From assembly GCA_039680575.1 (NCBI GenBank), contig JBDKSP010000088.1, positions 12,417 to 76,416 on the forward strand: DNA of 64,000 bases, in the 5' to 3' direction. This DNA comes from Armatimonadota bacterium. GTDB taxonomy: Bacteria; Armatimonadota; UBA5829; DTLH01. A program made the translations under genes and the position numbers. Positions 1 through 64,000 of the stretch are shown one piece after another (positions within the stretch are counted from its first letter, which is position 1; each line of letters begins with the position of its first letter). The notes below the pieces were generated by a model. That model searched no databases. It was not told the origin of the DNA and worked only from the letters and a program-made list of their open reading frames with translations.

Positions 1-1
1 A

Positions 2-502
2 GGGCTGGAAAATGTGCCTAAGGTTCCGGGACGGTTCGAGTCCGTGGACTGCGGACAGGATTTCGGGGTGATTGTCGACTACGCGCACACACCGGATGGC
101 TTGGAGAACGTCCTGAAGACGGCCAGAAGCCTTGCCAAAAAGCAGTTGATAGCCGTTTTTGGCTGCGGAGGGAACCGGGACCGTGGAAAACGCCCGATTA
201 TGGGCCGGATCGGCTCCGAGCTCGCCGATGTTGTGATTATTACGTCAGACAACCCTCGGAAAGAGGACCCGGCGGAGATAATCAAGGACATTCTTGAAGG
301 AGTGCCGCAAAATGTCAAACCAGAGGTATTGGTCGACCGCCGGGACGCGATAGGTCATGCGATTATGATGGCTGAAAAGGACGATTTGGTCGTAATCGCA
401 GGCAAAGGACACGAAGATTATCAGATTTTCGCCGACAGGACAATCCACTTTGATGACAGAGAAGTGGCAAGAGAGATTATTAAGAAGAAACTGAACAAGT
501 AA
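2..502 (+). CDS. murE: UDP-MurNAc-tripeptide synthetase, C-terminal part (truncated by window start)
   Basis: [25 protein letters not shown]-recognition motif SDNPR, IAGKGHE; directly upstream of murF. Confidence 0.95.
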
Positions 503-505
503 AAG

Positions 506-1861
506 ATGATTTACACAATACGCGAGGCGATAGCCGCTCTGGGCGGCGAACTGGTCAAAGGGAAAACCGATACCGAAGTAACCGGCATATCGACGGATAC
601 ACGCACAATCCAGTCCGGTGACCTGTTCTTCGCACTCATCAGTGAAAACTCCGACGGGCACAGGTTCGCCGCTGCCGCTATTGAGAAAGGCGCATCCGGT
701 GTTATCGTTTCCCAGGACGTTGACGTAGAAGGGACGGTTATCCGCGTTCCTGATACGCTGGTAGCTCTCGGTGACCTCGCAGCTTGGTACAGGCGTCAGT
801 TCAATGTCCGCGTCGTGGGGATTACGGGGAGCGTAGGGAAGACCTCTACTAAAGAAATGGTAGCTGCTGTCCTCGGACGCAGTTTCAATGTGCTGAAAAA
901 CGCCGGCAATTTCAATAACGAGATCGGCGCTCCTCTGACGATATTCCAGCTTCAGCCTGAACACGATATTCTGGTTCAGGAAATGGCTATGCGGCTCCCA
1001 GGCGAGATCACGGAGCTTGCCGAGATCGTTCGTCCCGATATAGGGGTCATCACCAATATCGGGATTTCGCATATAGAGCGGCTGGGCAGCCGTGATGCGA
1101 TTGCTGCGGCCAAGTCGGAGCTTCTGGAAGCCCTTCCGATGGAGGGAATCGCCGTTCTCAATGCGGACGATCCATATTTCGAGTTTTTATCCAGTAAAGT
1201 GCCGTGCAATGTGACTTCTTATGGAGTCAAAGCGGGAGATGTCCGTGCGGAAAATGTCGAGCTGGATGCGGACGGAAGGCCGAGATTCACCGTAGTAGTA
1301 GGTGAGGCACGTTTTGACGTTACGCTTCCTGTCATAGGCGAGCATAACGTCTCGAACGCGCTTGCCGCCGTGGCTGTGGGCTTATGTTTCGGCATTTCCA
1401 AGGAAGAAATTGCCGCCGGGCTGGAGTCTCTATCATCTACGGAGAAGCGGGCAAATGTCATCGAGTGCGCTGGCGGCTACAGGGTTATAGATGACTCCTA
1501 CAACGCAAGCCCCGCGTCCATGACAGGTGCGCTGAAGACACTTGCCGTTATGGACGGGGCGCGAAAAATAGCCGTGCTCGGCGATATGAAGGAACTTGGC
1601 GGCCATGCCGAAGCAGCTCATACCGAGGTAGGGAAGGTCGCTGCCGGGTCGGGGCTCAGTATGATAGTTGCCGTCGGAGAGTTGGCAAAGAACATCTCAT
1701 CCGGTGCGCGAAGCGCCGGTTTTACCGGAGATATTCTGGAATACGGCACGAGTGACGAAGCCGCTGCCGATCTTAAGAGTGTTATCAAGGCCGGTGATGT
1801 TGTGCTCGTAAAAGCCTCTCGCTCTATGGCGGCGGAAAAGATAGTGGAGGCGCTCAAATAA
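506..1861 (+). CDS. murF: UDP-MurNAc-pentapeptide synthetase
   Basis: ITGSVGKTSTKEM P-loop, NFNNEIG, DDSYNASP, LGDMKELG, LVKASR. Confidence 0.95.
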   Translation: MIYTIREAIAALGGELVKGKTDTEVTGISTDTRTIQSGDLFFALISENSDGHRFAAAAIEKGASGVIVSQDVDVEGTVIRVPDTLVALGDLAAWYRRQFNVRVVGITGSVGKTSTKEMVAAVLGRSFNVLKNAGNFNNEIGAPLTIFQLQPEHDILVQEMAMRLPGEITELAEIVRPDIGVITNIGISHIERLGSRDAIAAAKSELLEALPMEGIAVLNADDPYFEFLSSKVPCNVTSYGVKAGDVRAENVELDADGRPRFTVVVGEARFDVTLPVIGEHNVSNALAAVAVGLCFGISKEEIAAGLESLSSTEKRANVIECAGGYRVIDDSYNASPASMTGALKTLAVMDGARKIAVLGDMKELGGHAEAAHTEVGKVAAGSGLSMIVAVGELAKNISSGARSAGFTGDILEYGTSDEAAADLKSVIKAGDVVLVKASRSMAAEKIVEALK

Positions 1862-1863
1862 TT

Positions 1864-2901
1864 ATGGACCAATCAACCGGATATTCCACTTTTCTTATTT
1901 CTTTCATTGGCACAATGCTCATCATGCCGATTACAATTAAGACACTTCGAGCTATGAAAGCCGGACAGGTAATACAGCAGGAAGGCCCGAAAGCTCACGC
2001 CGCGAAAGCCGGGACTCCCACAATGGGCGGCATAGGTATTCTCTTTGGACTGCTCCTTGGCACAGGGTGGTTTGTCTTCAAAGAGGTGGCATCTACCGCC
2101 GTTCAGCCGCAGTCGCCCAGTATGACGATTGTGTTTGCGGTGCTCATACTTACGCTCGCTTATGCTGTGCTCGGAGCCGCGGATGATTATCTGACTATCC
2201 GCCCGCGCGGTGGAAAGCGTGGTATCGGCAGTAAACCGAAGTTCGCGCTGCAGTTTCTGATCGCCATCGCCTTTGTTGCCTGGCTCAACTGCAGCGGAAA
2301 CCTGAATACTGTCATCAAACTCGGCTCGCTCTTCAGCTTCGACCTCGGTTGGGCATATGCGCCTCTCGCCGTGCTTTTTATCACCGGGATGGCGAACTTC
2401 GTCAACATTACGGATGGGCTGGACGGCCTCGCTGCAGGGCTCGCAATTCCACTTGTTCTCACTCTTGCGTTTTTGGTCGAGTTTGTCGGAGACAGTTGGA
2501 ACACTCTTGTGTTTTCATACATGCTTTTTGCCCTTGCAGGAGCTTGTTTGGCGTTTCTCTGGTATAACTACAACCCTGCGAAGGTGTTTATGGGCGATAC
2601 GGGCTCGCTTGCAATCGGCGTGATGATCCCAGCGCTTGCTATTGTGATGAAACTCGAAGTTTTGATGGTCGTCGCGGGGATGGTCTTCATACTCGACGGG
2701 CTTTCATCGGCCTTGCAGTGGGCGTATTTCAAGTATACGAGGATACGGACCGGCACTGGAAAGCGAATATTCAAGATGAGCCCGGTCCACCACCATTTCG
2801 AGCTATCCGGTCTGCCGGAGCAGCTTGTTGTAGTCAGATTTTGGATTGCAGGCGCGCTATTCGCTCTTCTCGCGCTTTTGATTGCGGGGTTACAGCTGTA
2901 A
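1864..2901 (+). CDS. mraY: Phospho-MurNAc-pentapeptide transferase
   Basis: KAGTPTMGG, DDY, NITDGLDGL, FMGDTGS, PVHHHFE; multi-TM. Confidence 0.95.
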   Translation: MDQSTGYSTFLISFIGTMLIMPITIKTLRAMKAGQVIQQEGPKAHAAKAGTPTMGGIGILFGLLLGTGWFVFKEVASTAVQPQSPSMTIVFAVLILTLAYAVLGAADDYLTIRPRGGKRGIGSKPKFALQFLIAIAFVAWLNCSGNLNTVIKLGSLFSFDLGWAYAPLAVLFITGMANFVNITDGLDGLAAGLAIPLVLTLAFLVEFVGDSWNTLVFSYMLFALAGACLAFLWYNYNPAKVFMGDTGSLAIGVMIPALAIVMKLEVLMVVAGMVFILDGLSSALQWAYFKYTRIRTGTGKRIFKMSPVHHHFELSGLPEQLVVVRFWIAGALFALLALLIAGLQL

Positions 2902-4319
2902 TGACAGGAAAAGAGTTTGCAGGAAGAACAGTTGCCGTCATCGGGATGGCAAGGACAGGGATGGCTGCGGCAGAGGTTCTGACGGACCTCGGCGCGCGCG
3001 TCATTTTGTTCGATCAGCAGCCTGCAAACAAGTTGGAAAGCGCTATAAACGAAGCAAGGAAGCTCGGTGTAGAAGTGAGAGTAGAGTATCCCGGCGTCGA
3101 TTTCGATGGGGTCGATCTTCTTATCCCAAGCCCCGGCGTCAGGGCGACTTCCCCTATCTTTACAGAAGCGAAGGCTCGCGGCGTCGAGATCATGTCAGAG
3201 ATCGAGCTGGCATACCGCATCTCGAAAGCCCCTATGATAGCGATCACCGGAACGAACGGCAAGACGACCACTACTGTCCTTACCGGGAAGATCATGAAGG
3301 CCGACGGCAGAGAGACTTACATCGGCGGCAACGTCGCGGCAGGCGATCTCAAGCTGCCGCTGGTGAAAGCTGCACATAAGGCATCTCCTGACGCGGTCAT
3401 CGTGGCAGAGATCAGCACATTCCAGCTCGAATGGATATCAAGTTTCAAGCCCAAAGTTGCGATGCTCCTCAACATCACCGTCGATCACCCCGACCGGCAT
3501 ACTCCAGAAGAGTATGCTTTCCTCAAAGAGAGCATATACAGGTATCAGGATTTTCAAGATTATTCCGTTTCCAATCTGGACAATGCTCCTTCAGCCGCCG
3601 CAGGTTCCCGCGCTCATGGCCGGAAGCTCATTTTCAGCAGACTGAAGCCGGTTGAGCAGGGCGCGTTCGTAGAAAATGGGCTGATAAAGGTCAGGATCGG
3701 CGGCAAAGAAACAGTTGCATGCTCTATTGCGGACATCGAGTCGTCCGGTAGTCTTCCGGGGACTCACAACGTTGAAAATGTTCTCGCTGCGTCGTGCGCA
3801 GCGATTGCCATGGGAGCGAACCCTGAGAGTATAGTAACCGCAGTGAGGAATTTTGCAGGCGTCGAGCACAGAATGGAGAAGGTGCTGACGGCAGGCGGCG
3901 TCGAATACATCAATAATTCGATGTGCACTAATGCCGAGGCGTTTGCAAGATCGGTCGAGTCCGTCGGGAGACCTGCTGTAGTCATAGCAGGCGGAAAGCA
4001 CAAGGGCGGAAGCCTGGAACAGGTGGCTCAGGCGGTCAGGAAATACGCGAAGCACCTGGTTTTGATCGGCGTGAGTGCGGATGAGATCGAAGAAGCCGTC
4101 CGTGAGGCAGGATATACGGATATCACCCATGCAGGCTCGATGGACGATGCCGTAGCAAAGGCAGTCGCGCTTGCCGGACCGGGAGATACCGTAATTCTCG
4201 CTCCAGGATGCGCGAGCTTCGATATGTTCGACAGTTTCGAGGAAAGAGGCGTTATTTTTAAGAGCGCGGTAAAGCAGCAAGTAGCTTTGAGGTGGGGAGA
4301 AGATGAAAAAAGCTGCTAG
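2901..4319 (+). CDS. murD: UDP-MurNAc-L-Ala:D-Glu ligase
   Basis: SPGV, AITGTNGKTTTT, EISTFQL, GVEHRME, APGCASFDMF; start set at ATG 2901 overlapping the mraY stop (TAATG). Confidence 0.95.
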   Translation: MTGKEFAGRTVAVIGMARTGMAAAEVLTDLGARVILFDQQPANKLESAINEARKLGVEVRVEYPGVDFDGVDLLIPSPGVRATSPIFTEAKARGVEIMSEIELAYRISKAPMIAITGTNGKTTTTVLTGKIMKADGRETYIGGNVAAGDLKLPLVKAAHKASPDAVIVAEISTFQLEWISSFKPKVAMLLNITVDHPDRHTPEEYAFLKESIYRYQDFQDYSVSNLDNAPSAAAGSRAHGRKLIFSRLKPVEQGAFVENGLIKVRIGGKETVACSIADIESSGSLPGTHNVENVLAASCAAIAMGANPESIVTAVRNFAGVEHRMEKVLTAGGVEYINNSMCTNAEAFARSVESVGRPAVVIAGGKHKGGSLEQVAQAVRKYAKHLVLIGVSADEIEEAVREAGYTDITHAGSMDDAVAKAVALAGPGDTVILAPGCASFDMFDSFEERGVIFKSAVKQQVALRWGEDEKSC

Positions 4320-5541
4320 AAGACAGCCTGCGGATGTCTGGTTCTTTGCGGCAACTGTGCTGTTGGTAGTTGTCGGCATACTGCTGGTGTTCGATTCCAG
4401 CTTTGCAAGAGCCGGTGACAAGGGACTGTCGAACTCCTGGTACTTCGTAAACCGGCAGATTATGTTCGCCGCTATCGGGTTTGCGGGACTGTTTCTGGGG
4501 ATGAAAATCCATCCTGAGAAGCTGAGAGCCGTGACAAAGGTCTTCATGCTTTTTTCCATCATACTTCTGGGGGTCGTTATGTTCCCTGGAGTGGGAAAGT
4601 CGATTGGGGGGGCTGCGAGGTGGATTCCAATTGGACCATTTCACCTTCAGCCGTCTGAGGTTGCCAAACTTGCAATCATCTTTTATATGGCGGACCGACT
4701 CTCCGCGAAAGGTCCCAGGATCAGGCAGATCGGTGTGCTCCTTTCGCATCTCGCAGTTGTCGGCCTGGTAGTGGCATTTGTCATTGTCGAGCCGGATATG
4801 GGGACGGCGTCATCCATTGTCTTTATCACGGCTGCTATGCTCTACGTTGCAGGCGTGAGGAAACGTCATATGATCGGGCTGGCGGCGACTGGTGTAGCCA
4901 TGGGCGGACTGCTGATAACCATCGAGCCGTATAGAATGCAAAGGGTCTTGACATTCCTCGATCCGAGCAAGGACTACTACGGAAGCGGCTACCAGATCAC
5001 ACATGCCTTGATGGCTCTTGCTACGGGCGGCATGACAGGCGCAGGACTCTGTGAAGGACGTGAAAAATTTTTCATTCCTGCGCCGCAGACCGATATGATT
5101 GCAGCGACCCTTGCAGAAGAGGCAGGCCTTTTCGGGATGCTTCTCCTTCTGGGGCTGTTTATACTGTTTACATATCGAGGCCTCTGCATCGGACACAAGA
5201 CAAAGAGCCCATATATGGGGTTTCTTGCGATAGGTATAACCTCGATGATCAGCCTTCAGGCTATCATGAATATTGCAGTATTCTCTGCGTCAATGCCTGC
5301 CACAGGGGTGCCGCTGCCGTTCATCAGCTACGGCGGATCACATCTTCTGGTCATGTTGTTCGGCGCGGGGATAGTTCTCTCCGTGTCCCGGCATTCGGAA
5401 GAACAGATAGAAGAACCGGAATTGGAAGCTTATGAAAATCGTTGTAACAGGCGGAGGGACAGGCGGGCATATTTATCCTGCACTGAGTATCGCTCATCAG
5501 CTAGAGGAAGAAGGCGTCGAAGAACTCCTGTTCGTCGGTAG
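4303..5541 (+). CDS. ftsW: SEDS-family peptidoglycan glycosyltransferase FtsW
   Basis: ARWI, QPSEVAK, EPDMGT, GYQI, EEAG, TGVPLPFISYGGS; between murD and murG. Confidence 0.93.
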   Translation: MKKAARRQPADVWFFAATVLLVVVGILLVFDSSFARAGDKGLSNSWYFVNRQIMFAAIGFAGLFLGMKIHPEKLRAVTKVFMLFSIILLGVVMFPGVGKSIGGAARWIPIGPFHLQPSEVAKLAIIFYMADRLSAKGPRIRQIGVLLSHLAVVGLVVAFVIVEPDMGTASSIVFITAAMLYVAGVRKRHMIGLAATGVAMGGLLITIEPYRMQRVLTFLDPSKDYYGSGYQITHALMALATGGMTGAGLCEGREKFFIPAPQTDMIAATLAEEAGLFGMLLLLGLFILFTYRGLCIGHKTKSPYMGFLAIGITSMISLQAIMNIAVFSASMPATGVPLPFISYGGSHLLVMLFGAGIVLSVSRHSEEQIEEPELEAYENRCNRRRDRRAYLSCTEYRSSARGRRRRRTPVRR

Positions 5542-6514
5542 CCAGCATGGGCCGGAGAGGCAGTTGGCCGAACAGGCTGGCTTGCGCTTCATGGCTGTCC
5601 CAAGCGGGCCGATAGCAGGAATGTCCTTGAGGACTGTGCGTTCTATGGGGCGGCTTGGCCTCGGGATCGTGAAGGCCTGTTCAATCCTGCGAAAGTTCAA
5701 ACCGGATGTCCTTGTTGGGACCGGCGGCTATACCAGCGCCGGCGTGGCGCTTGCGGACTGGCTCCTCGGCGGAAAGATCGTCATCCACGAACAAAACTCC
5801 ATCCCAGGCAAGACAAACCGAATGCTTGCGCGGCTTGCGAAAAAGGTCTGCGTGACATTCGAAGAGTCAGTCCAGTATTTTCCAAGGGAAAAGACTGTAG
5901 TAACCGGGCTTCCGGTCAGACCGGAGATCATATCCGGTAAAGATAAGCACGCAGCTCGTGAATCGTTCGGTCTGGACCCGGAGAAGGTTACCGTGCTGGT
6001 TTTTGGTGGAAGCCAGGGAGCGCGGCGCGTGAACGAGATGGTCCTCGAAGCTGTGCCGGCGCTGATCGCAGCCGGAATGCAGGTGTTGCACCAGACAGGG
6101 AAAAAGAACTACGAGGATGTTTCCTCAAAACAGCCGGATCTGCCTGGATATGTTATCCTTCCCTACATAGACGATATGGCGGGTGCGTATTCGGCGGCTG
6201 ATCTGGTAGTCTCAAGAAGCGGGGCTTCGAGTATCGCTGAGATAACGGCATGTGGCGTGCCATCCGTCCTGATTCCGTTTCCTTATGCGCATGCGGACCA
6301 CCAGGCAAAGAATGCCGAAGCTGTCGCGCGAGCAGGTGCTGCTATTGCAGTTGTTGAAAAGGAACTGACAGGATCGGCACTTACGGGTATAATTATAGAG
6401 TTGGCTGCTGACAAGGAGAAACTCGGCAGGATGGCTGAAGCAAGCAGAAAACTTGGCCGCCCGAACGCGGCGCTTGATATTGCAAAAATAATCCGCGATT
6501 TAGCGGCAAATTAG
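5432..6514 (+). CDS. murG: Lipid II GlcNAc transferase
   Basis: GGGTGGHIYPA, GTGGY, HEQNSIPG, GGSQGA, RSGASS, DHQAKNA. Confidence 0.96.
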   Translation: MKIVVTGGGTGGHIYPALSIAHQLEEEGVEELLFVGSQHGPERQLAEQAGLRFMAVPSGPIAGMSLRTVRSMGRLGLGIVKACSILRKFKPDVLVGTGGYTSAGVALADWLLGGKIVIHEQNSIPGKTNRMLARLAKKVCVTFEESVQYFPREKTVVTGLPVRPEIISGKDKHAARESFGLDPEKVTVLVFGGSQGARRVNEMVLEAVPALIAAGMQVLHQTGKKNYEDVSSKQPDLPGYVILPYIDDMAGAYSAADLVVSRSGASSIAEITACGVPSVLIPFPYAHADHQAKNAEAVARAGAAIAVVEKELTGSALTGIIIELAADKEKLGRMAEASRKLGRPNAALDIAKIIRDLAAN

Positions 6515-6532
6515 TGGGAATTTAATACTTCA

Positions 6533-7891
6533 ATGACCAGTAAGACTCATTTTATCGGCATAGGCGGAGCCGGAATGAGCGCTATAGCGCGTGTGATGCA
6601 TCACCGCGGCGAAAGCGTTTCAGGTTCTGACCAGAAGAGAAGCACTACGACAGACACGCTCTTGTCGGAAGGTATAGATGTAAAAATAGGGCACGATACG
6701 GCCAATGTGAAGGGCGCATCGCTTGTGGTCTACTCTGCGGCGGTACCGAAAGATAACCCGGAGAGAATGGAAGCCGTGCGGCTGGGAATCCCGGTAATCA
6801 GCCGGGCCGAGATGCTGGGGCGATTGATGAAGCCTTATCATCATAGAATCGCTATCACCGGCACTCACGGCAAAACTACGACCACATCTATGGTCAGTAT
6901 GGTGCTTTCCGCTGCGGAACTGGACCCGACTGTGCTGATAGGGGGAGATCTGAACGCCCTCGGCGGGAACGCGCGGGTCGGTGACAAGTCACTTTTTGTT
7001 GCGGAAGCCTGCGAAGCATTCAATTCGTTTCTGGACCTCTATCCGAGCATTGCGGCGATAACCAATATCGACGCCGATCATCTGGACTACCACGGAACGC
7101 TTGAAAATATCATCAAGAGCTTCGAAAAGTTCATCAGCCAGGTGGACGACGACGGCTGTGTGATAGCCTGCGTAGATGACCCCAATGTCCGCGGTATCCT
7201 GAAGAATGTGTCGAAACGGGTCATCGGCTATTCAGTCAACGGAACGGGTGACATCCGAGCTGAAGATATCTCTGTCGACTCACCCCAGGCAAGCTATGAG
7301 CTTGTTAAGGACGGCAAAAAACTTGGTCGCGTAACACTCGGAGTTACCGGCATGCAGAATATCGCCAATTCTCTTGCGGCAGCCGCAATCGGGTTCGAGT
7401 TGGGCGTGAGTTTCGATGCAATTCGCGCAGGGCTCGCGGATTTCACCGGCACGAGCCGCAGGTTCGAGCAGATCAGCACGATAAACGACATTATGATCGT
7501 CGACGACTATGCTCACCACCCGACCGAGATCAAAGCGACGCTTACTTCCGCGCGCGCTGGGTGGCACAGGCGGATCGTGGCGGTCTTCCAGCCGCATCTT
7601 TATTCTCGCACTGACTTTTTTGCCAAAGAGTTCGCAGGGAGCCTTTCGAATGCCGATGTCGTAGTCGTTACCGGTATTTATGCTGCCCGCGAGAAGCCGA
7701 TAGATGGCGTGACGGCTGAAATGATCGCGAGTAAGATCGACGGCGACAAAGTCCACTATATACCGGATAAATCGAAGATAGTGGAGTTCCTGCTGACCGA
7801 GATCAGACCCGGAGACATGGTCATCACTATCGGCGCAGGCGACATAAGGACAGTCGGGGAAGATTTAGCAGTCGAGCTAGGGAACAGGTGA
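6533..7891 (+). CDS. murC: UDP-MurNAc:L-Ala ligase
   Basis: FIGIGGAGMS, GTHGKTTTT, EACE, DDYAHHPTEI, FQPHLYSRT, GAGDI. Confidence 0.96.
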   Translation: MTSKTHFIGIGGAGMSAIARVMHHRGESVSGSDQKRSTTTDTLLSEGIDVKIGHDTANVKGASLVVYSAAVPKDNPERMEAVRLGIPVISRAEMLGRLMKPYHHRIAITGTHGKTTTTSMVSMVLSAAELDPTVLIGGDLNALGGNARVGDKSLFVAEACEAFNSFLDLYPSIAAITNIDADHLDYHGTLENIIKSFEKFISQVDDDGCVIACVDDPNVRGILKNVSKRVIGYSVNGTGDIRAEDISVDSPQASYELVKDGKKLGRVTLGVTGMQNIANSLAAAAIGFELGVSFDAIRAGLADFTGTSRRFEQISTINDIMIVDDYAHHPTEIKATLTSARAGWHRRIVAVFQPHLYSRTDFFAKEFAGSLSNADVVVVTGIYAAREKPIDGVTAEMIASKIDGDKVHYIPDKSKIVEFLLTEIRPGDMVITIGAGDIRTVGEDLAVELGNR

Positions 7892-7979
7892 CAGAGAACG
7901 GAAAGAATGAAGATTTTCATGCCCAATACCCCTTTAACTGAATGCCGGAAGCAGGCAAAAACGCTTCATTAGGGACAAC

Positions 7980-8032
7980 CCCCCTGGTGGAAAGCTATAT
8001 AAACAGAACAGATGCAGTTTAGCACCAGGGGG
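7980..8032. repeat. Inverted repeat between convergent murC and tal (bidirectional terminator or mini-element)
   Basis: CCCCCTGGTG (7980-7989) / CACCAGGGGG (8023-8032); ACAA on both flanks. Confidence 0.45.
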
Positions 8033-8055
8033 ACAAGGGTTATCGATTGCAGCTA

Positions 8056-9324
8056 CTATACGTTTTGCGCCAGCGACTTGATTCGCTGATCGAGCGCTGA
8101 CTGGTCACTCGCAAAAGATTCCAGCGCCGAAATTGACATAAGGTCGTCGACAGGCGCTCCATGCCAGCTCGAAAGATCCGGTATCTTCCCCTTTTTACGA
8201 ATCGCCTGGTGATCTGCTGCTGTCCAGTTGTGGAAGATATTGATATTATGCTTATGGCTGAGCTCAACCAGGTCGTCTCCGTGTGTAATTTTGTCGCCCA
8301 TACTTACTGCATCCTGAGTGAAATCGATAAATGCCTGGTCAATATCCCATAAATCGTTTATATTGACGGATTTCGCCAAGTTGCTGTCATTCAATTCCAC
8401 CTGTAGATTCTGTGATTTGTGGAGATAGATGTCATCTTTCCTTATATCGAGATCCAGGTATTCTTCTACTGCTTGTATTGGAATGGTGAGGACATCCATT
8501 CCTGCCAGTGTAACGATTTGTTGGCCTGATCTTAAGCTGGCAGCGATTTGCTCGGTTTTTATGCTGTTGTCCTTCTCACGCAAGTTATTGACAGTTTCAT
8601 TCGACGCGAGCGCGGCCTTTTCTCCGACATTTTCCGGTGAGCCTATATGGTTTTCTTCTACTACAGAATTCAATCTTCCAAGAAAGACATTAACAAACTT
8701 TGGCCGCGAGAAGAGCGTAGCCAGATAGTTCTGTCTGGCCGAAAATCCCAGCGTGTAGTTAATCGGAATGTTTTCGCTCGACAGTTTTCTTACAGTTACG
8801 AACCCATCCGGTGTCATAGGGACCTTGACGTAGAAGAAATCGGGGCATATATCGTAGTATCGCCTTGCGTAGATGCATGACCGATCAACATCGAACCCCA
8901 AATCAGGGTGAAGCTCGACACTTACATGCGATCCAAAGCGCTGGACCAGGTCCAGCGCGAGCTTTGCATTTACAAGAAATGCCAGCTCGATGACAAGCTC
9001 CTGTATTGACATATCGGGGCGGATTTCACGGACCTTTCTCGCTGCGTAAGTGATGAATCCATCCATTATACCTGTCTGGACCACCTTGTTTACGAGTGTA
9101 TTGTTAGTTGTAAGCGCTTCCGTTTCCGTGGCCCAGACCTGTCCGGCTGCGGTCGCGTCACCTGTATCGAGCCAGAGCCGGCTGCCAATCTCGCGGAGCC
9201 ATTTGAACTTTTCTGTGCTCTCGAATGGGTTCTTATTCGGGCCTTCGAACCCTTCGAGCGCCAGGTCGTGTATCGTTTTTATGAGTTCAGTGTCTTCTTG
9301 TATCTTTGTTTGTTTATTCATCAT
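8056..9324 (-). CDS. tal: Transaldolase family protein (long, ~420 aa form)
   Basis: WLDTGD, TTNNT, VSVE, Schiff-base Lys in YVKVP, NYTLGFS, FLGRL, AASLR; divergent from rpe-tkt. Confidence 0.85.
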   Translation of the reverse strand: MMNKQTKIQEDTELIKTIHDLALEGFEGPNKNPFESTEKFKWLREIGSRLWLDTGDATAAGQVWATETEALTTNNTLVNKVVQTGIMDGFITYAARKVREIRPDMSIQELVIELAFLVNAKLALDLVQRFGSHVSVELHPDLGFDVDRSCIYARRYYDICPDFFYVKVPMTPDGFVTVRKLSSENIPINYTLGFSARQNYLATLFSRPKFVNVFLGRLNSVVEENHIGSPENVGEKAALASNETVNNLREKDNSIKTEQIAASLRSGQQIVTLAGMDVLTIPIQAVEEYLDLDIRKDDIYLHKSQNLQVELNDSNLAKSVNINDLWDIDQAFIDFTQDAVSMGDKITHGDDLVELSHKHNINIFHNWTAADHQAIRKKGKIPDLSSWHGAPVDDLMSISALESFASDQSALDQRIKSLAQNV

Positions 9325-9457
9325 CTTCTATCACCTGACGGTAAAGTTGTTTTTCGGACAGATAAAAGTTCTTACCCAGTTTCACCCGAAATATTTAAAA
9401 TATGGGTAAACTGTAGCTGCTTTACCGGGAAAAGTGCAGCGCATAGAGGATGGAAGA

Positions 9458-10132
9458 ATGGTTCTAATCGAGGCATCAATCCTTTCAGCCGACCCTATGA
9501 GGCTCGGTGAACAGATTAAAGAGGCGGAATCATCTGGAGTAGATGGATTTCAGATAGATGTGATGGACGGGCACTTCGTCCCCAATATCACCTTTGGACC
9601 GGATGTCGTAAAAGCGATGCGGACAGTTTCTCATAAAATGCTCGATGTCCATCTGATGGTTACCGACCCCGACCGCTATCTGGATGCATTTGCGGAAGCA
9701 GGTGCGGACCGTATGATCGTCCATGTGGAGGCAAGGTCCAATGCTCACCGGGTCTTAAGGGCAATACGCAAACTTGGAATTGAGGCCGGTGTGTCACTCA
9801 ACCCGGGAACGCCGGTCTGTGAATTGGAAGAGATACTGGACATTGCCCAGGTTATTCAGGTTATGACGGTGCATCCGGGCTTTGGAGGGCAGGACTTTAT
9901 CTATAGCCAACTGGATAAGATTCGGCGGATAAAGAAAATGCTCGAAGATCGCAAGTTGACAATACCCATTGCGGTTGATGGCGGCATAGATACCGCCACT
10001 ACGCCCGATGCAGTCAAATCCGGGGCTGAGATACTGGTATCGGGCTCAAGTATTTATAGAGGCAATGCTTCCATTAAGGAAAACATCGCTGCTCTCAGGG
10101 CGAGTATTCAAGGGCATACTGAGGAGAGTTGA
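9458..10132 (+). CDS. rpe: Ribulose-phosphate 3-epimerase
   Basis: SILSAD, DVMDGHFVPNITFG, DVHLM, MTVHPGFGGQ, VDGGI. Confidence 0.95.
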   Translation: MVLIEASILSADPMRLGEQIKEAESSGVDGFQIDVMDGHFVPNITFGPDVVKAMRTVSHKMLDVHLMVTDPDRYLDAFAEAGADRMIVHVEARSNAHRVLRAIRKLGIEAGVSLNPGTPVCELEEILDIAQVIQVMTVHPGFGGQDFIYSQLDKIRRIKKMLEDRKLTIPIAVDGGIDTATTPDAVKSGAEILVSGSSIYRGNASIKENIAALRASIQGHTEES

Positions 10133-10274
10133 CTTGCTGCGTCCGTATCCACGAGCCGCATACTTTGTCTTCAGCAGCTTCATGTCCAAATGTAATATTA
10201 TTCACCGGAAACTGCACTGGGTATAAGCATAAAGTGTCTTTTAGACTTTGATTCTATTGTAATTGGAGGACACA

Positions 10275-12365
10275 ATGATAGGTAAAAAACCACGTGTCGG
10301 TTCCGCCCAAGAATTGGACAATCTGTGCATAAATACCATCCGTTTTCTATCGGTCGATGCTGTGCAGAAGGCAAACAGCGGGCATCCGGGGTTGCCTCTT
10401 GGCGCAGCACCGATGGCTTATGTCCTGTGGGACAGATTCATGAGGTATAACCCGGCAAACCCTGCTTGGTTCAATCGTGACCGGTTCATTTTGTCCGCGG
10501 GGCATGGCTCTATGCTGCTCTATAGCCTGCTTTACCTCACCGGTTATGACCTTCCGCTTGAGCAGATAAAGCAGTTCAGGCAGTGGCATAGCATGACGCC
10601 GGGACACTCGGAGAACGTTGCACCGGGAGTAGAAGTGACCACTGGCCCGCTCGGACAGGGGTTCGCAAACGGTGTGGGACTTGCTATTGCGGAGGCTAAC
10701 CTGGCTGCGCGGTATAACCGCCCGGGGTTCGATATAGTGGACCATTATGTTTATTCGCTCGTAAGCGATGGCGACTTGATGGAAGGCATTTCATCGGAAG
10801 CGGGCTCACTCGCAGGGGAACTCAAACTCGGCAAGCTGATATATCTTTATGATAACAACCATATCACGCTTTCTGCTTCCACCAAACTTGCCTTTACTGA
10901 GGACCGCAGGAAGAGATTTGAGGCCTTTGGCTGGCACACTATCACAGTCGAGGACGGCAACAACCTTAATGCAATAGATAATGCGTTAAGAGAGGCACGC
11001 GAACAGAAAGACAGTCCCTCCTTGATCCTTGCAACTACCCACATCGGTTACGGGTCGCCTAATAAGCAGGATACTGTCGAAGCTCATGGCTCTCCGCTTG
11101 GTGAAGAAGAGGTCGAACTGACCAAAGAAAACCTTGGCTGGCCTGTTGAGCCTGCGTTCTATGTTCCGGATGAGGCGCTCGATCACTTCCGGCAGGCTGT
11201 GGATCGTGGGAGAAATTACGAAGACGAATGGAACAGGAAAATGGAGGATTACGAAGAGTCTTTTCCAGATCTTGCGGAAGAACTGCGTGGAATGATCGCG
11301 GGCAAGTTGCCGGATGGCTGGGACTCCGATATTCCCGCATTTCCACCTGATACCAAGGGGATGGCGACCCGTGTGGCCTCCGGCAAGGTGATGAATGCCA
11401 TTGCGCCGAAACTTCCTTTGTTGATCGGCGGTTCGGCGGACCTGAACCCATCGACGTATACAGCGCTCACAGGACTGGGGGATTTCCAATCGCCTGATAC
11501 TGCTGATGGCAGTGCGCAGGGCGCAGTTGGTGGCGTCTGGAGCTACGCCGGACGCAATATTGCTTACGGTGTTCGAGAGCATGCAATGGGCGCTATCTCG
11601 AACGGTATTGCTGCACATGCAGGACTCCTGCCGTTTTGTGCTACATTCCTGATTTTTGCCGACTATATGCGCCCTTCGATGCGGCTTGCCGCGCTTTCCA
11701 ATGACCATGTGATCTATGTGCTGACTCACGACAGTATCTGGCTCGGAGAAGACGGCCCGACGCATCAGCCGGTGGAGCAACTCGCTAATTTGCGGGCGAT
11801 TCCACGAATGGTAGTCATTCGTCCATGTGATGCCAATGAAACAGTTGTAGCGTGGAAGGTGGCGATTGAGACACGGGACAGACCGGTTGCGCTTATCCTG
11901 ACGAGGCAGAATGTTCCGACACTGGAGAGAGGAAAATACGCTTCCGCTGATAACCTGAGGCGCGGGGCGTATGTTTTGTCCGACCCGCCGAACGGCGAAC
12001 CCGATATAATCCTCATTGCAACAGGATCGGAAGTAAACCTGATAGTGCAGGCGCAGGAGAGACTGTTTCAGGACGGTATAAACGCGCGCATAGTGTCCAT
12101 GCCGAGTTGGGAACTCTTCGATAGAGAACCCCAGGATTACCGGGACTCTGTGCTGTCTCCATCAGTTACAGCCAGACTCGCGGTTGAGGCTGGTTCCCCG
12201 CAGGGTTGGTGTAATTACACCGGCGATAAGGGGGATGTGATCGGTCTGATTCACTTTGGAGCGTCGGCTCCGGCGGATAAAATCACGCGGGAGTTTGGTT
12301 TTACTGTAGAAAACGTCTATGAGTGCGCGAAGCGTCTGGTAGACGGCAGCGGAAGGAGAAAATGA
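10275..12365 (+). CDS. tkt: Transketolase
   Basis: [16 protein letters not shown] motif [36 protein letters not shown] before ATG 10275. Confidence 0.96.
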
Positions 12366-12835
12366 TGCTTTTAGGAATTGCAGTAGACCATGGGGGGTTC
12401 ATCCTGAAAGACCGGCTGGTCCAGGATCTGGAAATGGAAGGCCATGAAGTAATCGATTTTGGTGCAGAAGAGTTAACGCCGAATGATGATTTCCCAGACT
12501 TCGTCATACCGCTCGCAAGAGCCGTCGCAAAGGGAGAGGTAGAGCGGGGAATCGCTCTATGCGGAAGCGGTGTCGGGGCGGCAATTGCAGCGAACAAGAT
12601 CCCAAATGCCCGGGCGGCGCTCGTGACTGACTGTTTTTCCGCTCATCAGGGAGTGGAAGACGACGATATGAATATTATCTGCCTGGGCGGGCGTGTAACC
12701 GGATATAATCTTGCGCTTGATCTGATAATGGCCTTTCTGAACGCGCGCTTTGTCGGCGCTGAGCGTTTCTGCCGCAGGCTTGCAAAGATAGCCGATGTGG
12801 AGTGTGACAGATACGCGAACATGGATATGAATTAG
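12362..12835 (+). CDS. rpiB: Ribose-5-phosphate isomerase B family
   Basis: DHGG, CGSGVG..IAANK, N..CLGGR; ATGA overlap with tkt. Confidence 0.9.
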
Positions 12836-12909
12836 CGATGATCGGTCTTGGTGTGATGGGCGGCAGTCTCGTGCAACATGTCTGATATGGGCACAGGGTA
12901 GCCGGCGAC
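12826..12909 (+). pseudogene. gnd: 5' remnant of 6-phosphogluconate dehydrogenase
   Basis: Reads [16 protein letters not shown] / NMSD (shifted frame) / GHRVAG, matching the Gnd N-terminal Rossmann start (IGLGVMG.NL.LNM.DHG..VAG); in-frame TGA at 12883; rest of gene absent. Confidence 0.7.
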
Positions 12910-13046
12910 GGACTCTATAGCTGTTGCGGTATTAATAGCTTAATTGAATGGTACAACCTTTCCCGCTGCAAAAGCGGAAGCATCTGAGAGCTGTTTTTGG
13001 GCAGTACCCTGTGGGTAAAGAAAACACTAAAAGGAGGGAAACCATC

Positions 13047-14510
13047 ATGTCAGTTCAAGTTCAGGTAGAGCGGCTTCCAATAAGGATCGAGCCTGATCCA
13101 AGGCATGTGCTTTCCCGGTTTTTCCCAGCGGATGAGCAGCAGACCCGCAGGCGAATCTCCCGTGTGATAGCTCTATCGGAAGACGATACAGAACGCATTC
13201 TGTCGCAGTTAGTTGAGCAGTATACCGGCGAGCATTACGACATTACTGCAGTCTGGCAGGAGAATTTTCACCGCGTTGAGTCTATGCTGCCGGAAAACTG
13301 CCCTAGTTTGAGCCAGGCTCGGCAGCAACTCATCGGTGCTTACTTCACAATGGACTATGCGGTCGAAGCAGTGGCATTATTTAACCCATCTATCGTCGAA
13401 GCAATAGACCAGAGTGGCATGAGCCCAGGCTCAACGCGTTTTGGAATGAGTCTCAGGGCTGTCGGTGAGGGACATGTATCATCTATCGTAATGCGAAACG
13501 GCGTGATTGACGCCGACAATAACATCACGCTGGATAGACCATCTGCGACTCGCCGTGCGCTTGTGGAGGAAGTCAATCCTGAGTTTCAAACAGCACTGAT
13601 CCGGCGCACACTCCAAAATTTGGGAGCGTTGGGCAATCTGGAGGAACTGGTCTTGGACCGATCTGGTGAAATGGTGAGTCTGGCCGAAGTCTACAGCGAA
13701 CTTGAACGCGTGCGGGAGGAGGTTTCCTCACCTGCACAGTGGCAGCAGGCAAGAGACAACCTCGTCTCTCTCATGGAATCAAACTACAGGCTGAAGATCC
13801 CGGAAGGCGCGGGCTTGTCGGAATTGGTGATCTTTCCGGTCTCACAGAACGAGAGCCGCGGCATAGAAGACTTGCGGTTGGTGAAATTCACCGAAGACAG
13901 TGGTAATGTCACCATCTGCGGGACCTATACAGCCTTTAACGGATACACCATTTTCCCGACGATGCTGGTCGTCCGTGGAAACGGGAGCGTGCAGAGCCAC
14001 ACAATGTCCGGACGCCACGCACAGAACAAGGGAATGGCGCTTTTCCCCAGAAAGATCAACGGTAAATTCGTAATGTCCGGGCGGCTCGATGGGGAGAACC
14101 TCTATATTATGGAGTCGGATAACCCTCTGGTATGGAACGAGGGCCGAATATCGCAAAAACCGAAGTACTGGTGGCAGTTTTCGGTGATTGGCAACTGCGG
14201 TTCACCCATCGAAACCAAAGACGGGTGGTTGATGCTCACTCACGGAGTCGGGCCGATGCGGCAGTATTCTATTGGTGCTGTGCTCCTTGATCTCGAAGAC
14301 CCGACACGGATCATCGGAGAACTTGAGGAGCCGCTGATCTCGCCGTCGGAAGATGAGCGCGTGGGTTATGTGCCCAATGTTGTGTATACATGCGGCGCTA
14401 TGGTGCATAACAGTTCGCTCATCATTCCTTATGCAGTCAGCGATGTAGTCACCAAGTTTGCGCGAGTGGACCTGGAGGAACTGCTCTCTGCGCTCCGTTC
14501 ACATGGGTGA
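13047..14510 (+). CDS. GH130-family glycoside hydrolase/phosphorylase with N-terminal extension
   Basis: LFNPS, GIEDLR, TYTAFNG, NKGMALFP, GNCGSPIET..GWL..THGV, GYVPNVVY.CG; AGGAGG RBS before ATG 13047. Confidence 0.8.
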   Translation: MSVQVQVERLPIRIEPDPRHVLSRFFPADEQQTRRRISRVIALSEDDTERILSQLVEQYTGEHYDITAVWQENFHRVESMLPENCPSLSQARQQLIGAYFTMDYAVEAVALFNPSIVEAIDQSGMSPGSTRFGMSLRAVGEGHVSSIVMRNGVIDADNNITLDRPSATRRALVEEVNPEFQTALIRRTLQNLGALGNLEELVLDRSGEMVSLAEVYSELERVREEVSSPAQWQQARDNLVSLMESNYRLKIPEGAGLSELVIFPVSQNESRGIEDLRLVKFTEDSGNVTICGTYTAFNGYTIFPTMLVVRGNGSVQSHTMSGRHAQNKGMALFPRKINGKFVMSGRLDGENLYIMESDNPLVWNEGRISQKPKYWWQFSVIGNCGSPIETKDGWLMLTHGVGPMRQYSIGAVLLDLEDPTRIIGELEEPLISPSEDERVGYVPNVVYTCGAMVHNSSLIIPYAVSDVVTKFARVDLEELLSALRSHG

Positions 14511-14606
14511 AATAACTTCAACAATTCATGGATGAGAGCAGCCATAATAAGGGTATAGATTTGTTTGTGTGACAGCAACCAAATTTACATAGATAGGAGC
14601 AGGTAA

Positions 14607-17018
14607 ATGGAGACAAAAACAAAAAAAAGACAGGCTCTGGCGGGGCCTTTGACAGAAGACGAACTGAGAAGAATGAATGCCTACTGGCGTGCTGCAAACT
14701 ACTTATCAGTAGGCCAGATCTATCTGATGGATAATCCTCTCTTGAAGAGGCCTTTATCCATTAAAGATGTCAAACCGAGGCTTTTGGGACATTGGGGAAC
14801 CACTCCGGGGCTGAATTTTATTTATGTTCACCTCAATCGGCTCATCAAGGAGCGCGACCTGGACATGATCTATCTCTGTGGACCCGGACACGGTGGCCCT
14901 GGAATAGTCGCCAATGTCTATCTTGAGGGCACATACAGCGAGGTCTATCCTGAGGTATCGCAGGATGAGGATGGTATGAAGAGACTCTTCAAGCAGTTTT
15001 CTTTTCCTGGCGGTATCCCGAGCCACGTCGCACCGGAGACACCGGGTTCCATTCATGAGGGAGGCGAACTTGGCTACTCGGTTTCTCACGCATTTGGAGC
15101 GGCATTCGACAATCCCGACCTGATAGTAGCATGTGTTGTGGGCGATGGAGAAGCGGAGACTGGTCCGCTCGCCGCTGCATGGCACTCCACCAAGTTCCTT
15201 AACCCTGTGTCCGATGGTGCGGTGCTGCCGATTTTGCATCTGAACGGATATAAGATCAACAACCCTACCATACTTGCAAGAGTAAGCGAAAAGGAACTTG
15301 AGGACCTGTTCACAGGCTATGGTTATAAGCCATATTTCGTTGAAGGTTCTGATCCGGCTGCAATGCATCAGAAGATGGCGCAGACCCTGGAAGAAGTCAT
15401 CTCTGAAATCAAGACGATACAGCATGAAGCCCGCATGAGCGGCGAAGCTGAACGTCCATTCTGGCCTATGATTATTCTTCGCACTCCTAAAGGGTGGACA
15501 GGGCCAAAGGAAGTGGATGGTAAGAAAACTGAGGACTTCTGGCGCTCTCATCAGGTGCCGATGGCCGATATGGTCGAGAAACCGGAACATGTCAAGGTGC
15601 TCGAAGGCTGGATGAAGAGCTATCATCCCGAAGAACTCTTTGACAGCAACGGCAAGCTATTCCCTGAGATTGCTGACCTGGCGCCTAAGGGACAGCGGCG
15701 GATGGGTGCAAACCCTCATGCTAACGGAGGCGTATTGCTAAGAGATCTCAAGATGCCGGATTATCACGATTATGCCGTGGATGTTCCAAGTCCGGGTGCT
15801 GTGGATGGTGAATCCGCCAAAATAGCGGGTGCGTTCCTCCGGGATGTAATGAGGAACAACATGTCCAATTTCCGTGTGATGGGGCCCGATGAAACAGCGT
15901 CAAACCGTTTGAGCGCTTTGTTCGAGGTGACTGACCGGACATGGATGGCTGATATATATCCTTATGACGATCATCTTTCGCCTGACGGACGGGTAATGGA
16001 GATTTTGAGTGAAACCACCTGCGAAGGATGGCTGGAAGGGTATCTTTTGACCGGAAGACATGGTCTTTTCAACTGCTATGAAGCGTTCATCCACATCGTG
16101 GACTCAATGTTCAACCAGCACGCGAAATGGCTCAAGGTGTCCAAGCACATTCCATGGCGAAGGCCGGTAGCGTCGCTTAACTACTTCCTGGCATCTCACG
16201 TCTGGAGGCAGGATCACAACGGATTTTCGCACCAGGATCCGGGGTTTATAGACCTTGTGGTGAACAAAAAGGCGGATGTTGTCCGTGTATACCTTCCACC
16301 AGATGCCAACACACTTCTGTGTGTTACCGACCAGTGCCTGAGAAGCCGCGATTTTATCAACGTGGTTGTAGCCGGGAAGCATCCTGCCCCGCAGTGGCTC
16401 GATATGGACGCAGCTATCAAGCATGTTGCATCAGGAATCGGAATATGGGAATGGGCATCGAACGATAAGGGAACCGAACCGGATGTTGTGATGGCCTGCG
16501 CGGGAGACATACCGACCATGGAGACGCTTGCTGCGGTTGACATACTCCGAAAGAATCTGCCTGACCTGAAAATCCGCGTTATAAATGTGGTTGACCTGAT
16601 GACGCTTCAGCCGAAAGAGGAACATCCGCATGGTCTCTCGGACAAGGACTTCGACAACCTGTTCACAACGGATAAACCGATCATATTTGCCTATCATGGC
16701 TATCCGTGGCTGATACACCGGCTGGCTTACAGGCGGACTAATCACAAGAACCTGCATGTCCGAGGTTACAAGGAAGAAGGTACGACCACGACACCGTTCG
16801 ACATGCTTGTTCTAAACGATATGGACAGGTATCACCTGGTGAGCGACGTGATCGACAGAGTGCCGAAGCTGGGATATCTGGCAGCATATGTCAAGCAGAT
16901 GCTGAGAGACAAGCTGGTCGAGCATAAAGAATATATCACACAGTATGGAGAAGACATGCCGGATATTCGCAACTGGAGATGGCAGCGAGAGATAGGTGAG
17001 ACTGAGAATTTAGATTAA
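14607..17018 (+). CDS. xfp: Xylulose-5-P/fructose-6-P phosphoketolase
   Basis: [57 protein letters not shown]. Confidence 0.95.
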
Positions 17019-17043
17019 CACAGCAATTCGGAGGGTTGGTCAA

Positions 17044-17661
17044 ATGGCATCGACGGATGTAAAGGCTTTTCTACTGGACATCGGAGGAGTACTCCTTACA
17101 AAAGGCTGGGACCGGGATGCGCGTAAGCGCGCTGCAGCCAGGTTCAGTCTCGATATGGAAGAGATGTCGGAACGGCATAATGTCGTTTTTCAGACTTATG
17201 AGACAGGCCGCATTTCACTGGACGAGTATCTGCGAAGAATTGTGTTCTACAAGGAACGTGATTTCTCGCCTGATGAGTTCAAGGAGTTTATCTTCGAGCA
17301 GTCGCAGCCGTATCCGGAGATGATTGACTTCACTAAACGGATAAAAGCGAAATACAACCTGAAAACGGTTGCGCTTAGTAACGAAGGGCGGGAGATCACT
17401 ATGCACCGCATCAAAAAGTTCGATCTCCCGTCCATTCTGGACTTCTTCGTCTTCTCATGCTTTGTGAGGACCAGAAAACCTGACCCGGCAATATACAGTT
17501 TTGCCATGGACCAGGTTCAGTTGGATATGCATGAAGTTGTCTATATTGATGACACTCCGATCCTTTGTGAAGTAGCTGTAGAACTCGGCATACCAACGAT
17601 ATGCCACTCCGATGTTGCTGCCACAAGGGCGGAGCTGGAAAAATACGGTTTGACATTATAG
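17044..17661 (+). CDS. HAD-superfamily hydrolase
   Basis: DIGGVL motif I, LSN, RKPD, YIDD. Confidence 0.85.
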   Translation: MASTDVKAFLLDIGGVLLTKGWDRDARKRAAARFSLDMEEMSERHNVVFQTYETGRISLDEYLRRIVFYKERDFSPDEFKEFIFEQSQPYPEMIDFTKRIKAKYNLKTVALSNEGREITMHRIKKFDLPSILDFFVFSCFVRTRKPDPAIYSFAMDQVQLDMHEVVYIDDTPILCEVAVELGIPTICHSDVAATRAELEKYGLTL

Positions 17662-17714
17662 ATTTTCGGCTACAGCCGAAAATATTTTGTTAGGTTGGTG
17701 CAAAGGAAAAGGCT

Positions 17715-19088
17715 ATGAGTATGAAACAGATCGATTCTTCGATATTCAGAGCTTATGACATAAGGGGTACGTATCCCGACCAACTGAATGAGGATGTAGT
17801 GTACCACGTGGTGCGGGCTTATGCAGAGAAACTGAAGCCTAAACTGGCGGTAGTTGGCCGTGACATGAGGTTAAGCAGCCCCAGCCTGACGGAGCAGGCA
17901 ATACAGGCGCTTTTAGACGGTGGGAGCGATGTTATCGATGTCGGATTGACCACTACCCCGATGTACTACTATTCTGTAAATGTTTTGAACGCCAATGCAG
18001 GGGTTATGGTTACAGCTTCTCATAACCCGAAGGCCTATAATGGGCTGAAGCTCACCGGCCCTCTGGCTACGCCGTCGATTGACTATATCAGTAACGATGA
18101 CCTGTATAAAGATGCAAGCGCAGCCGATTTTGAGACTCCCAGCAAGCCCGGCAGGATCATAGATAGAACCAGCATGATAGACCGCTACACGCGTGATGTG
18201 CTTGAGGCAAGTGGGATAAATAAATTTGGTGGACTGAAGCTTGTAGTGGATGCTGGAAACGGTATGGATGGAATCGTGCTTCCCGAACTCTTCAAGAACG
18301 CTGATTGCGAGGTTATACCGCTTTATTGGGACCCTGATGGGAATTTTCCGAACCATGAGGCTAATCCTCTGAAGGAGGAGACTCTCGACGACCTCAAGCA
18401 GAAGGTGCTGGAAACGAAGGCGAACCTTGGAATCGCTTACGATGGTGATGGGGACCGTGTAGGCTTTGTTGACGAGACTGGAAAGCACATTCCGGGTGAC
18501 ATTGTGACTGCTATTCTGGCAAAAACGATGCTCAAAGAGAAGCCGAGGGCGGAGATTATCTATGATGTCCGCAGCAGTTGGTCTGTGAAGGAAGAAATCG
18601 AAAAAGCCGGCGGCAAACCTGTTATGTGGAAGGTCGGCCACGCCCTAATCAAGAAGAAAATGCGCGAGATAGGGGCTTATTTCGGTGGAGAACTCTCCAG
18701 TCACTACTATTTTCAAAAGTTCTACATCACCGATAACGGTGATCTTGCAATGCTTACCATGCTGAAGACCATTCTGGCTGAAGGTAAGCCGCTTTCCGAA
18801 ATCGCGAAACCGATCATGCGCTATTTCCACAGCGAGGAGATCAATTCGAAGGTAGCTGACCCCGCGGCGAAAATCGCGGAGGTGAAAGAGTGCTATCAGA
18901 ATGGAAGAATAATCGAATTGGACGGAATGACCATTGAGTTTGATGACTGGTGGTTCAACCTGCGGCCGAGCCAGACCGAGCCGGTCCTTCGCCTGAATGT
19001 GGAAGCCAAGACTAAGGACCTGCTAGAATCCAAAGTGTCGGAGATTCTGGGCATAGTCCGCGCGGTCCCGGCAAAAGTCTCATCCTAG
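17715..19088 (+). CDS. Phosphomannomutase/phosphoglucomutase
   Basis: FRAYDIRG, TASHNP, DGDGDR, GELSSH, RPSQTEP.LRLNVE. Confidence 0.92.
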   Translation: MSMKQIDSSIFRAYDIRGTYPDQLNEDVVYHVVRAYAEKLKPKLAVVGRDMRLSSPSLTEQAIQALLDGGSDVIDVGLTTTPMYYYSVNVLNANAGVMVTASHNPKAYNGLKLTGPLATPSIDYISNDDLYKDASAADFETPSKPGRIIDRTSMIDRYTRDVLEASGINKFGGLKLVVDAGNGMDGIVLPELFKNADCEVIPLYWDPDGNFPNHEANPLKEETLDDLKQKVLETKANLGIAYDGDGDRVGFVDETGKHIPGDIVTAILAKTMLKEKPRAEIIYDVRSSWSVKEEIEKAGGKPVMWKVGHALIKKKMREIGAYFGGELSSHYYFQKFYITDNGDLAMLTMLKTILAEGKPLSEIAKPIMRYFHSEEINSKVADPAAKIAEVKECYQNGRIIELDGMTIEFDDWWFNLRPSQTEPVLRLNVEAKTKDLLESKVSEILGIVRAVPAKVSS

Positions 19089-20245
19089 CCCATCTGCCGT
19101 TTGAACCGGCGCATGGCGCCCAGGAATATGACTGAACCAAGCGCGAGCATGATGAGAATCTGCTGCCAGAGGATTTGTAATCCTGCACCCTTAAGCAGTA
19201 TACCGAAAACGATGTTCAGATAGTAGTAAGTCGGCTGAATATACATAACGGCTAGAAGCGCCCCCGGCATAGCTTCCGGGGGCGTAAACTTACCTGACAG
19301 GTAGATCATCGGAGTGAGAAGCATAATGCTTAAGAGTCCCACCTGGGCAAGATTCCGGCTGATTGAAGCTATAAATACCCCGATTCCGGTCATCGAGAAA
19401 ACGTATATTGCCGTAATGAAGAAAAACAGAAGGAGACTTCCCTTCATCGGGACATGAAACATCGGCCCTATTACTATGAATAGACTGAGACAGCAGCCTA
19501 TGATGATCGCGAGTGTCATGGAGATGACTTTAGGCAGAATAATCTGGAGCGGGCTTAACGGTGAGACTGTAAGCTGCTCTATCGTTCCTCGTTCCTTCTC
19601 TCTCACCATCGCTGCAGCCGGAAGAAGGAGCGCCAGCATCGTTATTACCTGGATTAGCTGGCAGACTGACTGAAACCAGGAGTCCAGCACATTCTGGTTG
19701 AACCATATGCGGTGGTTATCTATCAAACCTGGCGGAAGACTGCTTGATGACGGAGCTATTCCGATACTTTTGAGTCCATAGGCTTGACCCAAGGGGGCCA
19801 TTACCATCGAGGAGTATCCTTCTACAATTTCAGCAATGCTCGAGTTGCTGGCGTCCAGTTGGAGTTGCACCGAATCCGGATCGCCTCGGAGCAGTGATTG
19901 CTCGAACTGTGGAGGTATATCGAGAACCGCCATCACTCTCCCCGAATCCAGCAGATTTTGTCCTTCACGTGAACCCGATATGACGCCATATGATGAAAAC
20001 CACGGTTCCTGGAAGCTGTAGATAAGTTCCCGTGATGCCTGCGACCGGTCGTTGTCGATAAAAGCTATCGGCGCGTGCTCTATCTGCATCGAAACTGAAG
20101 TCCCCGCATTGCGTACTCCAAGAATGAATGCGTAGACCAGGATCAGCATCAGGATAGGGTCTCGCAAAAACTGCAAAACTTCCTTGTAAGTCATAACACT
20201 CAGACGGCGCATCCAGCTTTTCCAAGTATCTATTAAAAGGCTCAT
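19085..20245 (-). CDS. ABC-2 exporter permease (YbhR-like)
   Basis: KE..QF.RD, VREKERGTIEQL.VSP, multi-TM; start at ATG 20245 overlapping the upstream stop. Confidence 0.88.
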   Translation of the reverse strand: MSLLIDTWKSWMRRLSVMTYKEVLQFLRDPILMLILVYAFILGVRNAGTSVSMQIEHAPIAFIDNDRSQASRELIYSFQEPWFSSYGVISGSREGQNLLDSGRVMAVLDIPPQFEQSLLRGDPDSVQLQLDASNSSIAEIVEGYSSMVMAPLGQAYGLKSIGIAPSSSSLPPGLIDNHRIWFNQNVLDSWFQSVCQLIQVITMLALLLPAAAMVREKERGTIEQLTVSPLSPLQIILPKVISMTLAIIIGCCLSLFIVIGPMFHVPMKGSLLLFFFITAIYVFSMTGIGVFIASISRNLAQVGLLSIMLLTPMIYLSGKFTPPEAMPGALLAVMYIQPTYYYLNIVFGILLKGAGLQILWQQILIMLALGSVIFLGAMRRFKRQMG

Positions 20246-21396
20246 GTTTTTGTCCTCTTGTGAAATCTGAGGTAGCTGATCGAAAAGAGTACAGCAGAAA
20301 ATACAAGCAAAACCAGGACATTGGTCCAGAGTTGCGCAAATCCGGTTCCTTTCAGAAAACAACCTTCAACTATTCGCGTAAAGAACATGCACGGGAAGAG
20401 GTGCGCAATCTTCTGGCCGCCTGGTGATAGTGACCCTACCGGCACCATAACCCCTGAGAAATTGACGGCTGTAATCTGAGTAATGATTGCAGTGAAGATC
20501 ATGGCAGCCGCTTGTGTCGTCATAAGAGTCGATATTGCAAGCCCGAGGGTGCAGGTGCTGATAACATAGACCAGCATAGAGAGCAAGAAGAAGAGTGGCG
20601 ATCCCTTGAACGGCGCACCAAAGACAATCAAGGCTATCAATAGAAGCACTATTCCGTTTAGGAATGCGATTCCGATGTACGGAATCAGCTTCCCGATGAG
20701 GTATTCGCCACGGGTCAAGGTCGATGCATACACGTTGAAGATCGACCCGGTTTCCTTCTCCCTTACAACGCCTAAAGCCGTCAAAAGTGGTGGCACCATA
20801 TAGAGAATCAGAACGAGCAGCCTCGGCGCCAGTCCCAAAACGCTCTTGATTGCCGGGTTATACAGATACCTGGTGTTGACTTTGACAGGCTGCACTGCTA
20901 TTTTCGCCCGATCAAGAGGGACTCCGGCTATCCGCGATATATATTGCGCCAGCAGATTCGCGTTCATAGCGCCGATAATCGACGAAACGTACCCCTTAGT
21001 GATCTGCGCCCGGCTCGTATATGTGCCATCCAGGAGCGTCTGCACAGGAGCAGGCCGTCCCTTGTTCACATTCTTGCCGAAGTCCTTCGGGATGATTATC
21101 ACCGCTCGAATTATGTTGTTTTGAAGCAGCGGGTCGAGTTCGCGGTCGTCATAAGCAATCCACACAAGATCAAAGTAACGTGAACTGGAAAAGCGGCTGG
21201 CGAAATCACGGCTTTCGGGAGTGTTGTCATTGTCGACAATGGCAATCGGTATATGCTCGACATCCATTGAGAGGCAAACTCCGAGAAGGAGCATCAGAAA
21301 CGATGGCAGCACAAAGGCCAGGACGGCGAACAGCTTGTCGCGTGCTACCTCACGGAACTCCTTATACGAAACGGCAATGATTCTGCGAATATTCAT
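20242..21396 (-). CDS. ABC-2 exporter permease (YbhS-like)
   Basis: KEFRE..RD, VVREKETGSI, GKLIPY, multi-TM. Confidence 0.88.
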   Translation of the reverse strand: MNIRRIIAVSYKEFREVARDKLFAVLAFVLPSFLMLLLGVCLSMDVEHIPIAIVDNDNTPESRDFASRFSSSRYFDLVWIAYDDRELDPLLQNNIIRAVIIIPKDFGKNVNKGRPAPVQTLLDGTYTSRAQITKGYVSSIIGAMNANLLAQYISRIAGVPLDRAKIAVQPVKVNTRYLYNPAIKSVLGLAPRLLVLILYMVPPLLTALGVVREKETGSIFNVYASTLTRGEYLIGKLIPYIGIAFLNGIVLLLIALIVFGAPFKGSPLFFLLSMLVYVISTCTLGLAISTLMTTQAAAMIFTAIITQITAVNFSGVMVPVGSLSPGGQKIAHLFPCMFFTRIVEGCFLKGTGFAQLWTNVLVLLVFSAVLFSISYLRFHKRTKT

Positions 21397-23393
21397 TATG
21401 CCGCTCCTTTCGCCTTCTCCGATTCCCGCTCAAGAGATGTTACCGTATGGACGAACACTTCTTCCATCGATATAGGCTTCGGAGTAGTGGAGAGAACTTC
21501 TATCTGGTGTTCGGCCAGAATCCCGCGGATGCGCTGCTCGTCTTTTACCGGGTCGCTCGAAAGCAGTCGTATTCGGCTGCCATAAGGGAGAGCCTCTGGG
21601 AATTCACTTGTCACCAAACCCAGCGCATTAGGCGGATCACTGGTCCTGAATTCCAGCATGTGGCCGACCTGGTTTTCCAGGTTATTTTCGAGCGATTCGG
21701 GCGGTGCATCCGCCACGACTCGCCCGGCAAACATCAAAACTATATGGTCACAACTCTCGGCCTCGCTCATATAGTGCGTGGTAAAGAGTATCGCGACATT
21801 ATGCACTCTTGAGAGCCGGTAAAGTATGTCCCAGAACTGCCTGCGTCCAACAGGATCGACCCCTGAAGTCGGTTCATCGAGGAAAAGTGTCGATGGCTGG
21901 TGGACCAGCGCACATCCAAGAGAAAGCCTCTGCCGAAGTCCCATAGGAAGGCTCGCCACCTTCGCATCTCCGCGCCCCGCGAGCCCTGCTACGTTCAAGA
22001 CCCACTCCGCTCTTTCCAGCCTCAGTTCCCTGGGAACGCCATATATCCCCGCATAGAGCATGATGTTTTCCATTACCGTGAGATCGATGTATAAAGAGAA
22101 CGCCTGCGAAACATAACCTATGCGTTCCTTGATTTCCTGGCCTGCAAAACGCATGTCCGCTCCTGAGACTTGCCCTTCTCCGCTGGATGGCGGCAGTATG
22201 CCGGTCAGCATCTTGATACAGGTCGATTTTCCAGCCCCGTTTGCACCTAACAAGCCAAAAATCTCTCCCTGCTTTACCTGGAAAGTCACATGATCGACTG
22301 CGGTAAAGCTGCCGAAAATCCGCGTGAGGTCCATCGCTTCGATTGCTGTCCGTTCCTTCTGTTCTTCCGGCAGGTTTGCGTAAGTCTCGACAGTGCTTGA
22401 GGAAGATGCTGCTTCACTTTCTCCCTGCTCTCGCTGCCGAAGAAGCGCAATAAAGACATCTTCCAGATCGGGGTCCCACATCCGCACTTCCGTAGGCTTC
22501 AGTTCCTGCGGCAGGAAGGATACAGCTTCGGAACTTGCTTTCTCGCGGTCTGAAGTATCTGCGAGCAGTCTGACCCACTCTCCACGTGGCTCTACCTGGC
22601 CGTAATGTTCTCTCAGGACACCGAGGGATACTATCTGATTAGGGCACCTCAGTTCCACCATCGTGCCCGGAACCAGTCCGACAAGCTCCTCAGGCGTGCC
22701 GGATGCAAGAAATCGTCCTTCGTGCATGAGCGAAACCCGGTCAAACCGCAGAGCTTCTTCCATGTAGGCTGTGCTGATTAGAGCTGTCATCCCTTCTGCA
22801 CGGCTCAGTTCAGAGAGGATTGCCCAGAAGTCGCGGCGGGAAACGGGGTCGACGCCTGTGGTCGGTTCATCGAGAATTATCAGCTCCGGCAAGTGGATGA
22901 GGGAACAGATGAGCCCGAGTTTCTGCTTCATGCCTCCTGACAGGTTCTTCATCGGGCGGTTTCGGAACTTGTCGAGACGAGTCATCTTTAGAAAACGGTT
23001 TTTCCGCGCCTCCAGTTCATTTGGAGGAACTAACCTTACCCTGGCGAAATAATCAATATTCTCCTCGATTGACAGGTCTGGAGAGAGGTTCAGTCCAAGT
23101 CCCTGCGGCATCAGACCGATTCGACTCTTAATCAACTCCGCTGACTTCTCGGATTCGACCTTTTCCCCGAAAACCTCAACGGTTCCGGCGTCATAAGCCA
23201 GCACCCCGGCAATCGATTTCATGAGAGTGCTTTTACCTGCTCCATCAGGACCGATCAGACCGTACATCTCGCCCTTAACTACATCCAGATCGGCCTCTCG
23301 AACAGCAACCACATCTCCATAACTCTTGCCGAAACCCCGGACACGGACCGGGGGTGGAGGCTCACCGCCGTTCAGTACTGTGGCCGCTGCCAT
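21396..23393 (-). CDS. ABC transporter with two ATPase domains (YbhF-like)
   Basis: GPDGAGKS and GANGAGKS Walker A; LSGGMKQK; two LDEPT.GVDP Walker B; start uncertain (23393 or 23411). Confidence 0.9.
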   Translation of the reverse strand: MAAATVLNGGEPPPPVRVRGFGKSYGDVVAVREADLDVVKGEMYGLIGPDGAGKSTLMKSIAGVLAYDAGTVEVFGEKVESEKSAELIKSRIGLMPQGLGLNLSPDLSIEENIDYFARVRLVPPNELEARKNRFLKMTRLDKFRNRPMKNLSGGMKQKLGLICSLIHLPELIILDEPTTGVDPVSRRDFWAILSELSRAEGMTALISTAYMEEALRFDRVSLMHEGRFLASGTPEELVGLVPGTMVELRCPNQIVSLGVLREHYGQVEPRGEWVRLLADTSDREKASSEAVSFLPQELKPTEVRMWDPDLEDVFIALLRQREQGESEAASSSSTVETYANLPEEQKERTAIEAMDLTRIFGSFTAVDHVTFQVKQGEIFGLLGANGAGKSTCIKMLTGILPPSSGEGQVSGADMRFAGQEIKERIGYVSQAFSLYIDLTVMENIMLYAGIYGVPRELRLERAEWVLNVAGLAGRGDAKVASLPMGLRQRLSLGCALVHQPSTLFLDEPTSGVDPVGRRQFWDILYRLSRVHNVAILFTTHYMSEAESCDHIVLMFAGRVVADAPPESLENNLENQVGHMLEFRTSDPPNALGLVTSEFPEALPYGSRIRLLSSDPVKDEQRIRGILAEHQIEVLSTTPKPISMEEVFVHTVTSLERESEKAKGAA

Positions 23394-24811
23394 GGAACGC
23401 TCTCCTTCCACCTTATGATGGCATCAGCCGGCATACCTGGTGTCAAACGGTGGTCCGGGTTTTTGTTCAGGTAGAGCTTGACGGCGTAGACCAGTTTTAC
23501 CCGTTCATCAGGTGTCTGCACTTCCTTTGGAGTAAACTCGGCTGTCGATGAGATATACCTTACTGTCGCATCGAAAGGCATATTAGGGTACGCATCTACA
23601 TAGACCTTAGCAGGCAGGCCTAGCCGGACTTTTCCGATATCTTTCTCCGGAACGTAAGCCTTGAGATATAGCTTGTCGAGATTCACTACTTCCAGTATGG
23701 GAGAGCCGGCAGTTACGACCTCTCCGGTGTCTCTTACCCGGGTGACGACCTTTCCTGTGATCGGCGACACTACGAACAGGCTATTTAGGATGTTTCTTTG
23801 TTCGTTTACCGCAGCCTGGGCCTCCTGTATCTGGGACTGTGCACTGGTGTGTTGGCTTTTGCTGATTGCAACCTGGGTTGAAGCTGTCATAGCCTGTCTT
23901 AAGATACCCTCAGCCTGAGCTTTCACTCCTTTTGCGGTTATTACACGTGCATTTGCAGCATTAGCGTCCTGCCTTGCGGAAGCGAGTTGGGCCTGAGCAC
24001 TCTGAAGGCTGGCCTGGGCAGCTGCAACCTGTTCTTTTGCAGTTTTAAGATCAGCCTGTTTTGCTGCTACCTGCGCTCTCGCTGAACTTGCATTCGCAAT
24101 TGCACTCTGCAGCTCTGCATGGTCTTTTGCCGCAGTAGTAACATATTCATCCCGCTGCCTTTCAGTGACGACTCCTTCTTTGGCCAGATTGGTAAAACGT
24201 CGTGCATTTGCCGCTGATAGTTTGGTCTGAGACCGCTGGGATTCAACCTGCTTTTCGCTGGAATGCAGGTTAGCTTTTGCTGTTTCTACGTCTGCTGAAT
24301 ATCGGCGGACTGCCGATTTCGCCTGACGGACAGCTGCTGATGCAGATTTTACTGCAGCCTGAGCATTCTTTATGTTTGCTTCGGCACTTTTTGCGGCAGC
24401 CTGTGCGTCCTGTACACCGCTTTCAGCTTGTATTACCTGGCCTCTAGCCTGTTCTATACTGGAACTGCCGGTTTCGGAAGTGAGACCGACGTTTTGGCCA
24501 GCAGCATTGGCCTGTGCAACCATGACACCATAGTTGTGCTTGGATTGCTCCAATCGATCTCTGGTCTCAGGGTCATCCAGACGCACCACCATATCACCCC
24601 GTGTTACATTGTCGCCTTCTCTTGCAAGAAGCTTCGTTATCTTGCCATTGTACTTGCTGGAGACGACCACGACATCTCCCTCCATACGCCCGTTGACCTG
24701 GATGAGCCCTTCAGCGAGTGGGGTTTTACGCATCAGGAAATAGATGCCGACACCTATGGCTATGACTATCAGTGAAATTATTATATTTTTGCGGGTTAAC
24801 AGCTTTCTCAT
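23372..24811 (-). CDS. HlyD-family membrane fusion protein (YbhG-like) with long coiled coil
   Basis: N-terminal TM, lipoyl halves, AEFTPKEVQT..ER.KLVY.VK, PGMPA. Confidence 0.9.
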   Translation of the reverse strand: MRKLLTRKNIIISLIVIAIGVGIYFLMRKTPLAEGLIQVNGRMEGDVVVVSSKYNGKITKLLAREGDNVTRGDMVVRLDDPETRDRLEQSKHNYGVMVAQANAAGQNVGLTSETGSSSIEQARGQVIQAESGVQDAQAAAKSAEANIKNAQAAVKSASAAVRQAKSAVRRYSADVETAKANLHSSEKQVESQRSQTKLSAANARRFTNLAKEGVVTERQRDEYVTTAAKDHAELQSAIANASSARAQVAAKQADLKTAKEQVAAAQASLQSAQAQLASARQDANAANARVITAKGVKAQAEGILRQAMTASTQVAISKSQHTSAQSQIQEAQAAVNEQRNILNSLFVVSPITGKVVTRVRDTGEVVTAGSPILEVVNLDKLYLKAYVPEKDIGKVRLGLPAKVYVDAYPNMPFDATVRYISSTAEFTPKEVQTPDERVKLVYAVKLYLNKNPDHRLTPGMPADAIIRWKESVPWQRPQY

Positions 24812-24818
24812 GGTTGCG

Positions 24819-26201
24819 CTACTTCGACCTCCCCTCCGAGTTCACTCCTTCGTCAGTCTGTGCGGTATGAGTCACCTGCACAAGATCGCCGAGGTATCTG
24901 TGGGCTGTGAGGTACGCAGAATCAAGCTGGTATAATGATTGCTGAAGCCCAGTCTCAGCAGATAAGAGATTCACGTTGGCATCAAGCACTTCCAGGTTCG
25001 TTCCTACACCTTCTGCAAACCTGCGCTCAGCCAGTCTCAGACTCTCCCTTGCGAGGTCCACGGCCTTTCGCGCGGACGTGATTGCGCTGTACGCTGTGTC
25101 CATGTCCAGATAAGCGCTTCGAACCGATAGCCTCGTGTCATTGGCTGCGTTTTCAAGTTCAGTGTTGGTCTTTACCTGTTCCGATCCCAGTTCTTCGGCT
25201 TGTGCCCGGATGAGTCCGCCGTCAAATACCATCTGGGATAACTGCAATCCAACAAACCATTGCGAATCTGTCATAAAGCCTTTCGACCGTGAGACCAGGT
25301 TAGCGGACCCGACAATGTCTATCTGAGGTTTTCTATCCGCTTTCACGGACTTTTCGAGCCAGAAAAGCGATGATAACCTGTCTGTGATACTCCGGACCAG
25401 TGGGTCGGCTTTCACGGCGATTTCCTCCGCCTGAGCTACCGGTTGTTGAGAAGGAATGTCGAAAAAGCCTCCCTCCAGATCAATCGGAGAGTCCTTGGGC
25501 AAAAGTAGTGAAGTCCGAAGATTAGCCAACGCCAGTTCATACAGGTTTCGTACATCCGTAAGTCGTTTTTTCTGATCTTCAACCGCAGCTTCAGCGCGAA
25601 TTACATCATAATCGGTAGCAACACCTTCTTTTCGTAATTTCTGCGCCTGGGATAAGTGCTCTTCATATGATTTGAGTGATTCTTCGTTGACCAGAACACT
25701 CTCCCTGCCATAGATTGCCGCAAGATATGTGCGGGTTGTCTGAAGAACAATGGAAAGCTCAGTGTTGCTGGCGGTATTTTCTGCCTCAGTTACTCCAAAA
25801 GTCGCACTGCGGGTCCTGTAACGGATACGCCCAGCATCGAATATTGGATAAGCAGCCGAAATGAATGCAAAGTAGACATCCTGGTCAGCTACGGTCTGTC
25901 CGGGAATGATAACGGTTGTGTCATTAATTGCAATTGTTTTCGCATCAAGGGTAATCGGATCATCCAGATGATAGTAACTTGCACTAAGATCAGCATGCCC
26001 TTTTCCCTTGCTTTTCACCCGGTCAACGTTCTTAGTCGCAGTGGTAATATTCTGTTTGGATGCCTTGATGGTCAGGTTCTGCTGGATAGCAAGGTCAGCA
26101 GTACGCGCGAGGTCGAGTTTGATTGGCTGCGGTTGCTCGGCCCGTAGTGCAGCTGAAGACATGATGCATAAAATCAGTAGTAGTGTGAAAGCTCTTCCCA
26201 T
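24819..26201 (-). CDS. TolC-family outer-membrane efflux protein
   Basis: Signal peptide; two OEP halves (YPIFDAG / MVFDGG; GVATDYDV / GVGTNLEVLDA). Confidence 0.9.
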   Translation of the reverse strand: MGRAFTLLLILCIMSSAALRAEQPQPIKLDLARTADLAIQQNLTIKASKQNITTATKNVDRVKSKGKGHADLSASYYHLDDPITLDAKTIAINDTTVIIPGQTVADQDVYFAFISAAYPIFDAGRIRYRTRSATFGVTEAENTASNTELSIVLQTTRTYLAAIYGRESVLVNEESLKSYEEHLSQAQKLRKEGVATDYDVIRAEAAVEDQKKRLTDVRNLYELALANLRTSLLLPKDSPIDLEGGFFDIPSQQPVAQAEEIAVKADPLVRSITDRLSSLFWLEKSVKADRKPQIDIVGSANLVSRSKGFMTDSQWFVGLQLSQMVFDGGLIRAQAEELGSEQVKTNTELENAANDTRLSVRSAYLDMDTAYSAITSARKAVDLARESLRLAERRFAEGVGTNLEVLDANVNLLSAETGLQQSLYQLDSAYLTAHRYLGDLVQVTHTAQTDEGVNSEGRSK

Positions 26202-26314
26202 TTGGGACCTCTTGTAAAGATTTTGCCTTTCGCAGATATCCGGATTTTACGGGCGCAATATCAAGATTGCTTCCTATAGAGTTTCAGCAGATAAAGTAAC
26301 AGCCTTACAGTTAT

Positions 26315-26438
26315 ATAAGCAGTTCTCTGATATAGCTTTATCTGTTGATTTTACACTTACACCTGAAACTCTTCCGGAGGATTTTCGGCAACAGCCAACA
26401 TATGATTGGCCGTTAATTAATCAGCCGAAAATCTATAG
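26315..26438 (-). repeat. 124-bp repeat, copy 1 (inverted relative to 63877-64000)
   Basis: Reverse complement of 63877-64000 with one mismatch (26319); internal hairpin GATTTTCGGC...GCCGAAAATC. Confidence 0.92.
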
Positions 26439-26551
26439 ATACTAACTTTGAGCCAGCCTTTTGAATGTACCCATATCGCAATGTTGATAAAACTATTCAC
26501 AAAATAAATCGATATAGCAGATACACGCTCCATTGATTCCCTCTTTATCTG

Positions 26552-26579
26552 ACAGGCAAACTCGCAAGAGTTTGCCTGT
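26552..26579. terminator. Perfect hairpin (terminator-like or REP-like)
   Basis: ACAGGCAAACTC-GCAA-GAGTTTGCCTGT followed by TTT. Confidence 0.5.
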
Positions 26580-26672
26580 TTATGCAGGTGCCGCTATCTC
26601 GTCCCGACCACACCCATATCCCAGTATTTCTACTGGTTTTTTATGTTCTACTGCAGTTCGCTAGGTATCGCA

Positions 26673-26681
26673 TGTTATAAT
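26673..26681 (+). promoter_or_regulatory. Extended -10 promoter element
   Basis: TGtTATAAT about 33 nt upstream of ATG 26715. Confidence 0.5.
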
Positions 26682-26714
26682 TCATAGAATAAAATCGTTT
26701 TTAAGGGGAAATAT

Positions 26715-27953
26715 ATGCGTTCATTCGTTTGTTTTGGACTGCTATTGGCTGTTGTACTGAGTGTGCCTGGGTATTGCGCAGTGTTTCAAGATGACTTCAG
26801 CGGTGGCCTCAACTCTCGGTACTGGTATGTCACTATGACAACGCCGGATATGTATTCTGTAGATACCACACACAAAGACATCCGGCTGGCGAAGGTCGCA
26901 CCGACGCCTGGCGGTTACAAGGACGTCGAGATTAACCTGAACCTTAGCGCTCTTACATCAAGCGGCATGATCACCGGTGACTTCGACATACAGGTGGATT
27001 TCCGGGACGCCAACATAAGTGGAGGTGGGCTGAACCAAGTCGAGTTACACACTAGCTATGCAGACGGAACAGCTTTTTTCAATGTCAAAGAATATAGCAA
27101 CGTGCATGTGTGGACCGGCAGCTACCGGAGTGAACTACCTACGACCGCGACGGAGGGACGATTCCGCATAAAACGCGTGGGAAGCACTGTCACCGGGTAC
27201 CTTAACGACCAGCAGATATGGTCGTCCGATACATATCCCGCTGCCTTGAACTGGGTTGCGTTCAGCATTCAGAACAACAATGGATCTGACGATCCGATAT
27301 CCGTAACTTATGACAACTTCAGCATCTCAGCGGACGAAATTTTCCCTTCTACTACTACCCCCAAGCTGTTGACTGACGGCAGCCCACTGACTTTCAGCGG
27401 CTATATCGCCACTAGTGGCGCTGGTGACTTCCCTGATTTCTTCTATGCCGAAGCATCGAACAGATATGACGGCATCCGCATCGCAGCCACGCCCGATGTA
27501 GTCTCCAATCTGACACGTGGAAGTGTTCTGAGTGTGACTGGCAATATGGCGACAACAGCGGCTGGAGAGAGAGAGATTATTGCCTGCAGAGTCGATGCGT
27601 CACCATCCACGTCACTTATAAAACCACTCGCAATGACGAATCGTTCAGTCGGTGGTGCTGACATGGGGATTTCTGGACTCGGTCAATGCGGGGTCTATAG
27701 AGGATCTGGGCTCAACAATGTCGGACTGCTGATAAGAATTTGGGGCAAAATAACTGACGTTGGCGAAAACTACCTGGTGATTGATGATGGTAGTGGTAGT
27801 CCTGTGCGCGTTGACACGTCGTTTGTCAGCTCCCAACCAGGTAAAGGCTCGTTCGCTGCTATGACAGGGCTGTCGAGTCTGTATAAGCCGGATACGCTGC
27901 GACAAAGACTGCTCTTGCCACTCGCCGCTTCGGATTGGTACGTCACGTGGTAG
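26715..27953 (+). CDS. Secreted protein: ConA/LamG-like beta-sandwich plus lineage-typical C-terminal domain
   Basis: Signal peptide; DDFS..GDFDIQVDF..IKRVGS..YDNF; C-terminal PLAM.NR.VGG..GLNNVGLLIRIWGKIT..IDDGSG. Confidence 0.7.
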   Translation: MRSFVCFGLLLAVVLSVPGYCAVFQDDFSGGLNSRYWYVTMTTPDMYSVDTTHKDIRLAKVAPTPGGYKDVEINLNLSALTSSGMITGDFDIQVDFRDANISGGGLNQVELHTSYADGTAFFNVKEYSNVHVWTGSYRSELPTTATEGRFRIKRVGSTVTGYLNDQQIWSSDTYPAALNWVAFSIQNNNGSDDPISVTYDNFSISADEIFPSTTTPKLLTDGSPLTFSGYIATSGAGDFPDFFYAEASNRYDGIRIAATPDVVSNLTRGSVLSVTGNMATTAAGEREIIACRVDASPSTSLIKPLAMTNRSVGGADMGISGLGQCGVYRGSGLNNVGLLIRIWGKITDVGENYLVIDDGSGSPVRVDTSFVSSQPGKGSFAAMTGLSSLYKPDTLRQRLLLPLAASDWYVTW

Positions 27954-28079
27954 CAAACGACTAACCTCAGCGTTGTCGAAAGGTTTGTATGCTTTGGGCA
28001 CACGGGGAGAAGCACGACATCCACTGGTTTTTTCCTTTTCTCCCTTTTGTGGTGAAAAACTTTTGGAATATTGAGTATA

Positions 28080-28580
28080 ATGGACAAAAGAATAAACTTA
28101 ATAATACTTTTACTCATCATTTCCGTAAGTGCGCCTGTTTATGCAGGGACATTTTCAGATAAGGTGGGTGATTTTACGTTCCCGGCGATAGGGATAGCCG
28201 CTGCGTTTCCTGCGATGGAAGGTTCTGATGGTTTGGCGGAGGCAGCTCGACGCTGCGATGGTGTGCTTGTGGCGCTTTCCGTGACTGGACTGCTCAAAGA
28301 AAGCGTTCACGAGTGGCGGCCTGACCGGAGTGATGACAAGAGTTTTCCAAGCGGGCATACAGCAGCGGCTTTTGCGCTTGCCGGAACGCTCTCGGAAGAG
28401 TATCCCAAAGATAAGTGGCTGTATTACGGTCTTGCAGCGCTTATCGGCTGGTCCAGAGTCGACAGCGATAAACACCACTGGCACGATGTTGCGGCGGGGG
28501 CAGTTATTGGATATGCTTCCGGGAAATGGTCAGCAGGAAGCAGCGACGGAATATTAATAGGTAAGGTTTTCAGGTGGTAA
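28080..28580 (+). CDS. PAP2-family phosphatase
   Basis: K....EWRP, SFPSGH, SR....HHWHDV. Confidence 0.85.
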   Translation: MDKRINLIILLLIISVSAPVYAGTFSDKVGDFTFPAIGIAAAFPAMEGSDGLAEAARRCDGVLVALSVTGLLKESVHEWRPDRSDDKSFPSGHTAAAFALAGTLSEEYPKDKWLYYGLAALIGWSRVDSDKHHWHDVAAGAVIGYASGKWSAGSSDGILIGKVFRW

Positions 28581-28581
28581 T

Positions 28582-29625
28582 ATGGTAAGAGTCGGAATTA
28601 TTGGCGCTTCCGGTTATGCCGGAGGCGAGTTGATCAGGTATCTGCTTGGACATCGAGAGGCAAAGATTACTTATCTTGCCTCAGACACATATAGGGGAAA
28701 ACACATCGGAAACGCATTTCCGAGCTTGCTCGGGCATGACTTACCGCAGTGCAGTTCCTTCAGCGAAGACGGCGGTATGGACCGGGCGGATGTATTCTTC
28801 CTCGCTCAGCGCAATGGATGGGCTATGAAGATCGCTCCTCAGCTCCTGGATGAAGGAAAGAAGGTCATCGACATATCAGCGGACTTCAGGTTCCGCGATG
28901 CCGGAGTCTACGAGCAGTGGTATAAAACCGAGCATATCACCAAAGATCTGTCTCGAAAGGCTGTCTACGGGCTGCCTGAGTTAAAAAAAGAGTCGATTGT
29001 TTCGGCGTCCCTCATCGCAAACCCTGGATGCTACCCGACCAGCGCGATTCTTGCTCTCGCCCCGGCTGTGTCATCGGGATTGGTCGATCCGTCAGGGATA
29101 ATCGTAGACTCCAAATCCGGGCTTTCAGGAGCCGGGCGAAGCAAATTCGAGGTGGGCTATCTTTTCTCTGAGGTGGACGGCAGTTTTAAGCCTTACGGCG
29201 TCGGCACCCATCGCCACACGCCCGAGATAGAACAGGAAATATCCGAACTGGCCGGAAAATCTGTTTGCATGAGCTTCACTCCGCACCTCGTGCCGATGAT
29301 CCGGGGGATTCTGACCACGGCGTACGCCTCTCTCACGAGAGACGCGGCAACAGCGGATGTTATCAAGATGTATAAAGAGTATTATGCCAAGTCGCAGTTC
29401 GTGGTCGTTCTGGGTGAAGGGCAGTATCCTTCCACCAAGAGCGTCGCAGGGACGAACTACTGCCATATCGGCTTAAAAGTAGATAACCGCACGGGCCGGT
29501 TGATCGTAATGTCGGCGATTGATAATATGGGCAAAGGAGCAGCGGGCCAGGCGGTTCAGAATCTGAACCTGATATCCGGCCTGCCGGAAGACATGGGGCT
29601 TACCGGCACGGCGGTTTACCCGTAA
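28582..29625 (+). CDS. argC: N-acetyl-gamma-glutamyl-phosphate reductase
   Basis: GASGYAG, ANPGCYPT, SGLSGAG, HRHTPEI, DNMGKGAAGQAVQN. Confidence 0.96.
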   Translation: MVRVGIIGASGYAGGELIRYLLGHREAKITYLASDTYRGKHIGNAFPSLLGHDLPQCSSFSEDGGMDRADVFFLAQRNGWAMKIAPQLLDEGKKVIDISADFRFRDAGVYEQWYKTEHITKDLSRKAVYGLPELKKESIVSASLIANPGCYPTSAILALAPAVSSGLVDPSGIIVDSKSGLSGAGRSKFEVGYLFSEVDGSFKPYGVGTHRHTPEIEQEISELAGKSVCMSFTPHLVPMIRGILTTAYASLTRDAATADVIKMYKEYYAKSQFVVVLGEGQYPSTKSVAGTNYCHIGLKVDNRTGRLIVMSAIDNMGKGAAGQAVQNLNLISGLPEDMGLTGTAVYP

Positions 29626-29629
29626 TAAG

Positions 29630-30832
29630 ATGATGAAGAAAATAGAAGGCGCGGTGACTGCGCCAAAAGGGTTTTCGGCAGCGGGAGTACGCTGTGGGAT
29701 AAAGGCGCAGGGGACTGACCTTGCCCTCATCGTTTCAGATGTGGACGCAAGCTGCGCGGGGCTGTTTACTACCAACGTTTTCAAGGCTGCGCCTGTTCTG
29801 GTATCGTCCGAACACGCCTCATCAGGATACGCCAGGGCTATCGTAGCCAACAGCGGCAATGCGAACGCCTGCACAGGCGAGCGCGGCATAAATGACGCCG
29901 TTCGCATGACAAACCTTGTGGCGGATGCGTCCGGGCTTAATCTTAACGACGTAATGGTCTGCTCGACTGGCGTTATCGGCCATTTCCTGCCGATGGATAA
30001 GATCGAGACTGGGATTAAAGCCGCGGCAAAGGCGCTTTCACCGGGCGGCGGCCTCGATGCTGCCCGTGCGATAATGACAACAGACCTCCGCATGAAGGCT
30101 GTAGCCTATGAGTTTGAAATCAACGGTAAACCCGTCAGGATGGGGGCGATTGCTAAAGGCTCCGGGATGATATGCCCGAATGTCGCCACCATGTTCTGTT
30201 TTATCACGACGGACGCCGCCATCGAGCCGGAAGTCCTTCATTCATGTCTGGCGAAGTCGGCTGAGTGCTCTTTCAACAGCCTGACAGTCGATGGGGACAC
30301 GAGCACGAATGATTCCGTGATAATGCTGGCAAACGGCCTTGCGGGGAACAAAAAGATCGAGCTTGGAACGCCTGCTCTTGAGGTATTTCAATCGGCGCTC
30401 GACACCATTACAGTCGAATTCGCCCGCGAGATAGCGCGTGACGGTGAAGGCGCGACGAAGCTCGTCGAAGTAGTGGTCAAAAATGCCGCTGGGTACCAGG
30501 ATGCCAAAACCATAGCTCTGACCATCGCCAATTCGCCGCTCGTCAAGACCGCGGTCTTCGGTGAAGACCCCAACTGGGGCAGAATCCTTGCTGCTGCCGG
30601 CAGGTCCGGTGTAAAACTCGATCCGGTAAAGACCGATCTTTACCTGGGCGATGTCTTGATCGTACAAAACGGCAATCCGCTCGATCTTTCCGCCGATGAA
30701 GCCCGCCGCCCGATGCTCGAACCGGAGATTGTGGTAACGCTGGATCTCAATATGGGCAGCTCATCAGCAAAAGTCTTCACTTGCGACTTCTCATACGACT
30801 ACATCAAAATCAACGCAGAGTATCATACGTAG
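29630..30832 (+). CDS. argJ: Ornithine acetyltransferase
   Basis: NSGNANACTG, STGVIG, KGSGMICPNVATM autocleavage site, DGDTSTND, RDGEGA. Confidence 0.96.
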   Translation: MMKKIEGAVTAPKGFSAAGVRCGIKAQGTDLALIVSDVDASCAGLFTTNVFKAAPVLVSSEHASSGYARAIVANSGNANACTGERGINDAVRMTNLVADASGLNLNDVMVCSTGVIGHFLPMDKIETGIKAAAKALSPGGGLDAARAIMTTDLRMKAVAYEFEINGKPVRMGAIAKGSGMICPNVATMFCFITTDAAIEPEVLHSCLAKSAECSFNSLTVDGDTSTNDSVIMLANGLAGNKKIELGTPALEVFQSALDTITVEFAREIARDGEGATKLVEVVVKNAAGYQDAKTIALTIANSPLVKTAVFGEDPNWGRILAAAGRSGVKLDPVKTDLYLGDVLIVQNGNPLDLSADEARRPMLEPEIVVTLDLNMGSSSAKVFTCDFSYDYIKINAEYHT

Positions 30833-30835
30833 TTA

Positions 30836-30863
30836 TAGGGAATAGGGAACAGGGAACAGAAAA
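30836..30863 (+). repeat. Heptamer tandem repeat (T/C)AGGGAA x3-4
   Basis: TAGGGAA TAGGGAA CAGGGAA CAGAAAA; complementary degenerate array at 31187-31206. Confidence 0.7.
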
Positions 30864-31108
30864 TATGGCCGGGCTTCACTCCTCTCGGTAGGGGTTTGTA
30901 ATCCCTACCGGAAAGACAAATAAGGCATCTCTGATGCCGGGCGTGTAAGTTGAGACTATAAATTACACTTCCGGGATCGGAGATCCCTCTTTTGCCCGTC
31001 CGGGCTGTATTGCAAATACAGCCCGAGTGAGTCCCGTAAACCTTCTCTATTTCTATGCTTCGGGATCGCTTTTTATCCCGAAGCACAATGACCACTAATC
31101 TACCGTAA

Positions 31109-31168
31109 GCTGCGGGAATTGAATAGTAGAAATATGATAGATTATACTAAACCTGCCATTCCCGCAGC
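31109..31168. repeat. 60-bp element with 10-bp terminal inverted repeats, copy A
   Basis: GCTGCGGGAA...TTCCCGCAGC; reverse complement aligns to 57251-57309. Confidence 0.8.
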
Positions 31169-31290
31169 ATATAAAATCCTAAATCCTTCCCTATTCCCCT
31201 TCCCTGTACATCCGTTCGCTTGCTTGCTCCTAAGCTATGGTGATGGTATAATTTATTGTTTTGGATGTGCAGCCGTTTCGAGGGGGTTAC

Positions 31291-31376
31291 TGGTGCCGAA
31301 GGTGGGACTCGAACCCACACAAGGTCGCCCTTACCGGTTTTTGAGACCGGCGCGTCTACCATTCCGCCACTTCGGC
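31291..31376 (-). tRNA. tRNA-Leu (CAA)
   Basis: GCCGAAG acceptor, anticodon arm CCGGT-CTCAAAA-ACCGG, long variable arm, GTTCGAGTC, encoded CCA. Confidence 0.96.
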
Positions 31377-31446
31377 AAGCATCTTATTATATGAATTCAC
31401 TGATCTAAAGTCAAGACAGGGAATTGGAAGGTCTGCAATAAACAAC

Positions 31447-34185
31447 ATGAAAGATAACGGCGAAAGCCGGAGACATAAACTTGTAGCGATAGACGGAAAC
31501 AGCCTGCTATACAGGGCGTTTTTTGCGATGAAGCACCTGTCCACGATAAGCGGCCAGCCGACTAACGCTGTCTACGGCTTCACGATGATGCTCCTCAGGC
31601 TGCTCCAGGAGGAGAAGCCCGATTCCATAATCGTGGCGTTCGATGCGCCCGTCAAGACGTTCCGCCACAAGGAATATGACGGGTATAAAGCCCACCGCAA
31701 GCCCACTCCTGATGAGCTTCTTTCTCAGGCTCCGATTGCGCGTGAGATGGTCGAAGCGTTCAGGATCCCTATGGTGGAAGTTCCCGGCTTTGAGGCGGAC
31801 GATGTTATCGGCACAGTCGCAAGGCAGGCGTGTGAGCAGGGCTACGATACGCTGATAGTTACCGGCGACCTCGATGCGCTTCAGCTCGTAAACGACTGCG
31901 TGAAGGTTATGACCACTGTAAAAGGTGTCACCGACACGGTTGTCTACGATGCGCGGGCAGTGGAGGACAGGTTTGGCATAACCCCGGAGCAGATGGTCGA
32001 TTTCAAGGCGCTGAAGGGCGACCCATCAGACAACATACCAGGAGTGTCCGGGGTAGGGGACAAGACCGCTGCGACGCTCGTGAAGCGGTTCGGGAATGTC
32101 GAAACGCTCCTTGAGCATCTAGATGAAATAGAACAGCCCAAACTTCGCGCTACGCTGGAGCAGTCGGTCGAGCTGGCGAAGATGTCCAAATACCTCGCGC
32201 AGATCGTGACGGATGTGCCGTTCCAATATACTTTGGATGACTTGAAGACCCGCGAGCCGGATTACGAAAGGCTGCGCGAGCTGTTCCGTGAGCTGGAGTT
32301 CAGAACACTCTTGAAGAGACTCCCTGAGCCGGAGTCTGGAGAGACCGTAGAAGACAGGCCGAAGGTGGAACTCGGAGCATGCGGCACGGTCGAGAGTGAT
32401 AAAGAGCTTTCGGAACTGATAGAGCGGCTTAAATTGGCAGGTCAGTTTGCGCTTCGGGTCCACAGAACGCAAGGAAAGCCGACAGAGAGTGACCTTATCG
32501 GGATTTCCTTTTCTACCGGCTCAGGAGAAACGTCCTATGTAAGGATTTCCGGCAGCGAAGACCCCAAAAACGGTGAACAAGGTCTCTTGATCGATTTCGG
32601 AGAAAGCCCATTCGCCGTGGATGTGGCTGCATTTCGGGATATTTTCGAGTCCTGCGCCCTTCTCAAATATGGACATGACCTGAAATCGGACTATGAAGCA
32701 CTCAAGCTGCGAGGTGTCAAACTTTGTGGAATGAGCTTTGACACTATGATAGGAGCGTACGTGCTGAACTCGGCGAGAAGCGGCTACGCGGTCAACGATG
32801 TCGCTTTCGAGCAGCTCGGACTTGAGCTTCCTCAGATAGACCGCAGGTCGAAGGACAAAGATTCGCAACCTAGCCCTGAGAAGGTGATTTGTGCGGAGGC
32901 GGAAGCCGTAGGGCGGCTGGTCCCGGTACTCCGCGAAAAGCTGGAACAAGATGACCTGATGGTACTTCTCGAAAAGATAGAGATGCCGCTCATCCCTGTC
33001 CTTGCGGATATGGAGCTTCGCGGCGTATCTGTCGATACGGCGTATCTGAGACAGCTTTCCGTGAGGCTGAACGATAGAATACGGGAGCTTGAGCACGAAA
33101 TTTACGGTCTGGCAGGCCACGAATTTAACATAGGGTCTCCAAAGCAGCTTCAGGCGGTGCTTTACGAAGAGCGTCAGATACCTGTAGGCAAGAAAACCAA
33201 GACGGGCTATTCGACCGATGCCGAAACGCTCGAATCGCTTGCTGTAGTGCATCCGATAGTCGCGAAAATACTCGAGTGGCGCGAGTTTTCGAAGCTCAAA
33301 TCGACCTATGCAGATGCGCTTCCTAAACTGATTAACCCGAAAACTGGGAGAATCCATACATCGCTCAACCAGGCCGTGACCACGACCGGAAGGCTCTCGT
33401 CGAGCGAGCCGAATTTGCAGAACATACCGGTCCGAACAGAGATCGGCCGCGAGATAAGAAAAGCCTTTGTCTCGACAGGCGGGAACCTGCTGGTCGCGGC
33501 GGACTACTCGCAGATCGAGCTTAGAATACTCGCACATATAACGGATGATTTCGAGCTTGTGAGGGCGTTCGAGTCGGGTGAGGACATTCACCTGCACACG
33601 GCTTCTACTGTATTCGGCATCCCTGAGAGTGAAGTTACCTCGGATATGAGGCGGATCGCAAAGACGGTCAATTTTGCCGTTATCTACGGAATGAGTGACT
33701 TCGGCCTTGCCCGTGAACTCGGTATTCCGAACAGAGAAGCCAGGAATTTTATCGACCGGTACTTCGCAAAGTTTCTCGGGGTCAGACGCTATACAGATGA
33801 AACAGTGGAGTATGCGAGGGAAAAGGGGTATGTAACGACGCTCGTCGGGCGCAGGCGGTACATTCCCGAAATCCACAGCGGAAACAGGAATTTCAGGCTG
33901 TTTGCCGAACGCGCTGCTGTGAATATGCCTATCCAGGGCGCTGCGGCAGACATGATGAAGCTCGCGATGATCGCCGTGGACCGCGCGCTCGAAAAAGAAG
34001 GGTTGAAGACCCAGATGATCCTGCAGGTCCATGATGAATTGGTGTTTGAAGTCCCGCCTGAAGAAGTTGACCGGGTAGTCCCGTTGGTGAAGAATTTGAT
34101 GGAAACCGCGTATCCTCTGGCTGTGCCGCTCCTGGCGGACGTAAAAATTGGGAAGAATTGGGCAGAAATGGAGCCGGTCTCTTGA
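31447..34185 (+). CDS. polA: DNA polymerase I
   Basis: 5'-3' exo (DGNS..YRAF, EADD, GD.SDNIPG); motifs ADYSQIELR, AKTVNF..IYG, QVHDEL. Confidence 0.97.
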   Translation: MKDNGESRRHKLVAIDGNSLLYRAFFAMKHLSTISGQPTNAVYGFTMMLLRLLQEEKPDSIIVAFDAPVKTFRHKEYDGYKAHRKPTPDELLSQAPIAREMVEAFRIPMVEVPGFEADDVIGTVARQACEQGYDTLIVTGDLDALQLVNDCVKVMTTVKGVTDTVVYDARAVEDRFGITPEQMVDFKALKGDPSDNIPGVSGVGDKTAATLVKRFGNVETLLEHLDEIEQPKLRATLEQSVELAKMSKYLAQIVTDVPFQYTLDDLKTREPDYERLRELFRELEFRTLLKRLPEPESGETVEDRPKVELGACGTVESDKELSELIERLKLAGQFALRVHRTQGKPTESDLIGISFSTGSGETSYVRISGSEDPKNGEQGLLIDFGESPFAVDVAAFRDIFESCALLKYGHDLKSDYEALKLRGVKLCGMSFDTMIGAYVLNSARSGYAVNDVAFEQLGLELPQIDRRSKDKDSQPSPEKVICAEAEAVGRLVPVLREKLEQDDLMVLLEKIEMPLIPVLADMELRGVSVDTAYLRQLSVRLNDRIRELEHEIYGLAGHEFNIGSPKQLQAVLYEERQIPVGKKTKTGYSTDAETLESLAVVHPIVAKILEWREFSKLKSTYADALPKLINPKTGRIHTSLNQAVTTTGRLSSSEPNLQNIPVRTEIGREIRKAFVSTGGNLLVAADYSQIELRILAHITDDFELVRAFESGEDIHLHTASTVFGIPESEVTSDMRRIAKTVNFAVIYGMSDFGLARELGIPNREARNFIDRYFAKFLGVRRYTDETVEYAREKGYVTTLVGRRRYIPEIHSGNRNFRLFAERAAVNMPIQGAAADMMKLAMIAVDRALEKEGLKTQMILQVHDELVFEVPPEEVDRVVPLVKNLMETAYPLAVPLLADVKIGKNWAEMEPVS

Positions 34186-34210
34186 CGCAGGATTAAGTTA
34201 AGTTTATCAT
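34182..34210 (+). promoter_or_regulatory. Sigma70-type promoter for rpsA
   Basis: TTGACG-N17-TATCAT. Confidence 0.6.
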
Positions 34211-34485
34211 ATACTTTGTGTGGCAATCCCCGTGCAGCACATACGTTGTTGCGCGGCTTCTTGTTTATACAGAATGTGTTTCGGAGCCGGGTTGAGCAGC
34301 AGTCAGCCCCGTGCGCCGTTCAGGCCTTTTCCGGTCAGGCTATACGGAAAGAAAACCGGTAACGATTGTGCTGTCGAAAACTCTGCTGCGGTTTTTGATC
34401 GACAAGTAAATTCGGGATCCGCATACGATACGGCGATGTCGTGTTGTTTTACGGGTGATTCCCAGTGAGAGGAGTATCCTAACAG

Positions 34486-36216
34486 ATGCTGGACGAGAAT
34501 AAAGACCAAGAGACGAACTCCGCGGCCAATGAGTGGTCGGGAACGCCGTTCCAGGGCTGGAAAGATTCTGAGAATGGGGAGACTGAAGTGCAGGGAGAAG
34601 AGGGACAGGTGGTCGATCCTGTAAAAGAAGAGATGACGGGGACGGAAACCCCCGGTGATTCAAACGAGGATACGACGCTTGCTGAGGAGCCTTCGAAATC
34701 GAATGAAAGTCCGGTCGAAGAACCGGCTGAAGAGCTCGAAAGCAATCAGCCCGCACCCCAGGATAACGCGGGTCAGCCCGTGGATTATTCCCGGACTTTC
34801 CGCTCGCTCCAGGAAGGTGATGTCGTTAAGGGAGTCGTTGTTCATATAGACAAAGAAGGCGTGCTGGTCGATGTGGGCACTAAGTCCGAGGGAATTGTCC
34901 GTCCGCACGAACTGAGCCGACAGGCTAATCTTCAACCGGAAGAAGTCGTTCAGGTCGGGGACAAGATCGATGTATATGTAATGCAGTCCGAAGATCAGGA
35001 CGGCGGACTGGTGCTTTCCAAAAAACGAGCCGACTTCGAGCGCGCATGGGAGCGCGTAGAAGAGGCTCATCGAAGCGGCAAGACTCTTACAGCTATGGTT
35101 TCCGACCGGGTCAAGGGCGGAATCGTAGTCGATCTGGGCATCCGTGGGTTCGTTCCGGCTTCCCATGTTGGAAGCGGCAAGATTAAGAACCTGGATAAGT
35201 ACGTCGGGCAATCGATTCCGCTGAAGGTAATCGAAGTAGACCGTGACCGCCGGAAGGTCGTTCTTTCCAACAGACTTGCAACCGAGGACGAGCGGGAGAA
35301 GCTGAGAGCGGAAACACTCAAAACGCTTGCTGAGGGACAGATCAGAACCGGCGTCGTGCGCAGGATTACAGATTACGGCGCATTCGTCGATCTGGGCGGT
35401 ATCGATGGACTGCTTCATATCAGCGAGATGTCATGGACGAGGATCAAGCATCCTTCCGATGTCGTCAAAGTCGGAGATAAGATTCAGGTGATGGTCCTTA
35501 AGCTCAACTTGGACCAGGGAAAGGTTTCCCTTGGACTCAGGCAGATCCTGCCGGATCCGTGGGCTGAAGTGGAAGCCAGATACCATGTCGGCGACATTAT
35601 CAAGGGTAATGTCTCACGGCTGGTCCCGTTTGGCGCGTTCGTTCAGGTCGAAGGCGGTATCGAGGGTATTATCCCCAACTCCGAGCTTGCGGTTCGCCGA
35701 GTAAGCAAGCCTGAGGATGTGGTATCCGTGGGCCAGGAAGTCGAGATTAAAGTCATCGATGTCCGACCCGAGGAGCGCAGAATGACGCTGTCGCTCAGAC
35801 AGCTTCAGCCGCAGCCCCAGGAGCGTGTAAGGGAGCGATCTGAGTCATCCAATTATGGCTCATATACCCGGGAAGAGCCCAAGACGACCATTGGCGATCT
35901 GTTCGGTGATATGATCCGCGAAGCCAGAGTCGAGCGCCGCGAGAGAAAGCGCCGCGAACGCGAGGAAGCCGATGATGTCGAGATGTCTGTCGACGTAGAA
36001 GAGCCGATGTTCCCTGAGCCGGCTGAAACAGTCGAAGAGACTCCCGAAGTAGTTGAAGCTGTCGAAGAAACTCCGGCTGCAGAGGAGGAGACCCCTGCTG
36101 AGACTGCTCAGGAAGCCGTCGAGGCTGTAGAGGTATCAGAAGAGCCGAAAGTTCTGGCCGAAGAGATAGAGACTTCCGAGCCCGCAGCTGAGGGTGAGGA
36201 GCCTAAGACCGAGTAA
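34486..36216 (+). CDS. rpsA: 30S ribosomal protein S1 (four S1 domains, acidic N- and C-terminal tails)
   Basis: VDVGTKSEG, GIRGFVPASH, YGAFVDLGGIDGLLHISEMSW, FGAFV..GIEGII; GAGGAG RBS. Confidence 0.93.
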   Translation: MLDENKDQETNSAANEWSGTPFQGWKDSENGETEVQGEEGQVVDPVKEEMTGTETPGDSNEDTTLAEEPSKSNESPVEEPAEELESNQPAPQDNAGQPVDYSRTFRSLQEGDVVKGVVVHIDKEGVLVDVGTKSEGIVRPHELSRQANLQPEEVVQVGDKIDVYVMQSEDQDGGLVLSKKRADFERAWERVEEAHRSGKTLTAMVSDRVKGGIVVDLGIRGFVPASHVGSGKIKNLDKYVGQSIPLKVIEVDRDRRKVVLSNRLATEDEREKLRAETLKTLAEGQIRTGVVRRITDYGAFVDLGGIDGLLHISEMSWTRIKHPSDVVKVGDKIQVMVLKLNLDQGKVSLGLRQILPDPWAEVEARYHVGDIIKGNVSRLVPFGAFVQVEGGIEGIIPNSELAVRRVSKPEDVVSVGQEVEIKVIDVRPEERRMTLSLRQLQPQPQERVRERSESSNYGSYTREEPKTTIGDLFGDMIREARVERRERKRREREEADDVEMSVDVEEPMFPEPAETVEETPEVVEAVEETPAAEEETPAETAQEAVEAVEVSEEPKVLAEEIETSEPAAEGEEPKTE

Positions 36217-36241
36217 ACGCAGGCTTAGCCTGATTTAGTGT

Positions 36242-36279
36242 AAAAAAGCCGCATGAATCAGTTTCATGCGGCTTTTTTT
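36242..36279 (+). terminator. Rho-independent terminator after rpsA
   Basis: AAAAAAGCCGCATGAA-loop-TTCATGCGGC-TTTTTTT. Confidence 0.85.
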
Positions 36280-36439
36280 GCCTTTTCTCGCTTCTACCAG
36301 GCAAGCATGGGCATGTTCAAGTGTAAGTTGAAATGTTGGACTATTAACAATCCATTTCTGCTGAAGGCTGATAGCTGACCACTGAAAGCTCAAAAGCACT
36401 TGCCTGCTTACTTCAAAATGATGTAATCTGTGTAGGACA

Positions 36440-37048
36440 ATGGGAATTGTGCTTGGGATAACCGGCGGAATTGCAACCGGAAAGACGACGGTCACGGATA
36501 TGTTTCGTGAGCTTGGCGCCGAGACTATATCGGCGGATGATGTTGCACATGAAGTACTGGCGCCTGGAGCGCCGGTCATCGATGAGTTGGTCGAGAGGTT
36601 TGGTCATTCCATCATAAAACCCGATGGCAGCATAGACCGGAGCGCGCTGGCGGAAATAGTTTTCAAGAACCCCGAAGATTTAGCTGCGCTTAACGACATT
36701 ACGCACCCTCCTATAATTGAGATCATTAAGGCTCGAATAAGAGAGTTCCGAAGCCGCGCAGGCAAGTGTGATGTGCTCGCGGTGGAGATTCCGCTCCTAA
36801 TAGAATGCAAATTAATGGGACTTGTTGATAAAGTCATAGTCGTTGCAGCGGAACAAGAGACGCAGTTAATTCGTCTGACAACAAGAGGTTTCTCGTATGA
36901 TGAGGCACTGCGGCGCATAGCTGCCCAGTTGCCGACCTCAGAGAAGCTCCATTATGCTGATGAAGTGGTCCGGACGGATGTGAGTCTGGAAGATACAAGA
37001 CAGCAGGTGGAGCGAGTGTGGAAATTGGCACAAAGCTGCGACGAGTGA
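36440..37048 (+). CDS. coaE: Dephospho-CoA kinase
   Basis: GITGGIATGKT, ADD.AH, IDR..L...VF, HP.I, EIPLL.E. Confidence 0.94.
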   Translation: MGIVLGITGGIATGKTTVTDMFRELGAETISADDVAHEVLAPGAPVIDELVERFGHSIIKPDGSIDRSALAEIVFKNPEDLAALNDITHPPIIEIIKARIREFRSRAGKCDVLAVEIPLLIECKLMGLVDKVIVVAAEQETQLIRLTTRGFSYDEALRRIAAQLPTSEKLHYADEVVRTDVSLEDTRQQVERVWKLAQSCDE

Positions 37049-37174
37049 AAAGTCTGGCTGTGCGAGAGGGATGTCATCGCAGCATAAACCGGTTTTGGCT
37101 GTGGTGTGATAGTGGTTTTATCTCCTACAGTGACCGGCACTCCTGTTGAAGGGCTCCCTGCTCATTAAAATTGC

Positions 37175-37204
37175 TTGCCTGATTCTTGGCAGTTATGCTA
37201 TATT
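37175..37204 (+). promoter_or_regulatory. Candidate sigma70 promoter of the surface operon
   Basis: TTGCCT-N18-TATATT with extended -10 TG. Confidence 0.45.
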
Positions 37205-37522
37205 GGAACTAAATATACTGCTGACATTGTTTCTGTCTCGGCGTCCATTGCCCGTCAGGCACGGTGTGCTTCAACAAGCTGGCAGACGCTTCGGGGATTT
37301 TGCCCGAAGCGCTGACCAAGAAAAGTTCGCGGGTGGACGAAATTGCGGGCTAATGATGGGATCATCTGTGAGTCCGGTCAATTACGTGGTCGCAGGGATA
37401 ATCCACTGTCCGGCTGGTACAATTTGTAACAAATCGAACTTGCGCCATCGGTATAAAGGCAGGTTGCCTGACCGGCACTTTGCTAACGGTGGTCGTAAAG
37501 ATTCTTGGGGAGGAAGTTTTCG

Positions 37523-39298
37523 TTGAATCTAAGGAAGCACGAGAGGCTTTATAGGCTGGTGTCCTGTGTCACGGTGTTTGGATTCATACTGCCGTTGATG
37601 CTGACAGTATTTCCGCAGGCTGCTGTAGCACAGTCACAGGCTCAGACGCCGATGCAAGTAGGCGTGGTCGAATTCCGTAATGATTCTGGCGTGCAGGGAA
37701 GTATGCTTGCCAGGTTTGCTACGGACGCGGTGGTAATCGAGCTCAGCAAGTCGGACCGCTTTGATGTTATCACAAGAGCGCAGATCGATGCGCAGATGAA
37801 AGACCTTGGAATTGCCAACCCGCTTAACAGCGTCGAGCGTAACAGATTGGGAGAGGCTCTCTACGCCGATGCTATGATCGAAGGTTCAATCAAGGCAGTC
37901 GAACTCCGGGGCAGCGGGTCTACACGCCGTGCTGCCGTCACCATTGTCATTCGAATGGTCGATCAGTCATCCGGCGAGGTCATTAACGGCGCTATCCAGA
38001 CAGGTACCAGTAATGTGCGTGTCGGCAGCAGTCCGGACGATGACAAGCTGATTTCGGAAGCCATTAACAACGCTGCATATCAGGCTGTCAAAACGATGAT
38101 CGATTACATCATCCCCGAGGCGACAGTCCAGAATACGATCAGAACCAATGAGATTCTGTTGAATAAGGGTGCCAGAGACGGCATCAGGTTAGGTATGCGG
38201 ATGATCGTTACGCGGGACCGCGAGATCATTGGGGAAGTCGAGATCAGGAAGGTAGACCCGGACAACGCGACGGGTTTCATAGTAAAGCAGACACGGGGAA
38301 TCAGCCCGGAAGACAAGGCTAGAGCAGTATTCGATATGCCGGAGATCGCCAGAGTACAGGCGGATTCCGGTACGAAATCCGGTCCTCCTACCGTTTCATC
38401 AAAGAAGTCGAGTTCTTTGCCTAAGATCGGTAGAGTGCTCCTGGGTGTACTTGTTGCCTGGGGTGTATCGAAAATCTTCGATTCTGATGGCACAGAAAGC
38501 GTCGGTGGTGTGACCGCTGAAGCAGGATTGTCCGGTTATAACCTGCCCGTTGAAAGCGGCAGCCCCGGTGTTAGGGTAAAATGGGATGCCAGTAAACTCG
38601 GACGCGGCAAGAATGTCATAGAGTATCATATCTGGAGGAACGACGTAAGCGGTCCAGTGCTTACAGCCCGCGCTTCGGATGGTGTAGCTTTTGATGATGC
38701 AAACACCAGGTCTACAGCATATACCACCGCCAACAGCGAGACGAATGCTAAGACTACCGGCACGACTACAGTTCCTGCTATGACACTCAGCACGCCTCTT
38801 AAATACTGGGTTTCCGCGCTTTATATGGTCCAGTCTTCGGATAGCACTCTATATTATGAAACGGACAAAGTTGCTACCGGCCAGGCGACACCTATGTCTC
38901 AGATAGCTGTAGCAAATCTCACGCTGCCGGCTGCTGGCAGTCAGCAGAACTTGCAGAAAGTAACATTTGAGTGGCTTTCCAGAAGAGGCGCGGATGTCTA
39001 CATAGTTGAAGTTTCAAGCGACCCGACATTCCAGAACCCTGAATATGTAAGCAGTCCTGTATACTACTCTCCGGCCGCAGATGGTCAGACGGTAAGGCTG
39101 GTGGTATCAGCGTCACTCTATAACTTATTCTCAAGCACAACAAGTGATCAACCGATCTGGTGGCGAGTCGGGATGCGGGCAAGTGGAGACTCACCTGGAC
39201 CAATTCCGGCAAGCGGAAGGTCCAGTATGCGATATTTATATAGTGAAATAAACTCATTCTATCCGGCTGATACACCTCCGGGCACGCCGGATCAGTAA
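37523..39298 (+). CDS. Exported CsgG/FlgT-like protein with internal hydrophobic segment and C-terminal beta-sandwich domains
   Basis: GGGGAGGA RBS before TTG 37523; signal peptide ending AVA-Q; VGVVEF..RFDVITR.QID..LGEAL.AD..IEG..IRMVD..SGEV; LNKG..DG...GM; ends DTPPGTPDQ. Confidence 0.7.
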   Translation: MNLRKHERLYRLVSCVTVFGFILPLMLTVFPQAAVAQSQAQTPMQVGVVEFRNDSGVQGSMLARFATDAVVIELSKSDRFDVITRAQIDAQMKDLGIANPLNSVERNRLGEALYADAMIEGSIKAVELRGSGSTRRAAVTIVIRMVDQSSGEVINGAIQTGTSNVRVGSSPDDDKLISEAINNAAYQAVKTMIDYIIPEATVQNTIRTNEILLNKGARDGIRLGMRMIVTRDREIIGEVEIRKVDPDNATGFIVKQTRGISPEDKARAVFDMPEIARVQADSGTKSGPPTVSSKKSSSLPKIGRVLLGVLVAWGVSKIFDSDGTESVGGVTAEAGLSGYNLPVESGSPGVRVKWDASKLGRGKNVIEYHIWRNDVSGPVLTARASDGVAFDDANTRSTAYTTANSETNAKTTGTTTVPAMTLSTPLKYWVSALYMVQSSDSTLYYETDKVATGQATPMSQIAVANLTLPAAGSQQNLQKVTFEWLSRRGADVYIVEVSSDPTFQNPEYVSSPVYYSPAADGQTVRLVVSASLYNLFSSTTSDQPIWWRVGMRASGDSPGPIPASGRSSMRYLYSEINSFYPADTPPGTPDQ

Positions 39299-39401
39299 GA
39301 ATTGCTTTCAGCATCGGCCGCACCGTTCGCTATATTGAGATAAAGAGCGGGCGGCCGACCCGCTACAAGCGGGTCGGGACGACAGGGAGGTACAGGAGAA
39401 G

Positions 39402-42398
39402 TTGAACCATAGATATTTACAACTGATGCGATGCAAATGGGCTGTTATCTTATTCGCGGTGTTCGTGCTATCCGCGAATGCTGTCGCAGCAGATACTCCG
39501 GCAACATCGGCTTATGTACAAAACCAGTTATTAGTCCGGCTCGCGCCTGGCCTGACTGAAGCCGAGCGAGATGCCGCATTTGATAAGATTGGCGCCAAAT
39601 TGATCCGCCCTCTGGCGCTTGCAAACACATATCTCGTCGAGCTTGTGCCTACCCGTGGCGAAACTGTTCAATCTGCAATGACCAGGGCAAGTTCAGTAAC
39701 AGACATCACTACCGTCGGTCCGAACTATCGAAGATATCCTACTGCTTCGGTCCCGAATGATACTTTGTGGTCGAAGCTCTGGGGTATGAAGATGATAAAC
39801 GCGGACGATGCCTGGGATATTACGAAGGGCAGCTCCAGCGTAATTGTTGCTGTGCTCGATACCGACTTCAGCCTCGATCATCCCGATCTGAAAGACAGAT
39901 ACCTGCCAGGCACGGATACGGCGATGGGCGATGGTGATCCTTCTCCATGGGCTCAGAAGGATAAGTTGAGTCATGGGACCCATGTCACCGGTATTATAGC
40001 AGCCCAGGGAAACAACAGCGAAGGTGTCGTTGGTGTCTGCTGGGATGGAGTAAAGATTCTCCCCATAAAAGTGTTTGCTGACGATGGGTCAGGTGACTCG
40101 GCAGCCGTAATAGATGGACTGTATTATGCGAAAGCACAGGGCGCCCAGGTTATAAATATGAGCCTGGGTGGGGTTTATTCCGATTCTTTCGAGCATGACG
40201 CACTAAAAGACCTGTACGCTGCTGGTATTATAATCGTTGCATCCGCGGGTAATGAGGCTTCGACAGTCAGCTATCCCGCTGCGTATGCTGAAGTAATAGC
40301 GGTTTCCGCGTTGGGCGATGATGAACGTCCGGCCGATTACACAAACTACGGTTCTGAAATAGATATTGCCGCTCCTGGCGGTGAAGATGTCGAGGATGGC
40401 GCAGGTTCTATCTGGAGCACCTGCTGGTCCAAAGACAAAGGGAATTATTACTCAGGCTTGCAAGGGACATCGATGGCAGCGCCGCATGTCGCTGGCGCAG
40501 CAGCTCTTATGATCTCGTCAGGTATATCACCGAGCCAGGTTACAGGTATGCTTTACCGCGCAGCAAGATCGCCTAAAGTCGGTGTTCTCGATCCTTTGAA
40601 ATATGGAAATGGAATTCTCGATCTGTATCAGGCGATGCATGCAAATGCTGAAATCAATATAGTAACACCGGAAGATGCAGAAGTACTGGATACAACAACT
40701 CCTCAGTTCAAGATATCGACTTATCTTGTCCAGAAGAGCAGTATCAAGATTTATCTGGACTTTACGGATGCAAATAAAGACGGAACGCCAGATAATCTTG
40801 ATGAAAGTATCGTGCTGAACGGCACGACAATGGATTCGGATTCAAATGCCTCCTGGGATGCCGAAACCAGCACTCTTACTTTGAATTGGCCGTCAGTCGG
40901 ACAATCTCCACTGTCATCAGGCACTCATACAGTATGCGTTATGGGCGACCCTGAATCAGGCGCCAATTCCGGGACAGTAAAGGACTGGAAAGTATTTTTT
41001 GTAAGACCGAAAGTGATTTCGGCAGGGCGGCACATGTTATCGATTCCTTATCCGCTGTCGTCGGATGTGACACCTTCTGATTTATTCGGAGGGGATGATT
41101 TCTGGTTGGCCAGATACATTCCATCCCAAGATTCTTATGCCACGATAAACTATCCGTCGGGAAATGATGAAGATGCTGCCTGGCCGTCGAATCCAGGCGT
41201 ACATCCGCACGGTGATACTACGGATACTCCTCCTGCGGGTCTAGGATACTTCGTCGAGGTACTAACGGATACACCAATTTCAGTAAGTGGAACTGCAGAT
41301 AAGACCAGAGCTTATGATATTACCTTGACTCGAGGGTCGACCGGATGGAATATGATAGGAAACCCGTTCCCATTCCAGGTTGCTTGGGATAGTGTGAAGC
41401 TCACATATAGAGGTAAAACGCTGACGTTGAGAGACGCAGTTACAGCCGGTTGGATTCGTCAGGCTCTGTATAGATATACAACATCAGGATATACATTCGA
41501 GAATGATCTTATGAAGGCGGTTCTGGTACCTTGGGAGGGAAACTGGGTAAGGATACTTCCTGATTATCCGGATAGAAATACCGATACCATGGTCCTAATG
41601 GTCCCCCCGGTCGAGTCGACTTCTATTGTAGATGCATCAAAAAGCCGCGAGGCTACAACCAGCGATGGTTGGTCTGTAAATCTTGTAGCAAAAGTAGGAG
41701 ATGCTGTCGATTCTCAAAATCTGATAGGTATAGACAGCAGAGCGTCCGAAGGTTACGACAAGCTTGATGTAGAAGAACCGCCGGTTTTTAACGACTATGT
41801 TCAGTTGTCTTTCACGCATAGTGATTGGGTAGACAAAACAGGCCGTTACGCAAGCGACTTCAGGTCGAGTATAGGGACAGGCAAGACTTGGGAATTTAGC
41901 GTCAAAACTGATACATTGAACAAGGATGTTTCGATATCCTGGCCTGGAATAGCTTCAGTACCGAAGAATTGCCGGCTTGTCCTGGAAGATCTCGACAGCG
42001 GTAACAAGGTATATATGCGGACTAGAAACAACTATATATACAACTCAGGAACAACCGAAAGCTCAAGAAGATTCAAGTTATATGCAGAACCGTCGGACAG
42101 CGGTTCTCTGATGATTACAAATGTAGCTATCTCTCAAACGAGAGGATCAAGCGTAAGTATTAATTATACGATCTCGCGTGATGCGAGTGTTGAAGTCCGT
42201 GTGCGAGATAACAGGAATAAACTGATTCGCAAATTGGGCGGAAATACAACTCGCGCCGCAGGGATTAATTCGATGAGCTGGGACTGTGCCCTCAACAACG
42301 GAGACCAGGCTCCCAGCGGTCTATATATGGCGGAGATCGTTGCTACCGGACCGGATGGTGAGGTGGCAAAGACTATCAGGCCGATTCTGGTAAGGTGA
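39402..42398 (+). CDS. Secreted S8 subtilase with propeptide and C-terminal cassette ending in a FlgD-Ig-like domain
   Basis: Triad VAVLDTD / HGTHVTG / GTSMAAPHVAG, oxyanion SAGN; signal peptide; SWD..G..P.G.Y tail. Confidence 0.9.
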   Translation: MNHRYLQLMRCKWAVILFAVFVLSANAVAADTPATSAYVQNQLLVRLAPGLTEAERDAAFDKIGAKLIRPLALANTYLVELVPTRGETVQSAMTRASSVTDITTVGPNYRRYPTASVPNDTLWSKLWGMKMINADDAWDITKGSSSVIVAVLDTDFSLDHPDLKDRYLPGTDTAMGDGDPSPWAQKDKLSHGTHVTGIIAAQGNNSEGVVGVCWDGVKILPIKVFADDGSGDSAAVIDGLYYAKAQGAQVINMSLGGVYSDSFEHDALKDLYAAGIIIVASAGNEASTVSYPAAYAEVIAVSALGDDERPADYTNYGSEIDIAAPGGEDVEDGAGSIWSTCWSKDKGNYYSGLQGTSMAAPHVAGAAALMISSGISPSQVTGMLYRAARSPKVGVLDPLKYGNGILDLYQAMHANAEINIVTPEDAEVLDTTTPQFKISTYLVQKSSIKIYLDFTDANKDGTPDNLDESIVLNGTTMDSDSNASWDAETSTLTLNWPSVGQSPLSSGTHTVCVMGDPESGANSGTVKDWKVFFVRPKVISAGRHMLSIPYPLSSDVTPSDLFGGDDFWLARYIPSQDSYATINYPSGNDEDAAWPSNPGVHPHGDTTDTPPAGLGYFVEVLTDTPISVSGTADKTRAYDITLTRGSTGWNMIGNPFPFQVAWDSVKLTYRGKTLTLRDAVTAGWIRQALYRYTTSGYTFENDLMKAVLVPWEGNWVRILPDYPDRNTDTMVLMVPPVESTSIVDASKSREATTSDGWSVNLVAKVGDAVDSQNLIGIDSRASEGYDKLDVEEPPVFNDYVQLSFTHSDWVDKTGRYASDFRSSIGTGKTWEFSVKTDTLNKDVSISWPGIASVPKNCRLVLEDLDSGNKVYMRTRNNYIYNSGTTESSRRFKLYAEPSDSGSLMITNVAISQTRGSSVSINYTISRDASVEVRVRDNRNKLIRKLGGNTTRAAGINSMSWDCALNNGDQAPSGLYMAEIVATGPDGEVAKTIRPILVR

Positions 42399-42421
42399 TT
42401 GTGATAGGAGATAGAGTATTT

Positions 42422-45106
42422 ATGCTACGAACAGCAAAAATATTTGCCATTGTATTGTCGGCAGTCGCTTTGATCGTGCTGTCTGCCCCCGTATTCGCGC
42501 AGGATTATACTGCCGGTACCAGTAACGAATATCTGTTGGTAATGATGGGTCAGCAGGAAGATGTGTATGTATACGAGCCAGAAGAAAAGCCTGTCGAAAA
42601 GCCAAGGTCAGGCCGGTGGGTGATATATACTGTCAAAGGCGATCCGGAAATATCGGATGATGATAATATTCCGTTGGTAAGGACAGCGGCTGACGGTGGA
42701 CCGGGATGGAGACATGGGTTCACAACCATAAGAGTAGATAATACCAGTGAAATATTCGGAGATACTTCTCGCGGAGCTTGGGTGCTTTATCCATATATAA
42801 GTGATAAAGAAACGGGCAACTATGTGGGACTTACAGGGCAATATGTGTGCGGCCTGTGGTATGTTAACGCATCGGCTATAACTGCAAGATTCCGAATGGC
42901 GCTGGTAAGGGACCAGGTGAGGCTTGAAGTAGTACTGACCAATTATGACACCAAATCACATTATGTTGGTCTGAGACACTGCTGCGATGTAACAACCGAT
43001 GGAAATATAGATTCCATAACGCATCCGTATGTTCCAGGCAGTGGAGTTGTAATGGCTGAGACCGATTATTTAGGGTCAGCAATACCGGACTACTTTGAAA
43101 TGTATGATAGTATCAGCAGTCCCAAGGTAGCAGTGAGAAATACTCTAAACGAGCAGGATGCAACTGCACCTGACAGAGCAGCATTCGGTTCCTGGCAAAA
43201 TATGCAGGGAAGCGATTGGGACTTTACCGCTATACCGGATAGAGCTGTAGGGGATTACGGCTGGGCGCTCTGGTGGGCGCCTGCGCTCCTCAATCCACGT
43301 GAATCCAGGACAATTATCACTTATTTTGGAATGGCAGCAGCTACCAGTTCTTGGACATCAGATAGCGGCAGCATTGGGTCAGTGCCAAAGCAGGATCCTT
43401 TCTGCGTGGCAGTGCAGGGACCAAAATCACTCAGTATAGATTATGATTCAAGCCAGTCATCCGATACGATGCTGCAGACTAATCCGTTCAAGATAAAAGC
43501 ATATATATACAACCTGTATACTGGTGATACGACACTGAAAGATGTTCAAGTTCACTTAACCTTACCGGACGGATTAGAGTTGGTAGACGGGACCGCTACT
43601 CAAGAGATAACCAGCATACCGCCTGAAAGCGAAGGACTACCAGTAAGCTGGAATGTAAAGGCAACTGGTAAAGTGACAGGCACGCTCGATTATATCGTAA
43701 CAGTTAGCGGCTCGCCGGGGTTACAAAAGCAATTGACACGTAGTATAGTAGTCCCTTCTACAGGGACTACTCAGATACAGACAGGATGGCAGATGATCTC
43801 GACGCCATTCAAATTCGAGGATTCAAGGATAGAAGAAGCTCTGAATCTGGCGGATGATACTTATAGCGCATCATCATGGAATCCTCAGACACAAAGTTAT
43901 GATACTGTTACGAATATAGCCCCTGGTAAGGGGTACTGGTTAAAATCAACTATAGATAGGCCGACTACAAGAGTATCGACTAGCGCGAAACCTTTGTCGG
44001 GAGCTGAATCATATTCAATAGACCTTTATACTGGCTGGAATCAGTTTGGAAACCCGTACATTTATCCTATTCCTTGGGGAAGAGTAAGGGTTTTGGGGAC
44101 AGCACAGGACGGACTGCTTACGATAGACGAGGCAGTTTCAAAGAACCTCATCAGAAAGACTATTTACTGGTGGGATACTGCCGCTGGTGAATATAGTATG
44201 TCATCAGATGAGATGGAAAATCTGGTTCCCTGGCAGGGGTATTGGATAAAAGCTAAGCAGCCATGCCAGTTGATTATTCCTGCAGTCAGTGAGATAGGTG
44301 CAACCTTAAGTGGAGATACTACGAGAAGTAGAGGAAAAGCATCTTCTGCTTCCAGTACGACGAAATGTGATGGATGGAACCTAAAACTTGTGGCGAGAGC
44401 GGGAGAAGTTGAAGATTCCACAAATTATATAGGTATCGATAGCCGTGCATCGGACACATACGATTCAGCGGACATAGAAGAGCCGCCATCACCCGGTGAT
44501 TATGTCAGTATAAGTTTTCCACATACGGATTGGGGAGCTAACAGCGGTAATTATCTTTCGGACATCAGAAGATCCACAGGTGGGACACAGACCTGGGAGT
44601 TCAATGTAACATGTGATAAGAAAAATACGGATGTTGTATTGACATGGCCGGCTTTATCTGGTGTATCGAAAGATTATACTCTGAAAATGACTGATGTAGA
44701 CGGCAGCTTGACCAGATATATGCGGACTACAAGCTCATATAAATATAACTCTGGCGAAGGTGGAGTAAGAAGGTTTAAGCTTGTTGCCGAACCAAGAGGT
44801 AATAACAGCTTAATTATAAGCGGACTTGGAATAAATACTTCTCGAGCGAACGGCAGCGCAACGATATCTTATAATCTTTCCGCGGATGCGTCTACTGATG
44901 TCAGGATCAAATCGACTTCGGGCAGGATGGTCCGTAGCCTGGCCAAAGGTAGAGGCGTTACAAGAGGAATTAATAATCTTACCTGGAACTATCGGGATGA
45001 AACCGGAGAGGCGGTTCCTGCTGGCAGTTATATGCTGGAAGTAGTGGCAACTACACAGGAGGGAGAGGTCGTTAAGACGATACGGCCATTCCTCGTGGCA
45101 AGGTAG
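42422..45106 (+). CDS. Secreted protein with the same C-terminal cassette as the subtilase
   Basis: Signal peptide (VFA-Q); C-terminal ~440 aa align by eye with the subtilase C-terminus. Confidence 0.8.
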   Translation: MLRTAKIFAIVLSAVALIVLSAPVFAQDYTAGTSNEYLLVMMGQQEDVYVYEPEEKPVEKPRSGRWVIYTVKGDPEISDDDNIPLVRTAADGGPGWRHGFTTIRVDNTSEIFGDTSRGAWVLYPYISDKETGNYVGLTGQYVCGLWYVNASAITARFRMALVRDQVRLEVVLTNYDTKSHYVGLRHCCDVTTDGNIDSITHPYVPGSGVVMAETDYLGSAIPDYFEMYDSISSPKVAVRNTLNEQDATAPDRAAFGSWQNMQGSDWDFTAIPDRAVGDYGWALWWAPALLNPRESRTIITYFGMAAATSSWTSDSGSIGSVPKQDPFCVAVQGPKSLSIDYDSSQSSDTMLQTNPFKIKAYIYNLYTGDTTLKDVQVHLTLPDGLELVDGTATQEITSIPPESEGLPVSWNVKATGKVTGTLDYIVTVSGSPGLQKQLTRSIVVPSTGTTQIQTGWQMISTPFKFEDSRIEEALNLADDTYSASSWNPQTQSYDTVTNIAPGKGYWLKSTIDRPTTRVSTSAKPLSGAESYSIDLYTGWNQFGNPYIYPIPWGRVRVLGTAQDGLLTIDEAVSKNLIRKTIYWWDTAAGEYSMSSDEMENLVPWQGYWIKAKQPCQLIIPAVSEIGATLSGDTTRSRGKASSASSTTKCDGWNLKLVARAGEVEDSTNYIGIDSRASDTYDSADIEEPPSPGDYVSISFPHTDWGANSGNYLSDIRRSTGGTQTWEFNVTCDKKNTDVVLTWPALSGVSKDYTLKMTDVDGSLTRYMRTTSSYKYNSGEGGVRRFKLVAEPRGNNSLIISGLGINTSRANGSATISYNLSADASTDVRIKSTSGRMVRSLAKGRGVTRGINNLTWNYRDETGEAVPAGSYMLEVVATTQEGEVVKTIRPFLVAR

Positions 45107-45172
45107 TTCAGTTTGTTTGAAATGAGATATCGCAGGTTAATTGATAGGACAGGCTGGAAGGAAGATTTGAAT

Positions 45173-48100
45173 ATGATAGGGGTATGCAAGCGACTAGCTC
45201 TAGTTCTGGTATTTATTTTCGGAATAATGAGCCCGGTATATGCGAATTTGAGTGGAGGAACAGTCGGGCCAGCTCATCCGACTGTCAACTCAATTTCGAA
45301 TATTAGGTCAGTATGGGAAGTCGAAGACCAGAAAATACCAGATACTGAGGTATGGAGAACATACGAATTAGGTAGAAACCGGCTTACTACGGCATCAGCA
45401 TGGCAAGTAAATCCTAGTTACTATAGTCTGCAGCCGGACCCGGATGCGACAATAACGGAGACTTATAATGCAGTCGATGTCGTAGAATCGGTCTATGTAG
45501 AGGTGGATGGAAGTGGCAATATTGTACTTCCTGAGAATGCTGTCGGTATAAAAGGCGTCTGGATCGACCGATGGCAAAGGAAGAGTGTGTGGCCTGGCGG
45601 CGCATTTACTGGAAACACGATAACAAGCGCCCAAGTAACACTTCCTGCAGGTATTGCACATGTATTTGTATCCTATTATAAAGCGGGAACAAATCTGATA
45701 CATGTCGAGAATGCGCCTCTTCCAAGCGAATATACTGTATATAAATATCCAGTAACTGCTGGCTTGAAAAAGATTGTTATAAATCCGGAGATATTAAGGT
45801 TGGATCCGGATACCGCCGGATTAAGAAATGGCGGAGATGAATGGAATAACCTTCTAGGCGTATACGATAACGAGTCTTTGAAGGGTGTAGACTATGCCGC
45901 AAGCAGGAATATCGACACAGCCTCATCAACGATATCGTTTAGCAGAACCGTAAGCAGCAATGTCAGGAACCTTTACGTAAAGGTATCTACATATGCTATT
46001 GATTATGTCAGTATAAACGGTAATCAAGTGCTTCCTACCAGCTATGACCCGGATACAGGAGAGATAGTGCTTCCGGAAGAAGTAACAACCGGGCAGGCGG
46101 TGGAAGTATCATATCGCCCTCTTGGAAGAAATGTTGTGACGGTAGCCCAGGTTCCAATAACAGCGGTTACCTCAGTGAGTAGTGAAAACGGTAATTGCAC
46201 AGTCCAGGGATTTGATGCAGCTACTGGGAAGATAACACTACAGGATCCTCTAGAACAGGGAACAAGAACTCTATATTGCGTATATACAGCCACTGATATG
46301 CAAAATGTCACAGGCGAAGGTTCATGGAGTTGGATGGAAGGTGGCAAACCATTTCCTATTGTACGCGAAAGCGACGATCAGGATCAGCGGTATGCTTCTC
46401 TGCAGCCGGATCCCGCAACAGGTGGCGTAAGGGTTAAAGGCGGTCATGTGAAGTATGGGCCGTATAGACTAGATGAATGGGTGTTCCATGGTGTAGATAG
46501 AGTTGATGATGAAGATGCTGTTGGCGTAACCATGCTGGATGGCGATGGTAAGACAATAACAACAACAGGAATCGTCGACGCGGCTGATGATAATTGGGGG
46601 TGGACTGGTATATTCCTGTTGCCTGCTCATGAACCAGTCCTTATTAAAAGTGTAATTATATCAAGTATCATAGATGGCGAATTCGTAACGGATAACTATG
46701 CGGAGTTCGCCCAGATAATGGATATCAAAACTGCTGCAGGTGACACGGTTAGGGGTATTTACATAGATACGGACACAGCGGATGTAGGAGAAAGAGCGTT
46801 TGCTGCCAGAATATCGTACTATGTAAGTGGGAAAAACATGGTGTTGGTGCCAGGACCTTTGCCTATGCCCGCGACAGTTAGAGAAATAGACCTCGATAAT
46901 CTTTTCCAGCCAAGGTCTAACTTATTGAGGATCAACCCGAATTTGATTCAGTTTGATCCTGACACTGAAAATTGGAGAGCAAACGCCCTAAGTACCAATT
47001 TATTGGACGGATATAATGTCCTGGGTGTATTCGATAACGCAAACCTGACAGGATGGAACTATTGGACTCCCGGATCCGGAAAAATAACAATAGATGCAAC
47101 CGGCGCTGCAGTTTTGCAGTTGAATTGTGTTCCTACGAGTTCAGTTACTAGATTATTCGTTAAAGTATCGAGCTATGCCGTTGATGGTGTTTTTACTCAG
47201 TCAACCGGCGGAGCTAATTATTATCCAGGCAGATTAGCGGATGCATTAGCAACAGATCCAGGCAATGATGTAATGAACGATGGCCATGATTATGCCTGGT
47301 ACGATCCTAATATCACATCAGAGAAGCTGGAATCTACTGGATACGCGGAAACCAGAATTGGCGAAATTCACCTTGCAAAGTCATTGCCTGCAAGTGGTCA
47401 AGCTGTGTACGTGTCTTGGCGGAAATTGAGCAGGAAGAGTGTATCGCCTGCGCGACCTCGTGTTATGGCTGTTCCAGTATTCCAATATCTGGGAGATCCG
47501 GATATGCCGATGGACGAGGATGAGAATCCTCCGATAGATGCGATAGGATATCTTTCCGCAACTCCACCGGTAAATTCGGTCAGATTAAACTCATCAGGAA
47601 GCCTGCCGGAAGGCACCCAGAATGTATACTACATGGAATACCATGCGGGAATGTGTGTTGGCGGCACAGCTACATCGGCAGTATACGTCTATGGGTTATT
47701 AAGATTTACATTCCAGCCGATGTATATCGTACCAGCTGAGAGTTCTGCAACGGAGTTTGTATACAGACTTGCTGTAAGCGCTGGGTTGAATATGAGTAAG
47801 GCCATACAGCAGCCTTCATATGATTTGAATGATCGGACCAACAATCTTCTTCTGATGGACCCAAGAGCTCATCCGGTGGACTATGCACCGCTTATAAAAA
47901 CTGAGCAGGGTAGGATAGACCCAATAACTCGTGAATTTGAGTTTTATGCAGCTTCACATCCGGATAAATTGGGTTCGACTCCAACAATATCTCAAAAAGG
48001 GCCAATCAGCACGACTGTGCATGCATCAACCGTAGGGCGTGGTACGGATGGTACTGTTGATTATGGTGGAACCTATCGATATGGGTATGGGCTTGATTGG

Positions 48101-51100
48101 CTTACAAACTACAATACAGATCCGGATTTCCCAGTAAGCTTTGCTGGCGGCGACCCGTTAACACCGGTTATGCCATCTCCGATAGTCTCTGATTCGATAA
48201 TCAGCGATGATGGAGCATCGAGCACAACATATACGTTTAGAGTTCGCTATTGGAACAAGGATAACATTCCTCCAAGAGCATGGCTAAAACCGTGGGCGGA
48301 TGAATCTGGCGCTTCCGAATCAACGGGTGTTGTATTGTATCTTGACCTGATGAATGTTCTCGATATTCCAGCAGAGAGCAGTCAAAGCAGCTATAGGCCG
48401 CACTTTATGACAAAGGAGTACACAGCCGATAACGACTATACAGACGGATGCGATTATATATATACAATCGCGCCGTCATCATCGAATGAGTACATATCCC
48501 TGATAACTGGAACATATCATTATTTCTTCGGATGTTCGGACGATTCGCTTAAATTAGATGATATGGATGATAACGTTGTTACAGATGATGACATTTTGCT
48601 TTTCGATGGTCAGCTGTCTGGCACTAGCTGGGCTAATTATGATCAAACTAGCAGGACACTTACCCGTTCCAGTACTGGCCTAGATCCTTTCGAGCCAAGA
48701 AGCCTTAATGACAATGACGGCAGGCCTTGGATGCCGAGAGATATGGGTAGACGTTATAGCGCCTTCGGTGATGATAGTCCAGGCAGACCAATTAAGGATG
48801 AACCGGGTCCGCAGGATTGCCAGATATATGTCGACAGGCAGGATAGAGCACCGGGTCAATTCGAGTTCCTCTATCCTCAGCAGTATGAGTGGAAGTGTAT
48901 AGAACATCCTGATATATCGATTACATTGAGTGGGTATGGCAGTAAAGCTGCCGATGGTTTCCCGAGGTTCTTTGGGACAATAAGTCCATTCTATAGAGCA
49001 GTAAACCCGAGCGAAGGTACACCGTGGGTATATGCCGGCTTCGGTTATATGGCTTCACGCATGGAATCTTGTGGCGCCACGACTTCGACTATGCTTACGT
49101 TCAAGGTCAAGTGTTATCAGAGGGATAATACTGCTCCGCTCTGGGTGAAGGTCTTCATAAACAATGAGAGTATGAAGATTCTCGATTACAATACAGGGCA
49201 GTCGATGAAACCGGAGAACGGCGGTTATACAGGCTATACAATGATGCCTGCTGCCGTCCAAACATCGGAGTATCAGTCACAGACAGCGCCATACGATTAT
49301 TCGCTTGGTGTTGATTACGAGTTCAAGACCCAGCTTCCCGCCGGGCCGCATACCTATTTCTTTATGGCAAACGATGGTATAGCGACTGCGCTTTATCCTG
49401 CAAGGCCTGAAGGAGATAAATGGATTGCAGGTGTACAGCAGAATGATGATGCCGGATTCGATAACAATTACTGTCCGGGACCATATATCAACAATGCATG
49501 CCAATTGTTGACCCCGAGCGTAACTCCGGCGACTGGTATCCAGGGACAGCAGTATGTATACAGGGTGCTATATAAAGATGCCGATGGGCAGCGCCCGTAT
49601 AAGACAAAGATATATATCGATACAGGTACCACAAGTGGCGTAATATCGGTAGATATGCTCAAAGAGGACCCATCCGCTTCTGATTATAAAAATGATGGCG
49701 TATGGTATGTGCTAAATACTGCAACGATGGAGGATCGTACACTTGCTAAGGGTGTAAGGCGCTATAGATTCGAGTTTACCGATGACTGGGGCAGGCCTGA
49801 CGATCCTAACGACGCAATAGAAGGTCAGATGACAAACTATCCAGCGTCTGGCTCCTGGGTAGATGGTCCTACTATCGGTGAGAATGTACCTCCGACACTA
49901 AGGTATGGGAAGATAGAGAGCCCGGATGGTACGGCAAACGGAGCTACGCTTTGGGGATTCGAAGTTGAATATAAAGACTTAAATAGCGATGCTCCCAAGT
50001 ATGTAACTCTATACACAGGCAGATTACAAGATGATGGTACCACGATAGAGTGGGACAACGGGACTCAAATGTCACAGGCCGACCCCGGTGACAGTATATA
50101 CAGTGATGGTTGTGATTTCGTGTTGCAGAAGAGGCTGGAGCAGGCATTAGATCCTACAGATGATGCGCCTACATATTATTATGCGTTTGAAGCGTCTGAT
50201 GGTATAAGCCTGGCGACATGGGTAGGAGAAGATGATCCGACAATTGATAAGATCTCTGAATCAGCGGGATGCCTTCTCAAGGAACCGCTTACAACAACGG
50301 ATTATCTGACTTATTCCTGTAGTAAAACGCCTATTGTAGGGACGCTGCAGAACCAGCCGACAGATGCCGGTATTCTTATAGACCCGATTGTTTGGGCTTA
50401 TATGAATGGCGATACGGCAAACCCGGTAATTTTGAGCCGGAAAGACGAGTATGTATGTAAAGGCGTAAACCAGAATCTAACAGGAGCGAACACTGTATCT
50501 CGATATTACCCGGCAGATCCTCCGGGTTCGGATTTGATTCCGGTTGAGGCAATAGACCCGGCATATAAGCCGGACATTACTGAGGTTATTGGTGTATATG
50601 ATAATTCCAGCTTAACAGGAACGAATTATTTCCTTGCGGATGATGGTACACCAGGAACATATTCAAGTACAAGTTTCATGATAACCTTGCAGAAGAGTCT
50701 CCCCTATGGTCAAAACTGGGTGTGGATCAAGTATAACCATAGCGGAAATCATTCTTATACGCTGGACCGGTGGAACGGTGAATTTACCTTCGATGAGGCA
50801 ATGGATTCTACAGATGTGTTAGTAGTAGACTATTTCTTCGGAACAAAACACGAAATTCCGATAGGAATAAATATACCGCCGACATTGAGTAGTCCAAAGC
50901 TTACACCGATGGTAGGCGGATCCGGCACAGACTTCGTATATTCTATAGAATATAAGGAGACTGAGGGGACGAATGGTCAAGCGCCATCGTTTGTTAGGGT
51001 CGTTATAGACGGTGTAGAGCACACGATGAGCACGACAGTGTCGGATACACCGTCCTATAGATCAAGCGTAGTATATAAATATACCGCGAAGCTTGAGAGC

Positions 51101-54100
51101 GGCGCGCATGAATATTACTTCACTACCAGTGATGGTGTGGGACTGGTAACATTACCGGAGGTGAATCAGACTACCGGAAAAATAGAGGCATACGTTGGAC
51201 CATGGGTGAATAATTCACCAGCGCTCAGCGATGGATCAGCGACACCGAACCCGGATTCCGGAAGTATAAGTACGACGCAGAGTGTAGTGTATTCGGTAAC
51301 TTACAGCGATCGCGACGGTGATTTGCCGATTACATTAGCTCCGTTCGCCAACGATCTGGGAGCGGCAGACGAAATAAAACTTATGAAGTTCCCGATGCCG
51401 CTGCTATACACGGACAACACAAATGAGACCTGGAATGTCGGAATCGTCGATGATATTATCGAAGACCCGGCTCAACCTGGTAAATACAGGTGTATTCGTG
51501 TTATGGGAAGTGACGGTCAATCAGCGAGTTATAAAGTAGACCAGTTTGCTGGAAAGCTGATACAGTTCATTGGCGGTGATCTGGACGGAAGAGTCTATCT
51601 GATTGCCAACAATACCAGCAACGTCCTCAAACTGATGACGGATGACATTATTGCTGATGGTCTTGTTAAAGGGGCTACATTCTCGATAGGTACTCTGAGG
51701 ATGTATAAAGATCCCCCGACACAGAGCAACTATCCCGCTGGTGTCGTATATAAAATTGTCATACCTCAGCTGCTTGATGGGACACACAAGTTCCACTTCA
51801 AAGCTGCATCGATAATAAGCCCACCGTCGTGGGTTGGAGAGCCTTGGAATACAACGACTGAATCAAGTATGACCAGATACCCTGGCTCTGGTGAGTTGAG
51901 TGGACCTGTGGTAGCGGCACAGGCGCCTTCGGGGAACCATGTTCCTGTATTATCACTATCTTCAGGTGATGTAGCAGTATCGCCTGCAAGTGGTAAGGAA
52001 TCAGATGCCTATGATTTCATTATCAATTATCGTGATGGAGATGGCGACCCGCCAAGATATCATGACAAAGTTATGGGAAGCGTACGCGTTGTCTTTAGTG
52101 ACGGCAGTTACGCAGCAGACCTTGTCCCGGTTGTAGTTGAAGATCAGGATGATACAACCTTCTATACAACAGACCGGAAGTTTACTACTAAGGCGAATGG
52201 ATTACCTGAAGGGAACCACAGGTTCCACTTCGAGGCATCGGATGGTTGGAACAAGGTACGTTGGCCTGTTGCATCTCAAGGAGACGATGAATCGGAGAAT
52301 GATCCGGTCGTAGTAGTGAATGCTAAAGCAAAACTGACTGATACGGCGGTAAATCCTCCAAACGGAGATACGAATACGACATTCACATTGAGCGTAATAT
52401 ATTCGGATGTGAATGGAGAAGGACCTTACATCGATTCATCTAGCGGTAATGAACAGGTATGGGTTGAGTTTGGCGGGAATAGCAGTAATAAGATATACCT
52501 GACAAGAAACTCAACGGATACCGACTATGCAAATGGCGTAACTTATAAAGGCACAAAGTCCGGATTATCCGCAGGCGCCATAAAGACTGTATTCAAGACT
52601 ACGGATAGCCTTGGTGAATTAACGACTGTAAATGGACCCACTATTGCTGTCAGCTCGAACATGAATGCTCCTGTTCTGGCTTCAGCGAAGGTGTTCAATA
52701 CTACGAAGCCTGCGGATACCAATGAGCTAGCTGCAGGTGGAACAGCAAATACATTCCGTTACGAAGTGAAGTACAGCGATCCTGATGGAGATATGCCGGT
52801 AGTTGTACAGAACGGAACAGTTGTCGAGGGCATAAAGCTATATGTCGACGGTGTATTGGAAGGGGTAATGACACAGAGAGCTGCAGATGTATATCTGCAG
52901 AACGGTAAACCTGACTACACGAAGCCTGTGACGTATTGGTATACGAAGAAGGGCGAGTCATACGATACAGCTATAAGTGCACATAGTTTCTACTTCCTTG
53001 CAAAGGATGGAAGCTCTGTAGATGCCCACGAAGTGAAGTCGTCTACTGTTACCGGACCGGTAATTCTGTCAGGCTCGATTGTTATGACCAGAGAAGTCTA
53101 CAGCTCAGGTAGTGGTACATGGGTAGATAAAGATCCCCAGCTTTCCGAGAGGGTAAAAGTAACGGGTGTTCTTAATGAGTCATCTGCAAAGCCAATATCC
53201 GGCTCACAGACTATAAAGATAACGATAACTAGACCTGATGGGACAGTATCATCGATTAATCTAACCGGAGCAGCAGCGGCTACTACAACGGTGAAGAAGA
53301 ACCAGTTCTCATTTGAAATGGAAACACCGATGATAAATAAGAACTGGGTAATCACCGCTAAATGGGATGGTAATTCAGACTATACTACGGCGGTTACTTC
53401 GGAATTGAAGATCAATGTCAGAGGACCGAGCCGTGTGGTAGCAACTACGGACATGAGTTCACCTGCTACGAGCACTCCTGTAGTAGATATGGTCTGTATG
53501 CCGCTTACAGCGATAAGCGGTGATCCCGGATCACTCTTCGGATACGATCGCACGAGATATATGCAGATCGTAAGATGGGATCCTGAGCAGAGGACATATA
53601 TGTCCTATGGCGATACATATTTCCCGCAGATTATAGCAGGGAATGCTGTATGGATCCTGCCGAAGTCGCAGTATACTGTGGAGACAATCACTGAGAATGA
53701 TCTGGTATCGCCGGTAGATTCGAGCCAGACCATTACTATCGGAAACCAGTATAGACTACTGAGACCGTTTGGACGGTTATATGATCAGGATCAGGACTGT
53801 GAGATCGTATTGAAGCAAGGTTGGAACCAGATAGGTTCGCCCTATCTGAATTCCACCCTGCTCAAGGATGCCACAGTGATATATCAGGGCAATGAGATCA
53901 CGATAGATCAGGCCGCTGCAAAAGGTTGGATAAGGAACTATGCTTGGATGTGGGATCCTGCTACACAGCTGGCAGACAAGCTGATCCATCCGACAAGGTC
54001 TGATGCATACAAGCGGACTATCGATCCGTGGAGAGGTTACTGGATAAGAGCTCTTGTAAACTGCACATTGGTATTGAAAGCGCCGTCAGATATCAGCGCA

Positions 54101-54199
54101 CAATCACTTGAAGTGCAGGAATACGGAGTCACTGCCAGAGACAGCAATGCTCAATCGCTGGATATGCCACCTGCCTCACCTGTTGGCAGTGGAAAATAG
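45173..54199 (+). CDS. Giant (~3000 aa) secreted repeat protein, probable surface adhesin/scaffold
   Basis: Uninterrupted ORF; signal peptide (VYA-N) after ATG 45173; about 9 beta-rich repeats; GWNQIGSPY..PWRGYW module; ends DMPPASPVGSGK. Confidence 0.85.
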   Translation: MIGVCKRLALVLVFIFGIMSPVYANLSGGTVGPAHPTVNSISNIRSVWEVEDQKIPDTEVWRTYELGRNRLTTASAWQVNPSYYSLQPDPDATITETYNAVDVVESVYVEVDGSGNIVLPENAVGIKGVWIDRWQRKSVWPGGAFTGNTITSAQVTLPAGIAHVFVSYYKAGTNLIHVENAPLPSEYTVYKYPVTAGLKKIVINPEILRLDPDTAGLRNGGDEWNNLLGVYDNESLKGVDYAASRNIDTASSTISFSRTVSSNVRNLYVKVSTYAIDYVSINGNQVLPTSYDPDTGEIVLPEEVTTGQAVEVSYRPLGRNVVTVAQVPITAVTSVSSENGNCTVQGFDAATGKITLQDPLEQGTRTLYCVYTATDMQNVTGEGSWSWMEGGKPFPIVRESDDQDQRYASLQPDPATGGVRVKGGHVKYGPYRLDEWVFHGVDRVDDEDAVGVTMLDGDGKTITTTGIVDAADDNWGWTGIFLLPAHEPVLIKSVIISSIIDGEFVTDNYAEFAQIMDIKTAAGDTVRGIYIDTDTADVGERAFAARISYYVSGKNMVLVPGPLPMPATVREIDLDNLFQPRSNLLRINPNLIQFDPDTENWRANALSTNLLDGYNVLGVFDNANLTGWNYWTPGSGKITIDATGAAVLQLNCVPTSSVTRLFVKVSSYAVDGVFTQSTGGANYYPGRLADALATDPGNDVMNDGHDYAWYDPNITSEKLESTGYAETRIGEIHLAKSLPASGQAVYVSWRKLSRKSVSPARPRVMAVPVFQYLGDPDMPMDEDENPPIDAIGYLSATPPVNSVRLNSSGSLPEGTQNVYYMEYHAGMCVGGTATSAVYVYGLLRFTFQPMYIVPAESSATEFVYRLAVSAGLNMSKAIQQPSYDLNDRTNNLLLMDPRAHPVDYAPLIKTEQGRIDPITREFEFYAASHPDKLGSTPTISQKGPISTTVHASTVGRGTDGTVDYGGTYRYGYGLDWLTNYNTDPDFPVSFAGGDPLTPVMPSPIVSDSIISDDGASSTTYTFRVRYWNKDNIPPRAWLKPWADESGASESTGVVLYLDLMNVLDIPAESSQSSYRPHFMTKEYTADNDYTDGCDYIYTIAPSSSNEYISLITGTYHYFFGCSDDSLKLDDMDDNVVTDDDILLFDGQLSGTSWANYDQTSRTLTRSSTGLDPFEPRSLNDNDGRPWMPRDMGRRYSAFGDDSPGRPIKDEPGPQDCQIYVDRQDRAPGQFEFLYPQQYEWKCIEHPDISITLSGYGSKAADGFPRFFGTISPFYRAVNPSEGTPWVYAGFGYMASRMESCGATTSTMLTFKVKCYQRDNTAPLWVKVFINNESMKILDYNTGQSMKPENGGYTGYTMMPAAVQTSEYQSQTAPYDYSLGVDYEFKTQLPAGPHTYFFMANDGIATALYPARPEGDKWIAGVQQNDDAGFDNNYCPGPYINNACQLLTPSVTPATGIQGQQYVYRVLYKDADGQRPYKTKIYIDTGTTSGVISVDMLKEDPSASDYKNDGVWYVLNTATMEDRTLAKGVRRYRFEFTDDWGRPDDPNDAIEGQMTNYPASGSWVDGPTIGENVPPTLRYGKIESPDGTANGATLWGFEVEYKDLNSDAPKYVTLYTGRLQDDGTTIEWDNGTQMSQADPGDSIYSDGCDFVLQKRLEQALDPTDDAPTYYYAFEASDGISLATWVGEDDPTIDKISESAGCLLKEPLTTTDYLTYSCSKTPIVGTLQNQPTDAGILIDPIVWAYMNGDTANPVILSRKDEYVCKGVNQNLTGANTVSRYYPADPPGSDLIPVEAIDPAYKPDITEVIGVYDNSSLTGTNYFLADDGTPGTYSSTSFMITLQKSLPYGQNWVWIKYNHSGNHSYTLDRWNGEFTFDEAMDSTDVLVVDYFFGTKHEIPIGINIPPTLSSPKLTPMVGGSGTDFVYSIEYKETEGTNGQAPSFVRVVIDGVEHTMSTTVSDTPSYRSSVVYKYTAKLESGAHEYYFTTSDGVGLVTLPEVNQTTGKIEAYVGPWVNNSPALSDGSATPNPDSGSISTTQSVVYSVTYSDRDGDLPITLAPFANDLGAADEIKLMKFPMPLLYTDNTNETWNVGIVDDIIEDPAQPGKYRCIRVMGSDGQSASYKVDQFAGKLIQFIGGDLDGRVYLIANNTSNVLKLMTDDIIADGLVKGATFSIGTLRMYKDPPTQSNYPAGVVYKIVIPQLLDGTHKFHFKAASIISPPSWVGEPWNTTTESSMTRYPGSGELSGPVVAAQAPSGNHVPVLSLSSGDVAVSPASGKESDAYDFIINYRDGDGDPPRYHDKVMGSVRVVFSDGSYAADLVPVVVEDQDDTTFYTTDRKFTTKANGLPEGNHRFHFEASDGWNKVRWPVASQGDDESENDPVVVVNAKAKLTDTAVNPPNGDTNTTFTLSVIYSDVNGEGPYIDSSSGNEQVWVEFGGNSSNKIYLTRNSTDTDYANGVTYKGTKSGLSAGAIKTVFKTTDSLGELTTVNGPTIAVSSNMNAPVLASAKVFNTTKPADTNELAAGGTANTFRYEVKYSDPDGDMPVVVQNGTVVEGIKLYVDGVLEGVMTQRAADVYLQNGKPDYTKPVTYWYTKKGESYDTAISAHSFYFLAKDGSSVDAHEVKSSTVTGPVILSGSIVMTREVYSSGSGTWVDKDPQLSERVKVTGVLNESSAKPISGSQTIKITITRPDGTVSSINLTGAAAATTTVKKNQFSFEMETPMINKNWVITAKWDGNSDYTTAVTSELKINVRGPSRVVATTDMSSPATSTPVVDMVCMPLTAISGDPGSLFGYDRTRYMQIVRWDPEQRTYMSYGDTYFPQIIAGNAVWILPKSQYTVETITENDLVSPVDSSQTITIGNQYRLLRPFGRLYDQDQDCEIVLKQGWNQIGSPYLNSTLLKDATVIYQGNEITIDQAAAKGWIRNYAWMWDPATQLADKLIHPTRSDAYKRTIDPWRGYWIRALVNCTLVLKAPSDISAQSLEVQEYGVTARDSNAQSLDMPPASPVGSGK

Positions 54200-54208
54200 A
54201 TAAAAAGG

Positions 54209-54234
54209 ACGGGTGTCTCTCAGGAGACACCCGT
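54209..54234 (+). terminator. Hairpin after the giant gene
   Basis: ACGGGTGTCTC-TCAG-GAGACACCCGT then TT. Confidence 0.6.
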
Positions 54235-54281
54235 TTGCACGCAGTATTATTCACCACCTGACTGGAGGAGAAGTTCAGCTT

Positions 54282-55091
54282 ATGATTAGGATCAGACAGA
54301 TGCGCTTGGTATCATATATAGCAGCATTGCTGATAGTTACGATGTATATATCTCCGGTTGCAAGTTTTGCAAAACGGGGACCCAGTAATGTTCTTCAGAA
54401 GAAAACAATACTTGTATACCCATTTGAAAATGCAGTAAAATCTTCGATTGAGACACTTTCGGATGATATAGCGAAAAGCCTGCAGTCTGCTATTAAGTCA
54501 ACTGATGGACTGAATGCAGTAGTATTCTCAGATCGGCTTCCATCCATTCAGAGATCGGTTAGAGAGCTCACATTGAAACCTGATGATGTAAAGGGACCGT
54601 TCGGGACCGACCAGGATCAGATAGCATGTGCTCTAAAAGTGTCTAAAGAAATTGCAGCAGACCTGCAGCTCATAGGATCTATAGATGCTGTTCAGGTAGA
54701 TACCGCGGCGAATAAGGCGGAAGTAACATTAAGTGCTGTATTGACGGATATTCGCACCGGTGAGACTGTCAAATCTATCGCTATTACAGGAAAAGCACCT
54801 GCAAATACATCAAAAGTAGATGCTGAGCTTGTTGCAATGGCGGCTGCCGATGCAGTTGCTCAAATGACAAAGGAGCTTGCTCCTGCAGGACAGACTATTA
54901 ACTCAGAACCGACGACGACAAAGGGGAATGAGCCGGTAGTAGTGAAGACGCGCAACAAAAAGAAGAAAAGCGCCCTTAGAAGGTTTATCATTCCGCTTGT
55001 GATCGGTGTTACGATAGCACTTGTCTCATCGAATAGTGATGATAATTCGAGCAGTGAAGATATCGATAATCCGCCGGTTGTTCCATTCTAG
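54282..55091 (+). CDS. Exported CsgG/TolB-N-like alpha/beta protein with basic-hydrophobic C-tail
   Basis: GGAGGAG RBS; signal peptide; ILVYPFEN..AD...IGSID..LTDIRTGE.VK; KKKKSALRR + hydrophobic stretch + DNPPVVPF. Confidence 0.6.
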   Translation: MIRIRQMRLVSYIAALLIVTMYISPVASFAKRGPSNVLQKKTILVYPFENAVKSSIETLSDDIAKSLQSAIKSTDGLNAVVFSDRLPSIQRSVRELTLKPDDVKGPFGTDQDQIACALKVSKEIAADLQLIGSIDAVQVDTAANKAEVTLSAVLTDIRTGETVKSIAITGKAPANTSKVDAELVAMAAADAVAQMTKELAPAGQTINSEPTTTKGNEPVVVKTRNKKKKSALRRFIIPLVIGVTIALVSSNSDDNSSSEDIDNPPVVPF

Positions 55092-55120
55092 ATCAAATAA
55101 CTAAGAAAGAGTCATCAGTT

Positions 55121-55154
55121 ACAGCGTGCCTCATATATATTTGGGACACGCTGT
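55121..55154. terminator. Imperfect hairpin between genes, followed by a TATAAT box
   Basis: ACAGCGTGCCTCA...TGGGACACGCTGT; TATAAT at 55162-55167. Confidence 0.4.
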
Positions 55155-55213
55155 ACTTATATATAATGCTCGTTTGTTTGACGGGCCTTATTCATGAGCT
55201 TAAACTATAATCG

Positions 55214-57154
55214 ATGCGAAATGTAGTATTATTGATCTCACTCACAGTACTTGTGTTTTATCCTGTGAGAGTATATTCTACCGGTTTTGCGACGAGTGTC
55301 TACCTGAGCGCTAACCCGGATGCGATAATTGCGGATGGCAAGAGCATTGCGACTATAGGCGCAGAGATCAGAGACTCAGATGGGAACCTGGTCCCGGACG
55401 GGACGCTCGTAAGTTTTTCCAGCAGCCTTGGGACTATCCAGTCTTCTGTCAGCACTACTGCTGGAGTTGCTCGTGCTCGGCTGTCAGGGGGTACTGTGAC
55501 AGGGACTGCAACAGTATCTGCATGGGTTACGCAGGGAGGAGCGGTCGGACAGGTGAAGGTTGAGCTTCTGGCTCCGGGAACCGAAATATCGCGGCAGTCT
55601 TTCGTAACCATCGCTTCAAAAAGCTACCTCGTTTACGATCCCGCAAAGATGGTCATCCAGGCTTCAGGCGGAGCGACTGTGATGCATAGAGGGCTGATGA
55701 TGAACGCCGACGAGATAGAGTTCGACCTACAAGCGGGGATTATCAAGTGCAGGCAGAGCGCTGGTGGGAAGATTATAAAGCTTTCGCGGGGAAACAAATC
55801 GCTTCAGGTCTGCGCGCTATATTATCGCGTAGAGGATATGAAGGGGAAGGCAATTATCGAGTCAGAAACCGGAAATATGGAGCGTGTATCTATTCGCGGT
55901 GCTGATATGGCAATCGAACCGGATACCGATAATCTTTCGCCTGTAATATTTAATTTTTCAGATATATCTATGAGCGATGTGCTGATGAAGGCATCAAGTA
56001 TAACCGTACGGCTCAAGGATGAGATACATTTTCGCCATGCTCAGGTCTATGTAGACGGTAAAAAGGTGCTTTCCGTGCCGCTTCACGTGCTTGAATTGGA
56101 CAGTTCGAAGTCCCAATCATCACAGTATGTGGGGTGGGGAGCTAATGGACTCAAAGTCGATGTGCCGCTTTACTATTCGCTTTCTCCGAGTTCGACCGGA
56201 GCTCTTCATGTTCGTCGCGGCCAGCAATCCGGGTGGGGATTCTATTCGGGGAACTCCGGCTGGTCGCTAGATCTCGTGCAGGACTATACTACAGACACCG
56301 GCGGCGAAGGAAATCTCGAGTTGAACGGAGTCACCAGTGGAGAATGGGGCGCAAACTGGCACTTCAACCAGCAGTATGACTCAGGAAGCCGGGTTTACAG
56401 CTACTTGTCTTTTCCAGCCCATAAGGACCTGTTTGGGATGATAAATCTATCGAAACCTTTGGGAAAATCAAGCCTGGGGCTGAACATATACGGTAATAAA
56501 TACCAGGATCAGAAGGGTAGTGTTTCGACAGACCTGTATTTACAGAGCCAACCAAAGCCGATTGCCGGTGGCGCCGCGAACTATGTGCTGCTTGGACGGA
56601 CATCCTATGCGACAGGTAATGATTCAAGCAATGATGGCGTCGGCGCTGGAGCACAGATGCAGGTTTACGGTAAGCCGGTCACGTTCAGTAAACGGGCTGG
56701 GCTCACAAATACGCTTACAATCGGGCAGGACTGGGGAGGTGAACGCTCCGGGTTTTCGCTTCTCGGCAACTCGTCTTTTAATTACAGGATTGGAAAGACC
56801 AGCAGCTTCGGGCTGGTATACTCATATACCCGTGATCCCAGCTACAGTGATCTATCCGGCCGCCACCGATTGAGCGCAAACATAATGTATATGCCTTCGA
56901 CGCTCTGGCAAGCGCGGATATACAGCACACAGATGATCGATACCCCGCAATCCAGCACATTCGCGGATGTTTCATACCGGCTTTTTCCTACATGGAGGAT
57001 TAATCTGCTCCAGACTTTCCAGTCATACGATAAATATGACTATTCGGACACCGAAATCGCACTTTGTAAAGAGATTCAGGACCATGAAATGATGCTTATC
57101 TGGTCTAAATCGAGGAATCGGTTCAGAGTAGAGTTTAACGTAGGTCAGTTCTAG
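55214..57154 (+). CDS. Outer-membrane protein: invasin-type Ig domain + OstA/LptD-like region + beta-barrel
   Basis: A.P..I.ADGKS..I.A.IRD..G..VPDGT.V.F (Ig); ASGG..V.H....ADEIEFD (OstA-like); amphipathic strands; terminal Phe (RVEFNVGQF). Confidence 0.65.
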   Translation: MRNVVLLISLTVLVFYPVRVYSTGFATSVYLSANPDAIIADGKSIATIGAEIRDSDGNLVPDGTLVSFSSSLGTIQSSVSTTAGVARARLSGGTVTGTATVSAWVTQGGAVGQVKVELLAPGTEISRQSFVTIASKSYLVYDPAKMVIQASGGATVMHRGLMMNADEIEFDLQAGIIKCRQSAGGKIIKLSRGNKSLQVCALYYRVEDMKGKAIIESETGNMERVSIRGADMAIEPDTDNLSPVIFNFSDISMSDVLMKASSITVRLKDEIHFRHAQVYVDGKKVLSVPLHVLELDSSKSQSSQYVGWGANGLKVDVPLYYSLSPSSTGALHVRRGQQSGWGFYSGNSGWSLDLVQDYTTDTGGEGNLELNGVTSGEWGANWHFNQQYDSGSRVYSYLSFPAHKDLFGMINLSKPLGKSSLGLNIYGNKYQDQKGSVSTDLYLQSQPKPIAGGAANYVLLGRTSYATGNDSSNDGVGAGAQMQVYGKPVTFSKRAGLTNTLTIGQDWGGERSGFSLLGNSSFNYRIGKTSSFGLVYSYTRDPSYSDLSGRHRLSANIMYMPSTLWQARIYSTQMIDTPQSSTFADVSYRLFPTWRINLLQTFQSYDKYDYSDTEIALCKEIQDHEMMLIWSKSRNRFRVEFNVGQF

Positions 57155-57250
57155 TTGAGCTGTCAGCTATCAGCTTTGTATGCTTCGAGACCGTAGTTCA
57201 TCCTACTCCGTGGACCCACGGGGAGAAGCACGAGTATCTACTAAGTTTAT

Positions 57251-57309
57251 GCTGCGGGAATGGCAGGTCTGTATAATCTATTGATTTACACAGATTTAAT
57301 TCCCGCAGC
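57251..57309. repeat. 59-bp TIR element, copy B
   Basis: GCTGCGGGAA...TTCCCGCAGC. Confidence 0.8.
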
Positions 57310-57326
57310 GGTAACATGTCGCAATA

Positions 57327-57387
57327 GCTGCGGGAACTGAATTAGGAGCAATAAGAAGGATACTCGTATAATTTCCGTTCCCGCAGC
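57327..57387. repeat. 61-bp TIR element, copy C
   Basis: GCTGCGGGAA...TTCCCGCAGC. Confidence 0.8.
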
Positions 57388-57425
57388 ATATATTTCCACT
57401 GATTTCTTCTGTTCTCTGTTTCCTC

Positions 57426-60068
57426 TTACGCTGTAATCACAAGTGATACCTCTTCCGTGAGCGTAACAGGTTTGCTGAACTCCACCTGGATGCCTTTACC
57501 GCACCGATTGAACTTGCACTCCGCCGATTCTCCGCCGATCAGCACTTCGGCATCTTCGAACCCGGATAATTTCGGCAGGGACAGCTCCCGTATGGTCATT
57601 TCACCGGATGAGATCTCTATCGTGACGGTTCTGCCCGTAATATCGTTCTCCTGCCAGTAAGTCCCCCAGGCGTTTGATGTAAAGAAGGGATACTCGCAGG
57701 CAGGCTGGTCTATCGCCGGGGTAAATGACAGGAATCCGGCCGGTTGGTCCCATCTGAACCCTGAAAAAGCGATCATAAGCGTCCAGGATGACATCGCCCT
57801 GTAGTAATGGCCGCCGCACTCTATATGGTCCCAATACCTTCCCGCGCGGATATAGCGGTCGTGGATGTCCTTCACGATAGCAAGCCCATCAGCGACCATT
57901 CCGTAACTGATAAGAAGGCTGGCAACGGTGTATTCGATCCCGGTCCACGGCGCTTCAGCCTGGAAATTATCTGATGTAGCCAGGTTGCGCTTCTTATCGG
58001 GCGGGTAGGATGCGTTGATGAGTCCTTCACCTTCCCGGAAATTCTGGCGGACGATACTGCCGAGAGCGGTTTTGATCCTTTCCGGATCGAGAATATGCTC
58101 CCATCCACTGGTTGAGTTGAACCAGTCGCCGCTCATCTGGTCGCTCATGCAGCACTCATCCAACTCGTCACCATCCCTGAAAAGGACGTAATACTCTCCG
58201 TTCCACAGCTTGTCTTCGAAGCTCTTTACCCCTTTGTCGTATGTAGCCTGCCATGATTTTGCGCGTTCCATGTCCCCGACTTCAACGGCGAGCCTTGATG
58301 CAGCCCGGAGCGCAGCCAACCAGAGCCCCGAGACATATGACGGGCAGCCCTTTATGTGCCAGGCATCGTAGGTGCTGCGGCGGGTATCGGAATCAGGAAG
58401 CCCGTCGCCATCGGTATCGATCTTACTGGTGCTCTCCATCGCCTTGATGATGTGAGGCCAGAGCTTATCGAGGTAAGCTCTATCGCCTGTCCAGAGGTAG
58501 TCTCTTGCTGTGAGCATAACGAACTGCTGGTTCATATCCACTCTATCGTACTGGTTGTCTGCGGAATAGAGGTCCGGGGCAAGCATATGGTGTACCCGGC
58601 CATCCTCGCGCTGGAAATTGGCTCCGTGTATCATCTGGGTCTTCTGCAGTTCCGGGAAGAGTGATATGATTGGGAATGATCCCTGGTATGTGATGTCCGT
58701 GGTGTGGAATCCGCAGCATCCGAGCCCTTCCCAAACTCCGAAAAGCCCGTCCCTTGTCCACCAGGTGCACTTCGTCATAATGGAGAGCTGGGCTGTTATC
58801 GCATCGGCTGCTTCGGTTGGTATGCTGGAATTATGTATTGATTCAGGCAGCATCATGGTTCGAGTGTATATGTCCGAATAGTTATCGAGCATGAATTTGC
58901 ATACGCTGAGCGAGTTCTCGAACCAGTTCTCGTAGGCATGGCCTATATTTGCTTCTGTAGGGCTGATATGGTTCGGGAAATACCATGCTGTAGTAAAAAG
59001 GACGGATGATTCCGCTTCGGGCGCAAGCTCGGCTCGGCTCGAGAGCGCGGCAAGCCCCCATTCGGCATGGTTTCCATTTATGTGGGCAAGGCTGTCTGCG
59101 ATTTTACCCAGAACCTCCGCCGAGCCTGCTGCGTCCGGATCGGCTGCCGCTATTCGGTGGTAGATATCGTAAATGAGAGGATGCTGCATGAGCTGATCGA
59201 GAAGCGCCTTGCGCTCATCATCCGAAAGGTCCGCTGTATTGAAGTCGCTTGGCAGTTCCGGCCGCACTTCCGCATTCAGGTTCGGCAGTGAACCGTTCTC
59301 GCGGAATTGGTGCAGAAATGAGTATATCCTGATCCCGTATTCCTGCATCCAGAGGTGAAACCCTTTGCGGTCGTCTTCATACGCACCGGTGATATACGTT
59401 ACATCGCCGCCCAACGCGGCGAATGTCATATCGCCGGTGGAGCATTGATCGGTTTTCAGTCCGTCAACGCCTAGAACGATGGCTTTGGCATCTCCTATGG
59501 ATTCCAGACGGTTCTTTGGTTTGCGGGAGTCCTGGTCGTATCCCACGGGGTTTCGTGTAATACCGAGGATCGAGACTTCCACTGGCTCAGGAGAATAATT
59601 CTTTATGTTGAAATGGACGTAGAAACCTGGGGTTCCCGATATCCGGCTCTCCAACGGGATGAACGGAGAGAATATCTCCGCTTCTATCGAAACAGGAAGC
59701 TCTGGATCGTTATAAGTTAAAGTCGCTGTCGGAAACGTCCCGTCGAAGCTGATAGACTGCACGGACCGTATCCACGAAAAAGAGTACAGATTGTGAATCT
59801 GCTCAGACAGTCCAAGATAGCGCAGGATAGTCCTGCCGTCAGATGTTTTGACCCTGGCTATGAAGATCAGGTCACCGGGGTCCATCGATCTTTTTTCAAT
59901 AACTATAGGAGTTTGCGAGTCGTTCTTGTATTTTGGGTTCCATGTCCCGTTGTTGAATATCTGCCACTCATGAAAAAGCCCGTCCGGACGGATTTCAACC
60001 GATCCTGTCCCGATTCCACCGAGTGGAATACCTGATTTATGTTGAATCTGCTGATTGATAGTAACCAA
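57426..60068 (-). CDS. GH116-family glycoside hydrolase
   Basis: GIPLGGIGTG, WQIFN, WEG (putative nucleophile), DTDGDGLP..TYD.W, WTGIEY, ECG.HYYRAM; GGAGG RBS before TTG 60068. Confidence 0.85.
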   Translation of the reverse strand: MVTINQQIQHKSGIPLGGIGTGSVEIRPDGLFHEWQIFNNGTWNPKYKNDSQTPIVIEKRSMDPGDLIFIARVKTSDGRTILRYLGLSEQIHNLYSFSWIRSVQSISFDGTFPTATLTYNDPELPVSIEAEIFSPFIPLESRISGTPGFYVHFNIKNYSPEPVEVSILGITRNPVGYDQDSRKPKNRLESIGDAKAIVLGVDGLKTDQCSTGDMTFAALGGDVTYITGAYEDDRKGFHLWMQEYGIRIYSFLHQFRENGSLPNLNAEVRPELPSDFNTADLSDDERKALLDQLMQHPLIYDIYHRIAAADPDAAGSAEVLGKIADSLAHINGNHAEWGLAALSSRAELAPEAESSVLFTTAWYFPNHISPTEANIGHAYENWFENSLSVCKFMLDNYSDIYTRTMMLPESIHNSSIPTEAADAITAQLSIMTKCTWWTRDGLFGVWEGLGCCGFHTTDITYQGSFPIISLFPELQKTQMIHGANFQREDGRVHHMLAPDLYSADNQYDRVDMNQQFVMLTARDYLWTGDRAYLDKLWPHIIKAMESTSKIDTDGDGLPDSDTRRSTYDAWHIKGCPSYVSGLWLAALRAASRLAVEVGDMERAKSWQATYDKGVKSFEDKLWNGEYYVLFRDGDELDECCMSDQMSGDWFNSTSGWEHILDPERIKTALGSIVRQNFREGEGLINASYPPDKKRNLATSDNFQAEAPWTGIEYTVASLLISYGMVADGLAIVKDIHDRYIRAGRYWDHIECGGHYYRAMSSWTLMIAFSGFRWDQPAGFLSFTPAIDQPACEYPFFTSNAWGTYWQENDITGRTVTIEISSGEMTIRELSLPKLSGFEDAEVLIGGESAECKFNRCGKGIQVEFSKPVTLTEEVSLVITA

Positions 60069-60223
60069 GATATATTCCCTCCAACTAACGGTTCTATCCG
60101 GGTCAGGGCTATTCCTTCTGGTTGGATAACAGTAAATATGAAAAATATAAGGAACTAGCTGAAGCGGGTAATTACGTATCAGAAATAGAGGTAATCCATA
60201 TCTGCTAATTTTAGGGGTAAAGG

Positions 60224-61042
60224 ATGTTTCCACTACACATTGCACGGCTCCTGTTTCTGATGATGGTTTTGGTGTCTAGCCAGGTTTTGGCTGATGATCC
60301 AACGTCCGCTTTGACTGCGCCTGTTGAAGAACAGGCAGTAACGCAGCCGGAAGCAGCCCAGCCTTCGTTCGACAGCTCGTTATCACCGGATATGATTACG
60401 GAGCAGAAAGATCTGTCTTTACTGCTTCAGACTGTACCAGCAAGTAAGCCCAAGAAGTCTAGACTGGACCCGGAATATAATACAGCCATAAAGGGTACGA
60501 AACAGGCAGGGCTCATCTACCTGACCGATAAAGCCACAAATGAGTTCACCAGGTCAGCCTTAAGAGGCGTTAGCGCATGCAGGCTTTCGGATACACTCAA
60601 TATACTTGGGAGTAAAAGTGTGATTGGTATACTTGGTCTCGGCTATGTAATCGGCGGACCCCATGCAAAACAAACATACGGTACTGCACTTCAGGCCGCC
60701 GGTGATGCGATGCTTGCTACAGAAAGTCTCAAATTTCTGACCGGAAGGATGAGACCGCGCGAGTCCGGCGGCGATCCGTATGAGTTTGAGGGGCCGGGAT
60801 CGGGCTTCGCATCCTTCCCATCTGGGCATACGAGCAATGCGTTTGCAATCGCTACAGTGCTCGCGCATAAGCACCCCAGGAAAAAATGGTTGTATTATGC
60901 GTTAGCTGCCGGGGTGGGGTATGCCAGGATGCAGAAACAGGCGCATTATGGCTCGGATGTCTTCGCAGGTGCGGTCATAGGCACTTATGCCGGTAAAAAG
61001 GCCGTAAAAGGCGAGTCTTTGTTCGGTAAGTTGTTGCATTGA
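60224..61042 (+). CDS. PAP2-family phosphatase with signal peptide
   Basis: K..TGRMRP, SFPSGH, AR....HYGSDV. Confidence 0.85.
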   Translation: MFPLHIARLLFLMMVLVSSQVLADDPTSALTAPVEEQAVTQPEAAQPSFDSSLSPDMITEQKDLSLLLQTVPASKPKKSRLDPEYNTAIKGTKQAGLIYLTDKATNEFTRSALRGVSACRLSDTLNILGSKSVIGILGLGYVIGGPHAKQTYGTALQAAGDAMLATESLKFLTGRMRPRESGGDPYEFEGPGSGFASFPSGHTSNAFAIATVLAHKHPRKKWLYYALAAGVGYARMQKQAHYGSDVFAGAVIGTYAGKKAVKGESLFGKLLH

Positions 61043-61051
61043 GATAAAAAA

Positions 61052-61083
61052 AGCTATCAGCTTTCAGCCGTCAGCTATCAGCT
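61052..61083 (+). repeat. Heptamer tandem repeat (GCTATCA-type)
   Basis: AGCTATC AGCTTTC AGCCGTC AGCTATC AGCT; related arrays near 57159 and (inverted) 36367. Confidence 0.7.
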
Positions 61084-61109
61084 CTAAAATGTGAGATGCT
61101 GCGTTATTT

Positions 61110-61153
61110 TGAAAATAGCAGAGGGCAGGTTTTGGCGGCCTGCCCTCTGTTTT
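61110..61153. terminator. Bidirectional terminator between convergent genes
   Basis: GCAGAGGGCAGG-loop-CCTGCCCTCTGT-TTT with upstream A-run. Confidence 0.7.
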
Positions 61154-61172
61154 GATCTATTATTTGAGATGC

Positions 61173-63275
61173 TTACTCGGCAGTATTCGGCAGCTTACGG
61201 ATTTTCATGTTATAGAACCATACTATTGTGCCGGGTTCTTTGCAGCAAGAACCAAGACTTACGCGGTATTTCTCATCGGGTGTAACCCCAATAGGGAATG
61301 CAACTGGATAGCCCATCTTCTTGCCATTCAGGTAAACTGTTTCTCTGCCGTCATGGACTTGGACAAGCATAGTGTTGCGGTCCTTGCAGATTGCATCAGG
61401 ATAATCATCCAGGTTTCCAAAGGGAAAACTTATCATTGATACCAATTTAGTATCCTTATACATAGCCGCTATCAGGTTTCCGTTATTGCGCGGCTTATAA
61501 GGATGGATCATAACTCCCGCATTTGCATCGCCGTTTGATCTTAATATCTCGAAGTCAGCGCTGAACTCGAAGTTATCGTAAAGCTCATACCAGCATTGTA
61601 AAAACAGCCTTTGATTCCCGCTTGATCCCATTACGGATCCATCTTTCAGAGCAGTCCACTTGCCGCCTCCATTCAGCCAGCCGTGCAGGTCTTTGGGAAT
61701 TTTTATGTCGACCCATCCGCCTTTTGATAATTTTGACTGCAGTGTAAGTTCTTCAATCCTCGGTTGAATATACTCAGATGCGTATTTATCATCCTTGGTT
61801 CTCGTTGCGATTGTCTGGTAGATAGCCAGCGCCTGCGATGGTTTCCCTTTGTCTGCAAGTCGGTTCGCATTGAGCAGTTTAGGGCCGTTTGTTCCGCCGA
61901 GAGCGTATATTTCGCCTCGAGCTTTATCGAAACTTATCTTGAAGTTCTGATTGAATGCAACTTTATCCAGTTTGTCTCCAAGCTCATCGACCAACTTCTT
62001 CGATTCGGCGTATCTTTCGCTGAAAAAGGCCGTGGCGGCTTTTTTGCTTTTGAACCATTCCTTCTGATTTGTAGATTTGATGTAACCATCAAACATTGAG
62101 TTAAGATATTGTATGTTTTTCGGGTCTTTCCAGTATGTTTTGTCGCCGTAGAGGTCTTCGGTAATATATCTGAGTTGATTGAAGAACTGCCATGGGACAT
62201 CCGTATCGTATCTTGCTGTTTTCAGGCACTGCAGGCCGAACGCATATAGCTCCTCGATACTTCCTCCCCATCGCGGTCGGATTGATATGCTAAGTTTGTC
62301 GTAGGCAGGGATATAATCGAACTGTGCGGCAACAGCGCGGTCGAACCAGACTCGTGGTGACTCCGTAGGGTCTTCTTCAGCCATTACGATAGTGATCATC
62401 TCTGCAGGAGCCTCAGGATACTCCGGGTGCAGATTGTACGCTTCCACGAGCAGTTTGCGAGCTGTTTTCAGGTGCGTAAAAAGGCCTTCCCAGCCTTCTT
62501 CGGTAACAGAATAAGCCCAACCTGTGCCCCGGTATCCCCATCCGATATTGATGTGGCAGCGTGCAGCAAGGACTTTATAGACATAGGGTAAAGTGGGCGG
62601 TTTTGCATCCAGCGCTTTCAGATAATTGCTCCAATTCGGCTTATTGTCTATGAATAACGGGATGCCTTCAATCGCAAATCTCTCTTCGCCCTTGATATAG
62701 CTGCCATCGCTCAGAGAATCGATCGTAAACCGAAACCCAAGATTATAGAGACTGTTCATCTCTTCCTGGGATAGGATTTTATTGCCCTGCTTCGCCTGAA
62801 TCAGGTTGAGCGGCAATTTAGCCATGCGTACTTTGTGGTATTTGCTTTTCTGTAGTTCATCAAGACTGCGTTCAATAACAGGAATGGCTTCAGCGAACTT
62901 GTTGTTCAGCAACAATGCAACGCCGTAGCAGGATTGTACCATAGGGTCGGCGCAGCCTGCATCGACAGCTTCCTGACCAGCCTTGAGCAATTTGTCAATT
63001 GATGGCGCATCCGGTAATTCAGTGCCGTATTTTGCATATAAATCGAGGAATACCAGTACATTAGCATCCCATTTTGGGTCACGTGTCCCGATTCTTTTGT
63101 ATTCTTCGACGATTGACCTGTATCTGAACTTATAAAACGCCTGATTATAGTCTTTCGCAGTGCAGACTTTTTGTCCCGTGGGTTTAGGTTTCGTATTCTG
63201 CGCGCTCACAGATACGACCGACCAAACCAGAAGCAATATTACTGCAGCAACAACTGATTTTACTCTGACCACCAT
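61173..63275 (-). CDS. Secreted DUF4034-like helical-repeat protein with C-terminal DUF1080/ConA-like domain
   Basis: Signal peptide; GW.YRG.GWA..V...GW, PRWGGS; C-terminal L.GW...G.W..DG..NFEF.ADF..V.LNG..G..VWF.N.KIR.L. Confidence 0.65.
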   Translation of the reverse strand: MVVRVKSVVAAVILLLVWSVVSVSAQNTKPKPTGQKVCTAKDYNQAFYKFRYRSIVEEYKRIGTRDPKWDANVLVFLDLYAKYGTELPDAPSIDKLLKAGQEAVDAGCADPMVQSCYGVALLLNNKFAEAIPVIERSLDELQKSKYHKVRMAKLPLNLIQAKQGNKILSQEEMNSLYNLGFRFTIDSLSDGSYIKGEERFAIEGIPLFIDNKPNWSNYLKALDAKPPTLPYVYKVLAARCHINIGWGYRGTGWAYSVTEEGWEGLFTHLKTARKLLVEAYNLHPEYPEAPAEMITIVMAEEDPTESPRVWFDRAVAAQFDYIPAYDKLSISIRPRWGGSIEELYAFGLQCLKTARYDTDVPWQFFNQLRYITEDLYGDKTYWKDPKNIQYLNSMFDGYIKSTNQKEWFKSKKAATAFFSERYAESKKLVDELGDKLDKVAFNQNFKISFDKARGEIYALGGTNGPKLLNANRLADKGKPSQALAIYQTIATRTKDDKYASEYIQPRIEELTLQSKLSKGGWVDIKIPKDLHGWLNGGGKWTALKDGSVMGSSGNQRLFLQCWYELYDNFEFSADFEILRSNGDANAGVMIHPYKPRNNGNLIAAMYKDTKLVSMISFPFGNLDDYPDAICKDRNTMLVQVHDGRETVYLNGKKMGYPVAFPIGVTPDEKYRVSLGSCCKEPGTIVWFYNMKIRKLPNTAE

Positions 63276-63535
63276 TTATATGTTGCCCCTCTCCCATGTT
63301 TTGTGTGTGAATTGCGAAACTATGTGATCGGTTGTATATCAATGGTAGTATGCGACACTTATTGATAAATCTCCTTCATTTGTCTGCGGAAAGGTGTATT
63401 ATCTGTGTGCAGTTACCAAAATGGCAGGCGGTGGGAGAGGAACCGAAGATAATGGTGAGGATGTTTGTTAGAAAAAAGCCGGTCTCCCTCAAGCATAATA
63501 TCGTATATACCTGTGGAAAACCGGCCTATTTGATC

Positions 63536-63623
63536 TGGCGGAGGCGGAGGGATTCGAACCCCCGGTAGCTTTCACTACGACGGTTTTCAAGACCGCTCCC
63601 TTAAACCACTCGAGCACGCCTCC
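63536..63623 (-). tRNA. tRNA-Ser (TGA)
   Basis: GGAGGCG acceptor, anticodon arm GCGGT-CTTGAAA-ACCGT, long variable arm, GTTCGAATC, encoded CCA. Confidence 0.96.
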
Positions 63624-63876
63624 GTGAGCGTGTTTCCTTTTGCAGCTGAATCCTAGCATCAAACGGTTTGTTGATACCGAAAATGATGCTGAAATGGTTG
63701 ATACCAACCAGGATTGGCTGGTAAATACTACCATATAACAGTGATATTTTCAACGTATTTTAACTTGGTGGTTTACTGGCTGGATATGTGATAGGGGAAT
63801 GAATCGCGGAAGAGAGTTCTGGCGATTCATTCCCAGCTTGAAGCGTGAGGTTCATAAACATTATCGCAATGGCCTC

Positions 63877-64000
63877 CTATAGATTTTCGGCTGATTAATT
63901 AACGGCCAATCATATGTTGGCTGTTGCCGAAAATCCTCCGGAAGAGTTTCAGGTGTAAGTGTAAAATCAACAGATAAAGCTATATCAGAGAACTGTTTAT
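63877..64000 (+). repeat. 124-bp repeat, copy 2 (runs to window end)
   Basis: Reverse complement of 26315-26438, 123/124 identical. Confidence 0.92.

What the first reader, a model, noticed from the sequence alone, without database searches (positions are those of the whole stretch)
37523..57154. Candidate undescribed cell-surface export/assembly system: CsgG-like pair + subtilase + cargo + giant repeat protein + beta-barrel
Seen: six consecutive co-oriented genes, all with signal peptides. Two CsgG/FlgT-like proteins bracket three large secreted proteins that share a C-terminal module. An Ig+LptD-like barrel follows. The first five proteins split into two terminal classes: FlgD-like CTD (two) or DxPPxxP tail (three). 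Known: CsgG forms the curli secretion pore, FlgT-type folds form envelope rings, and FlgD-like Ig tails resemble T9SS type A sorting domains. No curli subunit, flagellar, T9SS core, T1SS-cargo or pilin gene is visible here. Inference: a dedicated surface-layer or adhesin machine with its own maturation protease and sorting code. Hairpins at 54209 and 55121 suggest the last two genes may be transcribed separately.
Basis: partly seen in the sequence, partly recalled or inferred. Interest (0 to 1): 0.85.

Follow-up and report, generated by a model that had tools for sequence, protein, structure and literature searches.

The report
Armatimonadota phylum-wide surface coat locus
This six-gene cluster is kept across nearly the whole little-studied bacterial phylum Armatimonadota and likely builds a protein coat on the cell surface, using predicted ring-shaped membrane anchors, a trimming protease, giant repeat proteins and a spare lipid-transporter-like pore, rather than the curli-type amyloid channel proposed for it in 2016.

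Summary
The six genes (A-F) are real and form a core locus of Armatimonadota: A is found in 245 of 251 genomes, F in 61 of 61, and gene order is widely kept. A is predicted to fold like FlgT/PelC (ring lipoproteins), followed by a basic linker, a hydrophobic helix and two FN3 domains; E is its short paralogue. F is an LptD paralogue with an added Ig domain. B, C and D share a C-terminal module; B and C end in a tail that tracks a SprA-related barrel encoded elsewhere (240 of 249 genomes agree), so they likely leave by a type 9-like route, not through A/E. That barrel locus was found before by this scan on other DNA. The protease slot swaps between S8 and M6 enzymes. A same-order cluster in Fervidibacter sacchari holds its top-ranked transcript (orthology inferred from annotation order). 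The cluster is not undescribed: a 2016 paper noted it in three genomes as a curli-like amyloid exporter, a reading the evidence here does not favour. Ring formation, topology and binding are untested; how tail-less cargo gets out is unexplained.

The parts
37523..39298 (+). A: signal peptide, PelC/CsgG/FlgT-type alpha/beta domain, small FlgT-C-like beta-barrel, basic linker, hydrophobic helix, two FN3 domains, DxPPxxP tail
   Evidence: Pfam; model pLDDT 88.7; Foldseek best FlgT 1.6e-12; VIA best PelC Z 14.1, rmsd 2.5, 131 aligned; 245 of 251 genomes
38429..38476 (+). Hydrophobic helix of A after a Lys/Arg-rich linker; predicted outer-membrane anchor
   Evidence: helix 268-283 of the mature model; 37 of 38 orthologues with mean hydropathy 1.8 or more, 38 of 38 net positive upstream
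39355..39377 (+).
   Evidence: z -4.9 for 39325-39385
39402..42398 (+). B: subtilase (prodomain + S8, Asp/His/Ser triad motifs intact), shared module M1, M2, FlgD-like tail ending in Arg
   Evidence: slot filled by an M6 metalloprotease in G059 and weakly G054; S8 fused inside D in G003 and G005
42102..42395 (+). C-terminal tail domain (CTD) of B
   Evidence: alignment A4
42395..45106 (+). C: secreted protein, unknown N-terminal half, M1-M2-CTD
   Evidence: M1-M2 matches by predicted structure clusters of type 9 cargo proteins (TM 0.75-0.79)
43805..44302 (+). Shared module M1 in C (also B 41046-41615, D 53501-54100)
44810..45103 (+). CTD of C, near-invariant terminal Arg
   Evidence: weak matches to type 9 sorting-domain models
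45113..54199 (+). D: 3028-aa secreted protein with nine copies of a ~120-aa repeat (48161-53080; Ig-like by weak Atlas leads only), M1 and a DxPPxxP tail; no CTD
54207..54236 (+). Hairpin between D and E
   Evidence: z -5.7; T-run lies on the minus strand
54282..55091 (+). E: signal peptide, A-type alpha/beta domain, basic linker, hydrophobic helix (54984-55028), acidic spacer, PP tail
   Evidence: 50 of 61 genomes with a single-protein query
55117..55157 (+). Hairpin between E and F
   Evidence: z -4.2
55214..57154 (+). F: Big_1 Ig domain, LptA-type jellyroll, large beta-barrel (roughly two dozen strands), C-terminal Phe; LptD paralogue
   Evidence: model pLDDT 77.6; top 15 Foldseek hits all LptD, E 1e-13 to 3e-10, TM only 0.30-0.36; hhalign 98.2% to the genome's lptF/G-adjacent LptD-like gene; 61 of 61 genomes

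Best explanation
The locus is a core gene cluster of Armatimonadota that likely builds and anchors a protein coat on the outer surface of the cell. A and E would be anchors: a periplasmic ring-forming domain, a helix through the outer membrane, and FN3/Ig domains or a proline tail outside (inferred). B, C and D would be coat subunits joined through their shared M1 module, with B as maturation protease (inferred). B and C likely cross the outer membrane by their FlgD-like tail through the SprA-related barrel encoded at another locus, not through A or E (inferred from co-occurrence). F, a second LptD-type barrel, likely places the helix-anchored proteins, and perhaps tail-less cargo such as D, at the surface (the weakest step). 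Shown: genes, conservation, order, domain relationships, co-occurrence. Predicted: folds. Untested: rings, topology, location, binding, substrates.
For: A in 245 of 251 genomes, F 61 of 61, C-type module 61 of 61. A-B-C-D-E in order in 25 of 36 genomes inspected; reduced or full versions in distant families. A's best fold matches are ring proteins FlgT, PelC, CsgG. Basic linker + hydrophobic helix in 37 of 38 A, 20 of 30 E and 3 of 3 proteins in which the E domain is fused to a long FN3/Big_1 chain: the same layout as A. Basic residues before the helix fit poorly with an inner-membrane type I anchor (positive-inside rule, own knowledge). Protease slot kept while the enzyme family changes. CTD vs barrel S: 152 both, 88 neither, 5 CTD only, 4 S only among 249 listed genomes; S presence needs 7 changes on a tree of A, at least 5 forced by strong branches. 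23 of 36 S proteins match SprA TIGR04189 (best 2.8e-16, far under its cut-off of 200 bits); CTDs match type 9 sorting models weakly (13 of 33 TIGR04183). M1 and M2 also occur on PEP-CTERM-tailed ORFs in this genome. Five consecutive F. sacchari genes with the annotation order of locus G059 rank 1, 9, 35, 36 and 62 by RNA counts and all are in the proteome (PMC11535203 supplement).
Against: 88 listed genomes lack both CTD and S, yet nearly all keep A, and those inspected keep B, C and D cut back to M1 or M2; D here has no CTD. Their way out is unexplained, and a periplasmic location would also fit. G230 (one contig) and G258 keep a CTD on C without S; G009 has CTDs and no S match. F is often far from the cluster (e.g. 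G012, G013, G040, G042, G053) and could simply move lipid. Ten of 30 E orthologues lack the helix. PorV was not found, so the known type 9 carrier is missing. CTD and S thresholds were chosen after seeing the scores, and both profiles were seeded from genomes that have both. The F. sacchari link is by annotation order, not sequence, and RNA counts are not length-normalised.
Confidence: 0.5

Rival explanations
1. A, E and F are themselves a dedicated export machine for all M1-bearing proteins (ring under a barrel, as PelC under PelB); the CTD and barrel S only dock or retain cargo.
For: A/E/F persist where S and the CTD are lost, and minimal loci are A-E-F or A-F with one M1 protein; M1 is the only module common to all B, C, D; PelC rings sit under a barrel (PMC12141448); an LptD homologue flips surface lipoproteins in Borrelia (bioRxiv 10.1101/2022.12.21.521298 abstract).
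Against: F is often unlinked; an LptD-sized barrel is narrow for folded multi-domain cargo (own knowledge); the CTD/S match to the type 9 signal and pore is simpler as export.
Confidence: 0.22
2. The assembly is periplasmic: a scaffold tying the outer membrane, with B, C and D staying inside and F moving lipid.
For: FlgT, PelC, TolB-N and LpoB folds are periplasmic; the locus survives loss of S; F. sacchari has a 55 nm periplasm (PMC11535203).
Against: CTD-S co-occurrence; M1-M2 sit on type 9 cargo and PEP-CTERM proteins; Big_1 chains and an M6/S8 protease swap are typical of surface proteins.
Confidence: 0.14
3. A (and E) form a CsgG-type pore that secretes a functional amyloid (2016 hypothesis).
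For: Pfam CsgG match; CsgG among the top fold matches (Z 13.3, rmsd 3.4, 139 aligned); PMC4737851.
Against: No lipobox; no curlin repeat in the genome while the E. coli control rang; PelC and FlgT match as well or better and FlgT covers two domains; the hairpin tips in the model are short and polar; the proposed amyloid gene (CarboxypepD_reg protein) is absent from this locus.
Confidence: 0.09
4. A is a flagellar H-ring (FlgT) component and the locus is a flagellar accessory.
For: Best Foldseek hit FlgT; genome has flgH.
Against: flgH was not found in 19 of 61 genomes and all 19 have A; the locus is never beside flagellar genes in loci inspected.
Confidence: 0.02

Closest known systems
Six-gene CsgG cluster of hot-spring Armatimonadetes (Eloe-Fadrosh et al. 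2016, PMC4737851, Supplementary Fig. 10)
   Same: Same locus type: CarboxypepD/FlgD protein, CsgG-family protein, subtilase, FlgD-Ig protein, hypothetical proteins; matches the order seen in G053, G065, G084.
   Different: Seen there in three genomes and read as amyloid secretion, untested. Here: phylum-wide, FlgT/PelC-type anchor layout, LptD paralogue, link to a SprA-related barrel.
Type IX secretion system (SprA, type A CTD; PMC10994853)
   Same: C-terminal beta-sandwich tail with a near-invariant basic residue at the end (Lys there, Arg here); SprA-related barrel; shared M1-M2 module before the tail.
   Different: Barrel about 850-1100 aa against a 2319-position SprA model; PorV not found; no PorP or GldM match (no control rang); Terrabacterial phylum; the ring/LptD/protease locus has no type 9 counterpart.
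PelBC (PMC12141448), FlgT H-ring, CsgG
   Same: A and E carry the same alpha/beta ring-forming fold, next to a beta-barrel gene.
   Different: Not lipoproteins; a hydrophobic helix followed by FN3/Ig domains; no polysaccharide synthase, flagellar or curli genes in the locus.
LptD and Borrelia BB0838
   Same: Jellyroll plus large barrel; BB0838 shows that an LptD homologue can serve surface protein display.
   Different: F has an N-terminal Big_1 domain and coexists with another LptD-like gene beside lptF/G; its cargo is unknown.

Membership tests
Curli (Csg) system | CsgG-fold protein | tested here: met
   (fold shared with PelC, FlgT, LpoB, TolB-N)
Curli (Csg) system | CsgG is a lipoprotein | tested here: not met
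   no Cys after the signal peptide of A or E
Curli (Csg) system | Curlin-repeat subunits | tested here: not met
   PF07012 not found in the 96.8% complete genome; control rang in E. coli
Curli (Csg) system | Membrane-spanning beta-hairpins forming an oligomeric barrel | tested here: inconclusive
   monomer model shows 12-13 residue strands with a polar tip; no oligomer modelled
Type IX secretion system | Type A C-terminal sorting domain on cargo | tested here: inconclusive
   13 of 33 CTDs match TIGR04183 at E 0.05 or less, window member 15.7 bits under the cut-off of 23; PorU CTD hit 0.0025, FlgD hits stronger
Type IX secretion system | SprA translocon | tested here: inconclusive
   short related barrel at G000:C82:22431-24998; 23 of 36 members match TIGR04189, under cut-off; not folded here
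Type IX secretion system | PorV carrier | tested here: not met
   NF033709 not found; control rang in Bacteroides
Type IX secretion system | GldM motor and PorP/SprF | tested here: inconclusive
   0 of 61 genomes each, but no control genome rang; GldK/L/N not searched
LptD | Jellyroll plus large barrel fold | tested here: met
LptD | LPS transport with LptE | not testable with these tools
   PF04453 has no match in the genome; a separate LptD-like gene lies beside lptF/G
Flagellar H-ring (FlgT) | Co-occurrence with the flagellum | tested here: not met
   all 19 of 61 genomes without a flgH match have A
Subtilase S8 | Asp-His-Ser triad in an S8 domain | tested here: met
   Pfam 188 bits; motifs VLDTD, HGTHVTG, GTSMAAP in the sequence

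The most novel reading that the evidence does not exclude
A, E and F are a new kind of outer-membrane display machine: an LptD paralogue repurposed to thread helix-anchored, ring-based proteins through the outer membrane, building a phylum-defining coat that a miniature type 9 pore stocks with M1 subunits; in a Terrabacterial phylum this would point to an ancient, motor-free forerunner of type 9 secretion.
Probability: 0.25. Interest if true: 0.9.

Novelty: new variant of a known kind. Interest (0 to 1): 0.7.

Why it matters
Almost nothing is known of how Armatimonadota build their surface. A locus this universal, apparently highly expressed in a cultured member, is probably a main envelope system of the phylum. 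It offers a direct test of whether LptD paralogues display proteins and whether type 9-like export works without PorV and the motor, and it replaces an untested amyloid reading of 2016 with testable predictions in a cultured strain.

Tried and rejected
Complex prediction of F with E gave no answer (score 0.00, mark 0.32); it is no evidence either way. No complex of S with the CTD and no oligomer of A was modelled. No relative of A in viral contigs. The S profile found nothing meaningful among PDB sequences. Atlas hits for the D repeat were all under 0.9 (Ig-like leads only). D has no Pfam or NCBIfam match and no self-similarity by BLAST; the repeat appeared only with a profile. RNA runs covered only six short contigs (151-260 bases) within C and D: no evidence on expression. 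Promoter scan was at chance level (33 vs 34.6). TIGR04183, PF11751 and TIGR03517 searches rang in no control. Re-search did not recover S in five CTD-only genomes. F as the only housekeeping LptD: set aside because two other LptD-like genes exist. Look-ups of earlier findings by sequence, words and relatives found none on this locus.
Full report
Observation. The six ORFs stand at the stated places, downstream of polA-rpsA-coaE-like genes (coaE by Pfam; the other two read from the sequence). A same-genus genome is titled Armatimonadota. G+C falls to 44-48% over most of the cluster against 51-54% upstream. The proline tail is not chance: only A, D and E carry [DE]xPPxxP at the end among the genome's ORFs of 200 aa or more, and PP in the last 16 residues occurs in 29 of 38 A, 20 of 31 D, 16 of 30 E, 12 of 34 C and 2 of 28 B orthologues against 41 of 1356 background ORFs. 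The exact motif is less conserved (2, 7 and 10 of the A, D, E sets).

Distribution. With single-protein queries in 61 genomes: A 59, F 61, C (any M1-type match) 61, E 50. With a profile in 251 genomes drawn across the phylum: A 245, mostly one copy. All named protein hits of A and full-length F were Armatimonadota; I did not search other phyla genome by genome. Distant families show the full set (G065), A-B-C-E-F (G084, G123), A-C-F (G099, G197, G230, G258) or an M1 protein plus A-E-F (G100, G213).

A and E. The model of mature A (80 rows, pLDDT 88.7, pTM 0.52) has an alpha/beta domain, a small beta-barrel, a disordered basic linker, one hydrophobic helix and two FN3 domains. Foldseek ranks FlgT first (1.6e-12), then TolB-N, CsgG, PelC; VIA-align ties PelC (Z 14.1), PelBC (13.5) and CsgG (13.3). 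E was not folded alone; it is related to A by profile. The linker-helix unit is conserved in 37 of 38 A and 20 of 30 E, and in G059, G110 and G193 the E domain and helix are fused to the start of 1500-2700-aa proteins with Big_1 repeats. This repeated layout - ring domain, basic linker, helix, Ig-type chain - is the main reason for reading A and E as anchors. That the helix crosses the outer membrane is inference.

F. The model (49 rows, pLDDT 77.6) has a Big_1 domain, a jellyroll matching LptA (Z 10.0) and a large barrel; the top 15 Foldseek hits are LptD, though with low TM scores. F aligns over 413 columns with an 874-aa gene beside an lptF/G permease on contig C89 (98.2%), the better candidate for housekeeping LptD. 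F is thus a second copy with unknown cargo. A Borrelia LptD homologue flips surface lipoproteins (bioRxiv 10.1101/2022.12.21.521298; abstract only).

B, C, D. All carry M1; B and C add M2 and a CTD. The Atlas model of C's M1-M2 matches clusters of proteins bearing the type 9 sorting tail in Zixibacteria and Bacteroidota (TM 0.75-0.79). D has nine copies of a ~120-aa repeat. B's slot holds an M6 metalloprotease in G059 (4.9e-9) and weakly G054; S8 is fused into D in G003, which lacks B and C. A protease is therefore wanted at this place, which suggests maturation of the neighbours (inference); some reduced loci have none.

The tail and its partner. A weak SprA match led to an 855-aa barrel-like gene S on contig C82, beside a third M1-M2-CTD gene, two lipoproteins, csaB and lptC/A-like genes. 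Across 251 genomes, CTD (best E about 1e-17 or lower) and S (1e-40 or lower) agree in 240 of the 249 that either answer listed; the two unlisted genomes match neither. The four S-only genomes have CTD-like matches at 1e-12 to 1e-14; of two inspected, G136 has true terminal CTDs and the two G061 matches read were internal. Five CTD-only genomes stayed without S on re-search. Close kin (same order and class) lack both while distant families have both, so sequence distance does not explain the pattern; a FastTree tree of 53 A proteins needs 7 changes of S. The CTD ends in a near-invariant Arg; type A CTDs have a near-invariant Lys there (PMC10994853, passages).

Expression. In the F. sacchari tables (PMC11535203, supplement 3, rows seen) five consecutive accessions are annotated carboxypeptidase-regulatory, hypothetical, M6 protease, hypothetical and Ig-like, the order of Pfam matches at locus G059. 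They stand in RNA rows 11, 38, 37, 64 and 3 (row 3 is the first, ahead of an SLH protein) and proteome rows 138, 711, 572, 178 and 100 of more than 2200. Orthology is inferred from order alone, counts favour long genes, and the top gene is the E-Ig fusion, not a D orthologue. That paper's first supplementary PDF could not be read.

Mechanism. See Best explanation. The open gap is export of M1 proteins without a CTD, including D here and B, C, D in lineages without S; either F/A/E export them or they stay periplasmic.

Prior knowledge. Ten full-text searches (open-access library only) found one description: PMC4737851 (section 9 and supplement passages; three supplementary files not searched) reports a six-gene CsgG cluster with a subtilase in three Armatimonadetes genomes and hypothesises amyloid secretion. 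Passages of the Fimbriimonas genome paper do not mention it. PMC12141448 was seen as passages; other listed papers as listings only. No paper linking the locus to type 9-like export or LptD turned up in these searches.

Verdict. A real, phylum-wide, functionally uncharacterised envelope locus; noted once before, and its partner barrel already flagged by this scan. Not curli, not flagellar, not a complete type 9 system. New variant of a known kind; interest 0.7.

Noticed in passing
G000:C82:15038-28109 (L062): Second locus: DUF5693-like, csaB, SprA-related barrel S, lipoprotein, M1-M2-CTD protein, lipoprotein, lptC-like, lptA-like; order kept in G001, G002, G004, G005, G053, G059, G060.
   Followed up: partly
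G000:C21:14703-17075 (L063:5703-8072): A second S-related barrel-like protein (790 aa; 1.5e-22 to the S profile), also present in some genomes that lack S (G043, G047, G048).
   Followed up: no
G000:C89:77620-79403 and C23:47156-47539: Stand-alone M1 and M1 or M2 modules on PEP-CTERM-tailed ORFs, so the modules travel with different sorting tails.
   Followed up: partly
G000:C89:64510-67134 and C1:22113-23465: Two further LptD-like genes; with F the genome has three.
   Followed up: partly
L075, L076, L077 (G013, G023, G039): A second F-like gene directly after a ~690-aa protein of Big_1 repeats.
   Followed up: no
L116:8720-17445 (G197): S lies about 4 kb upstream of A, the only physical link of the two loci seen.
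   Followed up: no
G000:C24:7828-9318: A third protein with an E-type domain (2.4e-11), 496 aa.
   Followed up: no
window 26715-27953: Secreted 412-aa protein whose C-terminal half resembles by eye the tail of the subtilase at C4:31456 and a segment of C43:29882; a possible further shared surface module.
   Followed up: no
window 57240-57400: Repeated or inverted 'ttcccgcagc / gctgcgggaa' elements between F and the GH116 gene.
   Followed up: no
window 57426-60245: GH116 glycoside hydrolase on the minus strand, also next to F in G001 and G004.
   Followed up: no
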